Under the pieces are notes generated by a model, which worked only from the letters and a program-made list of their open reading frames with translations, searched no databases and had not been told where the DNA came from. Made by a program: the position numbers and the translations under genes. A stretch of DNA of 64,000 bases from Candidatus Binatia bacterium (GTDB taxonomy: Bacteria > Desulfobacterota > Binatia > UBA9968 > CAXXLF01): the NCBI GenBank assembly GCA_963664015.2, contig CAXXLF010000001.1:416001-480000 (forward strand). The letters run 5' to 3'. Positions 1 to 64,000 of the stretch are shown here, one piece after another (the first letter of the stretch is position 1; each line of letters starts with the position of its first letter).

Positions 1-441
1 ATATCCTCCGTCACGCCCCACGATGCCATAAATGACCACTCCACGGCGCTTGGCCTCATCCAAACCTCTCACGATATTTGGGCTCACGTTCTTATCCGCA
101 TCCCCACCACCAACGGAGAGCACTAAGATAGCATCCTTTTCATTGGCCTTGCTCGTTTGCAGCCATGCCTCGAAGACCGAAGCCCAACCCTCGTCATTGG
201 TTCTAGCGGTCAATTCGGCTACGTTATCGCAAGGACTGTATGCTTCAATACCAGCAAGCTTCCGGAAATCGCCTGCAGCATGACTACAATTTGCGGCGCT
301 CCCGCCGACCCCAAGCAAGAAGAGCCGCCCGCCGCGCGCGCGGAGACTGACCAGCCCCACCACCATCCGGTCTAGGATTTCATAGTCGATCGCGAGGGCG
401 ATCTGAGCAGCCTGTTCGAGATACTTCTGGGTGTGAGACAT
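1..441 (-). CDS. gmhA: SIS-domain sugar isomerase (phosphoheptose isomerase GmhA-like), runs off window edge
   Basis: Manual translation from ATG at 441: MSHTQKYLEQAAQIA...GRLFLLGVGGSAANCSHAAGDFRK...ELTARTNDEGW...LSVGGG...GIVGRDGGY; not in the ORF track because it is truncated. Confidence 0.8.
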   Translation of the reverse strand, partial: MSHTQKYLEQAAQIALAIDYEILDRMVVGLVSLRARGGRLFLLGVGGSAANCSHAAGDFRKLAGIEAYSPCDNVAELTARTNDEGWASVFEAWLQTSKANEKDAILVLSVGGGDADKNVSPNIVRGLDEAKRRGVVIYGIVGRDGGY

Positions 442-458
442 TTCTGTAACGGGAGATT

Positions 459-1655
459 TTAGACCGCATTACGGGCTTTTTGGAAGACCCCGATCACCCG
501 CTCCTGGTCGCAACGGCTCAAGTTGACCGAACTGGGGAGGCTTAATGAGTTGCGGTAAATGTTCGCCGCATTATCACACCGATAAGACTGGCATCCTTTA
601 TGCGCCGGAGATAGATGTAGTGGCTGCCAGAGCGGTCTCGTTTCGACCCCAAACTTCGCAAAGCAGTTCATCAATCCGTTTCGATCCATTCCAAAACGTC
701 CGCCATCGACTAAAACCGTATACATCCAAAAGGTGCCGGCGGCCCAGGGGGCCTCAGACATACCAGTCACACCAGGGATCGCAGGCAAGGCCATCATATA
801 AGCTGAGGCGATGCTACGCTTAGCGGCAACGTAGTCCACTAATTTTTCCATCTGGGCACAGCCCAATGCGGCCTGGACATTGGTAAGCCGGTAGTTAAAC
901 CCGATTTCATGATGAATATATTCGACGGGATCGTCTTTGGCCTGCGTTGTAAGGTATTTGGCCCTGCGGGCCCACTCGGCGCTCTCCGTAATTAACATTC
1001 CGCCGCCACCCGTCGTTATAATTTTGTTCCCATTAAAGCTGAGACAGGCAATATCCCCGAGACAACCGATCATTCGTCCTTTATAGCGCCCCCCCAGGCT
1101 TTCGGTGGCATCCTCAATAACCGCAAGCTCGTATTTGTGAGCCGCTTCCATAATGGGGTCCATGTCACAGGGATGACCGAGGATGTGAACCGGGAGGACG
1201 GCCTTGACTCTCCGGCCCGTTCTCTTATTGCGGAGCTCATGATTGTGCCACCGGCATTCGTTGTTCAGAAAATCCAGCAGCTTGTCGGGATCCATTTGCC
1301 AGTAATCAGGTTCGGCGTCCATGAAAACCGGCCAGGCCCCTATATATCGGGCCGCATTCGCAGGGGCGATAAAGCTCAACGCCGACATGACGACCTCGTC
1401 ATCGGGTTGGACACCCGCCACTACCAATGCGACATGAAGAGCCGCCGTCCCGCTCACCGTTGCCACCGAATGACTTGCACCCAGATAACCGGCCACCATT
1501 CGCTCGAAGCGATCGACGAAAGGACCCACGGAGGACACGAAATTCGTATCGAGACACTCCTTCACGTAATTCCATTCGTTGCCCCGGATCATCGGAACGC
1601 AAAGCGGTATCGGGCTCTCCGTGGCGGAAGAAAAAGGCTCAGGTAACGTAGACAC
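459..1655 (-). CDS. legC: LegC-family PLP aminotransferase (DegT/DnrJ/EryC1/StrS)
   Basis: FVSSVGPFVDRFE, SGTAALH, EDATESLG and SFNGNKIITTGGGG motifs; nonulosonate gene context. Confidence 0.85.
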   Translation of the reverse strand: MSTLPEPFSSATESPIPLCVPMIRGNEWNYVKECLDTNFVSSVGPFVDRFERMVAGYLGASHSVATVSGTAALHVALVVAGVQPDDEVVMSALSFIAPANAARYIGAWPVFMDAEPDYWQMDPDKLLDFLNNECRWHNHELRNKRTGRRVKAVLPVHILGHPCDMDPIMEAAHKYELAVIEDATESLGGRYKGRMIGCLGDIACLSFNGNKIITTGGGGMLITESAEWARRAKYLTTQAKDDPVEYIHHEIGFNYRLTNVQAALGCAQMEKLVDYVAAKRSIASAYMMALPAIPGVTGMSEAPWAAGTFWMYTVLVDGGRFGMDRNGLMNCFAKFGVETRPLWQPLHLSPAHKGCQSYRCDNAANIYRNSLSLPSSVNLSRCDQERVIGVFQKARNAV

Positions 1656-2625
1656 CGGGCCGGTACCTTTCTATATTTCTTTCCATCCACTGGATAGTGA
1701 GCCTCAGACCCTGCTCGAGGCTTACTTCCGGCGCCCACCGTAAAATCGTCCTGGCCAGAGTATTGTCGGCAAGCAACCGTTGAACTTCACTGGGCTCGGG
1801 GCGGAGACGCGCAGGGTCCGTGCGAACGACGATATGCTTGCCCATCAGGGAACCGATCAGCTGAGCCAGCTCACCGATACTGATCTCCCGTCCGGAACCC
1901 AGATTGATGGTCTTGCCGACGGCCTCAGGCACAGAAGCAGCCTTAACGAAACCATCCACGATATTGGTGACAAAGTTCAGGTCCCGCGTAGGTTCTAGAC
2001 TTCCGAGGCAAACAATGTCTCCCATGAGACACTGCATAATGATCGTCGGAATCACTGCGCGCGCCGATTGTCGCGGGCCAAAAGCGTTGAAGGGCCGCAC
2101 TGTTACAACCGGCAGGTCGAAGGCCAAATGAAAAGCCTCCGCCATCTTATCCGCCCCGATTTTCGATGCCGAATACGGCGATTGCCCCTTCAGCGAATGC
2201 CCCTCATTGATAGGAACAAAGCTGGCAGTTCCGTACACTTCGCTGGTCGACGTGTGAACCACGCGTTCGACACCGAGATCGTGGGCCGCCTGGAGGATAT
2301 TAAGCGTTCCTTCGATATTGGTCCTGACATAGGACAGAGGTGCATCATACGAGTAAGGGATCCCGATAAGTGCCGCTAGATGAAAAACAATCTGCATTCC
2401 CTGCATCGACCGGCGAACACAATCACCATCCCTGACGTCACCCAAAACGACCTCAATCTTGCTTTTCAGGTCGGACGCCTCCAAACATCCCCAGGAATTG
2501 TCGGATCGGTAATGGACCAAAGCGCGTGCGTCGGCCCCTAACTCGACAAGTCTCTCCGTCAGGTGACTTCCGATAAACCCGCCGGCACCGGTAACCAAAA
2601 CTCGTTTTCCACGAAGTCCAGACAT
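1639..2625 (-). CDS. legB: NAD-dependent 4,6-dehydratase, LegB-like
   Basis: GAGGFIG, HLAALIGIPYSY, TSTSEVYG, YSASK; start moved to ATG at 2625 (MSGLRGKRVLVTG). Confidence 0.8.
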   Translation of the reverse strand: MSGLRGKRVLVTGAGGFIGSHLTERLVELGADARALVHYRSDNSWGCLEASDLKSKIEVVLGDVRDGDCVRRSMQGMQIVFHLAALIGIPYSYDAPLSYVRTNIEGTLNILQAAHDLGVERVVHTSTSEVYGTASFVPINEGHSLKGQSPYSASKIGADKMAEAFHLAFDLPVVTVRPFNAFGPRQSARAVIPTIIMQCLMGDIVCLGSLEPTRDLNFVTNIVDGFVKAASVPEAVGKTINLGSGREISIGELAQLIGSLMGKHIVVRTDPARLRPEPSEVQRLLADNTLARTILRWAPEVSLEQGLRLTIQWMERNIERYRPGVYVT

Positions 2626-2633
2626 AAAATAGG

Positions 2634-3671
2634 TTAGGAACCTCCTTGCTGCGCCTTCTTTAATTGCTCGCGCTGTCCGATATCCATCCATTCCTCCTGA
2701 ATCTCGAAAGCACCGATCGCCTCGCCGCGTGCCAAACATTGCTCAAAAAGATCGGTGATAGGGAGAAATCTCTTTGGGACGCTCTCAACGACCTCGGGAG
2801 AAAGAACGTAAACTCCTGCATTGATGACTTGTTCTAAGACTGGTTTTTCTTCAAAACGCTGAACGCGATCGCCGTCCAATTGCAGGCATCCAAAGGGAAC
2901 CTGATGGGAGTAACGCCGGACACCCAGTGTAGCGCGAAATTTCCCGTTCGTATGGAAATCCAGCATACTCTCTAAATTCACCTGGGTTACAAGATCTCCG
3001 TTAAGAATCACCAAGGGATTCTGCGGCCTTTCCCGCAACAAGGCCAATGCCCCTCCGGTCCCCAGGGGCTCGGCCTCACGTAGGTATTGGATGTCGCACC
3101 CGAACCGTGTGCCGTCTCCAAAATGCTGCTCAATCATGCATCCCATATAGTGGATAGCAAAAAACACTTTTTTGATTCCGAAACCCAGCAGGTGCAAAAG
3201 CAAGCGTTCTAGAATCGGCCTACCTGCAACCTTGATCATTGATTTGGGAAGGTGTTCCGTAAGCGGATGAAGTCGTGATCCTCTGCCGCCCGCCATAACA
3301 ACGGCCCAATTGGGACGCTCAACCGTACCAATAATCTCACGCAATAAATGCAAGCCCAAAATCCTTCCCGCCCTGTCGACAATGGGCACCTGGGTCAACT
3401 GCCGAGCCTGCATTAAATCGAGTACTTCCGCACGACCCGATTCGGGACCGACCACTGCAAAATCTCGCTGAAGGTGGGGGACCGATGGCGAATCCAAAGA
3501 GGCTCCGTTTAATAGCGCGCGACGAATATCACCATCGGTGAGCGTACCGATTAGAAGAGATTTTTTATCTACGACTAACACGATGCCCGCCGAGTTTCGG
3601 TCAATACAGGCCATCGCCTCTCGTATGGAATTGTCAGCTGGGACACATATAGCCGAAAGATCTGTAATCAT
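2634..3671 (-). CDS. CBS-domain sugar-1-phosphate nucleotidyltransferase (PtmE/LegX-like)
   Basis: N-terminal CBS pair (GTLTDGDIRR), then MAGGRGSRLHPLT, LGTGGAL, LNGDL. Confidence 0.85.
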   Translation of the reverse strand: MITDLSAICVPADNSIREAMACIDRNSAGIVLVVDKKSLLIGTLTDGDIRRALLNGASLDSPSVPHLQRDFAVVGPESGRAEVLDLMQARQLTQVPIVDRAGRILGLHLLREIIGTVERPNWAVVMAGGRGSRLHPLTEHLPKSMIKVAGRPILERLLLHLLGFGIKKVFFAIHYMGCMIEQHFGDGTRFGCDIQYLREAEPLGTGGALALLRERPQNPLVILNGDLVTQVNLESMLDFHTNGKFRATLGVRRYSHQVPFGCLQLDGDRVQRFEEKPVLEQVINAGVYVLSPEVVESVPKRFLPITDLFEQCLARGEAIGAFEIQEEWMDIGQREQLKKAQQGGS

Positions 3672-3793
3672 CGAAATTCAGAGACGATACGCCTCTCGAT
3701 CAAAAATGACTGAATGATAAGAGTCGCGACCGAATAGGACCGGGTGTCACTTAAGTTTGGGATGAAGATGCAAATAAAGCCAGGGTCAACAAG

Positions 3794-4996
3794 TTAGGAG
3801 ACTTGGTTTCGTAGGCTCCACTTACTGTTAACCCGCTCCCAAAGATGGGGGGAGCGATAGAGGTCAACGATACGATGAAATTCCTGGTCCGAAATACCAA
3901 CATACTCCAAACATTTTTGAAAATGGTGGCTTGGAAACTCACCATCGAATCGTCGAATCAGATTAACGGCTTCTTCTCGCGTGAGGTGACCGTCGCGCAC
4001 TTCGTGTGCCGCATCTGAAGTGCACCGGCCGACACCGAACTTTATAAAGGCAAGATAATAATGCCAGCCGTCTAACTTATCGTCCAGGCTTGCATACTTA
4101 GAATAAGTCCCCTCCGAACGCCCCTCGGAGTTGGCTTGGAACCCTGCATGTTCGGTGGCATAATAATAATTTTCCTGAGGCACCCATTTTTGGTAATAAG
4201 AGAACCAGTGCATCTGGACGCCTCTACCCCGCAGAGCTGAAATCTCCGGCGGCTGGTAGAAGGTTAAATCGCTAGGAGACTGATCCCCATCACTCAGTAA
4301 CCCTCGTTGCTGTCCCCATTGAATCAGATCATGTACAGTCACACCCTTGAAGTAAACTTCCGCCCAATCTTCCAAAGGCATGCTCGAGCTATAATTATGC
4401 TTTGAAGCGCCCCCATATTCCGCTTCGCCGTTCTCTCCAAAAAAGACCAACTGGATGTCGTGTTGAAGCGCAACGTGGAACGCAAAACACATCTGGCCAT
4501 AGATAAACGGGAGAAACACGTCACCCACAGCCTCGAAAGCAACGCGAGCCAACTTACGATGCAGATGGCCATTAGGCGATCCCTTTATATTTGTAAAGCC
4601 TGAAAGGACGAAATTTTCGTAGTTGATCCGGCCGATATCCGTATACATAAAGGGTGCCCAGGTCACTGTCAGCGGGTGCATACGGAAAACATGTTTGAGC
4701 TTATGAGCTACCATGGTGGAATCCTTGCCCCCGCTGCAAGGGACAATAACGTCATAACGACCGTCGCTACGGCGATATTGATCGCAGAGTCTCCTCAATT
4801 CCTCTTCGCGATCTCCCCAAACAATCCGATGCTGTTTTTCCTGCGCGAAACGGCAGGCACTGCACACGCCGTGTTCATCAAAGGTGATACGCGGCCTCTG
4901 ATTTGACATAACGCAACTTCGACAAAAACGCACCTCCCTGGGTTGATTATGAAGTTGACTGTCGATCGTATCCCGGATTTTATCCATGGCACTCAA
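3794..4996 (-). CDS. N-acetyl sugar amidotransferase (WbuX/PseA-like, PP-loop)
   Basis: CRSCVMSNQRPRI, SGGKDS PP-loop, KFGVGR; adjacent to hisH/hisF paralogues. Confidence 0.85.
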   Translation of the reverse strand: MSAMDKIRDTIDSQLHNQPREVRFCRSCVMSNQRPRITFDEHGVCSACRFAQEKQHRIVWGDREEELRRLCDQYRRSDGRYDVIVPCSGGKDSTMVAHKLKHVFRMHPLTVTWAPFMYTDIGRINYENFVLSGFTNIKGSPNGHLHRKLARVAFEAVGDVFLPFIYGQMCFAFHVALQHDIQLVFFGENGEAEYGGASKHNYSSSMPLEDWAEVYFKGVTVHDLIQWGQQRGLLSDGDQSPSDLTFYQPPEISALRGRGVQMHWFSYYQKWVPQENYYYATEHAGFQANSEGRSEGTYSKYASLDDKLDGWHYYLAFIKFGVGRCTSDAAHEVRDGHLTREEAVNLIRRFDGEFPSHHFQKCLEYVGISDQEFHRIVDLYRSPHLWERVNSKWSLRNQVS

Positions 4997-5687
4997 CTCC
5001 CTTTGAAGTTAGGACCGAATGTGTCAGATTGCGATAAATTTGCAGGCCCGCCACCCCACTCCGTTCGGGATGGAACTGGCAGGCAAAGACGTTTCGCCTT
5101 TGGAGACTTGAGCAAAATTCGATATGACCGTAACGAGAGGTGGACAGAACAACGGAGGGGTCCGTAGGGCGAACGTAAAAGGAATGAACAAAATAAAAGA
5201 ATTCTCCTTCCCCCAGCCCCCCTAAAGGTGTGTCGATCCAGACATCATGTTCGACCGTCCCACAGTCTGAGCGAAAAATTTGATTCCACTGCACTTGGGG
5301 TACTTTAAGGACGCGATTTCCCTCGGAAGGAGACTCAAACGGTAATACCGAGCCCTCAATGATATCCAAGCCTCGGTGAAGACCGAACTCGGAACTCTCA
5401 CTCATCAGCAACTGGGTCCCGAGGCAGATGCCTACCAATGGCTTACCGGACTCGGCGATGTCCTGCAAGACACTGACCAGATTGAGCCGGCGAAGCGTCG
5501 CCATAGCATCACCGAAAGCTCCAACACCGGGAAGAATAACCACGTCTGCCTTAAGAATGTCCTCCTTTTGGGAACTCATAACCACATCCATGCCGGCGTA
5601 CTCGCAGGCGCGCCCTACATTAAAAAGATTGCCGAGACCGTAGTCCACGACCGTAGCCTTAACTTTTCCCCCTGGGGGCCCCATCAT
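4980..5687 (-). CDS. hisH: HisH-like glutamine amidotransferase subunit (glycan-locus paralogue, WbuY-like)
   Basis: DYGLGNL, LPGVGAF, GICLG, YFVHSF, QFHPE. Confidence 0.85.
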   Translation of the reverse strand: MMGPPGGKVKATVVDYGLGNLFNVGRACEYAGMDVVMSSQKEDILKADVVILPGVGAFGDAMATLRRLNLVSVLQDIAESGKPLVGICLGTQLLMSESSEFGLHRGLDIIEGSVLPFESPSEGNRVLKVPQVQWNQIFRSDCGTVEHDVWIDTPLGGLGEGEFFYFVHSFYVRPTDPSVVLSTSRYGHIEFCSSLQRRNVFACQFHPERSGVAGLQIYRNLTHSVLTSKGVECHG

Positions 5688-5718
5688 GATGCCTCAACCT
5701 TTGGAAACCCGCCGAAAG

Positions 5719-6576
5719 TTACCGGCGGCAACTGGTACCGTGCCCGATGAGGTATTCCTTGATCTCGGGAAGCGTAGTCTCTTTGAGGTTACGAAAACTA
5801 CCCCTGCTACGCAGGTATTCGATATTCCCTTCTCTAGCAAAATCGCTTTCCTGATACTCGTTTTGCTTAAGGTATTGATAGTGAATCAGGGAACCGATAC
5901 AAACGGCATCCGCACGCCCCTCAACGACTGCTTCCTGAATATGGGATAAATTGCCGGCTCCTCCAGCTGAGATCACCGGGATGGGAACCGAGTCGGCAAC
6001 CTTTCGCGTCAACTCCAGCTCAAACCCCCTCCCGGTACCATCCCGGTCGATAGAGGTGAGCAAAAGCTCTCCAGCACCCAAATCCGCCGCCCGCTTCGCC
6101 CAATCTACAGCATCCAGGCCAGTACTCTGTCGCCCATAATCCACGTAGGCCTCGTAGGTGCCGTTTGGTTTTCGGATCGCCTCGACCGAAACGACGATCG
6201 TCGACGAACCGAAAGTCTGCGAGGCTTCCCGAATCAGTTCAGGTCGGCTTATCGCCGCCGTATTCATAGAAACCTTGTCTGCCCCGGCTCGCAAGACCCT
6301 GCGTATGTCTTCGACACTCCGCAATCCTCCGCCGACGGTAAGAGGGATGAAAATTTTCGCCGAAGTACGTTCTACTATGTCGAGTAGGCTATTCCGTCCG
6401 TAAAGACTGGCGACGGCATCGATATAAATCAACTCATCGGCGCCATCCACGTAATAGTGGTGGGCAAAATCCTCAGGTTTGCCCAAGACCCTTAGCCCTT
6501 CGAAATGAACACCCTTCACCAGATTGGGTCCTTTGATATCTAGACGTGGAATAATACGGATATTCACTTTTAGCAC
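5719..6576 (-). CDS. hisF: HisF-like cyclase subunit (glycan-locus paralogue, WbuZ-like)
   Basis: RIIPRLDIKGPNLVKG, VGGGLRS, TSIDRDGT. Confidence 0.85.
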   Translation of the reverse strand: MLKVNIRIIPRLDIKGPNLVKGVHFEGLRVLGKPEDFAHHYYVDGADELIYIDAVASLYGRNSLLDIVERTSAKIFIPLTVGGGLRSVEDIRRVLRAGADKVSMNTAAISRPELIREASQTFGSSTIVVSVEAIRKPNGTYEAYVDYGRQSTGLDAVDWAKRAADLGAGELLLTSIDRDGTGRGFELELTRKVADSVPIPVISAGGAGNLSHIQEAVVEGRADAVCIGSLIHYQYLKQNEYQESDFAREGNIEYLRSRGSFRNLKETTLPEIKEYLIGHGTSCRR

Positions 6577-6614
6577 CTCGGTTTATTTGTGAATCGGGCA
6601 AGCGTTCTGCTTCC

Positions 6615-7277
6615 TCAATGATTCAAAACTCGCGCCGGCACACCCACCACGACGGTCCAAGGGGCCACATCCCTGACCACAACAGCCCCCGCGCCGACGA
6701 TGGCTCCTTCGCCAATCGATACACCATTGAGCACGGTTGCACCGGCCCCCACATGGGATTGACGCCCCAGGGATACCGCTCCCCCTAAACGGGCTCCGGT
6801 TGCAACATGAGCGTGATCACCCACGGAGCAGTCGTGCTCTACGATCGCCCCCGTGTTTACAATAACGTTTACACCCAAAACAGCGCCAACATTGACCACG
6901 GCACCGGGAAAGACGACCGATCCTCCTCCTACCTTGGCCAAGGAGGAGCAAATCGCAGAGGGATGAGAAACTGTCAGTGGAGTTAACCCGTTGCTCGATG
7001 CCAGCTCAAAAATTTGGCGACGCGGCGCATTGTTTCCTACACCACCGACCCCGACCACAAAATATGGGATCCCCTGCTTTGCCAGCATCGGTAAGAGATC
7101 GTCTCCACCCTGGATAGGGACACCCGAGAGGTCTTTACCCCACAGAGTCGTATCACAATCAAGCACAACATATGGTTTTGCAACCCTACTGGCCCTTATA
7201 CAATCTATAAGCACGCGAGCATGCCCACCACCACCCAAAACTACACAAAGAGAGTCATGGCTCGAATCCACGGACAA
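6615..7277 (-). CDS. NeuD/PglD/LegH-family hexapeptide-repeat acetyltransferase
   Basis: GGGGHARV, HPSA, NTGAIVEHDC, GVPAR; left-handed beta-helix repeats. Confidence 0.85.
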   Translation of the reverse strand: MSVDSSHDSLCVVLGGGGHARVLIDCIRASRVAKPYVVLDCDTTLWGKDLSGVPIQGGDDLLPMLAKQGIPYFVVGVGGVGNNAPRRQIFELASSNGLTPLTVSHPSAICSSLAKVGGGSVVFPGAVVNVGAVLGVNVIVNTGAIVEHDCSVGDHAHVATGARLGGAVSLGRQSHVGAGATVLNGVSIGEGAIVGAGAVVVRDVAPWTVVVGVPARVLNH

Positions 7278-7297
7278 GTCCTTTGAATATTCCCTGT

Positions 7298-8461
7298 TCA
7301 GGTTGAGATTGGAACGTCCAAGAAGGTTTTGACCAATAAGCGATTATCCAAAGTCGTTTCCTTGAGATGTCCTATAATGATCCTTGCCGCATCCCCGCTG
7401 CCGTAGGGGTTTTTCATACCACGCAAACCGCCGCGGAATTCTGGGGAAACCGCACTTCTAATCCCATTGGCGATTTCATCGTGCCCATTCCCCACGTCGA
7501 TCACATTGATCGCCCGAATCCGACCCCGCTGGCGGCCACCGATGTTTACAACCGGGAGTTCAAAGGAGGGAGCTTCGATGATTCCACTCGATGAATTTCC
7601 AACCATCACAGCGGCTACCGACATCAGGCTAAAGTACGCATGGGATCCTAGATTGGCAAAGAATCTAGCATGAGGATTGGAGCTAACAAAATCTACTATC
7701 AGGCGTGTTATAATCCGACCATTAGTATCCGCATTGGCCATAGTAAATACCATAGGCATGTCAAAAGTACTCAAAGCCAATAGGAGTTCTCGCACCTGCC
7801 TTTCAGCCTCCTCGTACTCCAGCGAAACAGGATGGTAGGTCACGAGAAGGGGAGGTTTATTTAAGCCGATGCCAAGCCGCTCCTCAAGCTCGGCATGGGT
7901 CAAGAGTGTGGTATGACGAATATTATCGAGGCCGGGAGAACCGGACACGATGACTCGCCAGGGTTCCTCGCCCATTTGGCCCACACGCCTGCCGTATTCC
8001 CTATTCGCCACGAAATGCAAATGACTCAGCTTTGTAATAGAATGGCGCAATGCATTGTCAATCGCCCCCTCGGTAATTTCTCCTCCGTGAATGTGGGCAA
8101 CCGGGATTTTGAAAGGGAGTGAGGCCAGAACCGCAGCATGCATTTCAAATCGATCTCCTAATACAAGTAAGATATCGGGCCTAAAACGTGCGTAGGATTG
8201 TGCGAATCCTATTGTTCCCAAACCCATAGACTTTACAATAGCTTCGGGTGTGTCGGAAGAAAGCAACATCTCTATACGGTCACCAATCTCAAAGCCATCG
8301 GCCTCAATGGAATGGACCGTCAATCCAAACTCCGGTGACAAATGCGTCCCGGAGACTAAAAGATGAAGATGGAGGTCGGGGTCTTCCCGAATCTTTCTCA
8401 ATATTTGGAGATAGAAACCATAATCGGAGCGGCCAACGGTGACGATGCCGATGCTTCTCAC
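7298..8461 (-). CDS. neuC: Hydrolysing NDP-GlcNAc 2-epimerase (NeuC/LegG)
   Basis: RSDYG, LGDRFE, HIHGGE, GNSSSG, NPYGSG. Confidence 0.9.
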   Translation of the reverse strand: MRSIGIVTVGRSDYGFYLQILRKIREDPDLHLHLLVSGTHLSPEFGLTVHSIEADGFEIGDRIEMLLSSDTPEAIVKSMGLGTIGFAQSYARFRPDILLVLGDRFEMHAAVLASLPFKIPVAHIHGGEITEGAIDNALRHSITKLSHLHFVANREYGRRVGQMGEEPWRVIVSGSPGLDNIRHTTLLTHAELEERLGIGLNKPPLLVTYHPVSLEYEEAERQVRELLLALSTFDMPMVFTMANADTNGRIITRLIVDFVSSNPHARFFANLGSHAYFSLMSVAAVMVGNSSSGIIEAPSFELPVVNIGGRQRGRIRAINVIDVGNGHDEIANGIRSAVSPEFRGGLRGMKNPYGSGDAARIIIGHLKETTLDNRLLVKTFLDVPIST

Positions 8462-9513
8462 GCCAGCATCTCTAAAGTTAGTAGCGTCCCCGCTGGAATA
8501 TCCTGTATTGCCTTCCGGCCGAGCAGGCGTGAGAGTACCACTGGAGGAAGGCCCGTTCCAGGACGCATGAAAGCTATCAGCTCTTCCGTCAATACGGTTC
8601 CTTCGGCAATATGGTGTGCAGATACGATGCTCTTACGCGAAACCATGGCCGTGTCAATCTCGCAGGGCGCCGGCTCCTTGCGTCCATGCCCAAGCGCAGC
8701 CTCGACCGTACGGATTCCCTGCACCAAAGCCGTCATCCCATTTGGTTCCAGAGAAACCTTGTGGTCCGGGCCCGGCAAATTCCGATCCAACGTAAAATGC
8801 TTCTCAATCACGCAGGCCCCCAGGGCCGTGGCGGCCAAGGCAATCTGATCCCCCAGGGTGTGATCTGAATACCCGACCGGAACACCAAAGGTTTCTGCCA
8901 GAGTCAGCATGGCACGTAGATTCACCTGAGTGGGGTCCGCTGGATAAGCACTCACGCAATGGAGTAGAACCAATTGGGTATTTCCCGCTTTACGTATCGT
9001 AGTAACCGCTGATTCAACCTCCCTCAGTTCCGACATCCCGGTAGAAATGATCATTGGCCTACCTTTCCGCGCCACATGTTCAAGGAAAGAAATGTTGGTA
9101 ATTTCTCCCGACGGGATTTTAAAGGCCTGAACGCCAAGCTCTTCCAGGAAATTCGCACTTTCCTCATCGAATGGAGTGGATAGAAACAGTATGTCCCGTT
9201 CCCGGCAACGCTCCCGCAACACCCGGTGCGCCTCCGGAGAGAGCTCTAGCCGTTTCAGTAGTTGCAATTGAGATTCATCAAAACCGGCCGCTGGCTTTTG
9301 GTATTCCGCCAATGGCGCGGCTGCTGTGACGATTCTTTCCGCCCGAAAGGTTTGGAACTTGATGGCATCCACTCCCGCCGTCTTGGCAGCATCAACCATT
9401 CTAGAAGCCAACTCCCAACTACCATTATGATTGACGCCCGCCTCTGCAATGATGAAGCAAGGTTGACCAGGGCCCACTTTTCGACCTGCTATATCAATAG
9501 AAGGAGGAACCAC
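8458..9513 (-). CDS. neuB: Nonulosonic acid synthase (NeuB/LegI) with C-terminal SAF domain
   Basis: IIAEAGVNHNG, KFQTF, STPFD, GYSDHT, IEKHFTLD, RPGTG; probable GTG start at 9513. Confidence 0.9.
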   Translation of the reverse strand: MVPPSIDIAGRKVGPGQPCFIIAEAGVNHNGSWELASRMVDAAKTAGVDAIKFQTFRAERIVTAAAPLAEYQKPAAGFDESQLQLLKRLELSPEAHRVLRERCRERDILFLSTPFDEESANFLEELGVQAFKIPSGEITNISFLEHVARKGRPMIISTGMSELREVESAVTTIRKAGNTQLVLLHCVSAYPADPTQVNLRAMLTLAETFGVPVGYSDHTLGDQIALAATALGACVIEKHFTLDRNLPGPDHKVSLEPNGMTALVQGIRTVEAALGHGRKEPAPCEIDTAMVSRKSIVSAHHIAEGTVLTEELIAFMRPGTGLPPVVLSRLLGRKAIQDIPAGTLLTLEMLA

Positions 9514-10198
9514 GTTGATCCTTGAGAATAAGCTCGGCCAAATAGAACTCCCATGGGGTATCAATATCCAGCGATTTTTCCGGAGGCATGAGATACCCAA
9601 ATGTCCGCTCTGGGAAAAAGGTCTTTTCCTTTAAAACGACCGATGATCTGACTAGATAGATAGCACCATTCAGTTGATACACAGGCCTTGCGTCCTGTCG
9701 CCGGGAGGGTCCAGCTCCAGTTTGCCAAGGTAACAACTCTCTATTGGGACCTAAATTTTTAAACCATTGAAATGGGTGGGAAGTTTCACAAACACTTACA
9801 ACAGCATCTGCCCTCTTATCTCTCTGCAGAGCAATAGCCGCTTCTATATCTTCAGCCGACCGTAAAGGAGAGCTCGGCTGAAGCAACAGCACGAATTCCA
9901 CCTGAGAACGCTCGTTTTGCTGCAGCCAGCTTAACGCATGTAACGCTACATCTTCCGAACTAGCAGTATCGGAAGCTAACTCGAGGGGGCGAAGAAAGGG
10001 TACTTGCGCGCCGTTTTTCCGGGCAACCTGGGCAATTTCCTCATCATCGGTCGAGGTCAAAACAAGATCCACACTCCGAGCTGCCAACGCAGCTTCGATG
10101 GTCCAAGCAATCAACGGCTTACCCGCTAAAAGTTTTATATTTTTACGAGGGATGCCCTTGGACCCTCCTCGTGCGGGAAGCACAGCGACTATGCTCAT
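9494..10198 (-). CDS. neuA: CMP-nonulosonate synthetase (NeuA/LegF)
   Basis: PARGGSKGIPRKN, LQPSSPLR, RRQD, DIDT. Confidence 0.9.
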   Translation of the reverse strand: MSIVAVLPARGGSKGIPRKNIKLLAGKPLIAWTIEAALAARSVDLVLTSTDDEEIAQVARKNGAQVPFLRPLELASDTASSEDVALHALSWLQQNERSQVEFVLLLQPSSPLRSAEDIEAAIALQRDKRADAVVSVCETSHPFQWFKNLGPNRELLPWQTGAGPSRRQDARPVYQLNGAIYLVRSSVVLKEKTFFPERTFGYLMPPEKSLDIDTPWEFYLAELILKDQRGSSFY

Positions 10199-10262
10199 TC
10201 CAATCTACAAAGCATCCTACGACAGGATCGTGTTGCGAAAACTCGATTTTGCAAGATGGCCT

Positions 10263-11027
10263 TTACTGCTCTGAGTTTTCCGTAGAAGCGTTCCTGAGAG
10301 CGCCGAGAACGATCCTGGAAAATAGCCAATCCGGCAAGACACGGGTCAATTCAAAGCAGAGCCTCAGGTGTCTAGGAACCGTAACACAGGCTACCCGATG
10401 TTCGATAGCAGCTAAGATCTTTCCTACTGCTCTTGCTTCCGACATAGTAAAGATACCGCGCGACCCGAGCCCCATACCCGTGTTAACCGCCCCTAAATGA
10501 ATAACCGTGAACGCCATGCCGTTCCGTTCATGCCTTCCTCGAAGGGATTCGAAAGATCGATCGAGAGCGGCCTTTGAAGCGCTATAGGCAACCCAGCGCG
10601 CATCTCCTCGATACGCAGCCAAGGAAGAAATGGCCACAAACTGCCCTACCTTACGACGTTGGAAGATCGGCAGGAAAGATTCCACCCATACGAGCGCCCC
10701 AAACAGATTAACCTCTAAGATGTGCTTAAACTCTGCCAGTATAAATGGTTGCCCGTAACGTTCGGGATTAATCGCAGCATTAAGGATAATGATGTCAGGT
10801 ATATAATCGCACCGAGCCATCGCGTGAACTGTCTGATGGACATCATCCGCCTTCACTACATCACAGACGGAAAAGAAAAATTGCTCACAACCGAGCTCAT
10901 GCTGCAGCTCGAATAGTTCCTCTTGCCTGCGAGACACACCCCAAACCTGATGGCCGCGACCGCATAGTTCTCGTGCGAGTGCCCGCCCCAACCCCCCAGA
11001 TGCACCTGTAACCAGGTATTTGGCCAT
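10263..11027 (-). CDS. Short-chain dehydrogenase/reductase
   Basis: TGASGGLG, NAA, YSASK; start at ATG 11027. Confidence 0.8.
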   Translation of the reverse strand: MAKYLVTGASGGLGRALARELCGRGHQVWGVSRRQEELFELQHELGCEQFFFSVCDVVKADDVHQTVHAMARCDYIPDIIILNAAINPERYGQPFILAEFKHILEVNLFGALVWVESFLPIFQRRKVGQFVAISSLAAYRGDARWVAYSASKAALDRSFESLRGRHERNGMAFTVIHLGAVNTGMGLGSRGIFTMSEARAVGKILAAIEHRVACVTVPRHLRLCFELTRVLPDWLFSRIVLGALRNASTENSEQ

Positions 11028-11280
11028 GTGAAAAATGATTCCGAAAAGTTTTAAACGATAGCCACAGATAAAAGCCCGCTGGTGTCGTACCATTTAACAC
11101 AGAATAGACATCGAGTGGGACCCATTTCCCAATTCCCTATCATTCCATCACAGCACGCCACGATACAACCTTTGATCTACCAAGAGCCGAGCAACGCAGG
11201 CTTTGGAAATGTCGGAGCCTCAACATTCATTAAACTGACTCACCGGATCCACCAGTAGGACTCGGCATCCATGCGACCAA

Positions 11281-12285
11281 TTAAGCTGCGCTTGCCTTCA
11301 GTTGATCTTTAGGTGTTTCCCTGACCTTTTTCAGGTCGCTGTCTACCATTTCCCTCACTAGTTGTTCGAACGACATGTCATAGGACCAACCAAGAATTTC
11401 TTTAGCCTTTGACGCATCACCGATTAGCCGATCCACCTCCGACGGCCGGTAAAGCGTTGCGTCTGTTTCCACGTAGTTACAATAATCGAGGCCCACGTGA
11501 CCGAACGCAATCTCACAAAGTTCCCTAACACTGTGGGTCTCCCCCGTAGCCACGACGAAGTCTTCTGGCCGATCAAACTGCAACATCCTCCACATCGCTT
11601 CTACATATCGCGGGGCGTGCCCCCAATCTCTCCTTGCTTCCAAGTTCCCAAGGACAAGTTTTTGTGCCTTACCTGCCACGATTAGCGCAACATGGTATGA
11701 AATCTTCCTTGTAACAAACTCAAACCCCCGCCGGGGGCTTTCGTGATTAAAACAAATTCCCGTTACGGTAAAGAGGTTATATGCCTCGCGGTAGTTACGT
11801 GTAAGCTCGAACCCTGTGCACTTCGATATTCCATAAGCTGATCGCGGGTGAAACGGAGTGGTTTCCCTCTGTGGTGTCTCTGCGACTTTGCCGAATATTT
11901 CGCTGGATCCTGCGAAATAGAACTTTGCCTCCGGACAGGCCTCTCGAAAACTGCTCAAGATATAGTGCGTACCATTGATATTGGTATTCATGGTAGAGAA
12001 TTCGTCCTCAAAGGAATAACTCACGAAACTCTGAGCCGCAAGATGATATATTTCATCCGGTTTTATCCGGTTTAATACTCTAAAGATGCTTGGATAGCTT
12101 TCCATCGATGCTGCATGTAGATTTAGCTTGTCTTTGATATGATTTATTCTCCACATCCGGTGTAAAGGATCTTCTAAGGCAACGCGGCGTACGATACCGT
12201 GTACCTCATACCCTTTCTCCAAAAGCAATTCAGCCAGGTAGGAGCCGTCCTGTCCGGTTATTCCCGTAATTAATGCCTTCTTCAT
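11281..12285 (-). CDS. gmd: GDP-mannose 4,6-dehydratase
   Basis: ALITGITGQDGSYL, LAAQSFV, FNHESPRRG, RDWGHA. Confidence 0.93.
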   Translation of the reverse strand: MKKALITGITGQDGSYLAELLLEKGYEVHGIVRRVALEDPLHRMWRINHIKDKLNLHAASMESYPSIFRVLNRIKPDEIYHLAAQSFVSYSFEDEFSTMNTNINGTHYILSSFREACPEAKFYFAGSSEIFGKVAETPQRETTPFHPRSAYGISKCTGFELTRNYREAYNLFTVTGICFNHESPRRGFEFVTRKISYHVALIVAGKAQKLVLGNLEARRDWGHAPRYVEAMWRMLQFDRPEDFVVATGETHSVRELCEIAFGHVGLDYCNYVETDATLYRPSEVDRLIGDASKAKEILGWSYDMSFEQLVREMVDSDLKKVRETPKDQLKASAA

Positions 12286-12417
12286 TTAAAAGGTCCTTCG
12301 ATTATGAAGATCGGTTAGACTTAATAAGGCAAGTGTCCTTATTTTACAAGCGGGCATTCGAATTGCGCCATTGCCTGTTAAAATAATCATTCAACTTTGC
12401 TTCCCTTTTACCGATTG

Positions 12418-14634
12418 TTAAAGCCGGCCAAAAAACCCATGGAATCGCTCAATCATGAAATCAATCATTTCCTCCGTCAGGCCGGGATAGACACCGACAA
12501 AGAAGGTGTCCCGCATGATGACATCGGATTGCCTCAAGTCGCCGGGAACCCGACACTCAATCCGTGAAAATCCCGGCTGGCGCAATATATTACCACCAAA
12601 GATAGCCCGGGTCTCGATCTTCGCCCCTTCCAACCATTGCACCAACTCCCTCTTGGAGAGAGGCTCTTTCACGGTTATGGGGAATCCAAACCAGGCCGGC
12701 TCGGACCGGGTATCCCACATGGGAAGGACGATGAAGTCTTGATATCGCTCTAGGGCCTTATACAGTCTTGTGAAATTTTCCTTCCGCCTGGCCACAAACT
12801 CAGGAAGACGATCGGCCTGACGAACGCCTATAGCCGCCTGGAGGTCCGTTGGTTTCAGATTGTAGCCGATCTGGGAATAAATGTATTTGTGATCGTATCC
12901 TTCGGGCAACTCGCCCGACTGCCAGCCAAAACGCATGGAACAGGAATTAGACTCTCCGGGGGCACACCAGCAGTCTCTTCCCCAATCGCGGAGCGAACGG
13001 ATAATCTTGGAAAGCCTGGGGTTATTTACGACAACCCCTCCCCCCTCACCCATGGTAATATGATGGGCCGGAAAGAAGCTCAGAGTTGCCACATCGCCGA
13101 AGGTTCCAACCAGTTTTCCACGAAACACCGAACCTAAAGCATCGCAAGTATCTTCCACAAGGAACAAATGGTGCCGGCGGGCGATCTCACCAATGAGGTC
13201 CAGGTCGCAAGGGTTTCCTAGAGTATGCGGGATAACCATCGCCCGAGTACGGGGCGATATAGCTGATTCGATGAGATTAGGATCGATATTATAGGTCCCG
13301 ATCTCGGCATCTACGAAAACCGGGATCAGTCCATTCTGCACGATCGGCGATAGAGTGCTGGGAAAGGTTACTGCCGGAGTAATTACCTCGTCCCCTTTTT
13401 CCAAATGACCGTCCAGGTCGGGGGACATCAGCGACCCGATAGCAATCAAGTTTGCCGAGGATCCGGAGTTCACGAGAATGAAGTCTCGCGAGCCGAAAAG
13501 GGATCTCATCTTTTTCTCAAACAGGTCACCGTAGGGGCCAAGGGTAAGCCAAAAATCCAGAGCGCTATCGACGAGACTTATCATTTCTCGCTCGTCAAAC
13601 ACCCTGCCCGAATAGGAAACCGGTGTCGAAAACGGGATAAACTTTTTCTCCCGGTGAACCAATTCATAATATCTTTTTACCCTGTCAAAAATCTCGCTAG
13701 AGATACGGGCCGGCTCTCCCTTCCTCTCCGTTTTTGTATAGGTAATCTGCACATCAGCCCGCCACTGTCTCCGAAGACGCTTCAGCGCTTCTGAAAGGGG
13801 CATGGGCTCCGTACCTAATAGTGAAGTTAACTTGTCAGTTTTAAGACCACCCTGAAGAGGCCGCCTGGCCCTCTGCCCCAATCCTGCCGTCGGAACTCCG
13901 ACAATCAATTCCGGATTCAAACCAAATACTTGAGCCAGGCTTCTTCCTAAATCTACACGAGTAAGGCGATCTTGCCCGACGACATTGACTACCCCCTTTG
14001 TTCCCTGCTGAACTAAACGGAGGCTAGCCTCTGCCAGGTAGTCCACTAATGTAGGATTACCGATCTGGTCGTCAGGCACACTGATTCTTTTCCCCGCCTG
14101 CAGTGCATCATAAACCTGCATTGCAAAGTTTTTAGAGCGTCGTTCCCAACCGTAAACCACAGTCGTGCGCAAAATAAGAAAATCTTCCAAAATATCACAA
14201 ATGATATTTTCAGCTTCAAGCTTGGTCTTGCCATATACGTTCGTAGGGGTCCCCACTGACTGCTCATCGTAAGGGCCGTCCTTCCCGTCGAAAATGTAGT
14301 CCGTTGAATAGAAGACAAGCTTGGACCCACAGCGAGCTGCTTCGCGAGCAATGTTCGTTGCCCCTTCGACGTTGATCCGAGTGGCCTCCTCCGGGTGCTC
14401 CTCACAATAATCCACGCTGGTCAAAGCCGCCGTCAAAAACACCACATGCGGAGAGACTTCACGGAACCAATCATGAACCCGAGAGGTGTCTGTGATGTCC
14501 ATCTGGGTCGAACCGTCGACGGGATGAGTCCGTGAGATTCCCATAACTTGATATTGGTTATTTTCGAGAACACGCATCAGAGCCCGGCCGACCAATCCCG
14601 AAGCCCCGATCACGGCGGCCGTTGGGCTATCCAT
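12418..14634 (-). CDS. rfbH: Fusion: RmlD-like NDP-4-ketosugar reductase (N-terminal ~290 aa) + CDP-4-keto-6-deoxyglucose 3-dehydrase E1 (RfbH/DdhC)
   Basis: N-terminal GASGLVG, YSTDYIFDG, YGKTK; C-terminal NSGSSAN, SFFPAHHITMGEGG, GRDCWC...C, YDHKY. Confidence 0.88.
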   Translation of the reverse strand: MDSPTAAVIGASGLVGRALMRVLENNQYQVMGISRTHPVDGSTQMDITDTSRVHDWFREVSPHVVFLTAALTSVDYCEEHPEEATRINVEGATNIAREAARCGSKLVFYSTDYIFDGKDGPYDEQSVGTPTNVYGKTKLEAENIICDILEDFLILRTTVVYGWERRSKNFAMQVYDALQAGKRISVPDDQIGNPTLVDYLAEASLRLVQQGTKGVVNVVGQDRLTRVDLGRSLAQVFGLNPELIVGVPTAGLGQRARRPLQGGLKTDKLTSLLGTEPMPLSEALKRLRRQWRADVQITYTKTERKGEPARISSEIFDRVKRYYELVHREKKFIPFSTPVSYSGRVFDEREMISLVDSALDFWLTLGPYGDLFEKKMRSLFGSRDFILVNSGSSANLIAIGSLMSPDLDGHLEKGDEVITPAVTFPSTLSPIVQNGLIPVFVDAEIGTYNIDPNLIESAISPRTRAMVIPHTLGNPCDLDLIGEIARRHHLFLVEDTCDALGSVFRGKLVGTFGDVATLSFFPAHHITMGEGGGVVVNNPRLSKIIRSLRDWGRDCWCAPGESNSCSMRFGWQSGELPEGYDHKYIYSQIGYNLKPTDLQAAIGVRQADRLPEFVARRKENFTRLYKALERYQDFIVLPMWDTRSEPAWFGFPITVKEPLSKRELVQWLEGAKIETRAIFGGNILRQPGFSRIECRVPGDLRQSDVIMRDTFFVGVYPGLTEEMIDFMIERFHGFFGRL

Positions 14635-15097
14635 GCCTCAAGCTCCAATCGTAAGGGATATCTTTAGTAAAGGGATCCAAACGATTAATTTCTGCCGGAT
14701 CGTGCGGCTCTGTGGCGCAGTTCGCCACGATAGCACGTCTGGTCCCCACCCCTTTGAACCCATTCCAAATATTAGGGGGAATGGTAATCAAAGAACATGC
14801 GTCTTCGCCTACGAAAATTTCTTGGATTTCTCCCTTTGAGGAAGATTCCTGGCGATCATCATACAGAACCAGTTTGATGTTTCCGCTAACAACCGCATAG
14901 TTCAGCGTCATCTTTTTGTGCAAATGCCAACCCTTTATTACACCAGGATAAATCACCGAGAAGTAAATCTCCCCGAACCTTTCAAACCAAGAATCATCCC
15001 GCCTGAGCATGTGCATTACCTTACCACGCTCATCCATGATCTGTTTTAATGGATGAATGGAGATATCTTCAATCACTGCGCCTGTTCCTTTCGGCAA
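14627..15097 (-). CDS. RmlC-like cupin NDP-sugar 3,5-/5-epimerase
   Basis: DERG, GEIYFS, KGWHLH, IPPNIWNGF. Confidence 0.8.
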   Translation of the reverse strand: MPKGTGAVIEDISIHPLKQIMDERGKVMHMLRRDDSWFERFGEIYFSVIYPGVIKGWHLHKKMTLNYAVVSGNIKLVLYDDRQESSSKGEIQEIFVGEDACSLITIPPNIWNGFKGVGTRRAIVANCATEPHDPAEINRLDPFTKDIPYDWSLRHG

Positions 15098-16064
15098 AAA
15101 ACCTACTATACCAGGTGATGGTTTCGTCCAGCCCTTCGTCTAGATTATATCTCGGTATCCAACCTAAGAGGCGACGTGACTTCTGGCTGGAAAGATACTG
15201 CCTCCTGATTTCACCAGAGGTGGTTCCCAATATCTCCGGTTTTAAATCCTCCCTTCCCATTCGTTTAAGAATCTTGTCAACCAAAGCCAACACGGTTATT
15301 GGCTCCTCATTGCTAAAGTTCAACGCTAGACCGGCAACTTCACTGGAAAGATCTATATGCTCAGCCAAGCTCAGATAGGCATCTACGGCATCGGCAACAT
15401 AAAAATAATCCCTCACATACTGCCCGTCGCTCCGGATGACCGGTTGGGTTCCCTGGAGCACCGCTTCAATGGTACCGGGAATTATGCGATTAAAGTTGAG
15501 GTCCCCGCCACCATAAAGATTACCGCAACGGGTTATACACACAGGGAGATTGAAGTTTTTATGATAGGCCCGCGCCAACAAATCACCGCTCGCCTTTGTG
15601 ACATCGTAAAAGTTTGTTGGGCAAAGGGCCATTTCCTCTCGATAGGGAAGCTCCTCGTGCTCGCCATACGCCTTGTCACTGGAAGCAACGATGATTCTTT
15701 TAACCCAGGGAGAATTTCGGGTCGCCTCTAAAAGCGACCAGGTACCTCGGATATTGGACTCAAACGTGGAAATCGGTGAGCGGTTAGCTGTAGGTACGAT
15801 TGCCTGGGCGGCAATATGAAAAACGGCGTCGATCTCGTATTCGTTCAGCGTCCTTTCCAAGAGCGGCACATCCGTAACCTCCCCCCGAACCACAATTACC
15901 CGGGAGTCCAACCCCAGTAAATAAAAGTTGGACATTGGAACGCGATCTCGAACCAAGCCCACCACAAGAGCGCCTTTTTGGACAAGGCTTTCCGTCAACC
16001 AGGGGCCCAATAGGCCGGTACAGCCGGTCACGAATACCCTTTTTCCCTGCCAGAAACTACCCAT
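15069..16064 (-). CDS. rfbG: CDP-glucose 4,6-dehydratase (RfbG/DdhB-like)
   Basis: FWQGKRVFVTG, HIAAQAIV, SSDKAYG, RCGNLYGGGD; follows rfbF. Confidence 0.75.
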   Translation of the reverse strand: MGSFWQGKRVFVTGCTGLLGPWLTESLVQKGALVVGLVRDRVPMSNFYLLGLDSRVIVVRGEVTDVPLLERTLNEYEIDAVFHIAAQAIVPTANRSPISTFESNIRGTWSLLEATRNSPWVKRIIVASSDKAYGEHEELPYREEMALCPTNFYDVTKASGDLLARAYHKNFNLPVCITRCGNLYGGGDLNFNRIIPGTIEAVLQGTQPVIRSDGQYVRDYFYVADAVDAYLSLAEHIDLSSEVAGLALNFSNEEPITVLALVDKILKRMGREDLKPEILGTTSGEIRRQYLSSQKSRRLLGWIPRYNLDEGLDETITWYSRFFAERNRRSD

Positions 16065-16863
16065 GGGATACGTTTTTAAACGCCATTTCCTGATCCGGGA
16101 ACATCCAACCAGGGTGACCGGTGGCCCACTCATGATTTAGGGCTTCAAAATCCCGGTAGGTATCCATACATTTCCAGTAACCTTCATGTTTATAAACAGC
16201 CAATTGTTTGTCTTGAGCCAATCTCTTCAAAGGTTCCTTTTCCAAAATACAATTATCATCGAGGTAGTCAAAAACTCCCTTCTCAAAGACAAAAAACCCG
16301 CCATTAATCCAACCATTCTGAATCTGCGGCTTTTCCCGGAATGACTTTGCCAGATCGCCATCCACCGATAGTTCTCCGAAACGCGCTACCGGTCGCACAG
16401 CCGTGACGGTTGCGATTTTTCCTTGCTCACGATGGAAATTAAGAAGGCTGTTAATGTCGATGTTTGCCAGTCCATCCCCATAGGTTGCCAAAAAGGTATT
16501 TCCAGTTATATATTTCTCAACTTCCTTGATCCTTCCACCGGTCATGTTGTTAAGACCCGTTTCCGCCAAGGTAACCTGCCAATCGCTTTCATCGTGAACG
16601 ACCCCATGCCGAATGACCTCTTTTGTACCAAGCCGAATCGTGAAATCGCTGTTAAGCAGATCGTATCCCAAGAAATAATCCTTGATAACATCTCCTTTAT
16701 ACCCCAGACAGAGAACAAACTCCCTAAGCCCAAAACGAGAGTAAATTTTCATGACGTGCCATAAGATCGGTTTGTCCCCCACGACAATCATGGGTTTTGG
16801 TTTGAATTCGGTCTCCTCTCTCAACCTAGTACCAAGCCCACCGGCTAGAATGACAACTTTCAT
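16057..16863 (-). CDS. rfbF: Glucose-1-phosphate cytidylyltransferase
   Basis: MKVVILAGGLGTRLREET, TGGRIK, TYGDG, WKCMDT; AAGGAG RBS. Confidence 0.92.
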   Translation of the reverse strand: MKVVILAGGLGTRLREETEFKPKPMIVVGDKPILWHVMKIYSRFGLREFVLCLGYKGDVIKDYFLGYDLLNSDFTIRLGTKEVIRHGVVHDESDWQVTLAETGLNNMTGGRIKEVEKYITGNTFLATYGDGLANIDINSLLNFHREQGKIATVTAVRPVARFGELSVDGDLAKSFREKPQIQNGWINGGFFVFEKGVFDYLDDNCILEKEPLKRLAQDKQLAVYKHEGYWKCMDTYRDFEALNHEWATGHPGWMFPDQEMAFKNVSHG

Positions 16864-16939
16864 TGAAAAACTCCTTGTTGACAGTTCACTCTTGAGATAG
16901 GTTACAGCATTACAGACGTGGCACAGCTAGCGGCCTGAC

Positions 16940-17075
16940 TTTTGGCAACTCACTATCTGCAGTTCACGATCCACAGTTAATTGTCAACTAATCAAAAATG
17001 ACTATAAACCAATCAACTTACGGGGCACCGGCCACAAACCACGTGCCATTAACCATTGACGAATGACCGCTGACT
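16940..17075. repeat. Degenerate heptamer array (CAGTTAA/CCATTGA class)
   Basis: cagttcacgatccacagttaattgtcaact ... ccattaaccattgacgaatgacc. Confidence 0.45.
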
Positions 17076-17076
17076 T

Positions 17077-17238
17077 TCAACCATTTAAAATTCCCTTTGT
17101 CCAATCTCGATTGTCCTGATACCAACCGACCAGGTTTGCCAGACCCTCGTCGAGAAAGGTCGTGGACTGCCACTTCAGCAAATTTTTTTCCTTGGAGATA
17201 TCCGCCCAGGTAGCAAGCACGTCCGCCGCATGGCGAGG
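17077..17238 (-). pseudogene. 3' remnant of a paralogue of the 18046-19086 epimerase
   Basis: Translates PRHAADVLATWADISKEKNLLKWQSTTFLDEGLANLVGWYQDNRDWTKGILNG*; matches the C-terminus of the upstream epimerase; no 5' part. Confidence 0.85.
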
Positions 17239-17242
17239 AATC

Positions 17243-17600
17243 TGGTTGATTGGGTTTCTTGAGTTGATAGCGCTAGTTGAGTTTTTTGAGTTAGTCGAGT
17301 CCGTTGAGTGGCTTCTCAGGTTGATTCGGTTTCTTTAGTTTACCTTCCGCCTCAGGAGGATCGGGCTGAGGTCTGTCTGGTTCGAGAGATCCGACTCCAG
17401 ATGTCGGAGGTCAGAAAGCCATCGGATCTAGAACGGTTCGCGCAAAGGGCGCCAAGTTAAGAGAGAATAAAATAGTTTTTTTCTTTGCGAGCTTCGCGCC
17501 TTAACACCAAAAACTTCATTTAGCTTGTCAAATAGTCGTTAGGCCGAGTCATTATTTTCTATTCGCCATTCGCGGACTTATGATCTCTGTTCTCTGACAT
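17243..17600. repeat. Modular repeat cassette: 9-mer array, CCGCC hairpin, TCAGAGG heptamers, CGCAAAGGGCGCCAAG module with its inverted partner
   Basis: ggttgattgggtttcttgagttgat..., cttccgcctcaggagga, gtcggaggtcagaaag, cgcaaagggcgccaagtt ... ctttgcgagcttcgcg. Confidence 0.75.
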
Positions 17601-17844
17601 TTGGGAGCCAGATGATTGCTAGCGAATTCCAGATAAGCTTCCGCCATATCTGCATCCCCAGGGTTATGAGGACGCAGCAAGTTGCACTTCTGCAGATATA
17701 TGTGATTTGTGCTCAGTAGGCTCGACCGTCTGGATTGAAGGTCTACTAAATTTGCCTATATAACCGGTCTAATTGTTCGGTTTATAACGTATTTTCGGTA
17801 TTTTGTCTATAGAGACTATCTTATTTCTAGCTGGTTTCTCTGGC

Positions 17845-18000
17845 CTGCGCCGTGAAATAATATCTCCGATTATTACCTTATCAACCCCCTCTAGCCACTA
17901 TTTCACCGGGCGAACTGGCTGCTGCTTACTGTCGCCTGCCCTCTGCTGTGTTAGCGCTTTACCCTCCGCGCTATGCTCTTTGCTACCTCCTGCCAGCTGC
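17845..18000. repeat. CCGTGAAAT...ATTTCAC inverted-repeat element followed by heptamer arrays
   Basis: gccgtgaaata (17849) / tatttcaccgggc (17899); then ctgcttactg and gcgctatgctctttgc. Confidence 0.6.
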
Positions 18001-18045
18001 ATCATTGATCTCCCACTTCTGTCCTAGGACATCGACGATAGTATA

Positions 18046-19086
18046 TTATTTGGTCACTATCTCCATTGTCCAATCTCGATTGTCCTGATACCAGCCGACC
18101 AGGTTGCTCAGCCCCTCCTCGAGAAAGGTCGTGGGCTTCCAATTCAGCAGTTTTTTAGCCTTGGAGATATCGGCCCAGGTTGCTAGGACATCCGCGGGAT
18201 GTCGAGGCTTATATTGGATTTTTCCAGATTTCTTCACCAGCCCTTCAATCAACCTAATGGCCTCATTCAAAACTACCGGTTTATCGGAACCGAGGTTGAT
18301 AATCTCGAATCCCAACGGCTTGAGGGAAGCCACCGTTCCCCGCGCGATATCGTCGACGTAGGTAAAATCCCGCGACTGCTTGCCATCTCCAAAGACAGTG
18401 ACCTCTCGGCCTTCGTTGATCCACTGAACGAATCTAAAGAGGCTCATATCCGGCCGGCCTCCCGGACCGTAGACTGTAAAGAATCGAAGAACTGCCACAT
18501 CGATCTTATGAAGGTAATAGTATGTATAACAGAGCGCTTCAGCCGCCTTCTTTGAGGCTGCATAGGGAGAGAGGGGTTGGTCGGTGGGGTCGGATTCGCG
18601 AAAAGGTTTATTTAGTTTGTTTGGTTTATCTAGTTGCTCTGGTTTGTTTAGATTGTCTAGTTGCTTCGGTTGGCCATAGAGGCTGGAGGTCGATGCGAGG
18701 ACAAATTTGTTCACGCCGAATTCGCGGCATAGGTCAAGGAGGTTGAGACATCCCCCGATATTGGTCTCGTAGTAAATCCAGGGGTTATCGACGGACGGTC
18801 GGACACCGGCGCGGGCGGCGAGGTTGATTACAGCGTCAAGAGGCGAATGGCGAATAGCAAATAGCGAATGGAATAAATCCTTGAGTGCGGCCCGGTCACA
18901 GATGTCGAGGCGATGGAAGTCGAAGCCGGGTTTGCCCTGGAGCTGGGCGAGGCGCCAGTCTTTGAGACGGACATCATAGGCATCGTTAAGATTGTCAACT
19001 CCAATGACATGGTGGCCATCCTGAAGTAACAATTCACAGACTTTCGAACCGATAAAACCGGCGGAGCCGGTGACGAGAATGTGCAT
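18046..19086 (-). CDS. NAD-dependent epimerase/dehydratase (UDP-glucuronate 4-epimerase/WcaG-like) with two in-frame repeat insertions
   Basis: GSAGFIG, LAARAGVR, YAASKK, LRFFTVYGP..RPDM, RDFTYVDD. Confidence 0.9.
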   Translation of the reverse strand: MHILVTGSAGFIGSKVCELLLQDGHHVIGVDNLNDAYDVRLKDWRLAQLQGKPGFDFHRLDICDRAALKDLFHSLFAIRHSPLDAVINLAARAGVRPSVDNPWIYYETNIGGCLNLLDLCREFGVNKFVLASTSSLYGQPKQLDNLNKPEQLDKPNKLNKPFRESDPTDQPLSPYAASKKAAEALCYTYYYLHKIDVAVLRFFTVYGPGGRPDMSLFRFVQWINEGREVTVFGDGKQSRDFTYVDDIARGTVASLKPLGFEIINLGSDKPVVLNEAIRLIEGLVKKSGKIQYKPRHPADVLATWADISKAKKLLNWKPTTFLEEGLSNLVGWYQDNRDWTMEIVTK

Positions 19087-19087
19087 G

Positions 19088-19528
19088 GTGTTTATTGGGT
19101 TTCTCTAGTTTATCTAGTTCGTTTAGTTGATTTGGTTTCTTTGGATTATTTAGTCTCTTCGGTCTATCTGGTCTATTCAGGCACTCACGTCTAATCAGTC
19201 TATGTGGTCTGTCTGGTTGATCTTCCGCCAGAGGCGGATCAGCCCCCGCCTAAGGCGGGTCCCCCTCAGGAGGATCGAGCGGAAGTTTGTCTCGTCTCTT
19301 TAGTCTATCTAGTTCTTCCCGTTCGTTGAGTTCCTTGGGTTTTTTTAGTTATCGATTTTCTCTAGTTTGTCGAGTCTCTTGAGTTCGTTGTGCTCTTTGA
19401 GTTGGTGTGGTCCGCAGTCAGGAGTTCCGTGCTGGTTTTTCGATTAACTGTTAACCATTGACTATTAACTACTTTCTGATCTCTGACCTCTGACCTCTGG
19501 TACCTGCCATTTGCTATTGGCCAACTAA
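19088..19528. repeat. Modular repeat cassette: 9-mer arrays with nested CCGCC hairpins, shared 90-bp block, heptamer arrays
   Basis: 9-nt periodicity 19090-19220 and 19290-19400; hairpins 19222-19280; tctgacctctgacctctgg. Confidence 0.8.
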
Positions 19529-19529
19529 C

Positions 19530-20090
19530 CTACCGTCTTCCGATCATTTCCTGATTCAAGACCAATCGGGTCTGGCGCCCTAGGAGATCGAGCAGAACAG
19601 CCACTCGCTCCGAACCCTTCATCTCACTCTCGAAGAGAGCTTCGAGGCTTGCCATCGGCCCTTCCTTGATCAGAACGGTCTCACCGGCCAGGTATGGCCG
19701 GGGTTTGTAATCTGCCACACCATCGGGGCAGCGCTTCCGGAGATCGGCGACCACTTCCTCCTCTACTTCCGTAATGTTGTTTCCGAATCTTACAAAGTCC
19801 TTAACCCCTGGAGCATACCTTGCGGCCTTGCCGGCAACAAAAAGATCCAGTCGACAGAACAGATATCCGGGAAAGAGCGGATCCAACACCTTTTGAAACC
19901 GGCTCCCTATCCGGCGCCGCATACGAACCCACGGCAAAAAGACCTCCAGGTCAAGATCCATATACCTCCTCTCAACGGTCTTTTCTTTTTTGACCTTGGT
20001 CTGGACTACATACCAACGAAGCCCGGTGTTAAATACTGCGCGACTTTTGCTGCTATCCTTCATAAAGCAAATCCTAATTAATGGCTCCAA
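19530..20090 (-). CDS. NusG/RfaH-family transcription antiterminator paralogue
   Basis: WYVVQTK, PLFPGYLF NGN domain, KOW-like GETVLIKEGP; heads the glycan locus. Confidence 0.85.
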   Translation of the reverse strand: MEPLIRICFMKDSSKSRAVFNTGLRWYVVQTKVKKEKTVERRYMDLDLEVFLPWVRMRRRIGSRFQKVLDPLFPGYLFCRLDLFVAGKAARYAPGVKDFVRFGNNITEVEEEVVADLRKRCPDGVADYKPRPYLAGETVLIKEGPMASLEALFESEMKGSERVAVLLDLLGRQTRLVLNQEMIGRR

Positions 20091-20836
20091 AGAGACCTAT
20101 TTCCGTAACTAAAGTCTCCACTCTATCCGGGAACCTTCCGTCCTGTATGCGTTTTTCCACCTTACCTACCGCAATGGCTACAGCGCCGGCCTTGACACCG
20201 AGAAGGGTCCCGATCGACAGCAAAGTAAGCTGGGTTTCTTTTCTGATTAAATACATGGTGAGGTGCTGCGCGATAGCCTTACGACTCCTCTTCTGCATCT
20301 CTCCATCCCCATCCAAACCCATGGTAAGGCTGATCTGCCGGATAATGTCTTTGGCTTTTATAAGATCGGCGCCGTCGATTTGAGGCCGGTTGGATGATAC
20401 CATTCTAGGAGCACCGAGGGTGGGGTTTATCCCATTTTTATTCTCTTTGAGTACGGGGACCCACCGGCATAGACGGTGAATCTGGCCGGTAAAATTAATG
20501 AGTTGATCCTTGGGCAAAAGCAGGCTTTTATAACGCCCATCAAAGAGGGTGCCACTCCTCTTGTAACGTCGGTTAAAATAGGCGACATAGCTCGTGCCTA
20601 ATCCCTGCATGAACCTGCCGATATTCGTCCTTGGAGTCTCCAAAATTATCTGGAGATGGTTGGTCACGAGGATATATCCGTAAAGGCGGCAACCCAATCG
20701 TTTTCTGTAGCGGTTTAAAAGATCTATGTAATAGGATTGATCCTTAGTAATCACGGAAGATCGCTTGACGATTGTTGCATTCAACCGTGATACAGTACAA
20801 GGCATTTTCAAATTGAGATTTGAGCGTGCGTGTCAT
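20074..20836 (-). pseudogene. Degenerate RAYT/IS200-like (Y1 HUH) transposase domain + DnaA-C-like HTH, frameshifted near 20748
   Basis: MTRTLKSQFENALYCITVECNNRQAIFRD in one frame, continuing as KDQSYY..YGYILVTNHLQI..MQGLGTSYVAYFNRRYKRSGTLFDGRYKS and a C-terminal MYLIRKETQLTLLSIG HTH in another. Confidence 0.7.
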
Positions 20837-21109
20837 TGCTTTACAAAGGTAATAAGAGCAATGAAGACACTGTAAGGTACTGTAATGGTAACAAATGTCA
20901 AGTAAAAACATTAAAAGCCTGCCCCCTTTGTCACGAACCTTTAATATCAATGAATAGAGCGCTAACCCTAAGGCTGTGGGTAAATTACTAACAGTCCGTG
21001 CGTAACGGATTCTAAGTATTTAGAATGTTGGAACTCTTCGCTAGTTTTACTAAAAAGGAATGACTATTATTTCAGAAGAGATTTTTATTTTATCTGTAAG
21101 GGTATTTTT

Positions 21110-22228
21110 TTGGCTTCAGTTACCGACACGATCGAATCCCTCCAGGCCTGCATCGACAACCCCCTGGACCGGAATCTAATCGGCAAGAATATGATTGCGG
21201 GGATCGTTGGCGATGCCCCGTCCCATTACGCCAAGAGCCCGCCGATCTGGAACGCCGCTTTCCGTCGACTTGGAATAGACGCACTCTATCTTCCCTTTGA
21301 TGTCCAAACCTCGCGGCTCAAAGACCTCGCGAGCGTCCTCAAGGACTCGGAGCGGATCATGGGAGTTAACATCACGGTACCTTACAAGGTCCAAATATTG
21401 GATCACCTGGATGGACTGGAGGAGAAAGCCGATCAGATCAAGGCTGTCAACACGGTGGTCCGGACCGAGGATGGACGCCTCTTGGGATCCAACACGGATG
21501 GCAGCGGCTTTTTGGATAGCATCCGGTCACCTCGTTACAGGCAGGAGGGGGCGTTTATGGAGACTCTTGACGGTATCGATGTCCTGATGATCGGTGCCGG
21601 GGGATCGGCTCGAGCCTTGGCCTTTTATCTCGCGGAGACCATGGGATCCGGGAAACTCCTGATCTGTAACCGTACAGCAAAGGCGGCCGAATCCCTGGCA
21701 CGGGAAGTGTCACAGGCATTCGGTAACGCTCAGGCTATCAAAGAAAATGAAATCGCTGTCTGGGCACCCAAGGTAGGTTTGATCGTCAATTGCTCGACGC
21801 GAGGCCAAGGAGGTATTCGAAAGATGGTCGACGGTCGAGTCACCGTCCTGGAGCCTTTTTCGGCTTTGGCGCCTGCTAATCCGGCCGCTTTCCCGGAATC
21901 GACTCTTTCAAATCCGGATTTTTATCGGGATTGGCTGAAAGCGTCCCAATCGGACGTCGAGGCTAATCAGGAGGCATCGCTCAGCCTAGCTCGTTCGATT
22001 CCATCTCACGTGGCCTTTTGCGACTTGATCTATTATCCGGAAGAGACGGTTTTTTTACGCCACGGTCGCCTAACCGGCCATCGGACTCTGAATGGCAAGG
22101 GCATGAACGTAGCTCAGGCTGTAGCCGCGTTTTTCAACAAGGTGTGTCGATCTTATCTGCGAGATCAAGGGAAAGACGATCCCGCGACCTATCAACTGGT
22201 GATCGACGCTATGACCGAAGCCTGGTGA
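21110..22228 (+). CDS. aroE: Shikimate dehydrogenase family protein
   Basis: NITVPYK, AVNT, NTDG, GAGGSARA, DLIYYP, GKGM; start uncertain. Confidence 0.8.
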   Translation: MASVTDTIESLQACIDNPLDRNLIGKNMIAGIVGDAPSHYAKSPPIWNAAFRRLGIDALYLPFDVQTSRLKDLASVLKDSERIMGVNITVPYKVQILDHLDGLEEKADQIKAVNTVVRTEDGRLLGSNTDGSGFLDSIRSPRYRQEGAFMETLDGIDVLMIGAGGSARALAFYLAETMGSGKLLICNRTAKAAESLAREVSQAFGNAQAIKENEIAVWAPKVGLIVNCSTRGQGGIRKMVDGRVTVLEPFSALAPANPAAFPESTLSNPDFYRDWLKASQSDVEANQEASLSLARSIPSHVAFCDLIYYPEETVFLRHGRLTGHRTLNGKGMNVAQAVAAFFNKVCRSYLRDQGKDDPATYQLVIDAMTEAW

Positions 22229-22358
22229 GCCCCGTACCGTAGACTCGAAAAGTACAGCCCCCCCTTATGGTAATAGACGGCAGATTTTCACTACTCGTCG
22301 GACCGTAGTGGCGAAGGCTCCGACACCCTAATCCTGGATCTTTTTTCCGGATCGGTGC

Positions 22359-23156
22359 TCATCTATTATGAGGTGCTTTACGGTACTGGGTAATTGAGGG
22401 CCAAATCATGGAAATGCCGAACAAGACCAAGAGGAAACTAATCCACTGGGCCTGGGTCATGCCCAGGCCCAGTACTGGGTTGATGCGCCAAAACTCAACC
22501 ATGAAGCGAGCTGCCCCTGCAAGGACCAGATAGAGCCAAAAGATTATACCGTACGGAAGATTTTTCTTTCGTATAGACCACAAGATTCCGAAGATCACCA
22601 GAGATTGAAAAAATTCATAGAGGGGTGTCGGGTGAACGCTGACTCCGGGAGGATAAGGCACACCCGTCAGGGGATGGACCCAACCAATGATGGCCTTCGT
22701 ATAGGCGACGGCCCAGGGTAAATCCGAAACGGTGCCCCAGTCCCCATCTCCCGCCAAATGGCAACCTATCCTTCCAATACCGTATGCGATGGCTAAAGCC
22801 GGTATACAGATATCCGCCGCCTGGAGCCAGGGGATCCCGTTGCGCCTCACGATCCAGGTTACCGCCAACACCCCACCTAACAGACCGCCATACCAGGTAA
22901 AACCCGCACCGCTGATTATAAAATCCAGTGGGGACTGAATAAACCGGTTCCAGTCCTCAAAGATAAAGAAGATCCTCGCACCTAATAGTCCACCCACGGC
23001 CCCGGCGATGACCAGCGTCGATGCCAGTTCCGGATCGTATCGGTAACGTTTCAGCTCCAGCCAGACGATCCATCCGGCTACCATCGCGGCAATCGCCATG
23101 AGAGTCCCGAAGCTGTAGACGGTCAACGGGCCTAATTTGAAGATAATGGGGTACAT
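22359..23156 (-). CDS. lgt: Prolipoprotein diacylglyceryl transferase
   Basis: GLLGARI, WYGG, GRIGC, HPTPLYE, RFMVEFWR. Confidence 0.9.
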   Translation of the reverse strand: MYPIIFKLGPLTVYSFGTLMAIAAMVAGWIVWLELKRYRYDPELASTLVIAGAVGGLLGARIFFIFEDWNRFIQSPLDFIISGAGFTWYGGLLGGVLAVTWIVRRNGIPWLQAADICIPALAIAYGIGRIGCHLAGDGDWGTVSDLPWAVAYTKAIIGWVHPLTGVPYPPGVSVHPTPLYEFFQSLVIFGILWSIRKKNLPYGIIFWLYLVLAGAARFMVEFWRINPVLGLGMTQAQWISFLLVLFGISMIWPSITQYRKAPHNR

Positions 23157-23159
23157 GGG

Positions 23160-23454
23160 ACAGTTATTAGTTATTGGTCAATAGTAAAGGGTGAATGGTA
23201 AATAGTTAGTCAAGGGGAAATCGTGAAGCATCAATAGTTATTGGTCAATCGGGAACAGCAAATAGCGAATCGTGAAAAGCAAATAGTCAATGTTTAATAG
23301 TACCTGCCGGGAACTGGAGTGTAAAGCTTTAGGGTGAAGGCGTTTGTTGGGTTATTTGTGTTTATTGAGTTCGTTGTGCTCTTTGAGTTGGTGTGGTCCG
23401 TAGTCAGTAGTTCCGTGCTGGTTTTTCGATCAACTGTTAACCATTGACTATTAA
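23160..23454. repeat. Modular repeat cassette: AATAGTC/GCGAATA heptamers, 9-mers, shared 90-bp block
   Basis: agttattagttattggtcaatag, gcaaatagcgaatcg; 23365-23454 nearly identical to 19379-19468. Confidence 0.8.
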
Positions 23455-23479
23455 GGATTCACGATTTACCAATCTATGC

Positions 23480-23920
23480 ATGCGTCTTGTTATCCAGAGG
23501 GTCAGCCAGGCCAAAGTTACGGTCGATGGACGCGAGATCGGCAACATTGCCCAGGGCCTTTGCCTGTTCCTGGGTATTGCCAAGGGTGATAATAAGCAGA
23601 ACGCCGATTATCTAGCCCAAAAGTCTGCAGAGCTGAGGATCTTTGAGGATGACACTGGGAAATTCAACCGGTCGCTGTCGGAAATAGGTGGTGAGGCCCT
23701 GGTAGTATCACAGTTTACCCTTTACGGCGACTGCACCAAGGGACGTCGCCCCTCCTTCAGTCATGCGGCACCCCCTGACGAAGCAGAGGTCCTATACAAC
23801 TATTTCGTCGATCAACTGCGCGATAAGGGGATAAAGATAGGGACCGGCCAATTTCAGGCAAAGATGGAGGTTTCCATCGTAAACACTGGACCTGTAACTC
23901 TTATTTTGGATAGTAAATAG
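23480..23920 (+). CDS. dtd: D-aminoacyl-tRNA deacylase
   Basis: MRLVIQRV, LRIFED, SQFTL, GRRPSF, NTGPVT. Confidence 0.95.
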   Translation: MRLVIQRVSQAKVTVDGREIGNIAQGLCLFLGIAKGDNKQNADYLAQKSAELRIFEDDTGKFNRSLSEIGGEALVVSQFTLYGDCTKGRRPSFSHAAPPDEAEVLYNYFVDQLRDKGIKIGTGQFQAKMEVSIVNTGPVTLILDSK

Positions 23921-23924
23921 CCGT

Positions 23925-24222
23925 TAACCAGACGTCGGAGATCAGAGATCGGCAAGTAGTTAATAGTCAATAGTTATTGGTTATTTGTCAATGGTTAACA
24001 GAACAGAAACCCAGATCCTGGCACGTAACAATGAGCCCAACTTAGCCGCGTTCAACTAGATAAACCTCAGGCGGATCCACCAGAGGCGGACCCGCCTTTG
24101 GCGGGGACTGATCCGCCTCTGGTGGAAGATAGACCTGATAACCCCAAAAACCCAGCAAACCCGAGAAACTGAACGAACTAAACCAACCAGATAGACTAAA
24201 AAACGAAATCAACCAGAGCAAC
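23925..24222. repeat. Modular repeat cassette: heptamers, nested CCGCC hairpins, 9-mer array
   Basis: gtcggagatcagagatcgg, taatagtcaatagttattgg, ccaccagaggcgga, aacccgagaaactgaacgaactaaac. Confidence 0.8.
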
Positions 24223-24226
24223 CGCC

Positions 24227-24679
24227 ATGCACGTCGTCCTATACCAACCTGAGATTCCGCCCAATACGGGATCGATCGCTCGCCTGTGTGCCGCAACCAA
24301 AACACCACTCCATTTGATTGCACCCCTGGGCTTCAAGATTGATGATAAGCACCTCAAACGAGCCGGCCTCGATTACTGGAGATTTGTCGACCTAACCCTT
24401 CATGATTGTTGGGAAGAATTCCTTGCAAAAAGTTGCGATCAACGATTGCTCTTTTTTTCCAAGAAAGCCAGTAAATCGTATACCCAGGCGATCTATCAAG
24501 ACAGCGATTCTCTCATCTTTGGCCCGGAGACTCGAGGTCTCCCCGAAGACCTGCTGGAAACGCATAAAGATCAGGCCTATGTCATTCCGATGATGAGCAA
24601 GGACGTCCGTAGCCTCAACCTTTCCAATGCCGTCTCCATTGTTCTCTACGAAGCGTTGCGACAGAAAGGAAAACTATAG
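24227..24679 (+). CDS. trmL: tRNA (cytidine/uridine-34-2'-O)-methyltransferase
   Basis: PEIPPNTG, RAGLDYW, FGPETRGL, RSLNLS. Confidence 0.95.
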   Translation: MHVVLYQPEIPPNTGSIARLCAATKTPLHLIAPLGFKIDDKHLKRAGLDYWRFVDLTLHDCWEEFLAKSCDQRLLFFSKKASKSYTQAIYQDSDSLIFGPETRGLPEDLLETHKDQAYVIPMMSKDVRSLNLSNAVSIVLYEALRQKGKL

Positions 24680-24680
24680 T

Positions 24681-24861
24681 CGGCTGCTGAAAAAGACGCA
24701 TATGCCAACAGGCTGCTTCAAGCAGACGCCTATGATAGTGGCGGTTAATCGGCCGGGATAATTTTCTCGCTCTAAGCAGAGTCACTCCAACGTACCGCCT
24801 AAGTACGCCTCCGCTCGTCGATCTTTCGCGCGCCTCGCCTCTGAAATTTTTTTGAACAGTC
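24681..24861 (+). mobile_element. MITE/REP-like element with terminal inverted repeats GGCTGCTGAAAAA...TTTTTGAACAG
   Basis: Imperfect TIRs; core also present in reverse orientation at 32875-32970. Confidence 0.55.
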
Positions 24862-25029
24862 TGGAAACAGAGTTTTTCAAACCCACTAGGTCTGAACCAC
24901 ATTCTTATCGGCGGACCGTGGGTCCGAATAATACGCCTTTAACACGCGTTCAAAGGGCTTGACGGGATGACCGAATGTGATTAATGTATCACTCTAGTGA
25001 ATCCTAATAGAATTTGGAGGCGTTGTTCT

Positions 25030-26250
25030 ATGTTTACTAGGTTCCTTAAGCCGTTTCGGTTATCGCTGCTCGGTTTTATCATACCCCTTATTGCATTATC
25101 GGTAGTAACCCTGTCGGGTGCGGCTCAAAGTGGAAGAGCCTTTAATCTCATCCTCTCCTATACGGATGTGACCGTCGGCCCCGGTCAAGATTTCGAGATG
25201 GACGTTGACGTGGTCAATCCGGGGAAGGAGCCCGTCCTGGTCAAACTACAGACCGACTCGGTCCCTGGAGGCTGGGAAGCCGCCTTTCACTCCCGTTACC
25301 CTAGCTTTCCCGTGCGGTCGGTCATGGTGGAGGGAGAAAAATCCAAGACCCTGGAGTTCAAGGTCAAGGTCCCGGATAAAGTTGATGGCAAAACCTTCAC
25401 CATTAAAGTTTCAGCCAAAGACAGGCGGGGTGGCTCGGCACAATCCGAGACGATAACCTTTCGCCTAGTTGCCAAAAAGGTCGAAACTGGAGGGCTCAAG
25501 CTGGAAAGCCAATACCCGGAATTGACCGGTCCGACCAATCAAACTTTCAAGTTCAGCGTTGATCTCAAAAACGAAACCGACAAAGACCTCACCACAGCCG
25601 TATCGGGGCAAGCACCCTCCGGGTGGCGGGTCCTTGTAAAACCCCAGTTCGACGATAATATCCTCTCCTCCATCGCCCTTAAGAAAAGCGCCTCTCAAAC
25701 CCTGAGCGTGGAGATCGAAGCTCCGACGCTCGCCGAGGCCGGCGAATATCCCATTAGCTTCACGGCGCTATCGGGACCCTTCAAGGCCGAAAAGCAGTTC
25801 AAAGTGATATTGACCGGTACTTATGATTTCATCATGGGAGTGCCCACTCCGGGTGACCGGCTGGCCCTCAGGCTCAACACTTCGGTTAAAGTAGGCAAAA
25901 AATCCGACGTGGATTTCGTGATCGTCAATACGGGGACGGCTCCCCTTCTCAACCTAACCTTCAAATCTACTAAACCCGAGGGCTGGACTTTGGAGTTCGA
26001 ACCAAAGAAAATCGACTCACTCAAGCCGGGAGATTTCCGCCAGATCGTCACTTCGATTCAGACCGCTGACCGAACCATTGCGGGAGATTATCTTTTGAAC
26101 GTAACTTCAAAAAATCCGGACGCCACCAAGAACATCGACTTCCGAGTCACCGTAGCACCACCGACACTTTGGGGCTGGATTGGCGCCCTGATCGTCGCTC
26201 TCGTCATCCTCGGGCTATCAGCTGTCTTTTACCGTTTGGGCCGACGATGA
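25030..26250 (+). CDS. Exported protein with repeated Ig-like (NEW3-like) domains and C-terminal membrane anchor; ABC accessory
   Basis: Signal peptide, three repeated P-x-GW beta modules, C-terminal TM + GRR; GGAGG RBS. Confidence 0.75.
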   Translation: MFTRFLKPFRLSLLGFIIPLIALSVVTLSGAAQSGRAFNLILSYTDVTVGPGQDFEMDVDVVNPGKEPVLVKLQTDSVPGGWEAAFHSRYPSFPVRSVMVEGEKSKTLEFKVKVPDKVDGKTFTIKVSAKDRRGGSAQSETITFRLVAKKVETGGLKLESQYPELTGPTNQTFKFSVDLKNETDKDLTTAVSGQAPSGWRVLVKPQFDDNILSSIALKKSASQTLSVEIEAPTLAEAGEYPISFTALSGPFKAEKQFKVILTGTYDFIMGVPTPGDRLALRLNTSVKVGKKSDVDFVIVNTGTAPLLNLTFKSTKPEGWTLEFEPKKIDSLKPGDFRQIVTSIQTADRTIAGDYLLNVTSKNPDATKNIDFRVTVAPPTLWGWIGALIVALVILGLSAVFYRLGRR

Positions 26251-27206
26251 GCGCGATCATTGCAACTAAAGGTCTGACCAAGCGCTACCGGGACCTGATC
26301 GCAGTTAACGATCTCAACCTCGACGTTGAACAAAAAGAGATATTCGGGTTCCTCGGCCCCAACGGTTCCGGCAAGACGACGACTATCCTGATGCTCCTGG
26401 GGCTGACCGAACCGACGGGCGGTGATGCCACCGTCTGTGGTTTTAATCCAACCAGAAACCCGTTGGAGGTAAAAAGACGTGTCGGCTACCTTCCCGAGAG
26501 CCCGGGCTTTTACGAGGACCTTAGCGCCGAGGACAACCTGCTCTATATCGGTCGCCTGAACCGGGTCGATGGCATTGAGAACGGACATCGCATCGGGGAG
26601 GTCCTTGAACAAGTGGAACTCGCCGCCGAGAAGAATCGCCCGGTGAGAGAATTTTCCCGCGGTATGAAGCAGAGGCTAGGCTTTGCCGAGGTCCTGATCA
26701 AGGAACCTGAGGTTATCATACTGGATGAGCCGACACTCGGGATCGATCCCGATGGCGTCAACCGAATCCTTGACCTGATCCTCAGCCTCAATCGGGATCA
26801 GGGACTCACGGTCATGCTCAGCTCTCACCTACTCCACCAGGTACAGCGGATCTGCAACCGTATCGGAATCATCGTCAACGGCAAAATGATCGTCCATGGC
26901 ACGGTGGATGTGCTAGGCAAAGCCATCCTCAGAGAGCACCAGTGGAATTTCCTGCTCGAGGTTGCGGGTCAAACGGATCAGTTGCAGTCGGATCTCGAGT
27001 TGCTTCCCGGTGTCGGCAAGGTAGAGCCGCGCGTGAACGGTTGGTTCTTACGTTGCACCAAAGACGTACGAGCCGAACTGGTTTCCCTGGTTCAGGGAAA
27101 GGGCTGCTCACTACTGCAACTGCGCTCCGAGGACCCTACATTGGAGGAGATATATCTCAAATACTTTCGGGACGAGGGTAAACAGCCAGTTGCAAATAGC
27201 GAATAG
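26247..27206 (+). CDS. ABC-2-type transporter ATP-binding protein
   Basis: GPNGSGKT, FSRGMKQR, LDEPT; ATGA overlap with upstream gene. Confidence 0.92.
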   Translation: MSAIIATKGLTKRYRDLIAVNDLNLDVEQKEIFGFLGPNGSGKTTTILMLLGLTEPTGGDATVCGFNPTRNPLEVKRRVGYLPESPGFYEDLSAEDNLLYIGRLNRVDGIENGHRIGEVLEQVELAAEKNRPVREFSRGMKQRLGFAEVLIKEPEVIILDEPTLGIDPDGVNRILDLILSLNRDQGLTVMLSSHLLHQVQRICNRIGIIVNGKMIVHGTVDVLGKAILREHQWNFLLEVAGQTDQLQSDLELLPGVGKVEPRVNGWFLRCTKDVRAELVSLVQGKGCSLLQLRSEDPTLEEIYLKYFRDEGKQPVANSE

Positions 27207-27460
27207 TTGTTAGCCCGATGTCGGAGGTCGGCAAAAAATCAATAGTCATTGGTCAACGGCGAATAGAAAATAGTTAATAGTTATTAGTCAACAGTTAATC
27301 GAAAAACCAGCACGGAACTACTGACTACGGACCACACCAACTCAAAGAACCCAACAAAACAGATCAACCAAACAAACTAGATAAACTAAACGATCCCGAA
27401 AAACTCAAGAAACGCAATAAACTCGATCAACTCGACAAAGATAGAAGAGATAGACCAAGG
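27190..27460. repeat. Modular repeat cassette inside the ABC operon
   Basis: gcaaatagcgaatag, aatagtcattggtc, reverse copy of the 90-bp block, 9-mer array aactagataaactaaac. Confidence 0.8.
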
Positions 27461-27479
27461 ATATAAGGACGGAGCTAAT

Positions 27480-28376
27480 ATGGGTGTTGTTTTTTGGAAG
27501 GAACTTTCGGACCATTTCGGCAGTCGACGCTTTTTTATCCTGCTGATCTTAATACTGCTAACGGGGCTTTGGGCCGTTTTTAGCTCCGGCCAAGCCATCC
27601 GGGATCTGGCACAAGAGATTCCAACAGAGTTTGTCTTCCTGCTTCTTCTCACCGCCCAGCCGGGAACCGCTTTTTCATTAGCTGGCTTTTTGATGTTCTT
27701 TGGTCCCCTGGTAGGCATCACTCTGGGTTTTGACTCAATCAGTGGCGAATATGCAGGAGGGACCTTGAGCCGTGTCCTATCCCAACCTATTTACCGTGAC
27801 AATCTGATCACCGGGAAATTCCTCGCAGGGCTTGCCACGGTTGCGATCTTTTGGGCCGCTATTTTACTCATTGTAATCGGCTTCGGCATCGTGCTTTTGG
27901 GCTTTCCTCCAAATGCAGAGGAACTGTGGCGGATGCTGATCTTTACGGTAGCAGGTATCCTGTATGTAGGGTTCTGGCTCGCACTAGCCTCACTTTTCTC
28001 TCTACTCTTTAAACGCACGGTCACGGCAGCCTTGGCCTCCCTCGCTACGTGGCTGTTCCTTGCGGTCTTTTTCGGCATGATCGCTCAGGGCGTCGCGGCG
28101 CTCTTCAACTCGACCAATCACAACATACAGCTAATGATCAGCCGGATTTCACCCAATTTCCTGTTTGCCGATGCCATTCGCATTCTGATCGATCCCCGGG
28201 GCGAGATCCTCGAACGAGCGACTCGAGGCCAAGCCGCGGGAATCCTCCCCACCCCTCTGGACCTCGGGCAGAGTTTGGCGGTGATCTGGCCGCATCTGAC
28301 CACCTTGTTCGCCCTCGTCGCAATTTGTTTCGGGATTGCTTATATCAAGTTTATGCGGGAAGAAATACGTGCGTAG
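27480..28376 (+). CDS. ABC-2-type permease
   Basis: VFWKELSDH, GFDSISGEYAGGTLSRVLSQPIYR; multiple TM segments. Confidence 0.9.
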   Translation: MGVVFWKELSDHFGSRRFFILLILILLTGLWAVFSSGQAIRDLAQEIPTEFVFLLLLTAQPGTAFSLAGFLMFFGPLVGITLGFDSISGEYAGGTLSRVLSQPIYRDNLITGKFLAGLATVAIFWAAILLIVIGFGIVLLGFPPNAEELWRMLIFTVAGILYVGFWLALASLFSLLFKRTVTAALASLATWLFLAVFFGMIAQGVAALFNSTNHNIQLMISRISPNFLFADAIRILIDPRGEILERATRGQAAGILPTPLDLGQSLAVIWPHLTTLFALVAICFGIAYIKFMREEIRA

Positions 28377-28409
28377 ACTGACCAGACAACAGACGTCGAA
28401 GATCAGGTA

Positions 28410-28790
28410 ATGCAGCTGAACTCGGCGAAGGACCTGGATGTTTATAAGAAAATCTACCAATTGGCTATGAAGGTCTTCGAAATGAGCAAAGACTTCGCCG
28501 CCGAGGAGAGATTTGCTTTAACAAGCCAAATTCGGCGGGCATCACGTTCTGTTTGCCTGAATCTACGTGAGGCCTGGGCAACGAGAAGGTATGAAGCGTA
28601 TTTTGTAAGTAAACTAACTGATTGCAACGGAGAAAACAGTGAGACGGATTCCGCTTTAGATTTCTCCAAATATTGCGGTTACATCACACGATAGCAACAT
28701 CATGAATTGGTGGCCCTTTGTCAACAAGTTGGCAAGATGCTCGGTAGCATGCTCAAGAATCCCGGGCCCTTTCTAACCTCCGAGCGCTGA
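28410..28790 (+). pseudogene. Four-helix-bundle protein (23S rRNA IVS/Avd-like family) with in-frame TAG at 28692
   Basis: DLDVYK..F..EERFALTSQIRRASRSVCLNLREAW..RRY..F..KL..GEN.ET; reads on past the stop as QHHELVALCQQVGKMLGSMLKNP. Confidence 0.85.
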
Positions 28791-28905
28791 TTTTTTGACT
28801 TCTGACCTCTGAGTTCTGTCGTTCTTTACCCCTTTGCACGGGGCATCTATTTCCTGACTGATCTCCGATGTCTGACTTCTGATCTCTGCCCTCTGACCTC
28901 CGCCC
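28791..28905. repeat. TCTGACC/TCTGATC heptamer array
   Basis: cttctgacctctgagttctg...tctgacttctgatctctgccctctgacctccg. Confidence 0.8.
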
Positions 28906-28908
28906 CCT

Positions 28909-29358
28909 CTAATTCCCTTCCAGGTTCTTTCGAATCGCCTCGACAAACTCGGCCATGACCTGGTCGGCTTTTCGCTTGATGATACTACCGCCGAGGGCGG
29001 CCATTTTGCCTAATATTTCCAACGAAACGGTTACCGACATGAGGGTTCCGGGGTCCTCGTCCTTCAGCTTCACCTCCAAATTGACCGTCATGAGACTGCC
29101 GACCTTGCTATCGTTACCCGTGGCGCGGGCCTTGATGAGGGCGAGCGGCACACTATTCTCCACCTCGATCTTCATCGGGAACTTTACCCGAAAAGGCCCC
29201 ACTTTCTCTTCCATCGTAGCAGTATAGACCTTTCCATTTTCGACCGTGCTGGCCTCTTTGCAACCGGGCACACAGGTGATAAATCGGTCCACATCCCAGA
29301 GAAACTGCCACACCTTTTCCCTCGGTGCGCTTATTGCTATATCCTTTTCAAATTGCAT
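28909..29358 (-). CDS. coxG: CoxG/SRPBCC family protein
   Basis: APREKVWQFL..CVPGC, KVGPF, GKMAALG..IIKRKA. Confidence 0.75.
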   Translation of the reverse strand: MQFEKDIAISAPREKVWQFLWDVDRFITCVPGCKEASTVENGKVYTATMEEKVGPFRVKFPMKIEVENSVPLALIKARATGNDSKVGSLMTVNLEVKLKDEDPGTLMSVTVSLEILGKMAALGGSIIKRKADQVMAEFVEAIRKNLEGN

Positions 29359-29382
29359 TTCTCACTCCTTAAATAGTTAGAA

Positions 29383-29610
29383 TTCGGAGGTTGGAAGTCA
29401 GAGATCAGTTGGAAAAAAGACAACTCGCACTGTGGGGGGACCAGTTGCGACCGAGACTGCTCAGCACGGCTGTGACGTCTACTCCACAGGGCAAGAGGAC
29501 GCCAAGTTTGAAAAATTGAACACATCTCTTTCTAAGCTTGGCGTCTTGGCGCGAGAAACATTAGTATTCCTGATCTCCGAACTCTGACTTCTGATCTCTG
29601 ATCTCTGGCT
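29383..29610. repeat. Mirror-symmetric repeat cassette with filled scaffold site
   Basis: Forward heptamers, CTCGC-[IR element]-GGACGCCAAG, inverted CTTGGCGTCTTGGCG, reverse heptamers. Confidence 0.75.
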
Positions 29611-29629
29611 AACATCTATTTTCCATTTT

Positions 29630-30778
29630 CTAATGCCCCCCTGTCATCTCCAAATAACGCTTGAGGCGCTCCATACCGGCCTCGATGTTATCCACCGAAT
29701 TTGCATAACAAAACCTCAAGTAACCTTCCCCATTGGCCCCAAAGTCTATGCCCGGAGTCACCCCCAATTGAACCTTTTCTAGAATATCCATGGCCGTCTT
29801 GAGCGAATCCTCGCCTAATCGTCTGGCGTTGACAAAGACGTAAAAGGCGCCTTTCGGCTCGTGCTCGATGGTAAATCCCAATCGCCTCAGTCCGTCGATT
29901 AAGATCCGTCGTCTTTTATCGTAGATCGTCACCATCTTGGCAACCTCCGGTGCCGCCTCTTTGAGGGCCGTAATTCCGGCCCACTGCACAAAGGCGTTCG
30001 CCGAAATGAGCAGGTTTTGATGTACCTTTTGCACTGTCCGCATAAACCCTTTTGGTACAACGACATAGCCCAGGCGCCATCCCGTCATGGCATAGAGTTT
30101 TGAAAAACCGTTGAAGACAAAGGCCTGATCCGTGTACTCGAGAACCGAGTGCGCATCCTCTCCGTAGGTGAGACCGTGGTAGATTTCGTCGGATAGAATG
30201 ATGGGCCCCATTTGAGCAATCTTTGCCATTCTTTCGGGAGTGAGCAGCATACCGGTGGGATTGGCCGGTGAATTGATTAGAATCCCCTTAGTCCTGGAGG
30301 ACATCTTTTTTTCAATGGCCGCAGGATGCAACTGAAATCCATCGTCCTCGAAGATCTCGACCGCCACGGGGAGCGCTCCCCGGTCTGCAATCATATTGGC
30401 GTAGCAGGCATAACCGGGATCAGGCAGCAAGACCTCGTCACCGTCCTCGAGGAGGGTGGACAGTGTCAGGTAGATGCCCGGTGAGCTCCCGGCAGTCACC
30501 AGAATATTATCCGGTGACACCCGAACACAGTTGCCATTCCACAAATGCTCGCTAATAGCCTCCCGGAGTTCCAGTAGACCCAGACTATGGGTGTAATGGG
30601 TTTTGCCTTCCCGCAATGCCCGGATCGCTGCTTCCTTGATGACTTCCGGGGTGTCGAAGTCAGGCTCGCCTACCTCTAGATGGATAACGGGTTTGCCGGC
30701 GCGCTCCATCTCCTGGGCGCATTCCATGACCTCCATTACGAGAAAGGGGGTCATCGCGTTCGATTTACGAGAAATCAT
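29630..30778 (-). CDS. PLP-dependent aminotransferase class I/II (AspC-like)
   Basis: GEPDF, NSPANPTG, SDEIYH, GFSKLYAMTGWRLG. Confidence 0.92.
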   Translation of the reverse strand: MISRKSNAMTPFLVMEVMECAQEMERAGKPVIHLEVGEPDFDTPEVIKEAAIRALREGKTHYTHSLGLLELREAISEHLWNGNCVRVSPDNILVTAGSSPGIYLTLSTLLEDGDEVLLPDPGYACYANMIADRGALPVAVEIFEDDGFQLHPAAIEKKMSSRTKGILINSPANPTGMLLTPERMAKIAQMGPIILSDEIYHGLTYGEDAHSVLEYTDQAFVFNGFSKLYAMTGWRLGYVVVPKGFMRTVQKVHQNLLISANAFVQWAGITALKEAAPEVAKMVTIYDKRRRILIDGLRRLGFTIEHEPKGAFYVFVNARRLGEDSLKTAMDILEKVQLGVTPGIDFGANGEGYLRFCYANSVDNIEAGMERLKRYLEMTGGH

Positions 30779-30781
30779 TTG

Positions 30782-31172
30782 GAAGTTAGAGGTCAGAAAG
30801 CCAGAGATCAGACATCGGAATTCGGAGGTCAGAGGTCAGTTGGGAAAAAGATCACTCGCCCTGTGGAGTATTGATCTCAACGTAGGCCGAGTATACCCCC
30901 AAGGGCTTACTCCACGGGGCGAGCGCAAAGATGCAAAGGGCGCCAAGTTCATCGGGTTATTTGGGTTTGTTGGGTTGCTTGCGTTTATTGAGGCCATCTA
31001 GTCAGTCTCGTTTCTCTGGCCTGCCCCGTAAAATTGCACTGGGAAGACTCTCGTAGCTCTACCGGCGAGGTATTTCACTGGGCGCTATGCTCTTTGCGTT
31101 TTACCGTTGACGATTGACCGATAACCATTGACAATTAAGTACTTACTTTTTGCGATTCGCCATTTGCTATTG
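30782..31172. repeat. Modular repeat cassette with two nested IR elements
   Basis: Heptamers 30782-30840; 16-bp IR at 30855/30908; 9-mers; cctgccccgtaaaat...atttcactggg; reverse heptamers. Confidence 0.8.
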
Positions 31173-31173
31173 G

Positions 31174-32139
31174 CTACCGGGAATCGGCCATACTGTCCCT
31201 AAGGTCTTTAAACTCTTTGCCAAGGTAATCCTTGAGTTTTTTCTTAACCCGTTCTTCGATTTGCCGTACCCGTTCACGACTGATTCCAAACTCCTCCCCT
31301 ATCTCTCTTAGGGTCGAGGGTTGGTCCGACAACAATCTCTGTTGGAAGATAAACAATTCTTTATCCTTCAGCCCTTTGGCAAACTGCTGGATCTTTTCCT
31401 TCAATACACTACGAAATTCCGTTTCCGCGAATATCTCCTCCGGATTCTGGTTCTCGTCGGCCAATAGGTGGAGAAGCGTCACGTCGCTATCACCCCCAAC
31501 GGGAACGTCGGTGGAGAGATCCCTATTGGATAGACGCTGATCCATCTCTATGACCTCTCCCTCTTTCACATCCAGACGCTGCGCTAAGAGCTTTGGCCCC
31601 GGCGTGTAACCTTCCGCTTCCAATTTCTCCTTTTCCTTCAAGAGATTGAAGAAGAGGCGCCGTTGCGCCTGAGTCTTTCCGATCTTCACCATCCGCCAGT
31701 TGTTCATTACGTAGCGAATGATATAGGCCCGGACCCACCAGACCGCATATGAAGGGAAACGTACGCCCCGATAGGGATCGAACTTTTTGAGGGCCTCCAT
31801 GAGACCGACGTTTCCCTCCTGGATCAAATCCAAAAGGCTTCGGAAGGCCTTTTCATATTCCCGGGCGATCATGACGACTAACCTGAGGTTTGACGTGAGC
31901 AGTTTATAGACCGCTTTGATATTACCGAATTCTTTATACTGGACTGCCAGATCGTGCTCTTCCTCGCGTGTTAATAAGGGGTAGCGACGGATTTCGGTCA
32001 GATAGCGCTGAAGGGAATCAAAAGGGACGAGGGCGTTGTTGGGCGAAGGTAGCTTTTGCTTCAGATCTGCATCGTCCAGAACTTCGACTTCCTTTTGAGA
32101 GTCCTTATTTTTTGTGTTTTTATCTTTGCGGCGTGGCAT
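31174..32139 (-). CDS. rpoH: RNA polymerase sigma-32 factor
   Basis: DLIQEGNVGL, YAVWW, RpoH-box-like QAQRRLFFNL, region 4 SRERVRQIE. Confidence 0.85.
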   Translation of the reverse strand: MPRRKDKNTKNKDSQKEVEVLDDADLKQKLPSPNNALVPFDSLQRYLTEIRRYPLLTREEEHDLAVQYKEFGNIKAVYKLLTSNLRLVVMIAREYEKAFRSLLDLIQEGNVGLMEALKKFDPYRGVRFPSYAVWWVRAYIIRYVMNNWRMVKIGKTQAQRRLFFNLLKEKEKLEAEGYTPGPKLLAQRLDVKEGEVIEMDQRLSNRDLSTDVPVGGDSDVTLLHLLADENQNPEEIFAETEFRSVLKEKIQQFAKGLKDKELFIFQQRLLSDQPSTLREIGEEFGISRERVRQIEERVKKKLKDYLGKEFKDLRDSMADSR

Positions 32140-32235
32140 AACGTTGCTCGTAGCGTCAATATAGACCCAGTGTAGCCTCAAATTTAAAAAGTATAGTTTT
32201 TTGACTGGTTTTTCAATGAGCTGCCCTACTTTACC

Positions 32236-32264
32236 TTGACAGAAGACCAGGCCGAATTTATCCT
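32236..32264 (+). promoter_or_regulatory. Sigma70-type promoter
   Basis: TTGACA-17nt-TATCCT upstream of GAGGAG RBS and ATG 32284. Confidence 0.5.
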
Positions 32265-32283
32265 TACAATCGAGGAGTTACCC

Positions 32284-32775
32284 ATGGGACTATTGAACCT
32301 GTTAAAAACGCAGTGGAAAAGACCTTCAGGGAGGCACGGGCGTCATAAACGCCTCGACCTCGTTACGGCTCTCAAAGAGGACTATCGAGACCTACTACGG
32401 TTAGCGCAACAGGTTAGGGTACACGCCGACATGGCCCCCTACCCGGCCGTAAGTGAACGCCTGAACCAGATAGCTGTAGAGAAAGAGGCGAGCGCTGGAA
32501 GTCTCAGAGAAAAGATCTTTGGGTTTGGCGCTATAGTCGACGATGAAACTGGGTTGGACCTCTTCAAGGGCAAGAATCATTGGGATCGAATGGTGCGAGA
32601 TCTCGAGGACCAGAGGAATCTAGAAGATCTTTTGAGGGACGATCTGATATTCCTGGATCAGGGATCAACCGAGGTCAACGAGCTGCTTGGTAAAATTGTG
32701 GCAAGTGAAGCAACCCATCGTAATGCCTTTCAAGATTTACTTGCAAAGGCCGACCCTCAGGCCACTCAGAGTTGA
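32284..32775 (+). CDS. Ferritin-like four-helix hypothetical protein
   Basis: Helical, E-x2-H motif near the C-terminus (EATH), RBS present. Confidence 0.6.
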   Translation: MGLLNLLKTQWKRPSGRHGRHKRLDLVTALKEDYRDLLRLAQQVRVHADMAPYPAVSERLNQIAVEKEASAGSLREKIFGFGAIVDDETGLDLFKGKNHWDRMVRDLEDQRNLEDLLRDDLIFLDQGSTEVNELLGKIVASEATHRNAFQDLLAKADPQATQS

Positions 32776-32806
32776 ATTAATACCATCCAATTGTAGTCTT
32801 TTTGAG

Positions 32807-32970
32807 ATTGGAAAAGGTCGCGGGAATCGTACTGAGCCTGGACATAATCGTTTCGACCTAAGCTCAGCCGAGCAGCGCGGGAACGATCCGCGAGTGAAGG
32901 CGTGCTTGAGCGGTACGCTAAAGGACCCAAACCATGCGCAACTCCCCAGTTGGGCGTTTTTTCAGCAGGC
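32807..32970 (-). mobile_element. Second, degenerate copy of the MITE/REP-like element at 24681, with a nested TTCGAC..GCTCAG repeat
   Basis: gcgagtgaaggcgtgcttgagcggtacg approximates the reverse complement of 24790-24820; ends ttttttcagcaggc. Confidence 0.5.
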
Positions 32971-32974
32971 TATA

Positions 32975-33190
32975 CTAATGCTCGACGTGAGATAGCCCGC
33001 GAGTCCGCGCAAAAGCCATATCCAAAGCCATTCCGGTCATGATAGCGTGCCATGCCTCATCACCTGAGAGGCCGGCCATCTTAAAGGAACGCCAAAGCAG
33101 AATCATATCCTGCTCGGTCAACTCATCGAAGCTCTCTACCTGGGTATCTTCTAACATTTCCTGAACATCTTTCATCATTAGAGCCCCCAT
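32975..33190 (-). CDS. Small hypothetical protein
   Basis: Acidic helical ORF (MKDVQEMLED...); start uncertain. Confidence 0.45.
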   Translation of the reverse strand: MGALMMKDVQEMLEDTQVESFDELTEQDMILLWRSFKMAGLSGDEAWHAIMTGMALDMAFARTRGLSHVEH

Positions 33191-33388
33191 AGAGGATGGA
33201 TTTGGGGGTAGAGAAAGCAATCCCTATACCAGCACCTCAAGTAGGTAGACTTACAGGGAAACCAAAGACACAAAAAGGTAATTCTGTGCCCTTGGGTCAA
33301 CAGAAATACCAAATTATTGCCCTAATTGAACAAAATCGGCCTTCCTCTGGCTCAACCCAATACGGCCGATTACCCGGTAAAATCCCAA

Positions 33389-33790
33389 CTAGTCGATTAC
33401 AGCAAGGCCTGAAATTTCCACCATACAATCAGGATTATAAAGGCTTTTTACTTCCACCAGGGTAATAGCTGGGAAATGCTTGCCAAAAATGTCACGATAG
33501 GCCGTACCGATGGGTTTGGTGTTTTGCTTATAGGCCTTTAAATTCGTGACATAGATCGTCAGCGATGCAAACTGATCCGGACGTCCCCCCGCCGCCTCGA
33601 CAGCTGTCTTAAGATTGGCTATGACCTGACAGAACTGAGCAAGGAACTCACTCTTTCCCACTACGGCACCCGAGACATCAAAAGGCGCCTGCCCCGCGAC
33701 ATATACCATTTTCCCTGATGTGATCTTCGCCACATGGGCGTACCCCAAAGGCGGCTCCAAACCCTCCGGGTTCAATAACTCAAATGCCAT
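33389..33790 (-). CDS. RidA/YjgF family protein
   Basis: NPEGL..P.GY.H, YVAGQ, FPAITLVEV..L, MVEI; AAGGATGAGG RBS. Confidence 0.88.
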   Translation of the reverse strand: MAFELLNPEGLEPPLGYAHVAKITSGKMVYVAGQAPFDVSGAVVGKSEFLAQFCQVIANLKTAVEAAGGRPDQFASLTIYVTNLKAYKQNTKPIGTAYRDIFGKHFPAITLVEVKSLYNPDCMVEISGLAVID

Positions 33791-33859
33791 AACCTCATCC
33801 TTTCTCTTAAGTTTTTCACGCCAAGACTTTGTCGTGAGCTCCCTTCGGGTTTGAGCCTC

Positions 33860-34375
33860 ATGGTTCGAGTACCTCACCATGACCCAGAGCAAAGTCGAAG
33901 GGTCAGGGTTGAAGACAGTCGAACGATGCCAAGCCCGAATAGAGTTTTTTACCGCAGATTAACGCAGATGAACATAGATAAAGATTTTTTTAGCATCTCA
34001 CCGCAGAGACTCCGCCAGAGGACAGATTAATTTTTGGCTGAGCTAAGCGGCCAAAGGAAATACCATCTTATTCTCTCTTAACTTCGCGCCCTTTGCGACT
34101 TTGCAGCTTGCCCCGTGGAATAGCGCTTCGGGAGAACAACGCAACCTCGGTCGAGTCTATATTTCACAGGGCGAGTTGTTCTTAATCCGGTCGCCGTCCG
34201 AGGATAAAATGTTTATCGCGCCAAGACCCCAAGCCTGCAAAGAGAAGAGTTTTCCTTTTCCGACCTTGGCGCCCTTTGTGGTTCGACTGGGCTCACCAAC
34301 ATGAGTCCATGGTTCGAGTTGCCTCACCACCCTGAGCCTGTCGATGGGTCGAAGGGCGGCTTTTACGCGAGAAAA
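33860..34375. repeat. Composite repeat region: TTCGAC..GCTCAG REP-like units, CGCAGATT 9-mers, filled scaffold site on the minus strand
   Basis: accgcagattaacgcagatgaac; IR at 34107/34160; ttcgagttgcctcaccaccctgagcctgtcga. Confidence 0.7.
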
Positions 34376-34484
34376 GGGAAAATTCAAATATATTTGTTTA
34401 TAAACTGCTAGCAACCCATTATTATGTCACGCAATCGCACCTTACGTTTCTGGCTCTCTACCCGTGATCATCAGTATCTATAAG

Positions 34485-35498
34485 TCACGATGCGTTTTTT
34501 GCAAATTTGCCCATGCTCAAGATAAACCGTTTGATCTCGCCAACCACATCATTCGAGGCGGGCAAATAGGGCAGGATGACCCGGGTGGCCCCCGCTTCGA
34601 TAAATGGTTGGGCCCGGGACCAGATTTCTTCCGCCGAAGTTGCAGGCACGAGGGGAAGGCCGTTAAAGAGCCGGTCGGTAATGGCCGCTCGCGCGGCTTG
34701 AAATCCAGATCTCTTCCAGGCCGTACGCATGCCTTCCACTTCAGCACCAAACCCCATACGGGTCAAAATGTCCCGGTAGTAATCTCCCAACGCATAGTAG
34801 GTGAGCACTTTGCCAAGCGCCTCTCGGGCCCCCTCGTAACTGTTTCCAATGCAGCAACGCACCTTGCAGATCACTTCGATCCGACTGGGATCCTTACCTG
34901 CCTCCTCCGCCACTAGTTGGACTTCCCATACGATCCGACGAATCTGTTCCGGATCGGCCATATTGATCAGGACTCCGTCGGTTAACCTTCCGGCCAGCCG
35001 GCTCATCTGGGGTCCAAACGCTGCAAGATAGATCGGGATGTGCCTGCCCGACGGTTTGAAGGCCCGCTTGAAACTCTCGGCACGAAAATACTTCCCGGTG
35101 AATCCCAACTTTTAACCCTCCATCGCACGTCGGACAATCTCCAGGTACTCCTTGATCCGGCCTATGGGTCGATCGAAAGGAACTCCATGCCAACGGGCAA
35201 TGGTCGGATTGGATACCCCTACACCTAAGAGGAACCTTCCCCGGGAAAGTTCCTCCAGACCCACCGACTGAAGCGCCAGTGTCGCCGGCGTTCTACCCAA
35301 CATGTGAAAGACCGCGGAACCGATCTCAATACGTTTGGTGACAGCAGCGATGGAAGCCAGCCTCACCGTCGGATCTTTGTTGTTTGCCTCACCGGACCAT
35401 ACGCAGCGAAACTCATTTTCCTCCACCAGACAGGCAAGCTCGGGAATGGCGTCCATCGGCAACTGGGCACCCGAGTTGAATTCGATGTCGAGCTGCAT
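34485..35498 (-). pseudogene. LLM-class flavin/F420-dependent oxidoreductase, split by in-frame TAA at 35112
   Basis: GRFLLGVGVS..RIKEYLEIVRR | PIYLAAFGPQM..AG..DG in the same frame on either side of one stop. Confidence 0.85.
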
Positions 35499-35544
35499 GT
35501 GGGGAACATTAGGCAGTGAATAGTCAAAGGTCAATAGCAAAGCC

Positions 35545-35886
35545 CAGGGATCAGAGGACAGAGGTCAGAAGCTGGCGAATGGCGAAAAGTCATTAGTAAA
35601 AAGTCAATGGTTATTGGTCAATGCTAAATCGGGAAGAAGCAAAGAACATAGCGCAAAAAGCAAAGCGGCCCGTAAAATACCTCTTCCGCAAGAGGTCAAA
35701 AAATCCTCCCACCGCAATTTGACAGGGCAGGCCAGGCAAATGAGAGAGGGAGTGCAACGAACTCGATAAACTCAACAAACTAAGGGGACCCGAGAGACTA
35801 AATAGACCGGACCAACGAGATAGACCAGATAGACCAAACGAACCCAATCAACTCAATAAACGCAAGCAACTCGACAAACTCAGTGA
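35545..35886. repeat. Modular repeat cassette
   Basis: Heptamers of several classes, IR element 35668-35730, 9-mer array 35755-35886. Confidence 0.8.
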
Positions 35887-35887
35887 A

Positions 35888-36352
35888 CTAGACGAACGCG
35901 ATCAACCAAACGACGAGGTGCGCCCCCAGGTTAGCGTAGATGGCGGCCACCACGTCATCCATGAAAACGTTGACTGGCCCGCTTCTACGATCGAAGTAGG
36001 AAGCCGGAAAGGGTTTCACAACATCGAACAGTCTAAAAAATAAAAAGGCAATGAGGATAAAAATCCAGTTGCCTTGATAGAGCGGAGTTAAAAGGGCGAT
36101 CCACTGACCGGCGACTTCATCGTAAACCAGGAAGCTTGGATCCGATTCGGTGGAGGTCTTGCCGATCTCAACCGTTGCCCACCAGCCCAGGGCGAGCACG
36201 GCCAAGGAAGCTATGGCAAGGATGGCATTAGACTGCAGGGGGTGTACAAAATAATAGAAGAGCGCCGCAACGGCACTCGCGACTGTCCCCGAGCCTATTG
36301 GAGCAAATCCCACGTAGCAGAAGCTGCCAACGACGATCGCCCAGCGCGCCAT
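35888..36352 (-). CDS. pgpA: Phosphatidylglycerophosphatase A
   Basis: GTVAS, DP..V.DEVAGQW, FRLFDVVKPFP, MDDVVA. Confidence 0.9.
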   Translation of the reverse strand: MARWAIVVGSFCYVGFAPIGSGTVASAVAALFYYFVHPLQSNAILAIASLAVLALGWWATVEIGKTSTESDPSFLVYDEVAGQWIALLTPLYQGNWIFILIAFLFFRLFDVVKPFPASYFDRRSGPVNVFMDDVVAAIYANLGAHLVVWLIAFV

Positions 36353-36437
36353 AGCCTAACGGAAACATCCTGAGATCAGCCTGCCCATGTGTTCCCTATT
36401 GGCCATTGGCACTATCCATAAAACGGTTTTAACACGA

Positions 36438-36620
36438 TTTAGTTCGTCGAGTTTATAGAGTTGATTGGGTTTACGGGGTTTATCGAGTTCATTGGGTTTA
36501 TTGCGTTTGTTGAGTTTATCGAGTTTTTTGAGTTTGTTTGGTTTGACGGGTTCATTGAGGCCGGTGGGCTAGGTAATTGACTAATGACCATTGGCTAGCC
36601 CCTATTGGCTATTCGCTGCG
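36438..36620. repeat. 9-mer tandem array plus heptamers
   Basis: gagtttata/gagttgatt/gggtttacg/gggttatcg... about 13 units. Confidence 0.85.
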
Positions 36621-36646
36621 TCCCGCGCTTTCACGTTCACGTGTGC

Positions 36647-37747
36647 CTACTCGATGCTTTGCAGTGTAACTTTAATCTGTTTTCGTTTCTTTTCGCGCAG
36701 CACGGTCACCGTCACGGTTTGCTCGACTCGATACTTTTCTAGGATGAGAAAAAGGTCTTTGACTGATTCGACGGGTTTGTCGTCGATGGCAACAATGACA
36801 TCACCAAGTTTTACCTGACCGGTGAAGTCACGGCTGGTTGGGCGCAACCCTGCCGAATCTCCCGCACCCCCTCGTTTGACATTCACGATCAAAACACCGG
36901 GTAGATTCAACTCCCGGGCCAACTGGTCTTCGGCCACCTGGATACCGAGGCCCGGCCGAATGACCTTGCCGTAACGAATCAACTGGGGAACAATGCGATT
37001 CACCGTATTGACCGGGATGGCAAAACCAATCCCTACGGAGGCCCCGGAAGGACTGAAGATAGCCGTGTTGACGCCAATCAATCGACCCGAGCTGTCCAGC
37101 AAGGGGCCGCCCGAATTGCCCGGATTGATAGCGGCGTCGGTCTGAATCACACCTCCAATGGGACGGCGAGTCACTGACTCGATTTCGCGCCCCAGTGCAC
37201 TGATAATCCCGGTGGTGAGGGTTTGATCCAACCCGAATGGATTGCCAATGGCAAAAACCTTCTGCCCCACCAAGAGGTCCTCGGAAGTCCCTATACGAGT
37301 GAGCCTTAACCGGTCCTTGGGTGCCTCGATACGGAGCACGGCCAGGTCCTGGTCCGGAGCCACACCGACCCGTCGTGCCTTCCATGTTGAATGATCGGCG
37401 AGCGTCACCTGAGCCGCATCGGCATTTTGAATCACATGGAAGTTGGTTACGATATGACCGTCACTGTCCCAAAGGAACCCTGAGCCACTACCCTCAGGGA
37501 TCTGCATCAAATTAAGCGTAAAGGCATCACGGCGAACCGCGAAAGGGGTGATGTTCACCACCGATGGAGAAACTTGGCGAAACAAGCGTATGGTGGCATT
37601 CTCGTCCTCGGAGAGATCCTGCCGCGGAGTGACGGAACGGGGTCGTGCATCGGGACCCTGCTGACTCGCGCCATTCGCCCAGAAGCGCCACATAAACAGG
37701 GCAATCAACACAACTAAGAAAACCAGTATTCGAATGGTGAGTTTCAT
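36647..37747 (-). CDS. HtrA/DegP-like trypsin serine protease with one PDZ domain
   Basis: VTNFHV, DLAVL, QTDAAINPGNSGGPL, C-terminal PDZ. Confidence 0.92.
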   Translation of the reverse strand: MKLTIRILVFLVVLIALFMWRFWANGASQQGPDARPRSVTPRQDLSEDENATIRLFRQVSPSVVNITPFAVRRDAFTLNLMQIPEGSGSGFLWDSDGHIVTNFHVIQNADAAQVTLADHSTWKARRVGVAPDQDLAVLRIEAPKDRLRLTRIGTSEDLLVGQKVFAIGNPFGLDQTLTTGIISALGREIESVTRRPIGGVIQTDAAINPGNSGGPLLDSSGRLIGVNTAIFSPSGASVGIGFAIPVNTVNRIVPQLIRYGKVIRPGLGIQVAEDQLARELNLPGVLIVNVKRGGAGDSAGLRPTSRDFTGQVKLGDVIVAIDDKPVESVKDLFLILEKYRVEQTVTVTVLREKKRKQIKVTLQSIE

Positions 37748-37887
37748 TATCGGGAAGGTGAAGTTGTATCCTCAAGCGATAATCTCGAGGGTTGCTCGAG
37801 ACACCGAAGATGCAAAAGGAGCATAGGTGATCTTTCCCCTTATCAATAGATAGCGTTGGACCGATGATCTGTCAATAACTCCCTATA

Positions 37888-38300
37888 GCCAGAGGTCAGA
37901 AGTCAGAGATCGGAGGTCGGAGATCAGACGACGGAAAGCCAGAAGTCGAAGGTCAGGGGTCAGTTGGGGAACAGACAACTCGCGTCCATCGAGAACCTCC
38001 CTTCGACGGGCTCAGGGTGGTGAGGGAACTCGAAACACAGGACCCCCGAGGGGAATCGAGGGGCAAAGGCGCAAAGGACGCCAAGTTCATCGGGTTACTT
38101 GAGTTCTTTGGGTTCTTTGAGTTAGTGTGGTCCGTATTCCAGTCGTTGCTCATCTGTCGGCGCTTTGCCCTCTGCGCTATGCTCTTTGCTTTGTGCTGTT
38201 GCCGATCTCTGATCTCCGTCCTCTGACCTCTAGGATGCGCTATTTGCCGATCTCCGACCTCTGTCTCTGCCTCTGTCCGACCTCTGGCCATTTGCTATTT
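37888..38300. repeat. Mirror-symmetric repeat cassette with doubly nested insertion
   Basis: Forward heptamers 37888-37960, scaffold + insert 37979-38087, 9-mers, reverse heptamers 38200-38290. Confidence 0.8.
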
Positions 38301-38359
38301 GCCCTCCACAATTTACAATTGACGTTCGGCCTTTAATTTAAAAGTTGCTCATACTCCTT

Positions 38360-40777
38360 ATGGCATTTCTATCACCCTTGCTTCGTCCCCTCCTCTGGTA
38401 CTGGTCGCGCTGGGCGCGGCCCCAGATAGAAGGGAGCCTTCCCTTACCCGGCTTGACGGACAAGGTAACGGTACGTTGGGATCTCTATTCGGTACCTCAT
38501 ATTTTTGCCTCTAGCGAAGCCGACCCCTTTTTTCCCCAAGGTTATCTGTATGCTCAGGAGAGACTCTGGCAGATGGATTTCAACCGCCGTTTTCACTCGG
38601 GGAGACTGGCCGAGATCCTGGGAGAATGGACCGTCCCGTGGCAGGAGGTATCCATCCAATTCAAAAACAGGGCAACCGTCGACCTGGACTATTTTGTCCG
38701 TCTCATGGGTATACGCAGGGCGGTATGCTCCTCCCTCGATTCGATACCGAAGGAGTTCCTGAGGATCCTTGAGCCATACAGCAACGGGTTCAACCGCTAT
38801 ATCGAGACCCACCTCAGGACCTTGCCGGTTGAGTTCCGTCTCCTTCATTACCAACCGGACCCGTGGCAACCGGCGGACTGCCTCACCATCTGCAAGGGTT
38901 TCGCCCTCCTCCTATCGACAGCCCTGTTCACACGACTCACCATGGATACGCTCGCCCGGCAACTCAGAGACCAGAGGGACAAGTTCGAGACCCTCATGCC
39001 GTCGTACCCACAGTGGGGCGCGAGTGTTACTCGCTGGAACTCGGACCAGACCGCAGACCAGTCACGTGAGCTCCTGCGGTTTTTAAACGGAACTTTTTAC
39101 AACAGCCAATGGACCGCTTCGGGTCACGGCAGCAACAACTGGGCCCTTTCACCAGACCGCTCGATAGATGGGAAGCCCATTCTGTGCAATGAACCTCATC
39201 TGAGATTGACACTACCGTCGATCTGGTACCTCACCTGCATGCAGGCCCCCTCACGCACCCAAGCGGATGACGGATACGCCGTCTGGGGAGCCTCCATTCC
39301 GGGATCTCCCTGTATTCACGTGGGACATAACCGCCGTATCGCCTGGGGTGTAACGGCCGGCCTGTGCGACGATGTCGATCTTTATCGGGAGAGGATCCAC
39401 CCCCACGACCCCAACCGCTATCGTGTTGGCGATGGATGGGATCCGATGCAAACGATCGAAGAGAGGATTCGCGTTCGGGGTGGTAAAGAAATCAAAAAGA
39501 ACCTGCGCTTCACCCGTCACGGCCCCGTAATCTCCGACTTCATCGGACCCACCCTGACCGATAAAGTCCTTTCGCGACAATGGACCGCCCTGGACCGGAG
39601 CGAGGACTTCCGCGTCGTCTACGGAATAAACCGGGCCGGGAGCTGGAATGAATTTCTCCAGTGCCTGTCGTACCAGAGCGCGTCTACCCTAAACTATGTC
39701 TACGCAGACCGCGAGGGAAACATCGGCTACAGCCTAGCCGGCAGTATCCCCCGCAGGCGCCAGGCCCCTTCTCTGACTCCCCTTCCCGGGTGGAGCGGTG
39801 AGTTCGACTGGGACGGGTACGTTCCCTTCAGCGATCTTCCCCGGCTCTACAATCCACCAGAAGGCATCGTGGCTACGGCAAACAACAGCATTGCCGATCC
39901 CTCCTATCCCTATTACCTGTCAACCCTGTTCGATCCTCCCTACCGTATCGAGCGGATCAAGGAACTCCTTATGGCAAAAGAAAAGTATTTTCTCGACGAC
40001 ATGTCGAAAATGCAGGAGGACGTCGTCTCGTTACAGGCCAAGCGGCTGATTGAAGTCCAACACAACGACCTGGAAGCAATCGTCCACCGGACCCCTCACC
40101 TCAGCCCAATCGTAAGTAAACTGATGCACTGGGATGGCCATTGCGGCTCCAAAAGCTCAGAGGCAGCCCTTTATCATGTCTTTTACCAGCGCCTCATGGT
40201 CAATCTTCTTGGACCCGACCTCGGCGATGAGCTGTTGGTCGCCTAATTGGAACTCTTCAATCAGGCGATGGTACCGACGGACCAAATCTTTCGGGATTCC
40301 AGTTCACCATGGCTTCGATCCCGCTCGCGGCGGTCTCTCGTCGAACATAGCATTGAGGAGGCCTGGTCCGAGCTCAAATCTCGCCTGGGGGATCGTGAAG
40401 AGACGTGGGAATGGGGGAAGCTCCCCACGATGACGTTGGATCACCCCCTGGGCCGGATCGGCATCCTAGCCCCTTTCTTTTCCGTGGGCCCCTTCCCGGC
40501 ACCGGGGGACTCGACGACAGTGAACAGCGGGTTCTATAGCCACTCGTCCCCCTATCAACAAGTGGTGGGGACCTCCCTAAGGATGGTACTGAGCCCAGGG
40601 GATTGGGAACAGAGTCGGATAATCCTTCCATCGGGCCAGTCGGAAAATCCACTATCCGACCATTACCGCGACCAGTTCCCAAAGTGGTCCAACGGTGGCT
40701 CTATTCCATTGAATCCCCGTTCGGAACAGACGAAAGATTGCCCACTCCTAACCCTCATGCCAATCACACAAGGTTAA
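38360..40777 (+). pseudogene. Penicillin acylase (Ntn hydrolase) family, in-frame TAA at 40244
   Basis: QERLWQMD, GSNNW autoproteolysis site, NYVYAD, C-terminal PSGQS..HY.DQ in the same frame after the stop. Confidence 0.85.
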
Positions 40778-40801
40778 TCCACCGGCAGGGATTCACCAAC
40801 T

Positions 40802-41668
40802 ATGCCAGCTGCACTTTTCGCTCTCATTACGGCTTTTTTTTTCGCTCTCCATAATGTGCTCATCAAGAAGGGCTTGAAGACGTCCAATCCGGCCACGGCA
40901 GTTTTTATAACCCTCGGCGTCAACATGATTTTACTCTGGGCCATGGGGGCGTTCCTTCATCCCCTCCACTCCTTGGCGACTCCTGGGACGCTTGTTTTCG
41001 TTGCCGTCGGCTTGTTTCAACCGGGGCTCACCCGTCTGTTGACTGCAAAGAGTATCGAAAAGGTGGGCGTAGCTATCACCGATCCCATTCGTGCAACCAC
41101 TCCCATGTTCAGCTCCCTGTTAGCAATCCTCTTCCTGGACGAGAACATGACGCTGGCGATCTTTGGGGGTACCCTTCTGATCATCCTCGGGATCGCGCTT
41201 CTGTCGTATCCAAAGGAGGGCACACGCCGAATAGAACTGCGCTACGTATTGTATCCGGTCTTTGCCTCTTTCCTCGTCGGACTCTCCCAAGTCGCCAGAA
41301 AGTTCGGCCTCGAATTTATTCCCCACCCATCGTTGGCCGCCGCCGTAACTGCAACTTCATCATTCACCGTGATCTCCATCTTGCTCTGGTTCGGCAAGAA
41401 AAAGGACTGGGGATTATCTCTGAATAAGGAGTCCTTGCGCTTTTACCTGGCGGCAGGAGTCGTGATCAGTCTGGGCATGGCGTCTCTCTACAACGCCCTT
41501 ACCCTCGGCGAGGTTGTCGTTGTCATCCCGATAACGAGCAGTGGGCCCCTATTCGCTTTGACCCTCAGCGCTCTGTTCCTCCGGGACACGGAAAAAGTCA
41601 CATTCAGGATCGCGATGGGCGCTTGTTTGATAGTTGGCGGGGTCTTCCTCGTCACCCTGTTGAAGTAA
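40802..41668 (+). CDS. DMT/EamA family transporter
   Basis: Two EamA repeats, about 10 TM segments. Confidence 0.88.
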   Translation: MPAALFALITAFFFALHNVLIKKGLKTSNPATAVFITLGVNMILLWAMGAFLHPLHSLATPGTLVFVAVGLFQPGLTRLLTAKSIEKVGVAITDPIRATTPMFSSLLAILFLDENMTLAIFGGTLLIILGIALLSYPKEGTRRIELRYVLYPVFASFLVGLSQVARKFGLEFIPHPSLAAAVTATSSFTVISILLWFGKKKDWGLSLNKESLRFYLAAGVVISLGMASLYNALTLGEVVVVIPITSSGPLFALTLSALFLRDTEKVTFRIAMGACLIVGGVFLVTLLK

Positions 41669-41711
41669 GGAACGGCCCTTGAACTTGCCCTTCCTCCACG
41701 AGAGGTCTCCG

Positions 41712-41720
41712 TGGTATAAT
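41712..41720 (+). promoter_or_regulatory. Extended -10 promoter
   Basis: TGGTATAAT (TGnTATAAT) just upstream of ATG 41725/41731. Confidence 0.45.
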
Positions 41721-41730
41721 TTTTATGCTC

Positions 41731-42331
41731 ATGAGGAGCCATATCGCCCCACTGGCGGGGCTTTTTTTCTGCCTGCAGGCAGCCCCCCCGCCTTCCCGAC
41801 GGACCTCTACAAGTGGAAGGACAAGCGAGGGGTCATCCATTTCAGCGACAATCCTCATAACATCCCGGAAGGATTCAGAGAATACACCAGGAGAATCCGT
41901 TCCCTGGGCCCCTCCTCAAGCTCCAACAGACCTCCCGATTATGGGATACGAGCTACAATCCCGTTCAAAAAGAAGGGGATGACCGCTATCGTACCGGCCA
42001 CCATTAACGACGGGCCTGAGGGCGACTTCATACGCGATACAGGGGCGTCGTATACCGTTATCTCAACTAGCGTAGCCCAAAATGCCAATATCAACCTGGA
42101 TAAGCAATACCCCAAAGTTGGCCTACAGACAGCAAATGGGATCATTGACGCGCCACTGGTAAACTGGAATCGATTGAGAGCAGGGGCATGCGGGTAACCG
42201 ACCTTACCGTCGCAGTCCATGACTTCTCCGCGGACAATTCCATTGCCAGTCTGTTAGGGCTCAATTTCCTGAGCCATTTCCGTATGGAACTGGATGCCCA
42301 GAATGGTGTCCTGAACCTGGAAAAGAAATGA
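41731..42331 (+). pseudogene. DUF4124 + retropepsin-like aspartyl protease, two frameshifts
   Basis: LYKWKDKRGVIHFSD, DTGAS, LQTANG, then LLGLNFLSHF in another frame; shifts near the 41762-41790 homopolymers and near 42160. Confidence 0.75.
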
Positions 42332-42456
42332 AGCCTACAAGGGCTTATCCAGCCTTCGTAGCCCAAGCAACTACGGCGGAGTAGGCCGCCCGTGATATCC
42401 GCCCTTTCTTCGGCGGAATCCGCCGAAGCACCCGCTTCGTCTGCGAAGGCGGATAA
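42328..42456 (+). repeat. ~130-180 bp palindromic dispersed element (ATGAAGCC...TTCGGCGGAATCC.CCGAAG), copy 1
   Basis: Homologous copies at 49669, 53507 and 55479 (minus). Confidence 0.8.
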
Positions 42457-42787
42457 CCCGTACCTCATCTCTACCCCACGGTCATCCCCTCACACCCGAT
42501 TATCCCCCGTGCAACCCGCACAGAGTGCCCGCTTTCACACCATAGGCCATCTGGTACTCCAAGGTATTAGAGTGCAAGCCTATGCTCGGTTCGCAGCGCA
42601 ACAATGACAGAGGAAAAAATTGGAGAGGGAAACTTTCCGGTGCGGATTCTACTGGGTCGGCTCCAAGGAAAGCAGTATAGTCTGCCACCACATATAGAAA
42701 GGCGAGGTGCAGTGGATCCAGGAGATGGCCGGGTGCACCTCACCACGAAGTGGGGCTTTTGAATTTATTTTTTAAGAACCTCCTAAC

Positions 42788-45556
42788 TTATGAGCAACCG
42801 CTCACAGCACCGCAGTTCAGGCACTTATAGCAGGCGCCGCTTCTTATCATAATTGCCCCGCAATCGGGACAAGAAGGCGAATCCTGCTGGAATAGGCCCA
42901 TAGGAGCGTTTATCGTCGGTTGGGGCGCCCCACCCCGAGGTGCCGAGGGGGTGATATGAGCGACCTTCTTGGTTTTGGGTTCTTCCTCATCAGGTCTGAT
43001 GATGCCCACCTCCCGCTGCACCTCCCCATCTAGAAACTTTGTGGCGAGCCAGCGGAAGATATAGTCCATTATCGATTTGGCCATGGGGATATCCGGGTTT
43101 TTAGTAAAACCCGACGGCTCGAAGCGGGTATGGCTGAACTTGTCGACCAGGACCTTCAAAGGCACGCCGTACTGAAACGCCAAAGAGACAGCCGTGGCAA
43201 AGGAGTCCATCAAACCGGAAATGGTAGAGCCCTCTTTTGACATACGGATGAAGATCTCGCCCGGCTGGTCCTCTTCATACATCCCCACCGTGATATAACC
43301 CTCGTGGCCGGCGATATCGAACTTGTGGGTAATGGATCTCCTCTCGTCTGCAAGTCGGCGTCGAAACGGTTTCTGCTCCGCCGACTCTAACCTATCCTTT
43401 TGGGTCTTACCGTCCTTAGACGTATTGAGGACCTGGGTTCGCTTGGAGCCGTCGCGATAGATGGCGACTGCCTTGAGTCCCAGGCGCCATGCTTCCATAT
43501 AGGCATGCATGATTTCATCGACGGTCGCCTCACTAGGCATATTGATGGTCTTGGAGATGGCACCCGAGATAAACGGCTGGGTAGCCCCCATCATCTTGAC
43601 GTGCCCCATGTAGTGAATCGCCCGACTGCCTTTATGTGCCTTGAAGGCGCAATCGAAGATCGGCAGATGCTCGTTCTTAATGTGGGGCGCCCCCTCGATG
43701 GTCTCGTTTTCGTCCAGGTATTCCACGATCTCCTGGATCTCTTTGGAGTCGTATCCGATCCGTTTCAAGGCACGTGGTACCGTGTTGTTGACCATCTTCA
43801 GCAGCCCGCCACCGACCAGTTTCTTGTACCTTACCAGAGCGATCTCGGGCTCCACCCCCGTGGTATCGCAATCCATCATGAAGGAGATGGTCCCCGTGGG
43901 GGCTAAAACCGAGATCTGGGAGTTCTTCACCCCGTGTTTACCAGCCTCTTCGCAGGTCAGGTCCCAAACCTCTCGTGCCGAAGTCAAAAGATCCAAAGGG
44001 ACATGGGAAGTAGAGATCTTGGCCACATGGGAGCGGTGCTTGTCGAGCACCCGGAGCATAGGACGCCGATTTTCAATATATCCGCCAAAGGATCCCAAAG
44101 CCTTGGCGATGCGTGTGGATTGCAGATAACCCTCACCCGTCAGCAAGGCTGTTACAGCTCCCGCGTAGGCACGACCCGCATCCGAGTCGTAGGGGATCCC
44201 CAGGGACATGAGCATGGCACCGAGATTGGCGTAGCCGATTCCCAGCTCACGAAACTTAAGCGCATTTTCGGTAATGGCAGGGGTCGGATAAGAGGAGTTG
44301 TCGATTAAGATGTCCTGCGCAAGGATGATAATATCCACAGCCCGTCGGAAGGACTCGGTTTCGAAGACTCCGTCTTCACGGAGGAATCTTAGCAAGTTGA
44401 TCGACGCCAGGTTGCAGGCCGAGTCGTCCAGGTGCATGTACTCGGAGCACGGATTGGAGCCGTTGATTCGTCCTGTTTCCGCACAGGTGTGCCAGTCATT
44501 GATGGTCGTATCGTACTGCATTCCGGGATCACCGCAGAGGTAGGTCCCTTCCGAAATCAGCTTGAGCAGGTCCCGTGCCTTGTAGGTCTCGCAAACCTCA
44601 CCCGTGGTTACGTAACGTGTCTTCCATTCACCGTCCTCGGTAACGGCCTGCATGAACTCATCGGAGACACGAACCGAGTTGTTGGCGTTCTGAAAAAAGA
44701 CACTGCCATAGGCCGGACCGTCCAGACTCGAGTCGTAACCCGCTTCGATCAAGGCCCACGCCTTCTTTTCTTCTTCAACCTTACAATTGATGAAATCAAT
44801 GATGTCCGGATGGTCGATGTCGAGGATCACCATCTTGGCTGCGCGACGGGTCTTGCCGCCGGACTTGATAACGCCCGCCGAAGCATCCGCCGCCTTCATA
44901 AAGGAAACCGGGCCAGAGGGGGTACCACCACCCCCCAACTGTTCTTTGGCGGAGCGGATCTTGGAGAGGTTGACACCGGAACCGGATCCTCCTTTGAAGA
45001 TGATTCCCTCCTGCCGGTACCAATCCAGGATCGACTCCATAGTGTCGTCCACAGAGAGGATGAAGCATGCGGAGCATTGGGGTCTCTCCTCGATACCGCA
45101 GTTGAACCAGACCGGGCTATTGAAGCAGGCCTGTTGGTTCAGGAGCAGGGAAGTCAATTCATCGGCAAAGATCCGAGCGTCTTCCTCTGTGGCAAAGTAA
45201 CCATCTGCCCGGCCCCAACCCGTTATCGTGTTGACTACCCGGTCGATCAGCTGGCGCACGCTCTTCTCCCGTTGCGGACTACCCAGATGACCACGGAAGT
45301 ATTTGGAAGCCACCACATTGGTTGCCATCTGAGACCAGAACTTGGGAACTTCCAAATCGTTCTGCTCAAAAACGACCGTACCCTTATCGCTCATAATTTT
45401 GGCCGACCGGGTCTCCCACTCCACCTCCGCGTATGGATGCATCCCAGCGCGGCTAAAATATCGTTCCAGTCGAAGCCCGCGGGCAGGTTCTGCCGCAACC
45501 CCCTCAACTGTCTCCGCTTGAGTCGTACTTGCTACCTCTGATACCGTGGTGACCAT
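42788..45556 (-). CDS. nrdJ: Class II (B12-dependent) ribonucleotide reductase with C-terminal TSCPD and Zn-ribbon
   Basis: FNSP, CSACFI, SNPCSE, APTGTIS, GAISKT, YRDGS, CPDCG..CLNCG. Confidence 0.95.
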   Translation of the reverse strand: MVTTVSEVASTTQAETVEGVAAEPARGLRLERYFSRAGMHPYAEVEWETRSAKIMSDKGTVVFEQNDLEVPKFWSQMATNVVASKYFRGHLGSPQREKSVRQLIDRVVNTITGWGRADGYFATEEDARIFADELTSLLLNQQACFNSPVWFNCGIEERPQCSACFILSVDDTMESILDWYRQEGIIFKGGSGSGVNLSKIRSAKEQLGGGGTPSGPVSFMKAADASAGVIKSGGKTRRAAKMVILDIDHPDIIDFINCKVEEEKKAWALIEAGYDSSLDGPAYGSVFFQNANNSVRVSDEFMQAVTEDGEWKTRYVTTGEVCETYKARDLLKLISEGTYLCGDPGMQYDTTINDWHTCAETGRINGSNPCSEYMHLDDSACNLASINLLRFLREDGVFETESFRRAVDIIILAQDILIDNSSYPTPAITENALKFRELGIGYANLGAMLMSLGIPYDSDAGRAYAGAVTALLTGEGYLQSTRIAKALGSFGGYIENRRPMLRVLDKHRSHVAKISTSHVPLDLLTSAREVWDLTCEEAGKHGVKNSQISVLAPTGTISFMMDCDTTGVEPEIALVRYKKLVGGGLLKMVNNTVPRALKRIGYDSKEIQEIVEYLDENETIEGAPHIKNEHLPIFDCAFKAHKGSRAIHYMGHVKMMGATQPFISGAISKTINMPSEATVDEIMHAYMEAWRLGLKAVAIYRDGSKRTQVLNTSKDGKTQKDRLESAEQKPFRRRLADERRSITHKFDIAGHEGYITVGMYEEDQPGEIFIRMSKEGSTISGLMDSFATAVSLAFQYGVPLKVLVDKFSHTRFEPSGFTKNPDIPMAKSIMDYIFRWLATKFLDGEVQREVGIIRPDEEEPKTKKVAHITPSAPRGGAPQPTINAPMGLFQQDSPSCPDCGAIMIRSGACYKCLNCGAVSGCS

Positions 45557-45606
45557 ACTTCCGCTCTCCTCCCTAATTTCTCTATCTATTATATATGTTA
45601 GGATCT

Positions 45607-45660
45607 TTTACGCCATGTAGTAGAGCAGCCACTATGAACCCCTACATATTGTGTTGTCAA
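45607..45660 (-). promoter_or_regulatory. Tandem NrdR boxes overlapping the nrdJ promoter
   Basis: CCCCTACATATTGTGT (45639-45654) plus a weaker box about 31 bp away (45607-45622); TTGACA on the minus strand at 45660-45655. Confidence 0.65.
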
Positions 45661-45711
45661 GAATATTTTCCGGGTGTATCCTTTTGTTCGTAAAAAGACC
45701 AATAAATTCCA

Positions 45712-46161
45712 ATGGAAAAACTTAAAGAGATTCTCACCCAGTCCATCAAGCGACTGGATTTGACCGACAAGCTCTCCGATTACGGGATCTGGCCGATCTG
45801 GAACGAGACCGTGGGACCGACCGTCGCCCGCAACGCTCAGCCTGAAAAGATCCATAACGGTACTCTGTTCGTCAAGGTCACCAGCTCAACCTGGATGCAG
45901 CAGCTCCAGTTCATGAAAGAAATGATCACCGAGAAGATCAACGAGCGTATGGGTAGGGAAACGGTAAAAAATATATTTTTTGTCGTAGGGACCGTCCACT
46001 ATGAAGAGCCCCAGGCCGACGAGCATCCCAGCAAAGAGCAACCGGCTTCCCGGGTCACAGCGAAACTAGACGAGAAAGAACTCACTTCGATCAACGATCC
46101 GGCCATCCGCGAATCCCTCCAAAGGCTCTACGACGCCCTGTCGCGCAGACGCCGGCCGTGA
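45712..46161 (+). CDS. DUF721/DciA-family protein
   Basis: W..TVG..VA....P......LFVKV.SSTWMQQL..K..I. Confidence 0.8.
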   Translation: MEKLKEILTQSIKRLDLTDKLSDYGIWPIWNETVGPTVARNAQPEKIHNGTLFVKVTSSTWMQQLQFMKEMITEKINERMGRETVKNIFFVVGTVHYEEPQADEHPSKEQPASRVTAKLDEKELTSINDPAIRESLQRLYDALSRRRRP

Positions 46162-46164
46162 GCC

Positions 46165-46622
46165 AGGGATCAGAGGTCGGAGGTCGGTAAGTAGTTATTG
46201 GTTATTAGTCAATGGTTGTTAGCGAATAGCAAATAGCGATTGGCCAGAGGCCGGATATCAGCAGCCAGAGATCGGACGACGGAGGTCGGACGGGCAGAAG
46301 ATGTCTCGCGCAAAGGCGCAAAGGGCGCCAAGTTCGGAGACCAGATGTCAGAGGTTAGAAGTCAGACGTCGGAAGTGTGAGGTCAGCTACTTTGCTGATC
46401 TCTGATCTCTAACATCTGGGTTATTGGGTTTGTTGAGTTGCTTGCGTTTATTGAATTCATTGGGTTCGTTTGGCCCGCTATCAAAGGTCAGAAGTCAACG
46501 GTCGGATGTCGGACCTGGGGAGTCGGAGCCCAGCTGCAACACCGACTTCCGACCTTTGTTCTCTGATATCTGGTATCTTCTATTTGCCGATCTCTGATCT
46601 CCGTCCTATGATCTCTGGGATG
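46165..46622. repeat. Modular repeat cassette containing the empty scaffold site
   Basis: Forward and reverse heptamer arrays, ctcgcgcaaaggcgcaaagggcgccaagtt at 46305, 9-mers 46420-46470. Confidence 0.85.
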
Positions 46623-46638
46623 TACCGTTTGCTGCTCA

Positions 46639-47385
46639 CTACTTTTCAGAGAACATGTTTTGTAGCTCTTCCGTGTAAATCTTTTCCTTGGCGAAAACCA
46701 CTAACGGAGGCATAATCCGGACCTCGCGGCCCCCGCCTTTGGCTCCCTCCGCCAAGACGAGTTCTGCGGGGCGGTCGGCGAAAGAGTGAACAAACCGTAG
46801 CCGCTTGGGTTCCATCGCCGATTCTCTCATGGCCACCAACAGCTCCGCCGCGCGCGTCGCCGGATAGATCAAGGCCACTCTGCCCCCTGAACGCAACAGG
46901 TACGCAGCCCCCCGTAGGAAGTCTGGTAGTGCGGCCTCCACCTCGTGACGCGCGACGTAGCGTTCCGGATCCGGGTTGACCCGGCCGCTTTTAAGCCTCC
47001 GGTAGGGAGGATTGGAAAGCACCATGTCAAAAGACTCGGACGGAAAGATCCCCTCAACCGAACGCACGTCCCCCCGAACGATCTCCACCCTATCCTCCAT
47101 ATGATTCAATGCGACGCTACGCAGGGCTCGCTCGGCCATCGCTTCTTGAATCTCCAGACCCACAACCTGTACCGACGGGTAGATAGCGGCGAGTAGGATC
47201 GGGATAACACCATTTCCGGTCCCCAGGTCGGCCACGCGCTTTTTTCCCTGGACTCGTACGAAATGCGCCAACACAACAGCATCCAGTGAAAACCGGTACC
47301 CCCGGGTTCTCTGTATCAGGGAGAGCTTACCTCCAAGCAGCCCGTCGATCGTTTCATCCTTCAAAATAGACGCCTTTTTAATCAT
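46639..47385 (-). CDS. tRNA1(Val) A37 N6-methyltransferase (YfiC/TrmN6-like)
   Basis: GYRFSLDAV.L, DLGTGNG, SNPPY, ARHE. Confidence 0.85.
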   Translation of the reverse strand: MIKKASILKDETIDGLLGGKLSLIQRTRGYRFSLDAVVLAHFVRVQGKKRVADLGTGNGVIPILLAAIYPSVQVVGLEIQEAMAERALRSVALNHMEDRVEIVRGDVRSVEGIFPSESFDMVLSNPPYRRLKSGRVNPDPERYVARHEVEAALPDFLRGAAYLLRSGGRVALIYPATRAAELLVAMRESAMEPKRLRFVHSFADRPAELVLAEGAKGGGREVRIMPPLVVFAKEKIYTEELQNMFSEK

Positions 47386-47389
47386 AACC

Positions 47390-47438
47390 TTGCAAAATGG
47401 CGAAATGTTTTATATATTAGCTAGGTATACTAGCTAAT
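47390..47438 (+). promoter_or_regulatory. Sigma70 promoter with overlapping palindromic operator upstream of mlaEFD
   Basis: TTGCAA-17nt-TATATT; ATTAGCTAG-gtata-CTAGCTAAT at 47416-47438. Confidence 0.5.
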
Positions 47439-47605
47439 TAAGTTCCAAATTTAAACTTTCGTTAAACTCACAAATCAAAACCGCCGCTGAAGGATACTAC
47501 CCACGGACGAATGGGTCTGTTCTCTCTCTACCCGAAACATAGTGAAAGCTACGACCGGTCCATTAACTTGCGATTAGAGCTTGCAACCGACCTGAAAAGT
47601 TAAAC

Positions 47606-48445
47606 TTGGGAAAAGTGAAAACACAACCGGAAAATAACAATCAGAACTCGGTCGGTAGCTCCATTGCGCTCTTCCCCCTAACCCTCATTGGCACCATGGG
47701 CAGGCTCACAGTGGAATTGCTTACCTCCTTGGGGAGGATAACCGTCTTCCTCTTTTCGGCCATCTTGTGGGTCTTTGCCCCCCCTGCCCAAGTCCATCTC
47801 ATCATCCTGCACATCAAGAGCATTGGCGTCGATTCGCTCCTGGTGGTTCTCCTGTCCGGTTTATTTACCGGCATGGTGCTGGGCCTGCAAGGCTACTATA
47901 CCCTGCAAAAGTTTCAGGCCGAGACCTGGCTCGGCTCCGCCGTCGCCCTCGGGCTCTTGCGCGAACTAGGTCCCGTGCTCTCGGCCTTTATGGTTACGGG
48001 CCGGACCGGATCCGCCATGGCCGCAGAGCTTGGCACCATGAGGGTCACGGAACAGATCGATGCCCTCTATTCCATGGCCATCAACCCCATCAAGTACCTG
48101 GTCTCACCGCGGATCATTGCTGGACTGATCGCCATGCCGCTGCTAACAGCAATCTTCGATATTGTGGGAATCTTCGGCGCTTATTTGGTCGGGGTGGGAC
48201 TCCTCGGCGTCAGCTCGGGGAGTTTTATCTCCGGTATGGAGCGAAGCGTTGTCTTCATGGACGTCTACAGCGGCTTTTTAAAATCCATCAGTTTTGGCCT
48301 GATCATTACGTGGGTGAGTTGTTATAAAGGATTCCATGCGCTACCCATGGCCTCCGGGGTGAGCCGTGCCACGACCGAATCGGTGGTACTCTCCTTCGTA
48401 TTGATTCTCGTATGGGATTTTTTCATGACCTCAATTCTCCTCTGA
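47606..48445 (+). CDS. mlaE: MlaE lipid-asymmetry ABC permease
   Basis: RELGPVL, GSAMAAELGTMRVTEQIDAL, GVSRATT; start uncertain. Confidence 0.92.
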   Translation: MGKVKTQPENNNQNSVGSSIALFPLTLIGTMGRLTVELLTSLGRITVFLFSAILWVFAPPAQVHLIILHIKSIGVDSLLVVLLSGLFTGMVLGLQGYYTLQKFQAETWLGSAVALGLLRELGPVLSAFMVTGRTGSAMAAELGTMRVTEQIDALYSMAINPIKYLVSPRIIAGLIAMPLLTAIFDIVGIFGAYLVGVGLLGVSSGSFISGMERSVVFMDVYSGFLKSISFGLIITWVSCYKGFHALPMASGVSRATTESVVLSFVLILVWDFFMTSILL

Positions 48446-48458
48446 TGAGTGACGTGAT

Positions 48459-49205
48459 ATGATAGAAGTAGTCGACCTACATAACAGCTTTAAAGGTCAA
48501 GAGGTCCTGAAGGGCGTGAATCTCAAGTTCGAGCCGGGAAAGATCACCACAATCATCGGCGGCAGCGGCGCCGGGAAGACGGTCCTGCTCAAGCACCTGA
48601 ACGCCCTGCTGCTTCCGGACCGGGGTACGGTACTTGTTGATGGGGTGAATATCACCAAGCTCAGACAAAAGGCCCTCAACCGGGTCCGCAACCGATTCGG
48701 TGTGCTCTTTCAAGGGGCCGCGCTCCTCGACTCCATGACGGTCTACGACAACGTAGCCTTCCCCTTGCGGGAAAAGACGGGAATGAGCGAGACGCAGATT
48801 CGAGAGAAGGTAATGGACCGATTGGAGCAGGTCGGCCTGGAACGCTGGGGCTACAAGTATCCCGCCGAGGTGAGCGGTGGAATGAAAAAGCGCTGCGGAC
48901 TGGCGCGCGCGCTGGTGGAGGATCCGGAGATCGTGCTCTTCGACGAGCCCACCACCGGCCTGGATCCCATGTTGGCCAAGAGCATCCACGAACTGATCGG
49001 AGTTACGCAGGCTCATTTCGGATATACCGGGATCGTTGTGAGCCATGATATCCCGGAGGTATTCGAGATCTCACACATCGTGGCCATGTTAGCCAACGGC
49101 GTGATCGAGGAGATCGGCCCTCCGGAACAAATCCAGAACTCCCAGAGTCCAATTATTCAACAGTTTCTTAGAGGCGAGACCAAAGGTCCCATGGTAGTCT
49201 TGTAG
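48459..49205 (+). CDS. mlaF: MlaF ABC ATP-binding protein
   Basis: GGSGAGKT, LFQGAALLDS, SGGMKKR, DEPTTGLDP. Confidence 0.92.
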   Translation: MIEVVDLHNSFKGQEVLKGVNLKFEPGKITTIIGGSGAGKTVLLKHLNALLLPDRGTVLVDGVNITKLRQKALNRVRNRFGVLFQGAALLDSMTVYDNVAFPLREKTGMSETQIREKVMDRLEQVGLERWGYKYPAEVSGGMKKRCGLARALVEDPEIVLFDEPTTGLDPMLAKSIHELIGVTQAHFGYTGIVVSHDIPEVFEISHIVAMLANGVIEEIGPPEQIQNSQSPIIQQFLRGETKGPMVVL

Positions 49206-49216
49206 GAGCCCCATCC

Positions 49217-49672
49217 ATGAATCAGACACGGATCGATATACTCGTCGGCATCTTTGTTCTTGTCGGTATCGTTAGCCTGGGCTACCTCGCCGTTCGGCTG
49301 GGAAAGCTGGAGCTCATGGGTACCCGCGGATACCTTCTCCAAGGCGACTTCGCCTCGGTTGCCGGCCTCAAGATCGGAGACTCGGTTGAGATAGCAGGGG
49401 TAAACGTAGGCCGGGTGGTATCCATCGGCCTGGCAGACGGGCGGGCCCGGTTGGGCTTTCGTATCGACCCGGACATTAAAATTCAAGAGGACGTAATTGC
49501 ATCGGTTCGTTCCCGCGGGCTGATCGGCGACAAGTTCGTCCTGCTCAGCCTGGGAGCCTCCGATCGTTACCTCAAGAACGGGGAAAAAATTCGTGAGACC
49601 GAGTCCCCTCCGGATCTCACAGAGGTCCTGGGCAAATTCATCGGGGGCGATCTCACCTCAAGAGGAAAATGA
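49217..49672 (+). CDS. mlaD: MlaD/MCE protein
   Basis: N-terminal TM, GLKIGDSVEIAGVNVGRV, GLIGDKFV. Confidence 0.9.
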   Translation: MNQTRIDILVGIFVLVGIVSLGYLAVRLGKLELMGTRGYLLQGDFASVAGLKIGDSVEIAGVNVGRVVSIGLADGRARLGFRIDPDIKIQEDVIASVRSRGLIGDKFVLLSLGASDRYLKNGEKIRETESPPDLTEVLGKFIGGDLTSRGK

Positions 49673-49816
49673 AGCCTCCACGGGCTTACGCCCGTGGTAT
49701 CTTTCCTTATCTTCGGCGGAATCCTCCGAAGCACCTACCTTCGCCAAGGCTAGGGTAGGTCCGACCATCGCATTCATCCATCGGTCATGCCCAAGTCTTA
49801 TGCGAAGGCGGATAAT
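49669..49816 (+). repeat. Palindromic dispersed element, copy 2
   Basis: atgaagcctccacgggcttacgcccgtgg...ttcggcggaatcctccgaagcacc...gaaggcggata. Confidence 0.85.
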
Positions 49817-49833
49817 CGGCCTGAATTGGGTCC

Positions 49834-52410
49834 TCACTCATAGCCCACCGCCGCTACCACATTGGTCGAAGCGGCCTCCCGCGCGGGGAAATACGCGGCC
49901 AGCAGACATAGAACGACCGCCAGAATCACACAGACCGAGGCCTCCCCATAGGGGTAGTAGTATTGAAAAGTCCAGCCCGTAAGGACCTTCGTGTTGTAGA
50001 CCACGTGGTGGTAAGAGATCACCGTACCTGAAATCACTCCCAACAATCCGCCAATTAGACCCATCCATCCCGCCTCGGCCACGATCATCGTCTTGATCTG
50101 GCCCTCGGTAGCGCCGATGGCCCTGAGCACGCCGATCTCGCGACGCCGGTCCAATACCGAGGCGAGCAGCGTATTGATCACGCTGAGTAGAGCCACGACG
50201 ACAGCCACGATAAGCACCGCATAGTTCACCTGGAAGGACTGTTCCATGATATCCACAACCTCATCCCTCAGCTCCCTATGGGTGCTGACAAAGAGTTGGT
50301 ACTGCTCACCGTAACCACTTTTCACGGCATCGATGACCCGTTGCTCGTTGGCCCCCGGCTCCAACCAGAGATCAAAGGCATCCACGAGATCGTCCCCCCA
50401 GAACTGTTTGTATAGCGCGCGGTCGATAAGCACGCTGCCCGAATCCGAAGAGTAGTCTACGTAAACGCCAAGGACCGGGAAAACCCTCAGTCCCGAAGGC
50501 GTAACCAACTCGATGGCATCGCCCGCACCCTTCTTGAAGCGGCTTTTAAAGCTCTCGCTCACGATTACCCCTGCGCCCTCGGCCATCTGGCTCAAGGCCC
50601 GCTCCCGATCTCCTTCCACCATGGGTAGGGCGCGCTCCGAGGCTGAGACTCGCGCCGAGAAAGACTCGATGAGGATGGGTTTCCCCTCATAAGTGGAACG
50701 GATCAGACGATAGAGATCGACGATACGCACTCCCGGCAGCGCACCAAGGGGCCGGGCCAGATCTTCCTTTAAAGGAACGTTCAACGGGCCCGCTGTCCGC
50801 GCACTGGAACTAACAATGAGATCCGCCGTGACCATCTGATCGACCCAGGAGATCAGGGAGCCCCGCACACTGTGGATGAAGGCCGTAATAATGAATATCG
50901 ACGATAAACTGATCATCAGTGTTGCCACAGTGATACCGCAGCGAACCGGGCTTCGCGCCAGGTGTTCCATGCCGAGGCGCCCTGCGACCCAACCCAACCG
51001 CTGGGTGAAAAAGCGCGTCAAGCTAACGCTACCGAGTACGAAAAGGGGCGATAGAAACAACAGGCCCAACAAAAAGATCAAGGCCGCCATCATTCCCAGG
51101 GTAAACCGATGCATCCCGCTCCACTCGGCGGGCGAATAGAACCACAGGGGCAACGAGAGCAAGAGGAGTGAAACTCCCAGGACAGTTAATTTGAGTGGCA
51201 TACGAGATCGGGGGCTCCAGGCCGCCTGCCGATAGTTTTCCAGTGGGCTCACGCCCATGGCCTCCCATGCGGGTTGCACTGCCGCAAGCAGAGCTACTCC
51301 CAGGCCGCAGCCAAGCCCGAGCCACAGGTCTCCGAGAGAAAAGGCGGTTCGCTGGAGGTCGACCTGTTGAAAAAGATTACTCACCGCTTGCCCCGTAACC
51401 AGGACAGCCACCTTGGCCAGAAGGACGCCAAAGAGCACCCCGACCAGAGAGCCCAGCAGAGACATCCCCAGGGATTCGACCATTAACAGGCCGAGGATAT
51501 CGCGTCGCAAGACACCGAGACAGCGCAGGGTTCCTATCTCACGCTTACGCTGCACGACGGAAATGGAAATCGTGTTGTAGATCAGGAAAAACCCGACGAA
51601 CAGGGCAATCAAACTGACAAAAAACAATCCGACGCGAAAAGAGGTCAGCAAAAATTCGATCTGTTCTCCGCGCTCCTTGGGACGCTCCACGTGCGCGGCC
51701 CCGTTCAGACGCGAGGCAATCCGTTCCTTGACCCTTTCAATCGCCTCGCCTTTCACCAGCGTCACATCGACAATGTCGATCTTGCCCTCCTTACCGAGGG
51801 CGATCTGGGCAACCGGCAGGTCCATCAGCGCAAAGTTACCACCAAAGACTTTGGCCACTCCTTGCTCCTTGAGTAGGGCACGAACCGTATACTGGCGAAC
51901 CCCGCGGCTGGTGCTGAGTGTCAGCTTGGCACCGTCAGGAAGGTTGAGGCGGCGTGACACAGACTCGGTCAAGGCAATGGAATCGGACCGAGCGATAAAG
52001 TTCATGGCCCTGTCCATATCAAAAGGTAAGCCGCTAAACTCATAGTCTCGGATAAAGGAATCGGTGAGGAGATCGACACCGAAGACGAAGAGCCTTTCAC
52101 CTTCGAACCCAACCACGGGCAGGAATCCTTGCACCACCGGTGCCGCGCTATCCACGCCTTCGGTGTCGCGAATCATTGGATAGAGGGATTCCCGGACACC
52201 GCTGCCCGCGTTCACCACCTGGAGAACCGCCTTACCCGCCACCAGGTCGATGGTGCGTTGAAAGGAGTCCGACAGGGTCCGGTTGACGATGGAGATGGAA
52301 GTAATGACGGCCACACCCAGAGCGATTCCAAGCAACGTGAGACAGGTGCGCAGTCGATGATGCTTTAGGTGAGAAAATGTGATCGAGTTGAGGAGCCTAA
52401 CGGCGACCAT
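49834..52410 (-). CDS. FtsX/MacB-like ABC permease (double-length)
   Basis: GIALGVAV, QRKREIGTLR.LG and RRREIGVLRAIGA repeats. Confidence 0.9.
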   Translation of the reverse strand: MVAVRLLNSITFSHLKHHRLRTCLTLLGIALGVAVITSISIVNRTLSDSFQRTIDLVAGKAVLQVVNAGSGVRESLYPMIRDTEGVDSAAPVVQGFLPVVGFEGERLFVFGVDLLTDSFIRDYEFSGLPFDMDRAMNFIARSDSIALTESVSRRLNLPDGAKLTLSTSRGVRQYTVRALLKEQGVAKVFGGNFALMDLPVAQIALGKEGKIDIVDVTLVKGEAIERVKERIASRLNGAAHVERPKERGEQIEFLLTSFRVGLFFVSLIALFVGFFLIYNTISISVVQRKREIGTLRCLGVLRRDILGLLMVESLGMSLLGSLVGVLFGVLLAKVAVLVTGQAVSNLFQQVDLQRTAFSLGDLWLGLGCGLGVALLAAVQPAWEAMGVSPLENYRQAAWSPRSRMPLKLTVLGVSLLLLSLPLWFYSPAEWSGMHRFTLGMMAALIFLLGLLFLSPLFVLGSVSLTRFFTQRLGWVAGRLGMEHLARSPVRCGITVATLMISLSSIFIITAFIHSVRGSLISWVDQMVTADLIVSSSARTAGPLNVPLKEDLARPLGALPGVRIVDLYRLIRSTYEGKPILIESFSARVSASERALPMVEGDRERALSQMAEGAGVIVSESFKSRFKKGAGDAIELVTPSGLRVFPVLGVYVDYSSDSGSVLIDRALYKQFWGDDLVDAFDLWLEPGANEQRVIDAVKSGYGEQYQLFVSTHRELRDEVVDIMEQSFQVNYAVLIVAVVVALLSVINTLLASVLDRRREIGVLRAIGATEGQIKTMIVAEAGWMGLIGGLLGVISGTVISYHHVVYNTKVLTGWTFQYYYPYGEASVCVILAVVLCLLAAYFPAREAASTNVVAAVGYE

Positions 52411-53077
52411 GGTCCTCCGCAATCGAGCCGTCGCTCAAATGGATGACCCGATGGCCGTAACCCGCTGCCGCAGGGTTGTGTGTGACCATGACCACCGTAC
52501 AGCCTTCTTCGCGGTTGATGCGTTGAATCAGTTCGAGAATGGCCTCGCCGGTCTTGGAATCCAGGTTGCCTATAGGCTCGTCGGCCAGGAGGATGGGAGG
52601 TGTGAACACCAGCGCACGAGCGATGGCGATACGCTGGTTCTCACCGCCGGAAAGCTCTTCGGGAAGATGGTCCAGGCGTGAGGTGAGTCCGACGCGATCG
52701 AGCAGGCCCTTCGCCCGGTTTCTGGCCTTGGCCCTCGACTGCCCGTCCAAGATCAACGGGAGCATGACGTTTTCCTGGGCGGTCAGGGTCGGCAGCAGAT
52801 TGAAGAATTGAAAGACAAATCCGATTTTTTGCCGTCTAAAAAGGGTCAGGGGCGTGTCGGGCATCTGCGAGATGATACGTCCGGCGACCATCACTTCTCC
52901 AACCGTCGCTTGATCCAATCCCCCCATGAGATGAAGCAAGGTACTTTTGCCCGATCCGCTGGCCCCCATGATGACGGTAAACTCTCCCTCTGGGATTTGC
53001 AGGGAGACCCCCGCCAGCGCCGAGACCTCGTTCTTGCCTTGTCGGTAAACCTTTCGAACGTTGAACAAGCGGATCAT
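52397..53077 (-). CDS. LolD-like ABC ATP-binding protein
   Basis: GASGSGKS, GFVFQFFNL, LSGGENQR, ADEP. Confidence 0.92.
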   Translation of the reverse strand: MIRLFNVRKVYRQGKNEVSALAGVSLQIPEGEFTVIMGASGSGKSTLLHLMGGLDQATVGEVMVAGRIISQMPDTPLTLFRRQKIGFVFQFFNLLPTLTAQENVMLPLILDGQSRAKARNRAKGLLDRVGLTSRLDHLPEELSGGENQRIAIARALVFTPPILLADEPIGNLDSKTGEAILELIQRINREEGCTVVMVTHNPAAAGYGHRVIHLSDGSIAEDHGRR

Positions 53078-53121
53078 GGTCAAAGAATCATTCGGACGGA
53101 AGCCGGGGAATCGAGTGCCCC

Positions 53122-53508
53122 TCAGTCAGCGCCGTTCCCCGTATTACGGGTCAAATGAGGTGCGCGTAAGTTAGGCATGTCACCGCCGTCATGAGTGAAA
53201 GCCTCTACCTCTTTCAAGTGGCGCTGGACGGTTTCCATAAACGAATTTAGATCGACCCCTTGGTACATGAATCCATAGGGCGCGAGCTTGTCCAGGCCCG
53301 AGCGCATGAGCTTGAGGGTCCCCATGGGGACGTTTTGCTCCCATTTAAAATAGGCCGCCGCGATCTGGATAATGCCCTGGTAGAAATCCCGGTCCTCGCC
53401 GTGCTCTTCCAGCCAGATCTCCTCCAGCGTCTCGTGGCATTCGAAAAAGAGCTCCCCGTTGAACTCCTCGATCCCTTTGAGAAAGCGTGCGTCCGGTGTA
53501 TTCTCCAT
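53122..53508 (-). CDS. DUF309 family protein
   Basis: FNGELFFECHETLEEIW, QGIIQ; true start at ATG 53508, the upstream ORF extension is repeat DNA. Confidence 0.85.
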   Translation of the reverse strand: MENTPDARFLKGIEEFNGELFFECHETLEEIWLEEHGEDRDFYQGIIQIAAAYFKWEQNVPMGTLKLMRSGLDKLAPYGFMYQGVDLNSFMETVQRHLKEVEAFTHDGGDMPNLRAPHLTRNTGNGAD

Positions 53509-53692
53509 GAAGCCTCCACGGGCCTGGGCCGAGGTATCCTTCATTTCTTCGGCGGAATCCGTCGAAGCACCTACGTTCGCCAAGGCTACGGCAGGTCCGA
53601 CAGTCGCATCCATCCATGGGTTCATTCAACCTTCGTAGCCGTAGGCTATTACGGCGGAGTAGGCCGCCCATGGTTTTCTGGAAAGGCGGATT
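53507..53692 (+). repeat. Palindromic dispersed element, copy 3
   Basis: atgaagcctccacggg...ttcggcggaatccgtcgaagc...ccttcgtagccgtagg...aaggcggat. Confidence 0.85.
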
Positions 53693-53757
53693 GACTTGAC
53701 ATCCCGTCGTGAGTGGTCTACTCACTTCCTTCGTTTATAGCATGGGCCTCGGGAACA

Positions 53758-55056
53758 ATGACAGAGACTGAAGAACCAGGCGCAGAAATTCGCCTCGATA
53801 TCGATTCACTGACCTACGGGCTAAATGGTATCGGCCGCGATCAGGGTCGCGTCGTGCTCGTCCCGGGCACCGCTCCCGGCGACAGGGTCGAGGTTCGAAT
53901 CACCGAAGCTAAAAAGAACTACGCCATTGGCGCAGTGACCCGCTTGCTCAAACCCGCCGCCGTGCGGCGGCAGCCCCCCTGCCCTTACGCTGGTAACTGC
54001 GGGGGATGTCCCTGGCAGCACATCGAGTACGAGGCCCAGCTCGCCGCCAAAGAAAAGTGCATCGAAGACGCGCTGCGTCGCATTGGAAAGCTGAAAGACT
54101 TCGAAATGCATCCCATCCTCCCGTCACCGAAGGAATTTCGCTACCGGCGCCGCATTCGCCTGCACTGTGACGTCGACAGAAGACTTGGTTTCCACCGCGC
54201 CGCAACCCACGAAGTGGTAGAGATCGATTCCTGCTTAATCGCGGACCTCAAGGCGGAAAAAAACCTTGCGACGGCCCGCACGTGGGTCCGTGGGTTGAAG
54301 ACCGAGATCCGTTACCTGGAAATCGTGGTCGGGGACCTGGGCAAAAAGGCCATGCTGGTGGGCAAAGCGGAAGGCGCATTTCATCCCGATGACGATGGAC
54401 TGTGTAAAGAACTATTGGAACAGGTTCATCAGGTGGGCGGCCTGATTCTTTCAGGACCGGGCTGGCGGCAATCCTGGGGCGAGGCGACCACCCTTATTCG
54501 CCTGGATAGCGGCTCTTGGGCCGAGGTGGATGGCGACATCTTCATGCAGGTCAACCGGGAGGCCAACCATCGCCTCGTCGACCAGGTCCTCAGCTGGGGC
54601 GAATTGGGGCCCGCGGACCGGCTGCTCGAGCTCTATTGCGGCGCGGGGAACCTCACCTTGCCCATGGCCCGCTTGAGCCGGGAGGTCGTGGCGGTGGAGC
54701 GAAACCGCCGCTCCATCGAGAGCGGAAAGAAAACCGCCCGGTTCAACCGGGCGGAAAATATTCACTGGGTCTGTACCGATGTCTTGAAGGCCGTAAGCCG
54801 GATGGCCAAGAGGGAAGAATGCTTTTCCAAGATCATCCTGAACCCGCCCCGAGCGGGAGCTAAGGGACTGGATCAGGACCTGCCGTCCCTGAAGGCCGAA
54901 AAGATATTTTATGTCTCCTGCGACCCGGCCACTTTGGCCCGTGACCTGCAGGCCCTGACCCGCAAGGGTTATCGCCTCACTCGCATCCAACCTATGGATC
55001 TGTTTCCGCAGACTTTCCACGTAGAGACCCTCGCCGAACTGGATCGCGTCTTTTAA
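53758..55056 (+). CDS. rlmD: 23S rRNA m5U1939 methyltransferase (TRAM + 4Fe-4S)
   Basis: TRAM domain, CPYAGNCGGC, ELYCGAG, NPPRAG, YVSC.P.TLARD, DLFPQT.HVE. Confidence 0.88.
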   Translation: MTETEEPGAEIRLDIDSLTYGLNGIGRDQGRVVLVPGTAPGDRVEVRITEAKKNYAIGAVTRLLKPAAVRRQPPCPYAGNCGGCPWQHIEYEAQLAAKEKCIEDALRRIGKLKDFEMHPILPSPKEFRYRRRIRLHCDVDRRLGFHRAATHEVVEIDSCLIADLKAEKNLATARTWVRGLKTEIRYLEIVVGDLGKKAMLVGKAEGAFHPDDDGLCKELLEQVHQVGGLILSGPGWRQSWGEATTLIRLDSGSWAEVDGDIFMQVNREANHRLVDQVLSWGELGPADRLLELYCGAGNLTLPMARLSREVVAVERNRRSIESGKKTARFNRAENIHWVCTDVLKAVSRMAKREECFSKIILNPPRAGAKGLDQDLPSLKAEKIFYVSCDPATLARDLQALTRKGYRLTRIQPMDLFPQTFHVETLAELDRVF

Positions 55057-55071
55057 CCAGTGGCGGGGAGC

Positions 55072-55330
55072 TAGACGTCAGAAATCAGAGATCAGAGGTC
55101 GGAGATCGGCGCGAGCCAGAAGTCAATGGTCATTAGTTATTGGTCAATGGCAAAGGCGGCAAAGCGTTAAGATTCAAGCGACTAGTGTTAAGTGTTGAGG
55201 GAATGAAGGGGGTAGGGTGTTGAGCCTAGCGAGTAATTCCGGACCCAATACCCTAGACCCAACCCCCTGCACCTCTTCTGAGAACTGATTACTTAACACT
55301 CATCACTGTCCGCGCTTGGCGCTTCGCACC
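55072..55330. repeat. Nested inverted-repeat cassette
   Basis: Heptamers; agtgttaagtgttgag / acttaacactcatcact; gggggtaggg / ccctagacccaaccccc. Confidence 0.7.
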
Positions 55331-55337
55331 AAATCAT

Positions 55338-55479
55338 AAGCGGCCTACGGCTACGAAGGCCGGATAAAGAAATGGATGGATGCGACTGTCGGATCTGCCG
55401 TAGCCTTTGCGAAGGTGGGTGCTTCGGCGGATTCCGCCGAAGGAAGGATACATCGGGCATGTGCCCGTGAAGGCTTCAT
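55338..55479 (-). repeat. Palindromic dispersed element, copy 4
   Basis: Reverse complement reads atgaagccttcacgggc...ttcggcggaatccgccgaagc...ccttcgtagccgtagg. Confidence 0.85.
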
Positions 55480-56414
55480 GGCTTCCGGCTTACTGGGGGA
55501 AGGATCTTGAGTTGGATACGGAGTTGCACAGGCCCTGTAGCACCCAAGGCGGGCTCGGCGGGGACGATTTGACCGGTTTTTACAGTGCCCATAGAGGCCA
55601 GTTCCGATTTGAACCGTTCGAACTGATCCGCGGGTAGGATGATCCAGAGGGTTTGAGGCTGTAGGGAAGATTCGGGTTTTTGTTTCTTGACCGCGTCTGC
55701 AAATTGTAGTCTCTGCCCGTTGAAGCTTTTGACCAGTGGGACGATTCTCTCCTGGACTAGTCCCTCGCCCTCCTCTTGACTCCGGAGCTGCAATACCAGC
55801 TCGAACCGGCCGGCCAGACTGGTCGCCGCCTCTTTTTTCTCCGCCCTTAGTGTGGCCGATGACTGACGCGTCTCTTCGAGCAGGGCATTTTGCGACCTTA
55901 GCGTACCAGCGGAAGCAACCTGATCATCGAGCCTGGCTCGTTCCTGTGACAGGGCTAATGGCACTGCGGCCCGTGGCGCTTTAGCCAGGTCCGTCTCCCT
56001 AAAATCCTCGCCCTCGGTCGTGGGCGCCTTGACCGGTGCCGTCTCTGAAATCTTTCGCTGCGGCATCTCGTTTTTCTGATAAACATAGATGCCCAGGATA
56101 CCGACAAGGAGCAGCATCGCAGCCTGCAGCGCCACCTTGATTCTGAACGGTAAGAAGAGTCGCTCCCAGAGACCAGGTCTTGCCGCCTCTTCCCGCACCT
56201 GGACCATAACCCGTCGCGAGAAACCCGGTGGGGGCTCCACCGACGGCAGGTTCCCCACGCTCTTGATCGTGTCGGCCAGGGATTCCGATTCAGCCAGGCA
56301 GATGGGGCAGAGATAGAGGTGATCTTCCACCGCCCTGTGTCGTCCGGATTCGAGATTACCCTCCAGGTAGTCGGAGAGCCAGGCCTGGATCTCTTCACAT
56401 TCTTTTACTGCCAT
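55476..56414 (-). CDS. Anti-sigma factor (zf-HC2 + TM + periplasmic domain)
   Basis: C..I...LS.YL.G.L......VE.HL..C..C, central TM. Confidence 0.85.
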   Translation of the reverse strand: MAVKECEEIQAWLSDYLEGNLESGRHRAVEDHLYLCPICLAESESLADTIKSVGNLPSVEPPPGFSRRVMVQVREEAARPGLWERLFLPFRIKVALQAAMLLLVGILGIYVYQKNEMPQRKISETAPVKAPTTEGEDFRETDLAKAPRAAVPLALSQERARLDDQVASAGTLRSQNALLEETRQSSATLRAEKKEAATSLAGRFELVLQLRSQEEGEGLVQERIVPLVKSFNGQRLQFADAVKKQKPESSLQPQTLWIILPADQFERFKSELASMGTVKTGQIVPAEPALGATGPVQLRIQLKILPPVSRKP

Positions 56415-56980
56415 TTTTTCCCGCCAAAATGGGACGAGAGTTTGTCTTTGAGCGCCTGCCGCGCGCGATGCAACCGCGGCTTGACCGTTCCAAGCGGCAC
56501 ATCGAGTAGCGTCGCAATCTCCTCGTAGCTTACCTCCTGCAGGTCGTGGAGAACGATCAGTAGCGCGTCATCGGCCTGGAGACGGCTGAGCCCCTGCTGA
56601 ACTAGATCGTGAAGCTCGCGCTGCTCGACTTCCTTGGCCGGGTCCAACGGCGAATCGTCGGCTGGATCCGAGTGCTCCGCTGCCTCCTGGCGCTGCCTGG
56701 CCAAAGCCAGGCTCTTTTGACGGTTCTTTGCATGCTTCACGCCGATCCGATAGAGCCAGGTGGCAAAGCTCGAATCACCGCGAAAGCACTTGATGGCCCG
56801 AAACGCTGAGAGAAAGACCTCCTGGGCGACGTCAGAAGCCTCGTCGTAGTTCCCCAGCCAGCGGTAGAGCAGGTTAAAGATCCTCGTCTCATGGCGCCGG
56901 ACCAACACCCCAAAAACATCCGTATCCCCCGATTGAAACTTCTGGACGCACTCCCAGTCGCTAACCCCCTCATGATCCAT
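56405..56980 (-). CDS. ECF sigma-70 factor (RpoE-like)
   Basis: DVAQEVF, F.TWLYRI, SYEEIA.LL.VPLGTVK.RL.RAR. Confidence 0.9.
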   Translation of the reverse strand: MDHEGVSDWECVQKFQSGDTDVFGVLVRRHETRIFNLLYRWLGNYDEASDVAQEVFLSAFRAIKCFRGDSSFATWLYRIGVKHAKNRQKSLALARQRQEAAEHSDPADDSPLDPAKEVEQRELHDLVQQGLSRLQADDALLIVLHDLQEVSYEEIATLLDVPLGTVKPRLHRARQALKDKLSSHFGGKKWQ

Positions 56981-57025
56981 TAGACATTCGTTGGTCCCAA
57001 AAGGTTCCAGGAGTCTTCGACCCAA

Positions 57026-57436
57026 TTATTCGGCGGGCGGTAATTCCTGGAGTGCACGGTCATATAACTGGACGATATCCGGTAAGCGTTTGGAGAGTTC
57101 GGTCCCCACCACCGACGGGTCCACCGAATGGGCAATGTCCGAGTAGCCCGTATGCTCGATCAGGGCGGGAAGCTTGGTTTGAAGCTGGTCCATTACCCAC
57201 ACAAGAGGATTGGGGGATTTTGTCCTGTCAAAATTATGAGTTTCCCCTTTTCCTGTGGGGTCGTAATGATAATGAGGGCTATTTTTGAAGCAGTCGAAGC
57301 GGAGGAGCTCGACCTTTTTCTCGCTCCCGTTTCCAGAGACCCTTAAGCTCACACCAAAATCTCCTCCACCGGAGCGACGGGCCTCGACCATTAATTGAAC
57401 GCTACCACTTCCGAATTCGATCTTATTACAATCCAT
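57026..57436 (-). CDS. Conserved hypothetical protein
   Basis: ELLRFDCF..PHYHY motif; GGGGG RBS. Confidence 0.65.
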   Translation of the reverse strand: MDCNKIEFGSGSVQLMVEARRSGGGDFGVSLRVSGNGSEKKVELLRFDCFKNSPHYHYDPTGKGETHNFDRTKSPNPLVWVMDQLQTKLPALIEHTGYSDIAHSVDPSVVGTELSKRLPDIVQLYDRALQELPPAE

Positions 57437-57552
57437 AGCCCCCCCTTTGGCAAAAACCCCGGATTATACCGGGATGGGGAACAAAGATGTTGAACGGCCG
57501 ACCCGGTCTAATCGACGGCGGCCGACCCTAACAGGGACCGCCGTAGCAATCA

Positions 57553-58272
57553 CTAAGCCGCCTGAGGCTTTTTCGCCTTATAGGAGTTGAGATACTTGAG
57601 CCCCTCAGCAAGCGGCAGCACATCGGCATACTTTTGATTCATATCGAAGAGGTCCATGGCATGGGCGGCCTCATGCCGGTCGAAAACGCACTCCTCGACC
57701 ACGTTCATACGGTACCGGTTGGTGCAGCCGTCGACGACGCTTGCGCGTACACAGCCGCTGGTGCTCTCACCGCAGGTAATGATCGTGTCGACACCCAGAA
57801 AGTTTAGATGTCCCACGAGAGGCGTTCCCCAGAAGGCGCTCGGGGATGCCTTACGCAGCACCACCTCACCCTCAATGGGCTTTACCTCGTCCACAATCTC
57901 GAACTGGCGCTTGCGACGGTCAAGAGCTTCCGGACTCGACTCTGCCTTATTCTGTCCCGGACGATAGGCCCACGGCTTGACACCGGCACCATCCAGCCCA
58001 GTGAGATGGACGATGGGGATTCCGGCCTCCCGCGCTGCGGCGAGGAGTTTTTGGATGTGGGGTAACGCGTTCCAACCGGCCAGCCCACAGCTACCCGGCC
58101 ACGTCTTTATGGCCTCCAATAACGGTTCCGGCTTGTCTCCAAAAACCCACCGATAAAGATCGATAAGAAGTAGGGCCGGTTTCTGTCCCAAACCCACACT
58201 CCTTGCCCCTTTTGCGGCTACATGGGCCTTGTCTTGCTCGGTGAGAAAACGATCCCATACTCGTTCTGCCAT
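57553..58272 (-). CDS. Isochorismatase-family cysteine hydrolase (N-carbamoylsarcosine amidase/maleamate amidohydrolase-like)
   Basis: ALLLID, K..PSAF.GT, GESTSGCVRAS.VD. Confidence 0.88.
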   Translation of the reverse strand: MAERVWDRFLTEQDKAHVAAKGARSVGLGQKPALLLIDLYRWVFGDKPEPLLEAIKTWPGSCGLAGWNALPHIQKLLAAAREAGIPIVHLTGLDGAGVKPWAYRPGQNKAESSPEALDRRKRQFEIVDEVKPIEGEVVLRKASPSAFWGTPLVGHLNFLGVDTIITCGESTSGCVRASVVDGCTNRYRMNVVEECVFDRHEAAHAMDLFDMNQKYADVLPLAEGLKYLNSYKAKKPQAA

Positions 58273-58453
58273 GGAAGACCTCCTTTATTAAAGTATGCCA
58301 AAGTATACGCAAGATCGACTGACTCTTATTCAGCCATAATTATCACTGCCAACCTCCCGGCGTCAACCCAAGGTCCAAGCTATTACCTGGGGTGACTTGG
58401 CCCGACCGTGAGGTTGTTCAGATTGCAAAATGTCAAATGGATTGAGGCCCCCC

Positions 58454-59812
58454 TCAGGCGACCAGTGTCTTTTTCTTCGTGACCTCTTCAGCCTTCCGAT
58501 AGAGCTCCTGAAGCAATTCACGGTCGGGGCAATAACGATCCACATCGTCATCCATATAGCTCGATCCACCGGCAGCCACCTTGTGATAGTTCCCCCGGTA
58601 ATATTGGCCTGTCTCGCGAAACTGCTCCTGGGCAGGCACGGGAGGCTCCAAACGCTCGTTGTTGACCGGGTCTCGGAAGACGTTCATGGGCTCCCCGCCA
58701 TTCTTCACAACCTGAATCTGCTCTTTTAAAAGTTTCCGATAATCGAGGATGCATCGGTCGGAAGTCGTTAGGTGTTCCTGAGTCCTATCGACGAGCTCCC
58801 CCTGCGCATACCATGCCACCATGTCCTGCCCTAGTACGTAGTCGAGGATGTACTCCCCTTTTTCATTTTTCAAAGAGACCTCGGCATAGGGAGGAGACGC
58901 CTGATTCGGCACCTCTATTTCAGTCGGAAAAACGTAACAGTGATAGGAGATATGCCACGTGGTGGTGTCGTCCACCGGCACACCGATCTGATACACCTGC
59001 CGTATCCTCTGGCGATGGCCCGAATGCAGGGTATTCGGGAAAAGCACCGGGTTCATTCCGACGTTCCAGGTGGGTTGATCCTCACTTTGATCCGACGGGA
59101 GGGTCCCCTTGGTAAATCCGTACTCGTTAGGGATCGTACGGTATTTCGTATAGACGCCTTTTTTCAGATTCTCCTCTTGTTTTTTCATTGTGGCGTTGAA
59201 CCGCCGGGTGGGATCGTCGGTCAAGCGGCCCTGACGCTCCAGAACGTACTGATGCAACCGTCCGTGTAGGTAGACAACGTGCCCCAGATCTCCTCGGTTC
59301 TCCATGACCTGAAGCCAGTTGCATGGTAACCAGTGCCCGACGATCTGCCGAAACCCATCTCCCCTTACGAAAAGATCCCAGCGCGGGAGGAGCGGCATAG
59401 GCTCGGGCCCCAGGTAGGCCCAGATAAGCCCTCCCATCTCCTCAACCGGATAGGCCGTGATCTTTATCTTATCCTTATAAGTGCTGTCCGGCGGCTCCAG
59501 CGGTTGTTCCAGACAGCGTCCCGTCTTATCGTAAAGCCAACCGTGGTAGCAGCACCTCAGCCCTTTTTGTTCGGGGATTCCGAACTCCAGATGCGACAGG
59601 CGATGGGCGCACCGAGGCCCAACGAGACCGAGCTCACCTGACCTATCCTTATATAGGACCAGTTCCTCACCCAGGATCTTGACTTTACGAACCGGATTTT
59701 CGTCAAGCTGTGCCGTAACCGCCACCGGATGCCAGTAACGCCGCATAAGGTCGCCGCAGGGCGTGCCCGGACCGACTCGGCTCATCATATCGTTTTCTTC
59801 AGGCCCGATCAT
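58454..59812 (-). CDS. Rieske non-heme iron oxygenase alpha subunit (phthalate dioxygenase/LigX-like)
   Basis: CAHR...CCYHGW Rieske motif; ENRGDLGHVVYLH and QD iron ligands. Confidence 0.9.
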   Translation of the reverse strand: MIGPEENDMMSRVGPGTPCGDLMRRYWHPVAVTAQLDENPVRKVKILGEELVLYKDRSGELGLVGPRCAHRLSHLEFGIPEQKGLRCCYHGWLYDKTGRCLEQPLEPPDSTYKDKIKITAYPVEEMGGLIWAYLGPEPMPLLPRWDLFVRGDGFRQIVGHWLPCNWLQVMENRGDLGHVVYLHGRLHQYVLERQGRLTDDPTRRFNATMKKQEENLKKGVYTKYRTIPNEYGFTKGTLPSDQSEDQPTWNVGMNPVLFPNTLHSGHRQRIRQVYQIGVPVDDTTTWHISYHCYVFPTEIEVPNQASPPYAEVSLKNEKGEYILDYVLGQDMVAWYAQGELVDRTQEHLTTSDRCILDYRKLLKEQIQVVKNGGEPMNVFRDPVNNERLEPPVPAQEQFRETGQYYRGNYHKVAAGGSSYMDDDVDRYCPDRELLQELYRKAEEVTKKKTLVA

Positions 59813-59890
59813 ACGGTGATTTTCCCATCCCTTTCGTAAATATTGAAGGGTTCCTTATTCCATGGTGACCATGCCTACCGACCGTTTGGG

Positions 59891-60325
59891 TTAACCTGCC
59901 AACCAGCGATCAAGAGACAAAACTCCCCCACCACCAACCAAAAGCGCCAGGTTCATCAAAAGAAGAACCAGACAGTACTCAATCCCGCTGCCACTTCCCG
60001 GGCCGTGGGCCATAAAGAAACCATTCCCCCAGTGGCCCTTCCGCATCGCAACCCACATGAAGATCATGAGCCCCAGCACAACCAACCTGGTCATGAATCC
60101 GATCACCAGCGCGAAGCTGCCAAAAAATTCGGTGAAGACACCGATAACCCCGATGGCGACGGGAATCTGATACCTTTCGTTCCAGTTAGTGACGGTTGAT
60201 TTTAAACCACGCCCGCCGAACCAACCGGCAAAATGCTGCGACCCATGAGCGAAGAATACGACGGCGAGACATAAACGAAGGATAAGCAATGCCGGGGAGG
60301 ACTCGCTCTGAAAGAATACATCCAT
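59891..60325 (-). CDS. DoxX family membrane protein
   Basis: LRL.L...F..HG.Q, EF.G....G..TR, GIEY, G.LSLD. Confidence 0.88.
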   Translation of the reverse strand: MDVFFQSESSPALLILRLCLAVVFFAHGSQHFAGWFGGRGLKSTVTNWNERYQIPVAIGVIGVFTEFFGSFALVIGFMTRLVVLGLMIFMWVAMRKGHWGNGFFMAHGPGSGSGIEYCLVLLLMNLALLVGGGGVLSLDRWLAG

Positions 60326-60599
60326 GAGTACACCGCCTTTTCAACTAGGTGTGCCCGTATGCTATCCGGCCCTCTCCTACCTTGTCAAGGGATTGGAACA
60401 CGCACCGATGGGACCCGGGCTGCACTCGCCGGACGGACCGAAAGTTTTGTAATATAGCCTTTGGGTCCATGCCTATAGACTTGACGACTTCGATACCATC
60501 GGTCAAAGTTGCCGTGGGTTGCCGGTTCCTAAGTACCCGCGGCGATTTTAAAAACAACTGGGTCCATTAACGTCCCGATCAAAACACGAGGGGATTACT

Positions 60600-61613
60600 A
60601 TGGAGCGAGAGGAAACAGGATTTAGCTTTATTAGTTTAAAGTCACTCGCAGACTTTTTAAACTTTAGCTTCGTCCTTATGGATAGCACCACCCTTGATGC
60701 ACTCAGATATCAATACGGCCAATGGCCGGTTAGTCTGGCTGCCAGCTTATGGACTTGGGACCCAGATGACGCCGTATCCGAAAATGACGCCTGCAACCTT
60801 CAGCAAGAATTACAGCGAGACCTAACCCCGATCATCCCGCCGGCCAAGGTAGACAACCCGACAGAAGCCTACAAGCGAATCGACAAATTGTTCAAAAAAA
60901 TCAACGACGTGGGTTTGCACACCGGGTGGTCTATCGATCCTGTTGAACATACGTGGGCACCGGTCAGACACTCCTCTGAATTCGGAGCCTTTGAATTGAT
61001 AAAAAAGGCACCAGTTAAAAAACTGGAAACATCTGAGACTCTCTCTTCGCCACAACGGGTTATAGACGTTTTGGGGTACAAGTGGTTCCTTGGCCGGGTC
61101 CCGGAGGGATTTTCAACAACCCTTTCGCGGGACAAGCTGTACCTAGTCATCCTAGACGCCCTGGAGAGAGGGGAGTTTTCGAGGCTTAAAAGGTGCCAAT
61201 CAGACAAGTGCCAAAAGTTCTTCATTGCCGATCCTCCGGGAAAGAGTTTCTGCAATCCAGAACACACATTGGAGGCGGACGAGAATGAAGCCACAAGGCA
61301 CGTGAGAGAGCAACGGATAGAGGAAGAAGAAGAAAAACAGAGAAAAGCGTGGCCGTCGTCTGAACGCAAGGCCTTCGTCCTTTTCTTAAAATTGCTAAAA
61401 CAGGCTAGGACAAGAAAATATGGCAAAGAAAGCCCGGGCAACACGGAACCAACAACTCATGCCTTGGACCAGTGGGAGAAAGGGTCTTCACTCAATGAAA
61501 TATGGCTCGGTTTTGATGCTGAGGTGAAAAACACTTTCCAGGCGACTACGAGAAATAGAGCTAAACGCAAAGGGAAACCCCCTGAGGCAAAAACAAGGAA
61601 AAGGCGACCCTAA
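60600..61613 (+). CDS. Hypothetical protein with CGNR-type zinc-finger-like motif
   Basis: 337-aa ORF; RLKRCQSDKCQKFF......FCNPEH; basic C-terminal tail. Confidence 0.55.
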   Translation: MEREETGFSFISLKSLADFLNFSFVLMDSTTLDALRYQYGQWPVSLAASLWTWDPDDAVSENDACNLQQELQRDLTPIIPPAKVDNPTEAYKRIDKLFKKINDVGLHTGWSIDPVEHTWAPVRHSSEFGAFELIKKAPVKKLETSETLSSPQRVIDVLGYKWFLGRVPEGFSTTLSRDKLYLVILDALERGEFSRLKRCQSDKCQKFFIADPPGKSFCNPEHTLEADENEATRHVREQRIEEEEEKQRKAWPSSERKAFVLFLKLLKQARTRKYGKESPGNTEPTTHALDQWEKGSSLNEIWLGFDAEVKNTFQATTRNRAKRKGKPPEAKTRKRRP

Positions 61614-61669
61614 CGAATGGCATCCCGGTTTAGTGTTTTGGTATTAATCAGATTGACGGGAGGGTATTA

Positions 61670-62725
61670 ATGCTTGTCCGGGGAGACTGGGGCCCTGATT
61701 TCGTCCTGCCACGACAAGACGGAAGGTCAATGCGCTTTTACGGCTGGGCCGGCGGAGCGCCTACTGTTCTTCTCTTCATAGGGACGATTGAGAGTAACGA
61801 GATGCGGGACACACTCGTATCGTTTTCGAAAGAGCTGAATAATCGACGGCAAGAGAACATATCGCTCTTTGCCGTGAACCGGGATGCTCCCGCCAACAAC
61901 AAGAGGGTTGCAGATGAATTGGGGATCTCCCTTCCGATACTTTCAGATAGTGAAGGTTCGGTAGGTTTGTCTTATGGGATAGATCCCAATGAGAGGATGA
62001 TCGTTATCGTCCTTGGCCCCAACCTTAGGGTCATTGAGGCGCATCGGTTATCAGATCGAGAGTCTTCCGTAGAGAGGATCCTCAGCGCCATAAGAGGGCT
62101 TCCACGCCTCGAGCCCACAGAGATTGTTATGCAGGCACCGGTTCTCTTGGTACCGGAAGTACTCGAAATGGAAGTCTGCCAGCATCTGATCGAAGTTTGG
62201 CAGACCCAGGGAAATGTGGAAACAGGGGTGGAGCACTCGAGTGAAGGGCAACGTGGGGATGCTATTATTCCCGGGGCAAAGCATCGGCGAGATCACGTAG
62301 TGAACAATGAAGCACTCCTCCGAGAGCTCACGTCTCGAGTCGGACGTCGGCTTATCCCGGAGATTCGCAAGGCATTCTCCTTCAGCGCCACGCGCTTTGA
62401 AGGATTCAAAATTGCTTGCTACGACGCCTTGATAGGCGGATTTTTCAGTGCTCACCGCGACAACTTAAGTCCGGCAACGGCCCACCGTCGCTTTGCCCTC
62501 ACTTTGAATCTCAATGAGGGATATGAAGGTGGATATCTCCGGTTTCCCGAATACGGCCCCCATCTTTATCGCCCGGGAACTGGGGGTGCCATTGTATTCT
62601 CTGCCTCCCTTTTGCATGAGGTCCTCGAAGTAACGACGGGCGAACGTTTTGTCCTTCTCTCCTTTTTGTATGGGGAAGAAAAAGCCCGGATCTCTCGCCC
62701 CGTGCCGAAATCAGGCGAGGGGTAA
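61670..62725 (+). CDS. Redoxin (AhpC/TSA-like) + 2OG-Fe(II) oxygenase fusion
   Basis: N-terminal PDFVLP...LSD..G..YG; C-terminal HRD, YEGG.L.F, H.V..VT.G.R. Confidence 0.8.
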   Translation: MLVRGDWGPDFVLPRQDGRSMRFYGWAGGAPTVLLFIGTIESNEMRDTLVSFSKELNNRRQENISLFAVNRDAPANNKRVADELGISLPILSDSEGSVGLSYGIDPNERMIVIVLGPNLRVIEAHRLSDRESSVERILSAIRGLPRLEPTEIVMQAPVLLVPEVLEMEVCQHLIEVWQTQGNVETGVEHSSEGQRGDAIIPGAKHRRDHVVNNEALLRELTSRVGRRLIPEIRKAFSFSATRFEGFKIACYDALIGGFFSAHRDNLSPATAHRRFALTLNLNEGYEGGYLRFPEYGPHLYRPGTGGAIVFSASLLHEVLEVTTGERFVLLSFLYGEEKARISRPVPKSGEG

Positions 62726-63009
62726 ACAAAAGCAGGCCAAATTGCTCGACTCAAACACAATGAAAGCGTCGTTTAATTGAATGTTGGAGTGGTCAACTAC
62801 CTTTTCCCCCTAAGATATTGCTACCTTGATCATCAATAGTTCATAGCGTCCCCAATCTTTGAGTAGGCTTCTGTTATTAAATGAGAACATTGGTTATAGT
62901 GATCTGTTGTTGGACCGTGGTGGCAAGCCAAGTTCCATGGAGTTCACCTGCGAGGTTGAGGTATTGCCAGTATCTGATATAGACTGGATTCAGGTCAGGA
63001 GGGCCATAC

Positions 63010-63255
63010 ATGAGCGAAGCGCCAAAAAGTGACAAGCCAAAGGTCACCATCATTACCAGCAAAGGAGCCAGCCAGGCCATCAACTATCTGCTCGAAGACC
63101 GTGACGAGCTGGAGTGGCTTGTAGCCATTGGCCGTAACCGAAACGGTGACATTTTCTTCTACGACACGGGTGGCGACATCGTCCAGGACCTCGGAGCACT
63201 GGAATATATGAAGGATCGAATCCTGCGGGACTACTTCGGCGATAATGGCGATTAA
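63010..63255 (+). CDS. Small hypothetical protein
   Basis: AGGAGG RBS, 81-aa ORF with protein-like composition. Confidence 0.6.
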   Translation: MSEAPKSDKPKVTIITSKGASQAINYLLEDRDELEWLVAIGRNRNGDIFFYDTGGDIVQDLGALEYMKDRILRDYFGDNGD

Positions 63256-63439
63256 CGTGTTTCACCGAAGAGCCCTTTGAGTTTTCCACAGCCCAGATTC
63301 AATCTTAATTAAATATACGACAGCGCTTGTCAGGCTTACTTCCTGATCGTCTGTGAGTTTACCGAATCTTCTGGCAAAACCTTTCAATATTTTCGTAGAC
63401 GGCAGCCCTAAATTTTTTTATTTATGATTCATGTTGTGG

Positions 63440-63469
63440 TTGACAAGGCTTTCCATGTCGGGCTAGTAT
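63440..63469 (+). promoter_or_regulatory. Sigma70-type promoter
   Basis: TTGACA-18nt-TAGTAT upstream of AAGGAGG RBS. Confidence 0.45.
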
Positions 63470-63524
63470 TTCTACTTTCAACAATCCAACCGGAAACTTA
63501 GACGCAATAAACAAGGAGGCCATT

Positions 63525-63958
63525 ATGTTTGCAGACAAGAAGCAGAACGGCACAGGACCAGGGAGTCCTCTTCTCACGGTCTTGGGTGACTCCGCCCGTC
63601 TCGAAGGTAAGTTCACCATAGGAAACTCCATAACGATCGAGTGTGAGGTGGCAGGAGAGATCAATGTAGAGGGTCGATTGGTGATCGCCGAGAAGGGAAT
63701 CGTCCGGGCCGATGTCACCACGGCCGATGCCCTGATCGAGGGACAGTATGAAGGAAGCATGGTGCCACTGGAAACGTTGAGATCACCTCGTCGGGCCGTG
63801 TTTCAGGTAATATAGCGACCGACTCCCTAGTGATCTCCAAAGGCGGTTTTTTCAACGGCAACGTCTCGAAGATGTTACACGGGACCGAGATCGTGCCCGA
63901 ACATCGTACCGGCCCATCGCTGGTGGAGCCGACTCCCGCTGCAAAAAAACCCGCATAA
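63525..63958 (+). pseudogene. Bactofilin (polymer-forming cytoskeletal protein), frameshift near 63763
   Basis: TVLG....LEG...I.G.L.I...G.V..D...I.G.Y.G continues in another frame as ATGNVEITSSGRVSGNI...LVISKGGFFNG to TAA 63958. Confidence 0.8.
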
Positions 63959-64000
63959 GCGGAACAGTTTTCAAGACTTAGGAGGAAAACGTCATGTGGC

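Follow-up and report, generated by a model that had tools for sequence, protein, structure and literature searches.

The intergenic cassettes of this region are most readily understood, at a probability of about 0.55, as repeat elements of the intervening-sequence kind, which are present here mostly as gene-less, one-armed or rearranged leftovers. Given that genes of the 23S rRNA intervening-sequence protein family are found bracketed by such arrays, most of the cassettes are best read as gene-less repeat hairpins similar to intervening sequences. The first-pass annotation had interpreted them as a non-autonomous family accreting by nested insertion, possibly served by a four-helix-bundle protein or an HUH nuclease. 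The family, the nesting and a link to four-helix-bundle genes by position and genome co-occurrence are supported; service by the four-helix-bundle protein is at most a candidate role, the HUH nuclease is not supported, and no GxxExxY gene was found in the genome.

Repeat cassettes of the region

The window is the whole 64,000-nt stretch of DNA that was analysed, of which a 38.7-kb part is under study. Thirteen of its spacers had been described as mosaics of short repeats, and a periodicity scan had been proposed. When matches at lag 7 and lag 9 were compared with 200 mononucleotide shuffles per spacer, twelve of the thirteen reached the threshold of z >= 3 (highest z = 11.0, spacer 46162-46638), the exception being 23921-24226 (lag-7 z 2.8, lag-9 z 2.2). 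None of the nine remaining spacers in 16.8-55.5 kb and none of eleven coding controls did so, which confirms the description. Tandem Repeats Finder (TRF) places periods of 7, 9, 14, 18 and 27 at the same sites. The features are listed below, with strand in brackets (a dot where none is given).

16940..18045 (.): long spacer; heptamer array 17019-17075, nonamer array 17244-17309 (lag-7 z 6.2, lag-9 z 4.1); loop-module copy at about 17400-17500; reverse-orientation heptamers near 17560-17600; 17094-17238 is a 146-nt copy of part of the adjoining epimerase gene; fold z of 17230-17620 -2.45
18600..18672 (-): nonamer array in frame in the GalE-like epimerase gene (18046-19086); TRF period 9/18/27
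19087..19529 (.): two nonamer arrays around a CCGCC-type small-hairpin cluster, then the 90-nt junction module (19379-19468), then heptamers; lag-9 z 7.9
20074..20811 (-): Y1-like ORF, 245 aa; sub-threshold Y1_Tnp and DnaA_C helix-turn-helix matches; shorter than relatives' homologues
23157..23443 (.): AATAGTC/ATTGGTC- and GCAAATA-type heptamers, nonamers, junction module copy 2; lag-7 z 6.9
23921..24226 (.): CAGAGAT- and AATAGTC-type heptamers, CCGCC hairpin cluster, A/C-rich nonamers extending to the trmL start; periodicity weakest of the 13; fold z -3.7
27182..27479 (.): heptamers, inverted third junction-module copy, A/C-rich nonamers; lag-7 z 3.8
28410..28760 (+): four-helix-bundle gene (23S rRNA intervening-sequence protein family), truncated by an in-frame TAG
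28791..28908 (.): TCTGACC-type reverse-orientation heptamers just 3' of the four-helix-bundle gene, with no matching upstream arm at the locus; lag-7 z 4.5, fold z 0.05
29359..29629 (.): hairpin cassette; CAGAGAT-type left arm, loop module with inner hairpins, reverse-complement right arm
30779..31173 (.): CAGAGGT-type array, loop module with insert 2 (85-92% to relatives G001, G003 and G004), nonamers, and at the end reverse-orientation heptamers from two other classes; lag-7 z 5.4, fold z -0.2
35541..35887 (.): CAGAGGA-, AATAGTC- and GCAAAG-type heptamers, then nonamers; lag-9 z 3.7, fold z +1.3
36353..36646 (.): mainly a nonamer array of about 10 units (GAGTTTATT type; TRF 9.7 copies); lag-9 z 6.6, fold z +1.4
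37870..38300 (.): hairpin cassette; long CAGAGGT-type left arm, loop module with insert-1-like hairpin, nonamers, reverse-complement right arm; its 112-aa ORF matches no Pfam family; lag-7 z 8.7
46162..46638 (.): nested hairpin cassette; CAGAGGT-type arms on the outside, arms from other heptamer classes inside, "empty" loop module, second inner hairpin, nonamers; lag-7 z 11.0
55057..55300 (.): CAGAGAT- and AATGGTC-type heptamers; lag-7 z 8.1, fold z -1.8

The remainder of the last spacer, 55343-55475, is part of another dispersed repeat family; blastn of 55372-55475 matched more than 20 other places.

A genome-wide scan (56-nt windows, at least 62% lag matches) yielded 89 arrays, 67 at lag 7 and 22 at lag 9, in comparison with 0, 5, 1, 0 and 1 at the control lags 5, 6, 8, 10 and 11, respectively. 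The region, which accounts for 1.15% of the scanned genome, holds 28 of the 89 (16 at lag 7 and 12 at lag 9). The periodicity is specific to 7 and 9 nt; most arrays fall in intergenic DNA, and they cluster in the region. Its DNA is not an assembly artefact, since contigs from three public runs (two studies) match it with 0 differences; these contigs end at the repeated modules.

Folding and inverted arms

Mirror symmetry had been claimed for several cassettes, together with a proposal to fold each against shuffled controls. RNAfold was applied to the + strand with 30 dinucleotide shuffles, and the claim holds for the three cassettes named as symmetric: 29359-29629 (-102.6 kcal/mol vs -70.5 in shuffles, z -6.5), 37870-38300 (z -4.9) and 46162-46638 (-198.9 vs -157.5 kcal/mol, z -8.6), whose outer stems pair arm to arm. 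It does not hold in general: z <= -3 is reached in only 4 of the 13 cassettes and not in the remaining nine, and an inverted partner (exact 6-mer within 450 nt) is present for 5 of the 28 arrays in the region and for 10 of the 89 genome-wide. Some arrays form strongly folding nested hairpins, yet, because of these low counts, most arrays of the genome cannot be hairpins on their own.

Four-helix-bundle genes and arrays

The four-helix-bundle gene of the region (TIGR02436 E 1.8e-19, PF05635 E 7.8e-23, tblastn 28452-28757) shows one TAG on read-through. Only three such genes exist in the genome, two of them with in-frame stops, in comparison with 89 arrays. Loci of this gene family were sampled from relatives and from genomes labelled Desulfosarcina, Planctomycetia, Saprospiraceae and two Verrucomicrobiae. 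In this sample, which is biased since the five distant genomes were chosen for having arrays, an array lies within 200 nt of the gene in 39 of the 51 loci with full flanks, and array density is 2.99 per kb near the gene versus 0.27 per kb in the rest of these loci. In 31 of 56 loci, the two sides of the gene carry units of equal period; the upstream unit is the reverse complement of the downstream one (at most one mismatch) in 19 of these 31 and direct in only one, while across loci such a match is found in 1.0% of 837 pairs. The units differ between loci. Four-helix-bundle genes of six distant lineages sit between inverted arrays of a locus-specific unit.

The first-pass annotation had proposed both this link and a co-occurrence check. 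In addition to the position of the arrays, the link is supported by a phylum sample of 151 genomes, in which the gene is present in 21 of the 22 genomes with a CAGAGGT-type array versus 66 of the 129 without one (Fisher p 3.9e-5, kinship ignored). In the sister family f3, arrays and four-helix-bundle genes were each found in 0 of 13 genomes. The spacer upstream of the epimerase gene contains a four-helix-bundle gene between nonamer arrays in relatives G003 and G004 (loci L228 and L231), these nonamers being direct rather than inverted, and arrays only in the present genome (G000). That the arrays descend from cassettes with a gene is only a candidate explanation, and the gene may merely settle in arrays, because a four-helix-bundle ORF lies within 600 nt of a CAGAGGT-type array in only 1 of 80 loci from other phyla, and a protein search found no relic of the gene in 19087..19529 or the other gene-less cassettes of the window.

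Alternatively, the units could be recognised by an RNA- or DNA-binding protein with sequence specificity, through which translation or stability of adjacent genes would be tuned; the binder might be the four-helix-bundle protein, a pentamer, or else a protein of the S1, Csp or CsrA type. According to excerpts of MacGregor 2015 (PMC4679880), TAACTGA heptamers lie just 5' of start codons and post-transcriptional regulators were proposed. Many arrays of the region likewise directly adjoin start codons, and we read the CAGAGGT and CGGAGGT units as similar to ribosome-binding sites. The purine-rich arm also tends to come first: the upstream side is the more purine-rich at 44 of 60 gene loci, and on the + strand of convergent spacers, arrays rich in purines make up 13 of 15 in the left half versus only 3 of 11 in the right half. 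However, this order is silent on the direction of transcription, because a palindrome shows the same order on both strands. Moreover, units vary by locus, and about ten repeat classes occur side by side in a single genome, for which one binder would be insufficient; the genes flanking the cassettes are unrelated housekeeping genes; and the array content of orthologous spacers is not conserved. We thus consider binding sites decidedly unlikely as an explanation.

Shared modules, nested insertion and orthologous spacers

Module junctions had been noted to recur between loci, and the recurrence is real. A 90-nt junction module is present in three spacers, 19379-19468 being 97% identical to 23365-23454 and about 90% identical to the reverse complement of 27265-27358. 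Its copies (89-97% identity, one inverted) have a non-repetitive core and were found in this genome only, in 0 of 30 relatives. A GCGCCAAG-type module lies at 17442, 30933, 34082, 38071 and 46318 and at dozens of sites elsewhere in the genome, and the order of parts is identical in three cassettes. Because of the common junction modules and this matching order, the results support a single related family, as the annotation had it, rather than independent slippage products. Pieces have been copied between neighbouring spacers.

Accretion via nested insertion is supported by the loop module, of whose 18 aligned copies 7 are empty, 5 carry insert 1 and 6 carry insert 2, all of these small hairpins being inserted at one fixed site. 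Within 29359-29629, the loop module itself occupies the loop of a CAGAGGT-type hairpin, and the loop of the orthologous hairpins in two other genomes (L011 and L012) measures only about 12 nt, as read by eye, the MAFFT alignment being poor.

Arrays persist at the orthologous spacers of other genera, although the number and the classes of their units change. Two such genera have the same repeat classes there, with differing unit counts. The spacers of G002 and G004 keep their repeat classes though coding DNA is only about 71% identical; in their CAGAAGT-type hairpin, the right arm and loop are conserved and the left arm has 10 versus about 4 units. Inside the epimerase gene, the in-frame array translates to a Lys/Pro/Asn-rich loop, and the protein differs from its G004 orthologue in repeat-derived inserts of differing lengths. 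Because these nonamers are in frame in a coding gene, they point to expansion at the DNA level, for which no RNA function would be required.

Such expansion, the differing unit numbers, the many partnerless arrays and a related-strain contig lacking exactly 7 nt at 28894 (low depth) would also suit a mutational by-product, in which polymerase slippage in prone lineages yields arrays with no element, mobility or gene tie, and similarities among spacers are convergent. Heptameric simple repeats are, in the available portion of PMC4692102, over-represented in many bacterial genomes. This explanation is nonetheless unlikely given the non-repetitive junction core, the common part order, the fixed insertion site and the inverted locus-specific arms, which match far above the 1% expected across loci. 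In addition, the CAGAGGT-type unit occurs in at least 125 stretches across phyla versus an estimated one or so by chance.

The Y1-like ORF

The HUH nuclease role suggested by the annotation is not supported. The Y1_Tnp and DnaA_C matches of the ORF are both under the Pfam cut-offs (PF01797, 21 bits for a cut-off of 23; PF08299, 22.3 bits for 31.5), the protein is without the first 20 or so residues to which homologues align, and its HUH-like motif appears degenerate by translation reading, with His-Leu-Gln at the position at which His-x-His would be expected from relatives. Of 31 genomes, 28 have homologues, mostly as open frames of about 280-350 aa, among them 11 of the 13 genomes of the array-less family f3.

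In a REP/REPIN-like scenario, this ORF would encode a domesticated HUH (Y1) transposase, present as a single copy, that spreads the hairpins. The Y1_Tnp-like and DnaA_C-like parts of the ORF do occur together inside an array-rich region, and the genomes G003, G004 and G025 each have a homologue and a four-helix-bundle gene on one contig, 1-3 kb apart. However, besides the weaknesses of the protein and its presence in f3, where neither arrays nor four-helix-bundle genes were found, ORF copies (1 in G000, 18 in G005) do not track array pattern matches (15 vs 0), and the arrays are not conserved palindromes of 20-40 nt. Hence, the scenario is very improbable.

Proposed mechanism

In the intervening-sequence reading, the units are degenerate tandem repeats of 7-9 bases, resembling cyanobacterial STRR-type repeats, and the full form would consist of two inverted unit arms around a loop. 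Across phyla, this loop would be the site of S23p/four-helix-bundle genes (TIGR02436, PF05635), while in this genome nearly all cassettes are gene-less, one-armed or rearranged, with one decaying gene copy left. Upon co-transcription with flanking genes, the paired arms would form a long imperfect RNA duplex, which RNase III, encoded in the genome, would cut, by analogy with the S23p-bearing 23S rRNA element of Coxiella. Such cutting would make the element tolerable at gene junctions at little cost. Replication slippage would lengthen and shorten the arrays, and the cassettes are best read as changing by gaining or losing units, by copying of pieces nearby and by insertions nested within one another. 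They would be selfish or neutral, not dedicated regulators.

Comparison with known systems

REP/REPIN elements with RAYT transposases were reportedly described by Bertels and Rainey in 2011. REPs are fixed 20-40-nt palindromes flanking a functional single-copy Y1 transposase gene. Like them, the cassettes are multicopy palindromic repeats of short length in intergenic DNA, presumed non-autonomous and tolerated where genes meet; unlike them, they have arms made of tandem arrays with variable units, and the sole Y1-like ORF is sub-threshold and uncorrelated with the arrays. Small dispersed repeats nested within other repeats are said to have been reported in Nostoc by Elhai in 2008; the likeness, at the level of description, lies in tiny hairpin-like inserts at a fixed position, with "empty" and "filled" copies.

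Short tandemly repeated repetitive (STRR) heptamers of heterocystous cyanobacteria were reportedly described by Mazel in 1990. The AATAGTC/ATTGGTC class here contains TTGGTCA- and CAACAGT-like strings, which we take to be similar to STRR units. Both systems place several degenerate tandem heptamer classes adjacently in intergenic DNA, although the phylum differs and nonamers occur here besides heptamers. The cyanobacterial HIP1 octamer has only 49 occurrences in this genome. The STRR literature within reach holds no explicit inverted-arm architecture and no link to a gene family.

Excerpts of Rehm 2015 (PMC4692102) name three tandem heptanucleotides as STRR in Calothrix PCC 7601, describe GGGAATC/GGGGATT heptamer repeats of Xanthomonas and Nostoc and, citing Mrazek 2007, report heptamer over-representation along with a proposed slippage explanation tied to the polymerase active site. 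As far as those excerpts go, the GGGAATC/GGGGATT repeats are also intergenic arrays that occupy the same gene junctions across related species, vary widely in length and sequence, and include some inverted pairs capable of stem-loops. However, they are G-rich and studied as quadruplex formers, whereas the units here are not G-tracts and many classes share a cassette.

TAACTGA direct repeats occur in Beggiatoaceae, Cyanobacteria and Bacteroidetes (MacGregor 2015, PMC4679880, in the accessible text). They too form intergenic heptamer arrays of patchy multi-phylum spread, mixed with other heptamers, with 7-nt-step indels between strains, a frequent start-codon neighbourhood and no evident transfer mechanism. 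Unlike the cassettes, that work concerns one unit, mostly in direct repeats, as candidate regulator sites, and a term search of its accessible text for S23, helix bundle, intervening sequence and RNase III returned nothing.

The annotation had called the system undescribed. Each of its two components, heptamer arrays and S23p-bearing intervening sequences, is published; for their union, an S23p-type gene in heptamer-array arms outside rRNA genes, no description was found in the literature consulted. The closest case is the 23S rRNA intervening sequence of Coxiella burnetii, in which, according to the portion of PMC4990558 available, an S23p ORF lies in a loop closed by a 28-bp terminal stem, two to three tandem GACAGAT heptamers of strain-variable number lie upstream of the ORF, and RNase III cuts the element; Leptospira, Brucella and Salmonella are also cited there. 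In comparison with that account, the sampled loci share a small S23p/four-helix-bundle ORF in the loop of an inverted-repeat stem, units (CAGAGAT) close to GACAGAT, a decaying ORF, and a host with RNase III. RNase III cleavage is shown for Coxiella and would be a prediction for the elements here. Furthermore, both in this genome and in the sampled relatives the elements are flanked by protein-coding genes instead of lying in rRNA helices, the arms are extended many-unit arrays, most copies are ORF-less, and several repeat classes are combined and nested with a recurring loop module.

Periodicity, density and reality of the arrays

The genome under study, G000, comprises 3.51 Mb in two contigs with 53.5% G+C, and the window corresponds to positions 416001-480000 of contig C1. 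The gene content of the 15-56 kb region of the window is ordinary housekeeping: sugar-nucleotide enzymes, an RfaH-like factor, AroE, Lgt, Dtd, TrmL, an ABC transporter, an aminotransferase, RpoH, HtrA, NrdJ, MlaEFD, LolCDE-like proteins and RlmD. Thirteen spacers between these genes were described in the first-pass annotation as cassettes filled with degenerate 7- and 9-nt repeats from one shared vocabulary, and both claims are borne out. Tandem Repeats Finder called periods of 7, 9, 14, 18 and 27 in exactly these spacers. When lagged self-similarity was compared with 200 shuffles of each spacer, a z of at least 3 at one of the lags 7 and 9 was presented by 12 of the 13, the exception being 23921-24226 (z of 2.8 and 2.2), and by none of nine other spacers and none of eleven coding controls. 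Roughly ten classes of unit are distinguishable in the array list, including CAGAGGT, AATAGTC/ATTGGTC, GCAAATA, GCNCTTT and GAGTTTATT-type nonamers.

A fixed-threshold scan of G000, from which the microsatellite-laden 160 kb of contig 2 were excluded, yielded 67 arrays at lag 7 and 22 at lag 9, against 0, 5, 1, 0 and 1 at the comparison lags 5, 6, 8, 10 and 11. Lag 8, which had been proposed for scanning together with 7 and 9, thus contributes a single array. The 38.7 kb containing the cassettes, which account for 1.15% of the scanned sequence, hold 16 of the 67 lag-7 arrays and 12 of the 22 lag-9 arrays. According to self-BLAST depth, dispersed repeats are spread across the whole genome and the window is unexceptional; only the 7/9-periodic arrays are concentrated there.

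Since the window is matched letter for letter by contigs of three public runs (two studies), which break at repeated modules, the cassette DNA is real. A fourth public run represents a related strain, whose contigs mostly end at spacers. The “joints” found in its data were considered as evidence of excision and rejected, since they connect repeated modules. Outside the window, the first ~150 kb of contig C2 carry dozens of long (CA)n, (GA)n and (GGGA)n microsatellites of up to 226 nt, of which there are none in contig C1; the start of C2 looks like eukaryote-like DNA or a misjoin.

Folding and mirror symmetry

The cassettes had also been proposed to be mirror-symmetric and able to fold into nested stems. 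Compared with dinucleotide shuffles, folding presented a z of -6.5 for 29359-29629, -4.9 for 37870-38300 and -8.6 for 46162-46638. The outer stems of these three cassettes are formed by forward and reverse-complement heptamer arrays, with inner stems nested inside them. Spacer 23921-24226 also folds better than its shuffles (z of -3.7), via small CCGCC-type hairpins, and the remaining nine cassettes range from -2.5 to +1.4. Nine of the ten controls lie between -0.9 and +0.2, the exception being the unrelated spacer 42198-42500 (z of -4.5). By a conservative exact-6-mer test, an inverted partner exists within 450 nt for 5 of the 28 arrays in the region and for 10 of 89 in the genome. Symmetry is therefore a trait of a minority of cassettes, most arrays of G000 being one-sided; the proposal stands for the three cassettes with paired arms and fails as a general trait.

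The exceptional control, 42198-42500, has no 7/9 periodicity, and a weak tblastn match resembling the four-helix-bundle family lies nearby (42641-42739). Among paired arrays, both in G000 and in the four-helix-bundle loci L219-L278, the purine-rich arm nearly always comes first, on either strand.

Relatedness and change of the cassettes

Modules and junctions recur between the spacers (blastn), and a common order of parts is found in 30779-31173 and 37870-38300, and partly in 29359-29629. In the first two, this order consists of a CAGAGGT-type array, a loop module, a variable hairpin, a GCGCCAAG-type motif, nonamers, and reverse-orientation heptamers, with the loop module beginning directly after the last CAGAGGT-type unit. 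Copies of this module occur in dozens of places in G000. Among 18 aligned copies, seven are empty, five contain a hairpin insert of ~50 nt, and six contain a second type of hairpin insert, of ~75 nt; both types occupy one identical point of the module.

Near-identical relatives for a presence/absence comparison were not found in a metagenome scan, the best protein identity being 69%. Gene order is retained in the relatives G002 and G004 (another genus), with coding DNA ~71% identical. In both, the spacer orthologous to 29359-29629 is a CAGAAGT-type hairpin with a loop of ~12 nt, in place of which G000 has ~165 nt of loop module; this was read by eye, the MAFFT alignment of these spacers being poor. 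The left-arm units of the two orthologues also differ in number (~10 vs ~4), and the right arm is conserved. At this spacer, the identical cassettes that would be expected of static DNA were not observed, as the hairpins differ in unit number and loop.

A junction module of 90 nt with a non-repetitive core has three copies in G000 within 8 kb (19379-19468, 23365-23454 and, inverted, 27265-27358) and none in 30 relatives. Module 30838-30950 is common to relatives of the family, where it is present in several places at 85-92% identity, with flanking genes at ~72%. At the array at 28894, one related-strain contig (low depth) lacks exactly 7 nt. Taken together, these comparisons show that units are gained and lost, that modules are copied locally and that insertions become nested, all of which argues against static low-complexity DNA. 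The first reading of the cassettes as one family that accretes by nested insertion agrees with the common part order, the recurring modules and junctions, the empty and filled copies of the loop module, and the filled loop at 29359-29629.

Other repeats are interspersed with the cassettes. In the long spacer, the 146 nt at 17094-17238 match the 3' part of the adjacent epimerase gene (18063-18207) with 86% identity and constitute a duplicated gene fragment amid arrays. A different dispersed family of ~80-130 nt (80-94% identity), with a GC-rich palindrome of CTTCGGCGGATTCCGCCGAAG type, is present at 55343-55475 and in more than 20 other places in G000, and is closer to REP elements than the arrays are. 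A non-periodic repeat of ~200 nt at 24680-24880 has eight further copies in G000 with 77-87% identity.

Arrays inside genes

The nonamer array at 18600-18672 sits in frame within a GalE-like epimerase gene (18046-19086) and is translated as a Lys/Pro/Asn-rich loop. Its orthologue in G004 (locus L231, 2008-3171) has a longer nonamer version and a second repeat-derived insert of 32 residues, which is missing from G000. According to rough ORF calls in G000, long ORFs contain 7 of the 22 nonamer arrays vs 3 of the 67 heptamer arrays, which is what DNA-level expansion filtered by reading frame would give. In-frame nonamers that differ between epimerase orthologues count against a purely RNA-level view.

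Two genes of the region are split into two ORFs each by an in-frame TAA: an LLM-class F420-type oxidoreductase (34485-35540; TAA at 35112-35114, minus strand) and a penicillin-amidase/PvdQ-like acylase (38345-40777; TAA at 40244-40246, plus strand). Both are nonsense pseudogenes.

Association with four-helix-bundle genes

The window contains a single gene of the four-helix-bundle family, also known as S23p, the 23S-rRNA-intervening-sequence protein family:

28410-28760, four-helix-bundle gene; TIGR02436 69.9 bits (cut-off 24), PF05635 81.2 bits (cut-off 33.8)

Its profile match ends at position 82-86 through a TAG, and two of the three loci of this family in G000 have in-frame stops, the intact gene being at C1:679083-679406. 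The gene has a downstream arm only, a reverse-orientation array adjoining it on the 3' side. No ORF or protein relic of the family was found in the other 12 cassettes; the search gave a single weak match, at 42641-42739 (E of 0.041).

We analysed 60 loci bearing such genes: 30 from 17 relatives of the same order and 30 from five distant genomes labelled Desulfosarcina, Planctomycetia, Saprospiraceae and Verrucomicrobiae (two), which were selected for holding arrays and therefore bias the sample. An array of period 7, 8 or 9 lies within 200 nt of the gene in 39 of the 51 loci with full flanks, and array density is 2.99/kb near the gene vs 0.27/kb in the remainder of the same loci. Units of equal period occur on both flanks in 31 of the 56 loci analysed at unit level. 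In 19 of these 31, the units of the two flanks are reverse complements of each other (with at most one mismatch), and in one they are direct copies; the cross-locus expectation for reverse-complement units is 1.0% of 837 pairs. The flanking unit itself varies among loci. The more purine-rich flank is upstream in 44 of the 60 loci. In loci L219-L278, the last upstream units often resemble ribosome-binding sites just ahead of the start codon.

Genes and arrays were also compared among genomes. In the same order, family f1 has the gene in 4/4 genomes and the array pattern in 3/4, family f2 has them in 13/13 and 5/13, and family f3 has neither (0/13 and 0/13). Across 151 genomes sampled from the phylum, the gene is found in 87 and the pattern in 22; as read from the two tables, both are present in 21 of these 22 (Fisher p of 3.9e-5, kinship uncorrected). 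Conversely, only 1 of 80 loci with CAGAGGT-type arrays has such a gene within 600 nt, so that arrays far outnumber genes. An orthologous pair illustrates both states: upstream of the epimerase, a four-helix-bundle gene is enclosed by nonamer arrays in relatives G003 and G004, and the corresponding G000 spacer, 19087-19529, consists of arrays and a cluster of small hairpins, with neither gene nor relic. An S23p ORF in the loop of a cassette was seen at loci of relatives and of distant phyla.

The same annotation had proposed a second candidate for serving the cassettes, an HUH nuclease. The sole Y1_Tnp match in G000 is the ORF at 20074-20811, which scores 21-22 bits against PF01797, below the cut-off of 23; its DnaA_C match is also sub-threshold. 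This ORF can be aligned to its homologues only from residue ~22, and its HUH motif site reads His-Leu-Gln, a degenerate form (translation read by eye). Of the 31 genomes of the order, 28 carry homologues, and even in the array-free f3 they are found in 11 of 13; their copy number does not follow array number. GxxExxY genes, for which co-occurrence had likewise been suggested, are absent from G000. Given the weak match, the degenerate motif, the f3 homologues, the uncorrelated copy number and the lack of GxxExxY genes, the HUH part of the first reading was dropped.

Distribution across bacteria

An exact scan of one genome per species with three and a half CAGAGGT-type units returned at least 125 stretches, for a chance estimate of about one. 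Among the matches listed are Bacteroidota, Verrucomicrobiota, Acidobacteriota, Planctomycetota, Desulfobacterota, Nitrospirota, Cyanobacteria, Ignavibacteriales, Binatia, Proteobacteria and others. The fetched loci present other heptamers and nonamers alongside, also as inverted pairs.

In a Nitrospirota MAG (L042, ~590-830), heptamer arrays and a G/C-rich hairpin apparently interrupt a putative recJ-type coding sequence, which could be an insertion within the gene or an assembly problem. In an Acidobacteriota MAG (L030, ~600-790), a CAGAGGT-type hairpin lies directly between the end of a deaminase-like gene and an apparent tRNA gene, showing that cassettes adjoin tRNA genes too; a gene-bearing cassette (L227) is likewise adjacent to a tRNA gene.

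Interpretation

At gene junctions, the arrays make up a repeat system that is period-specific, dynamic and partly palindromic, and the full form of which brackets four-helix-bundle genes across phyla. Intergenic heptamer arrays (STRR) have been known since about 1990, and S23p-bearing intervening sequences (IVS) for about equally long; to our knowledge, both are still without a mechanism or function. The cassettes are a variant of STRR-type arrays and IVS-type hairpins in a new lineage. Hence, of the original interpretation as an undescribed system, the family, its nested accretion and the four-helix-bundle link are retained and the nuclease is not; what appears to be undescribed is the placement of the gene between arrays outside rRNA genes, the arrays and hairpins themselves being of known types.

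By analogy with rRNA IVS, the arms may pair in the transcript, and RNase III, which is encoded in G000, would then trim the element out. With such trimming, it would be understandable that housekeeping genes tolerate insertions between them. Units would be gained and lost through slippage, and modules would spread locally by copying and by entry into loops.

A broader reading, which we consider unlikely and to which we give roughly one chance in five, is that 7-9-nt arrays and S23p genes belong together as the two components of a single selfish element, undescribed and pan-bacterial. Its pentameric ring protein would recognise the units of its own arms (one per subunit, on RNA or ssDNA) and promote arm-loop-arm copying into other hairpin loops, and gene-less arrays would be non-autonomous progeny. 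If this were true, STRRs, TAACTGA-type repeats and rRNA IVS would be explained jointly.

The data link heptamer arrays with S23p genes across phyla and in places other than rRNA genes: the gene is present in almost every genome that has arrays, and it lies between inverted arrays whose unit is specific to the locus. The finding is of interest mainly because two old and vague puzzles become testable together, in terms of a protein binding its own repeats, RNase III excision and cassette movement. The window contributes a densely populated example from a new lineage, nonamers that accompany the heptamers, an orthologous pair that differs in the presence of the gene, nested insertions at a fixed site, and an enzyme in which repeat arrays have expanded in frame. 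It also carries a warning for annotation, given that short ORFs called in such cassettes are spurious and assemblies break at their modules.

Comparison with known systems

The window has no Rfam matches at gathering scores, rRNA families included, and contains no tRNAs. CRISPR repeats measure 25-40 nt and alternate with unique spacers, whereas the units here measure 7-9 nt and are arranged head to tail without spacers. REP/REPIN systems have a functional single-copy Y1 transposase flanked by repeats, whereas the ORF found here is sub-threshold and degenerate, with homologues where arrays are absent; moreover, a REP unit is a conserved palindrome of 20-40 nt, and cassette arms are tandem 7-9-nt units that vary by locus. 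MITEs have terminal inverted repeats, a target-site duplication and a transposase-bearing parent; inverted arms exist here, no target-site duplication was seen by eye at the loop-module inserts, and no transposase parent was found.

In literature searches that combined the gene family with repeats, no gene-between-arrays design outside rRNA genes was found. The closest arrangement is that of 23S rRNA IVS, which are inserted in helix 25 or 45, whereas the cassettes lie between or inside protein-coding genes. The Coxiella IVS has a 28-bp terminal stem with an S23p ORF in its loop; upstream lie two or three tandem GACAGAT heptamers that vary between strains, and RNase III cuts at the first repeat (PMC4990558). 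A terminal inverted-repeat stem as in IVS is present in three cassettes and, at unit level, in 19 of 31 gene loci, yet is missing in most arrays (10 of 89 partnered).

As for the repeats, TAACTGA heptamers are known from Beggiatoaceae, Cyanobacteria and Bacteroidetes, where they stand among other heptamers and differ by 7-nt indels between strains (PMC4679880); a term search of that paper gave no mention of S23, helix bundles, intervening sequences or RNase III. Heptameric repeats are reported to be over-represented in many bacteria, and the GGGAATC and GGGGATT repeats of Xanthomonas and Nostoc are located at conserved junctions, vary in length and sometimes form inverted pairs (PMC4692102). 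STRR hosts are (heterocystous) cyanobacteria, whereas G000 is not: a cyanobacterial origin was considered and rejected, as HIP1 has just 49 occurrences and the gene content, with RpoH, RfaH-like, MlaDEF and LolCDE proteins present, is judged non-cyanobacterial. In their design, the arrays are nonetheless like cyanobacterial STRR, i.e., tandem degenerate heptamers of several classes in intergenic positions, here represented by 67 period-7 arrays in about ten classes.
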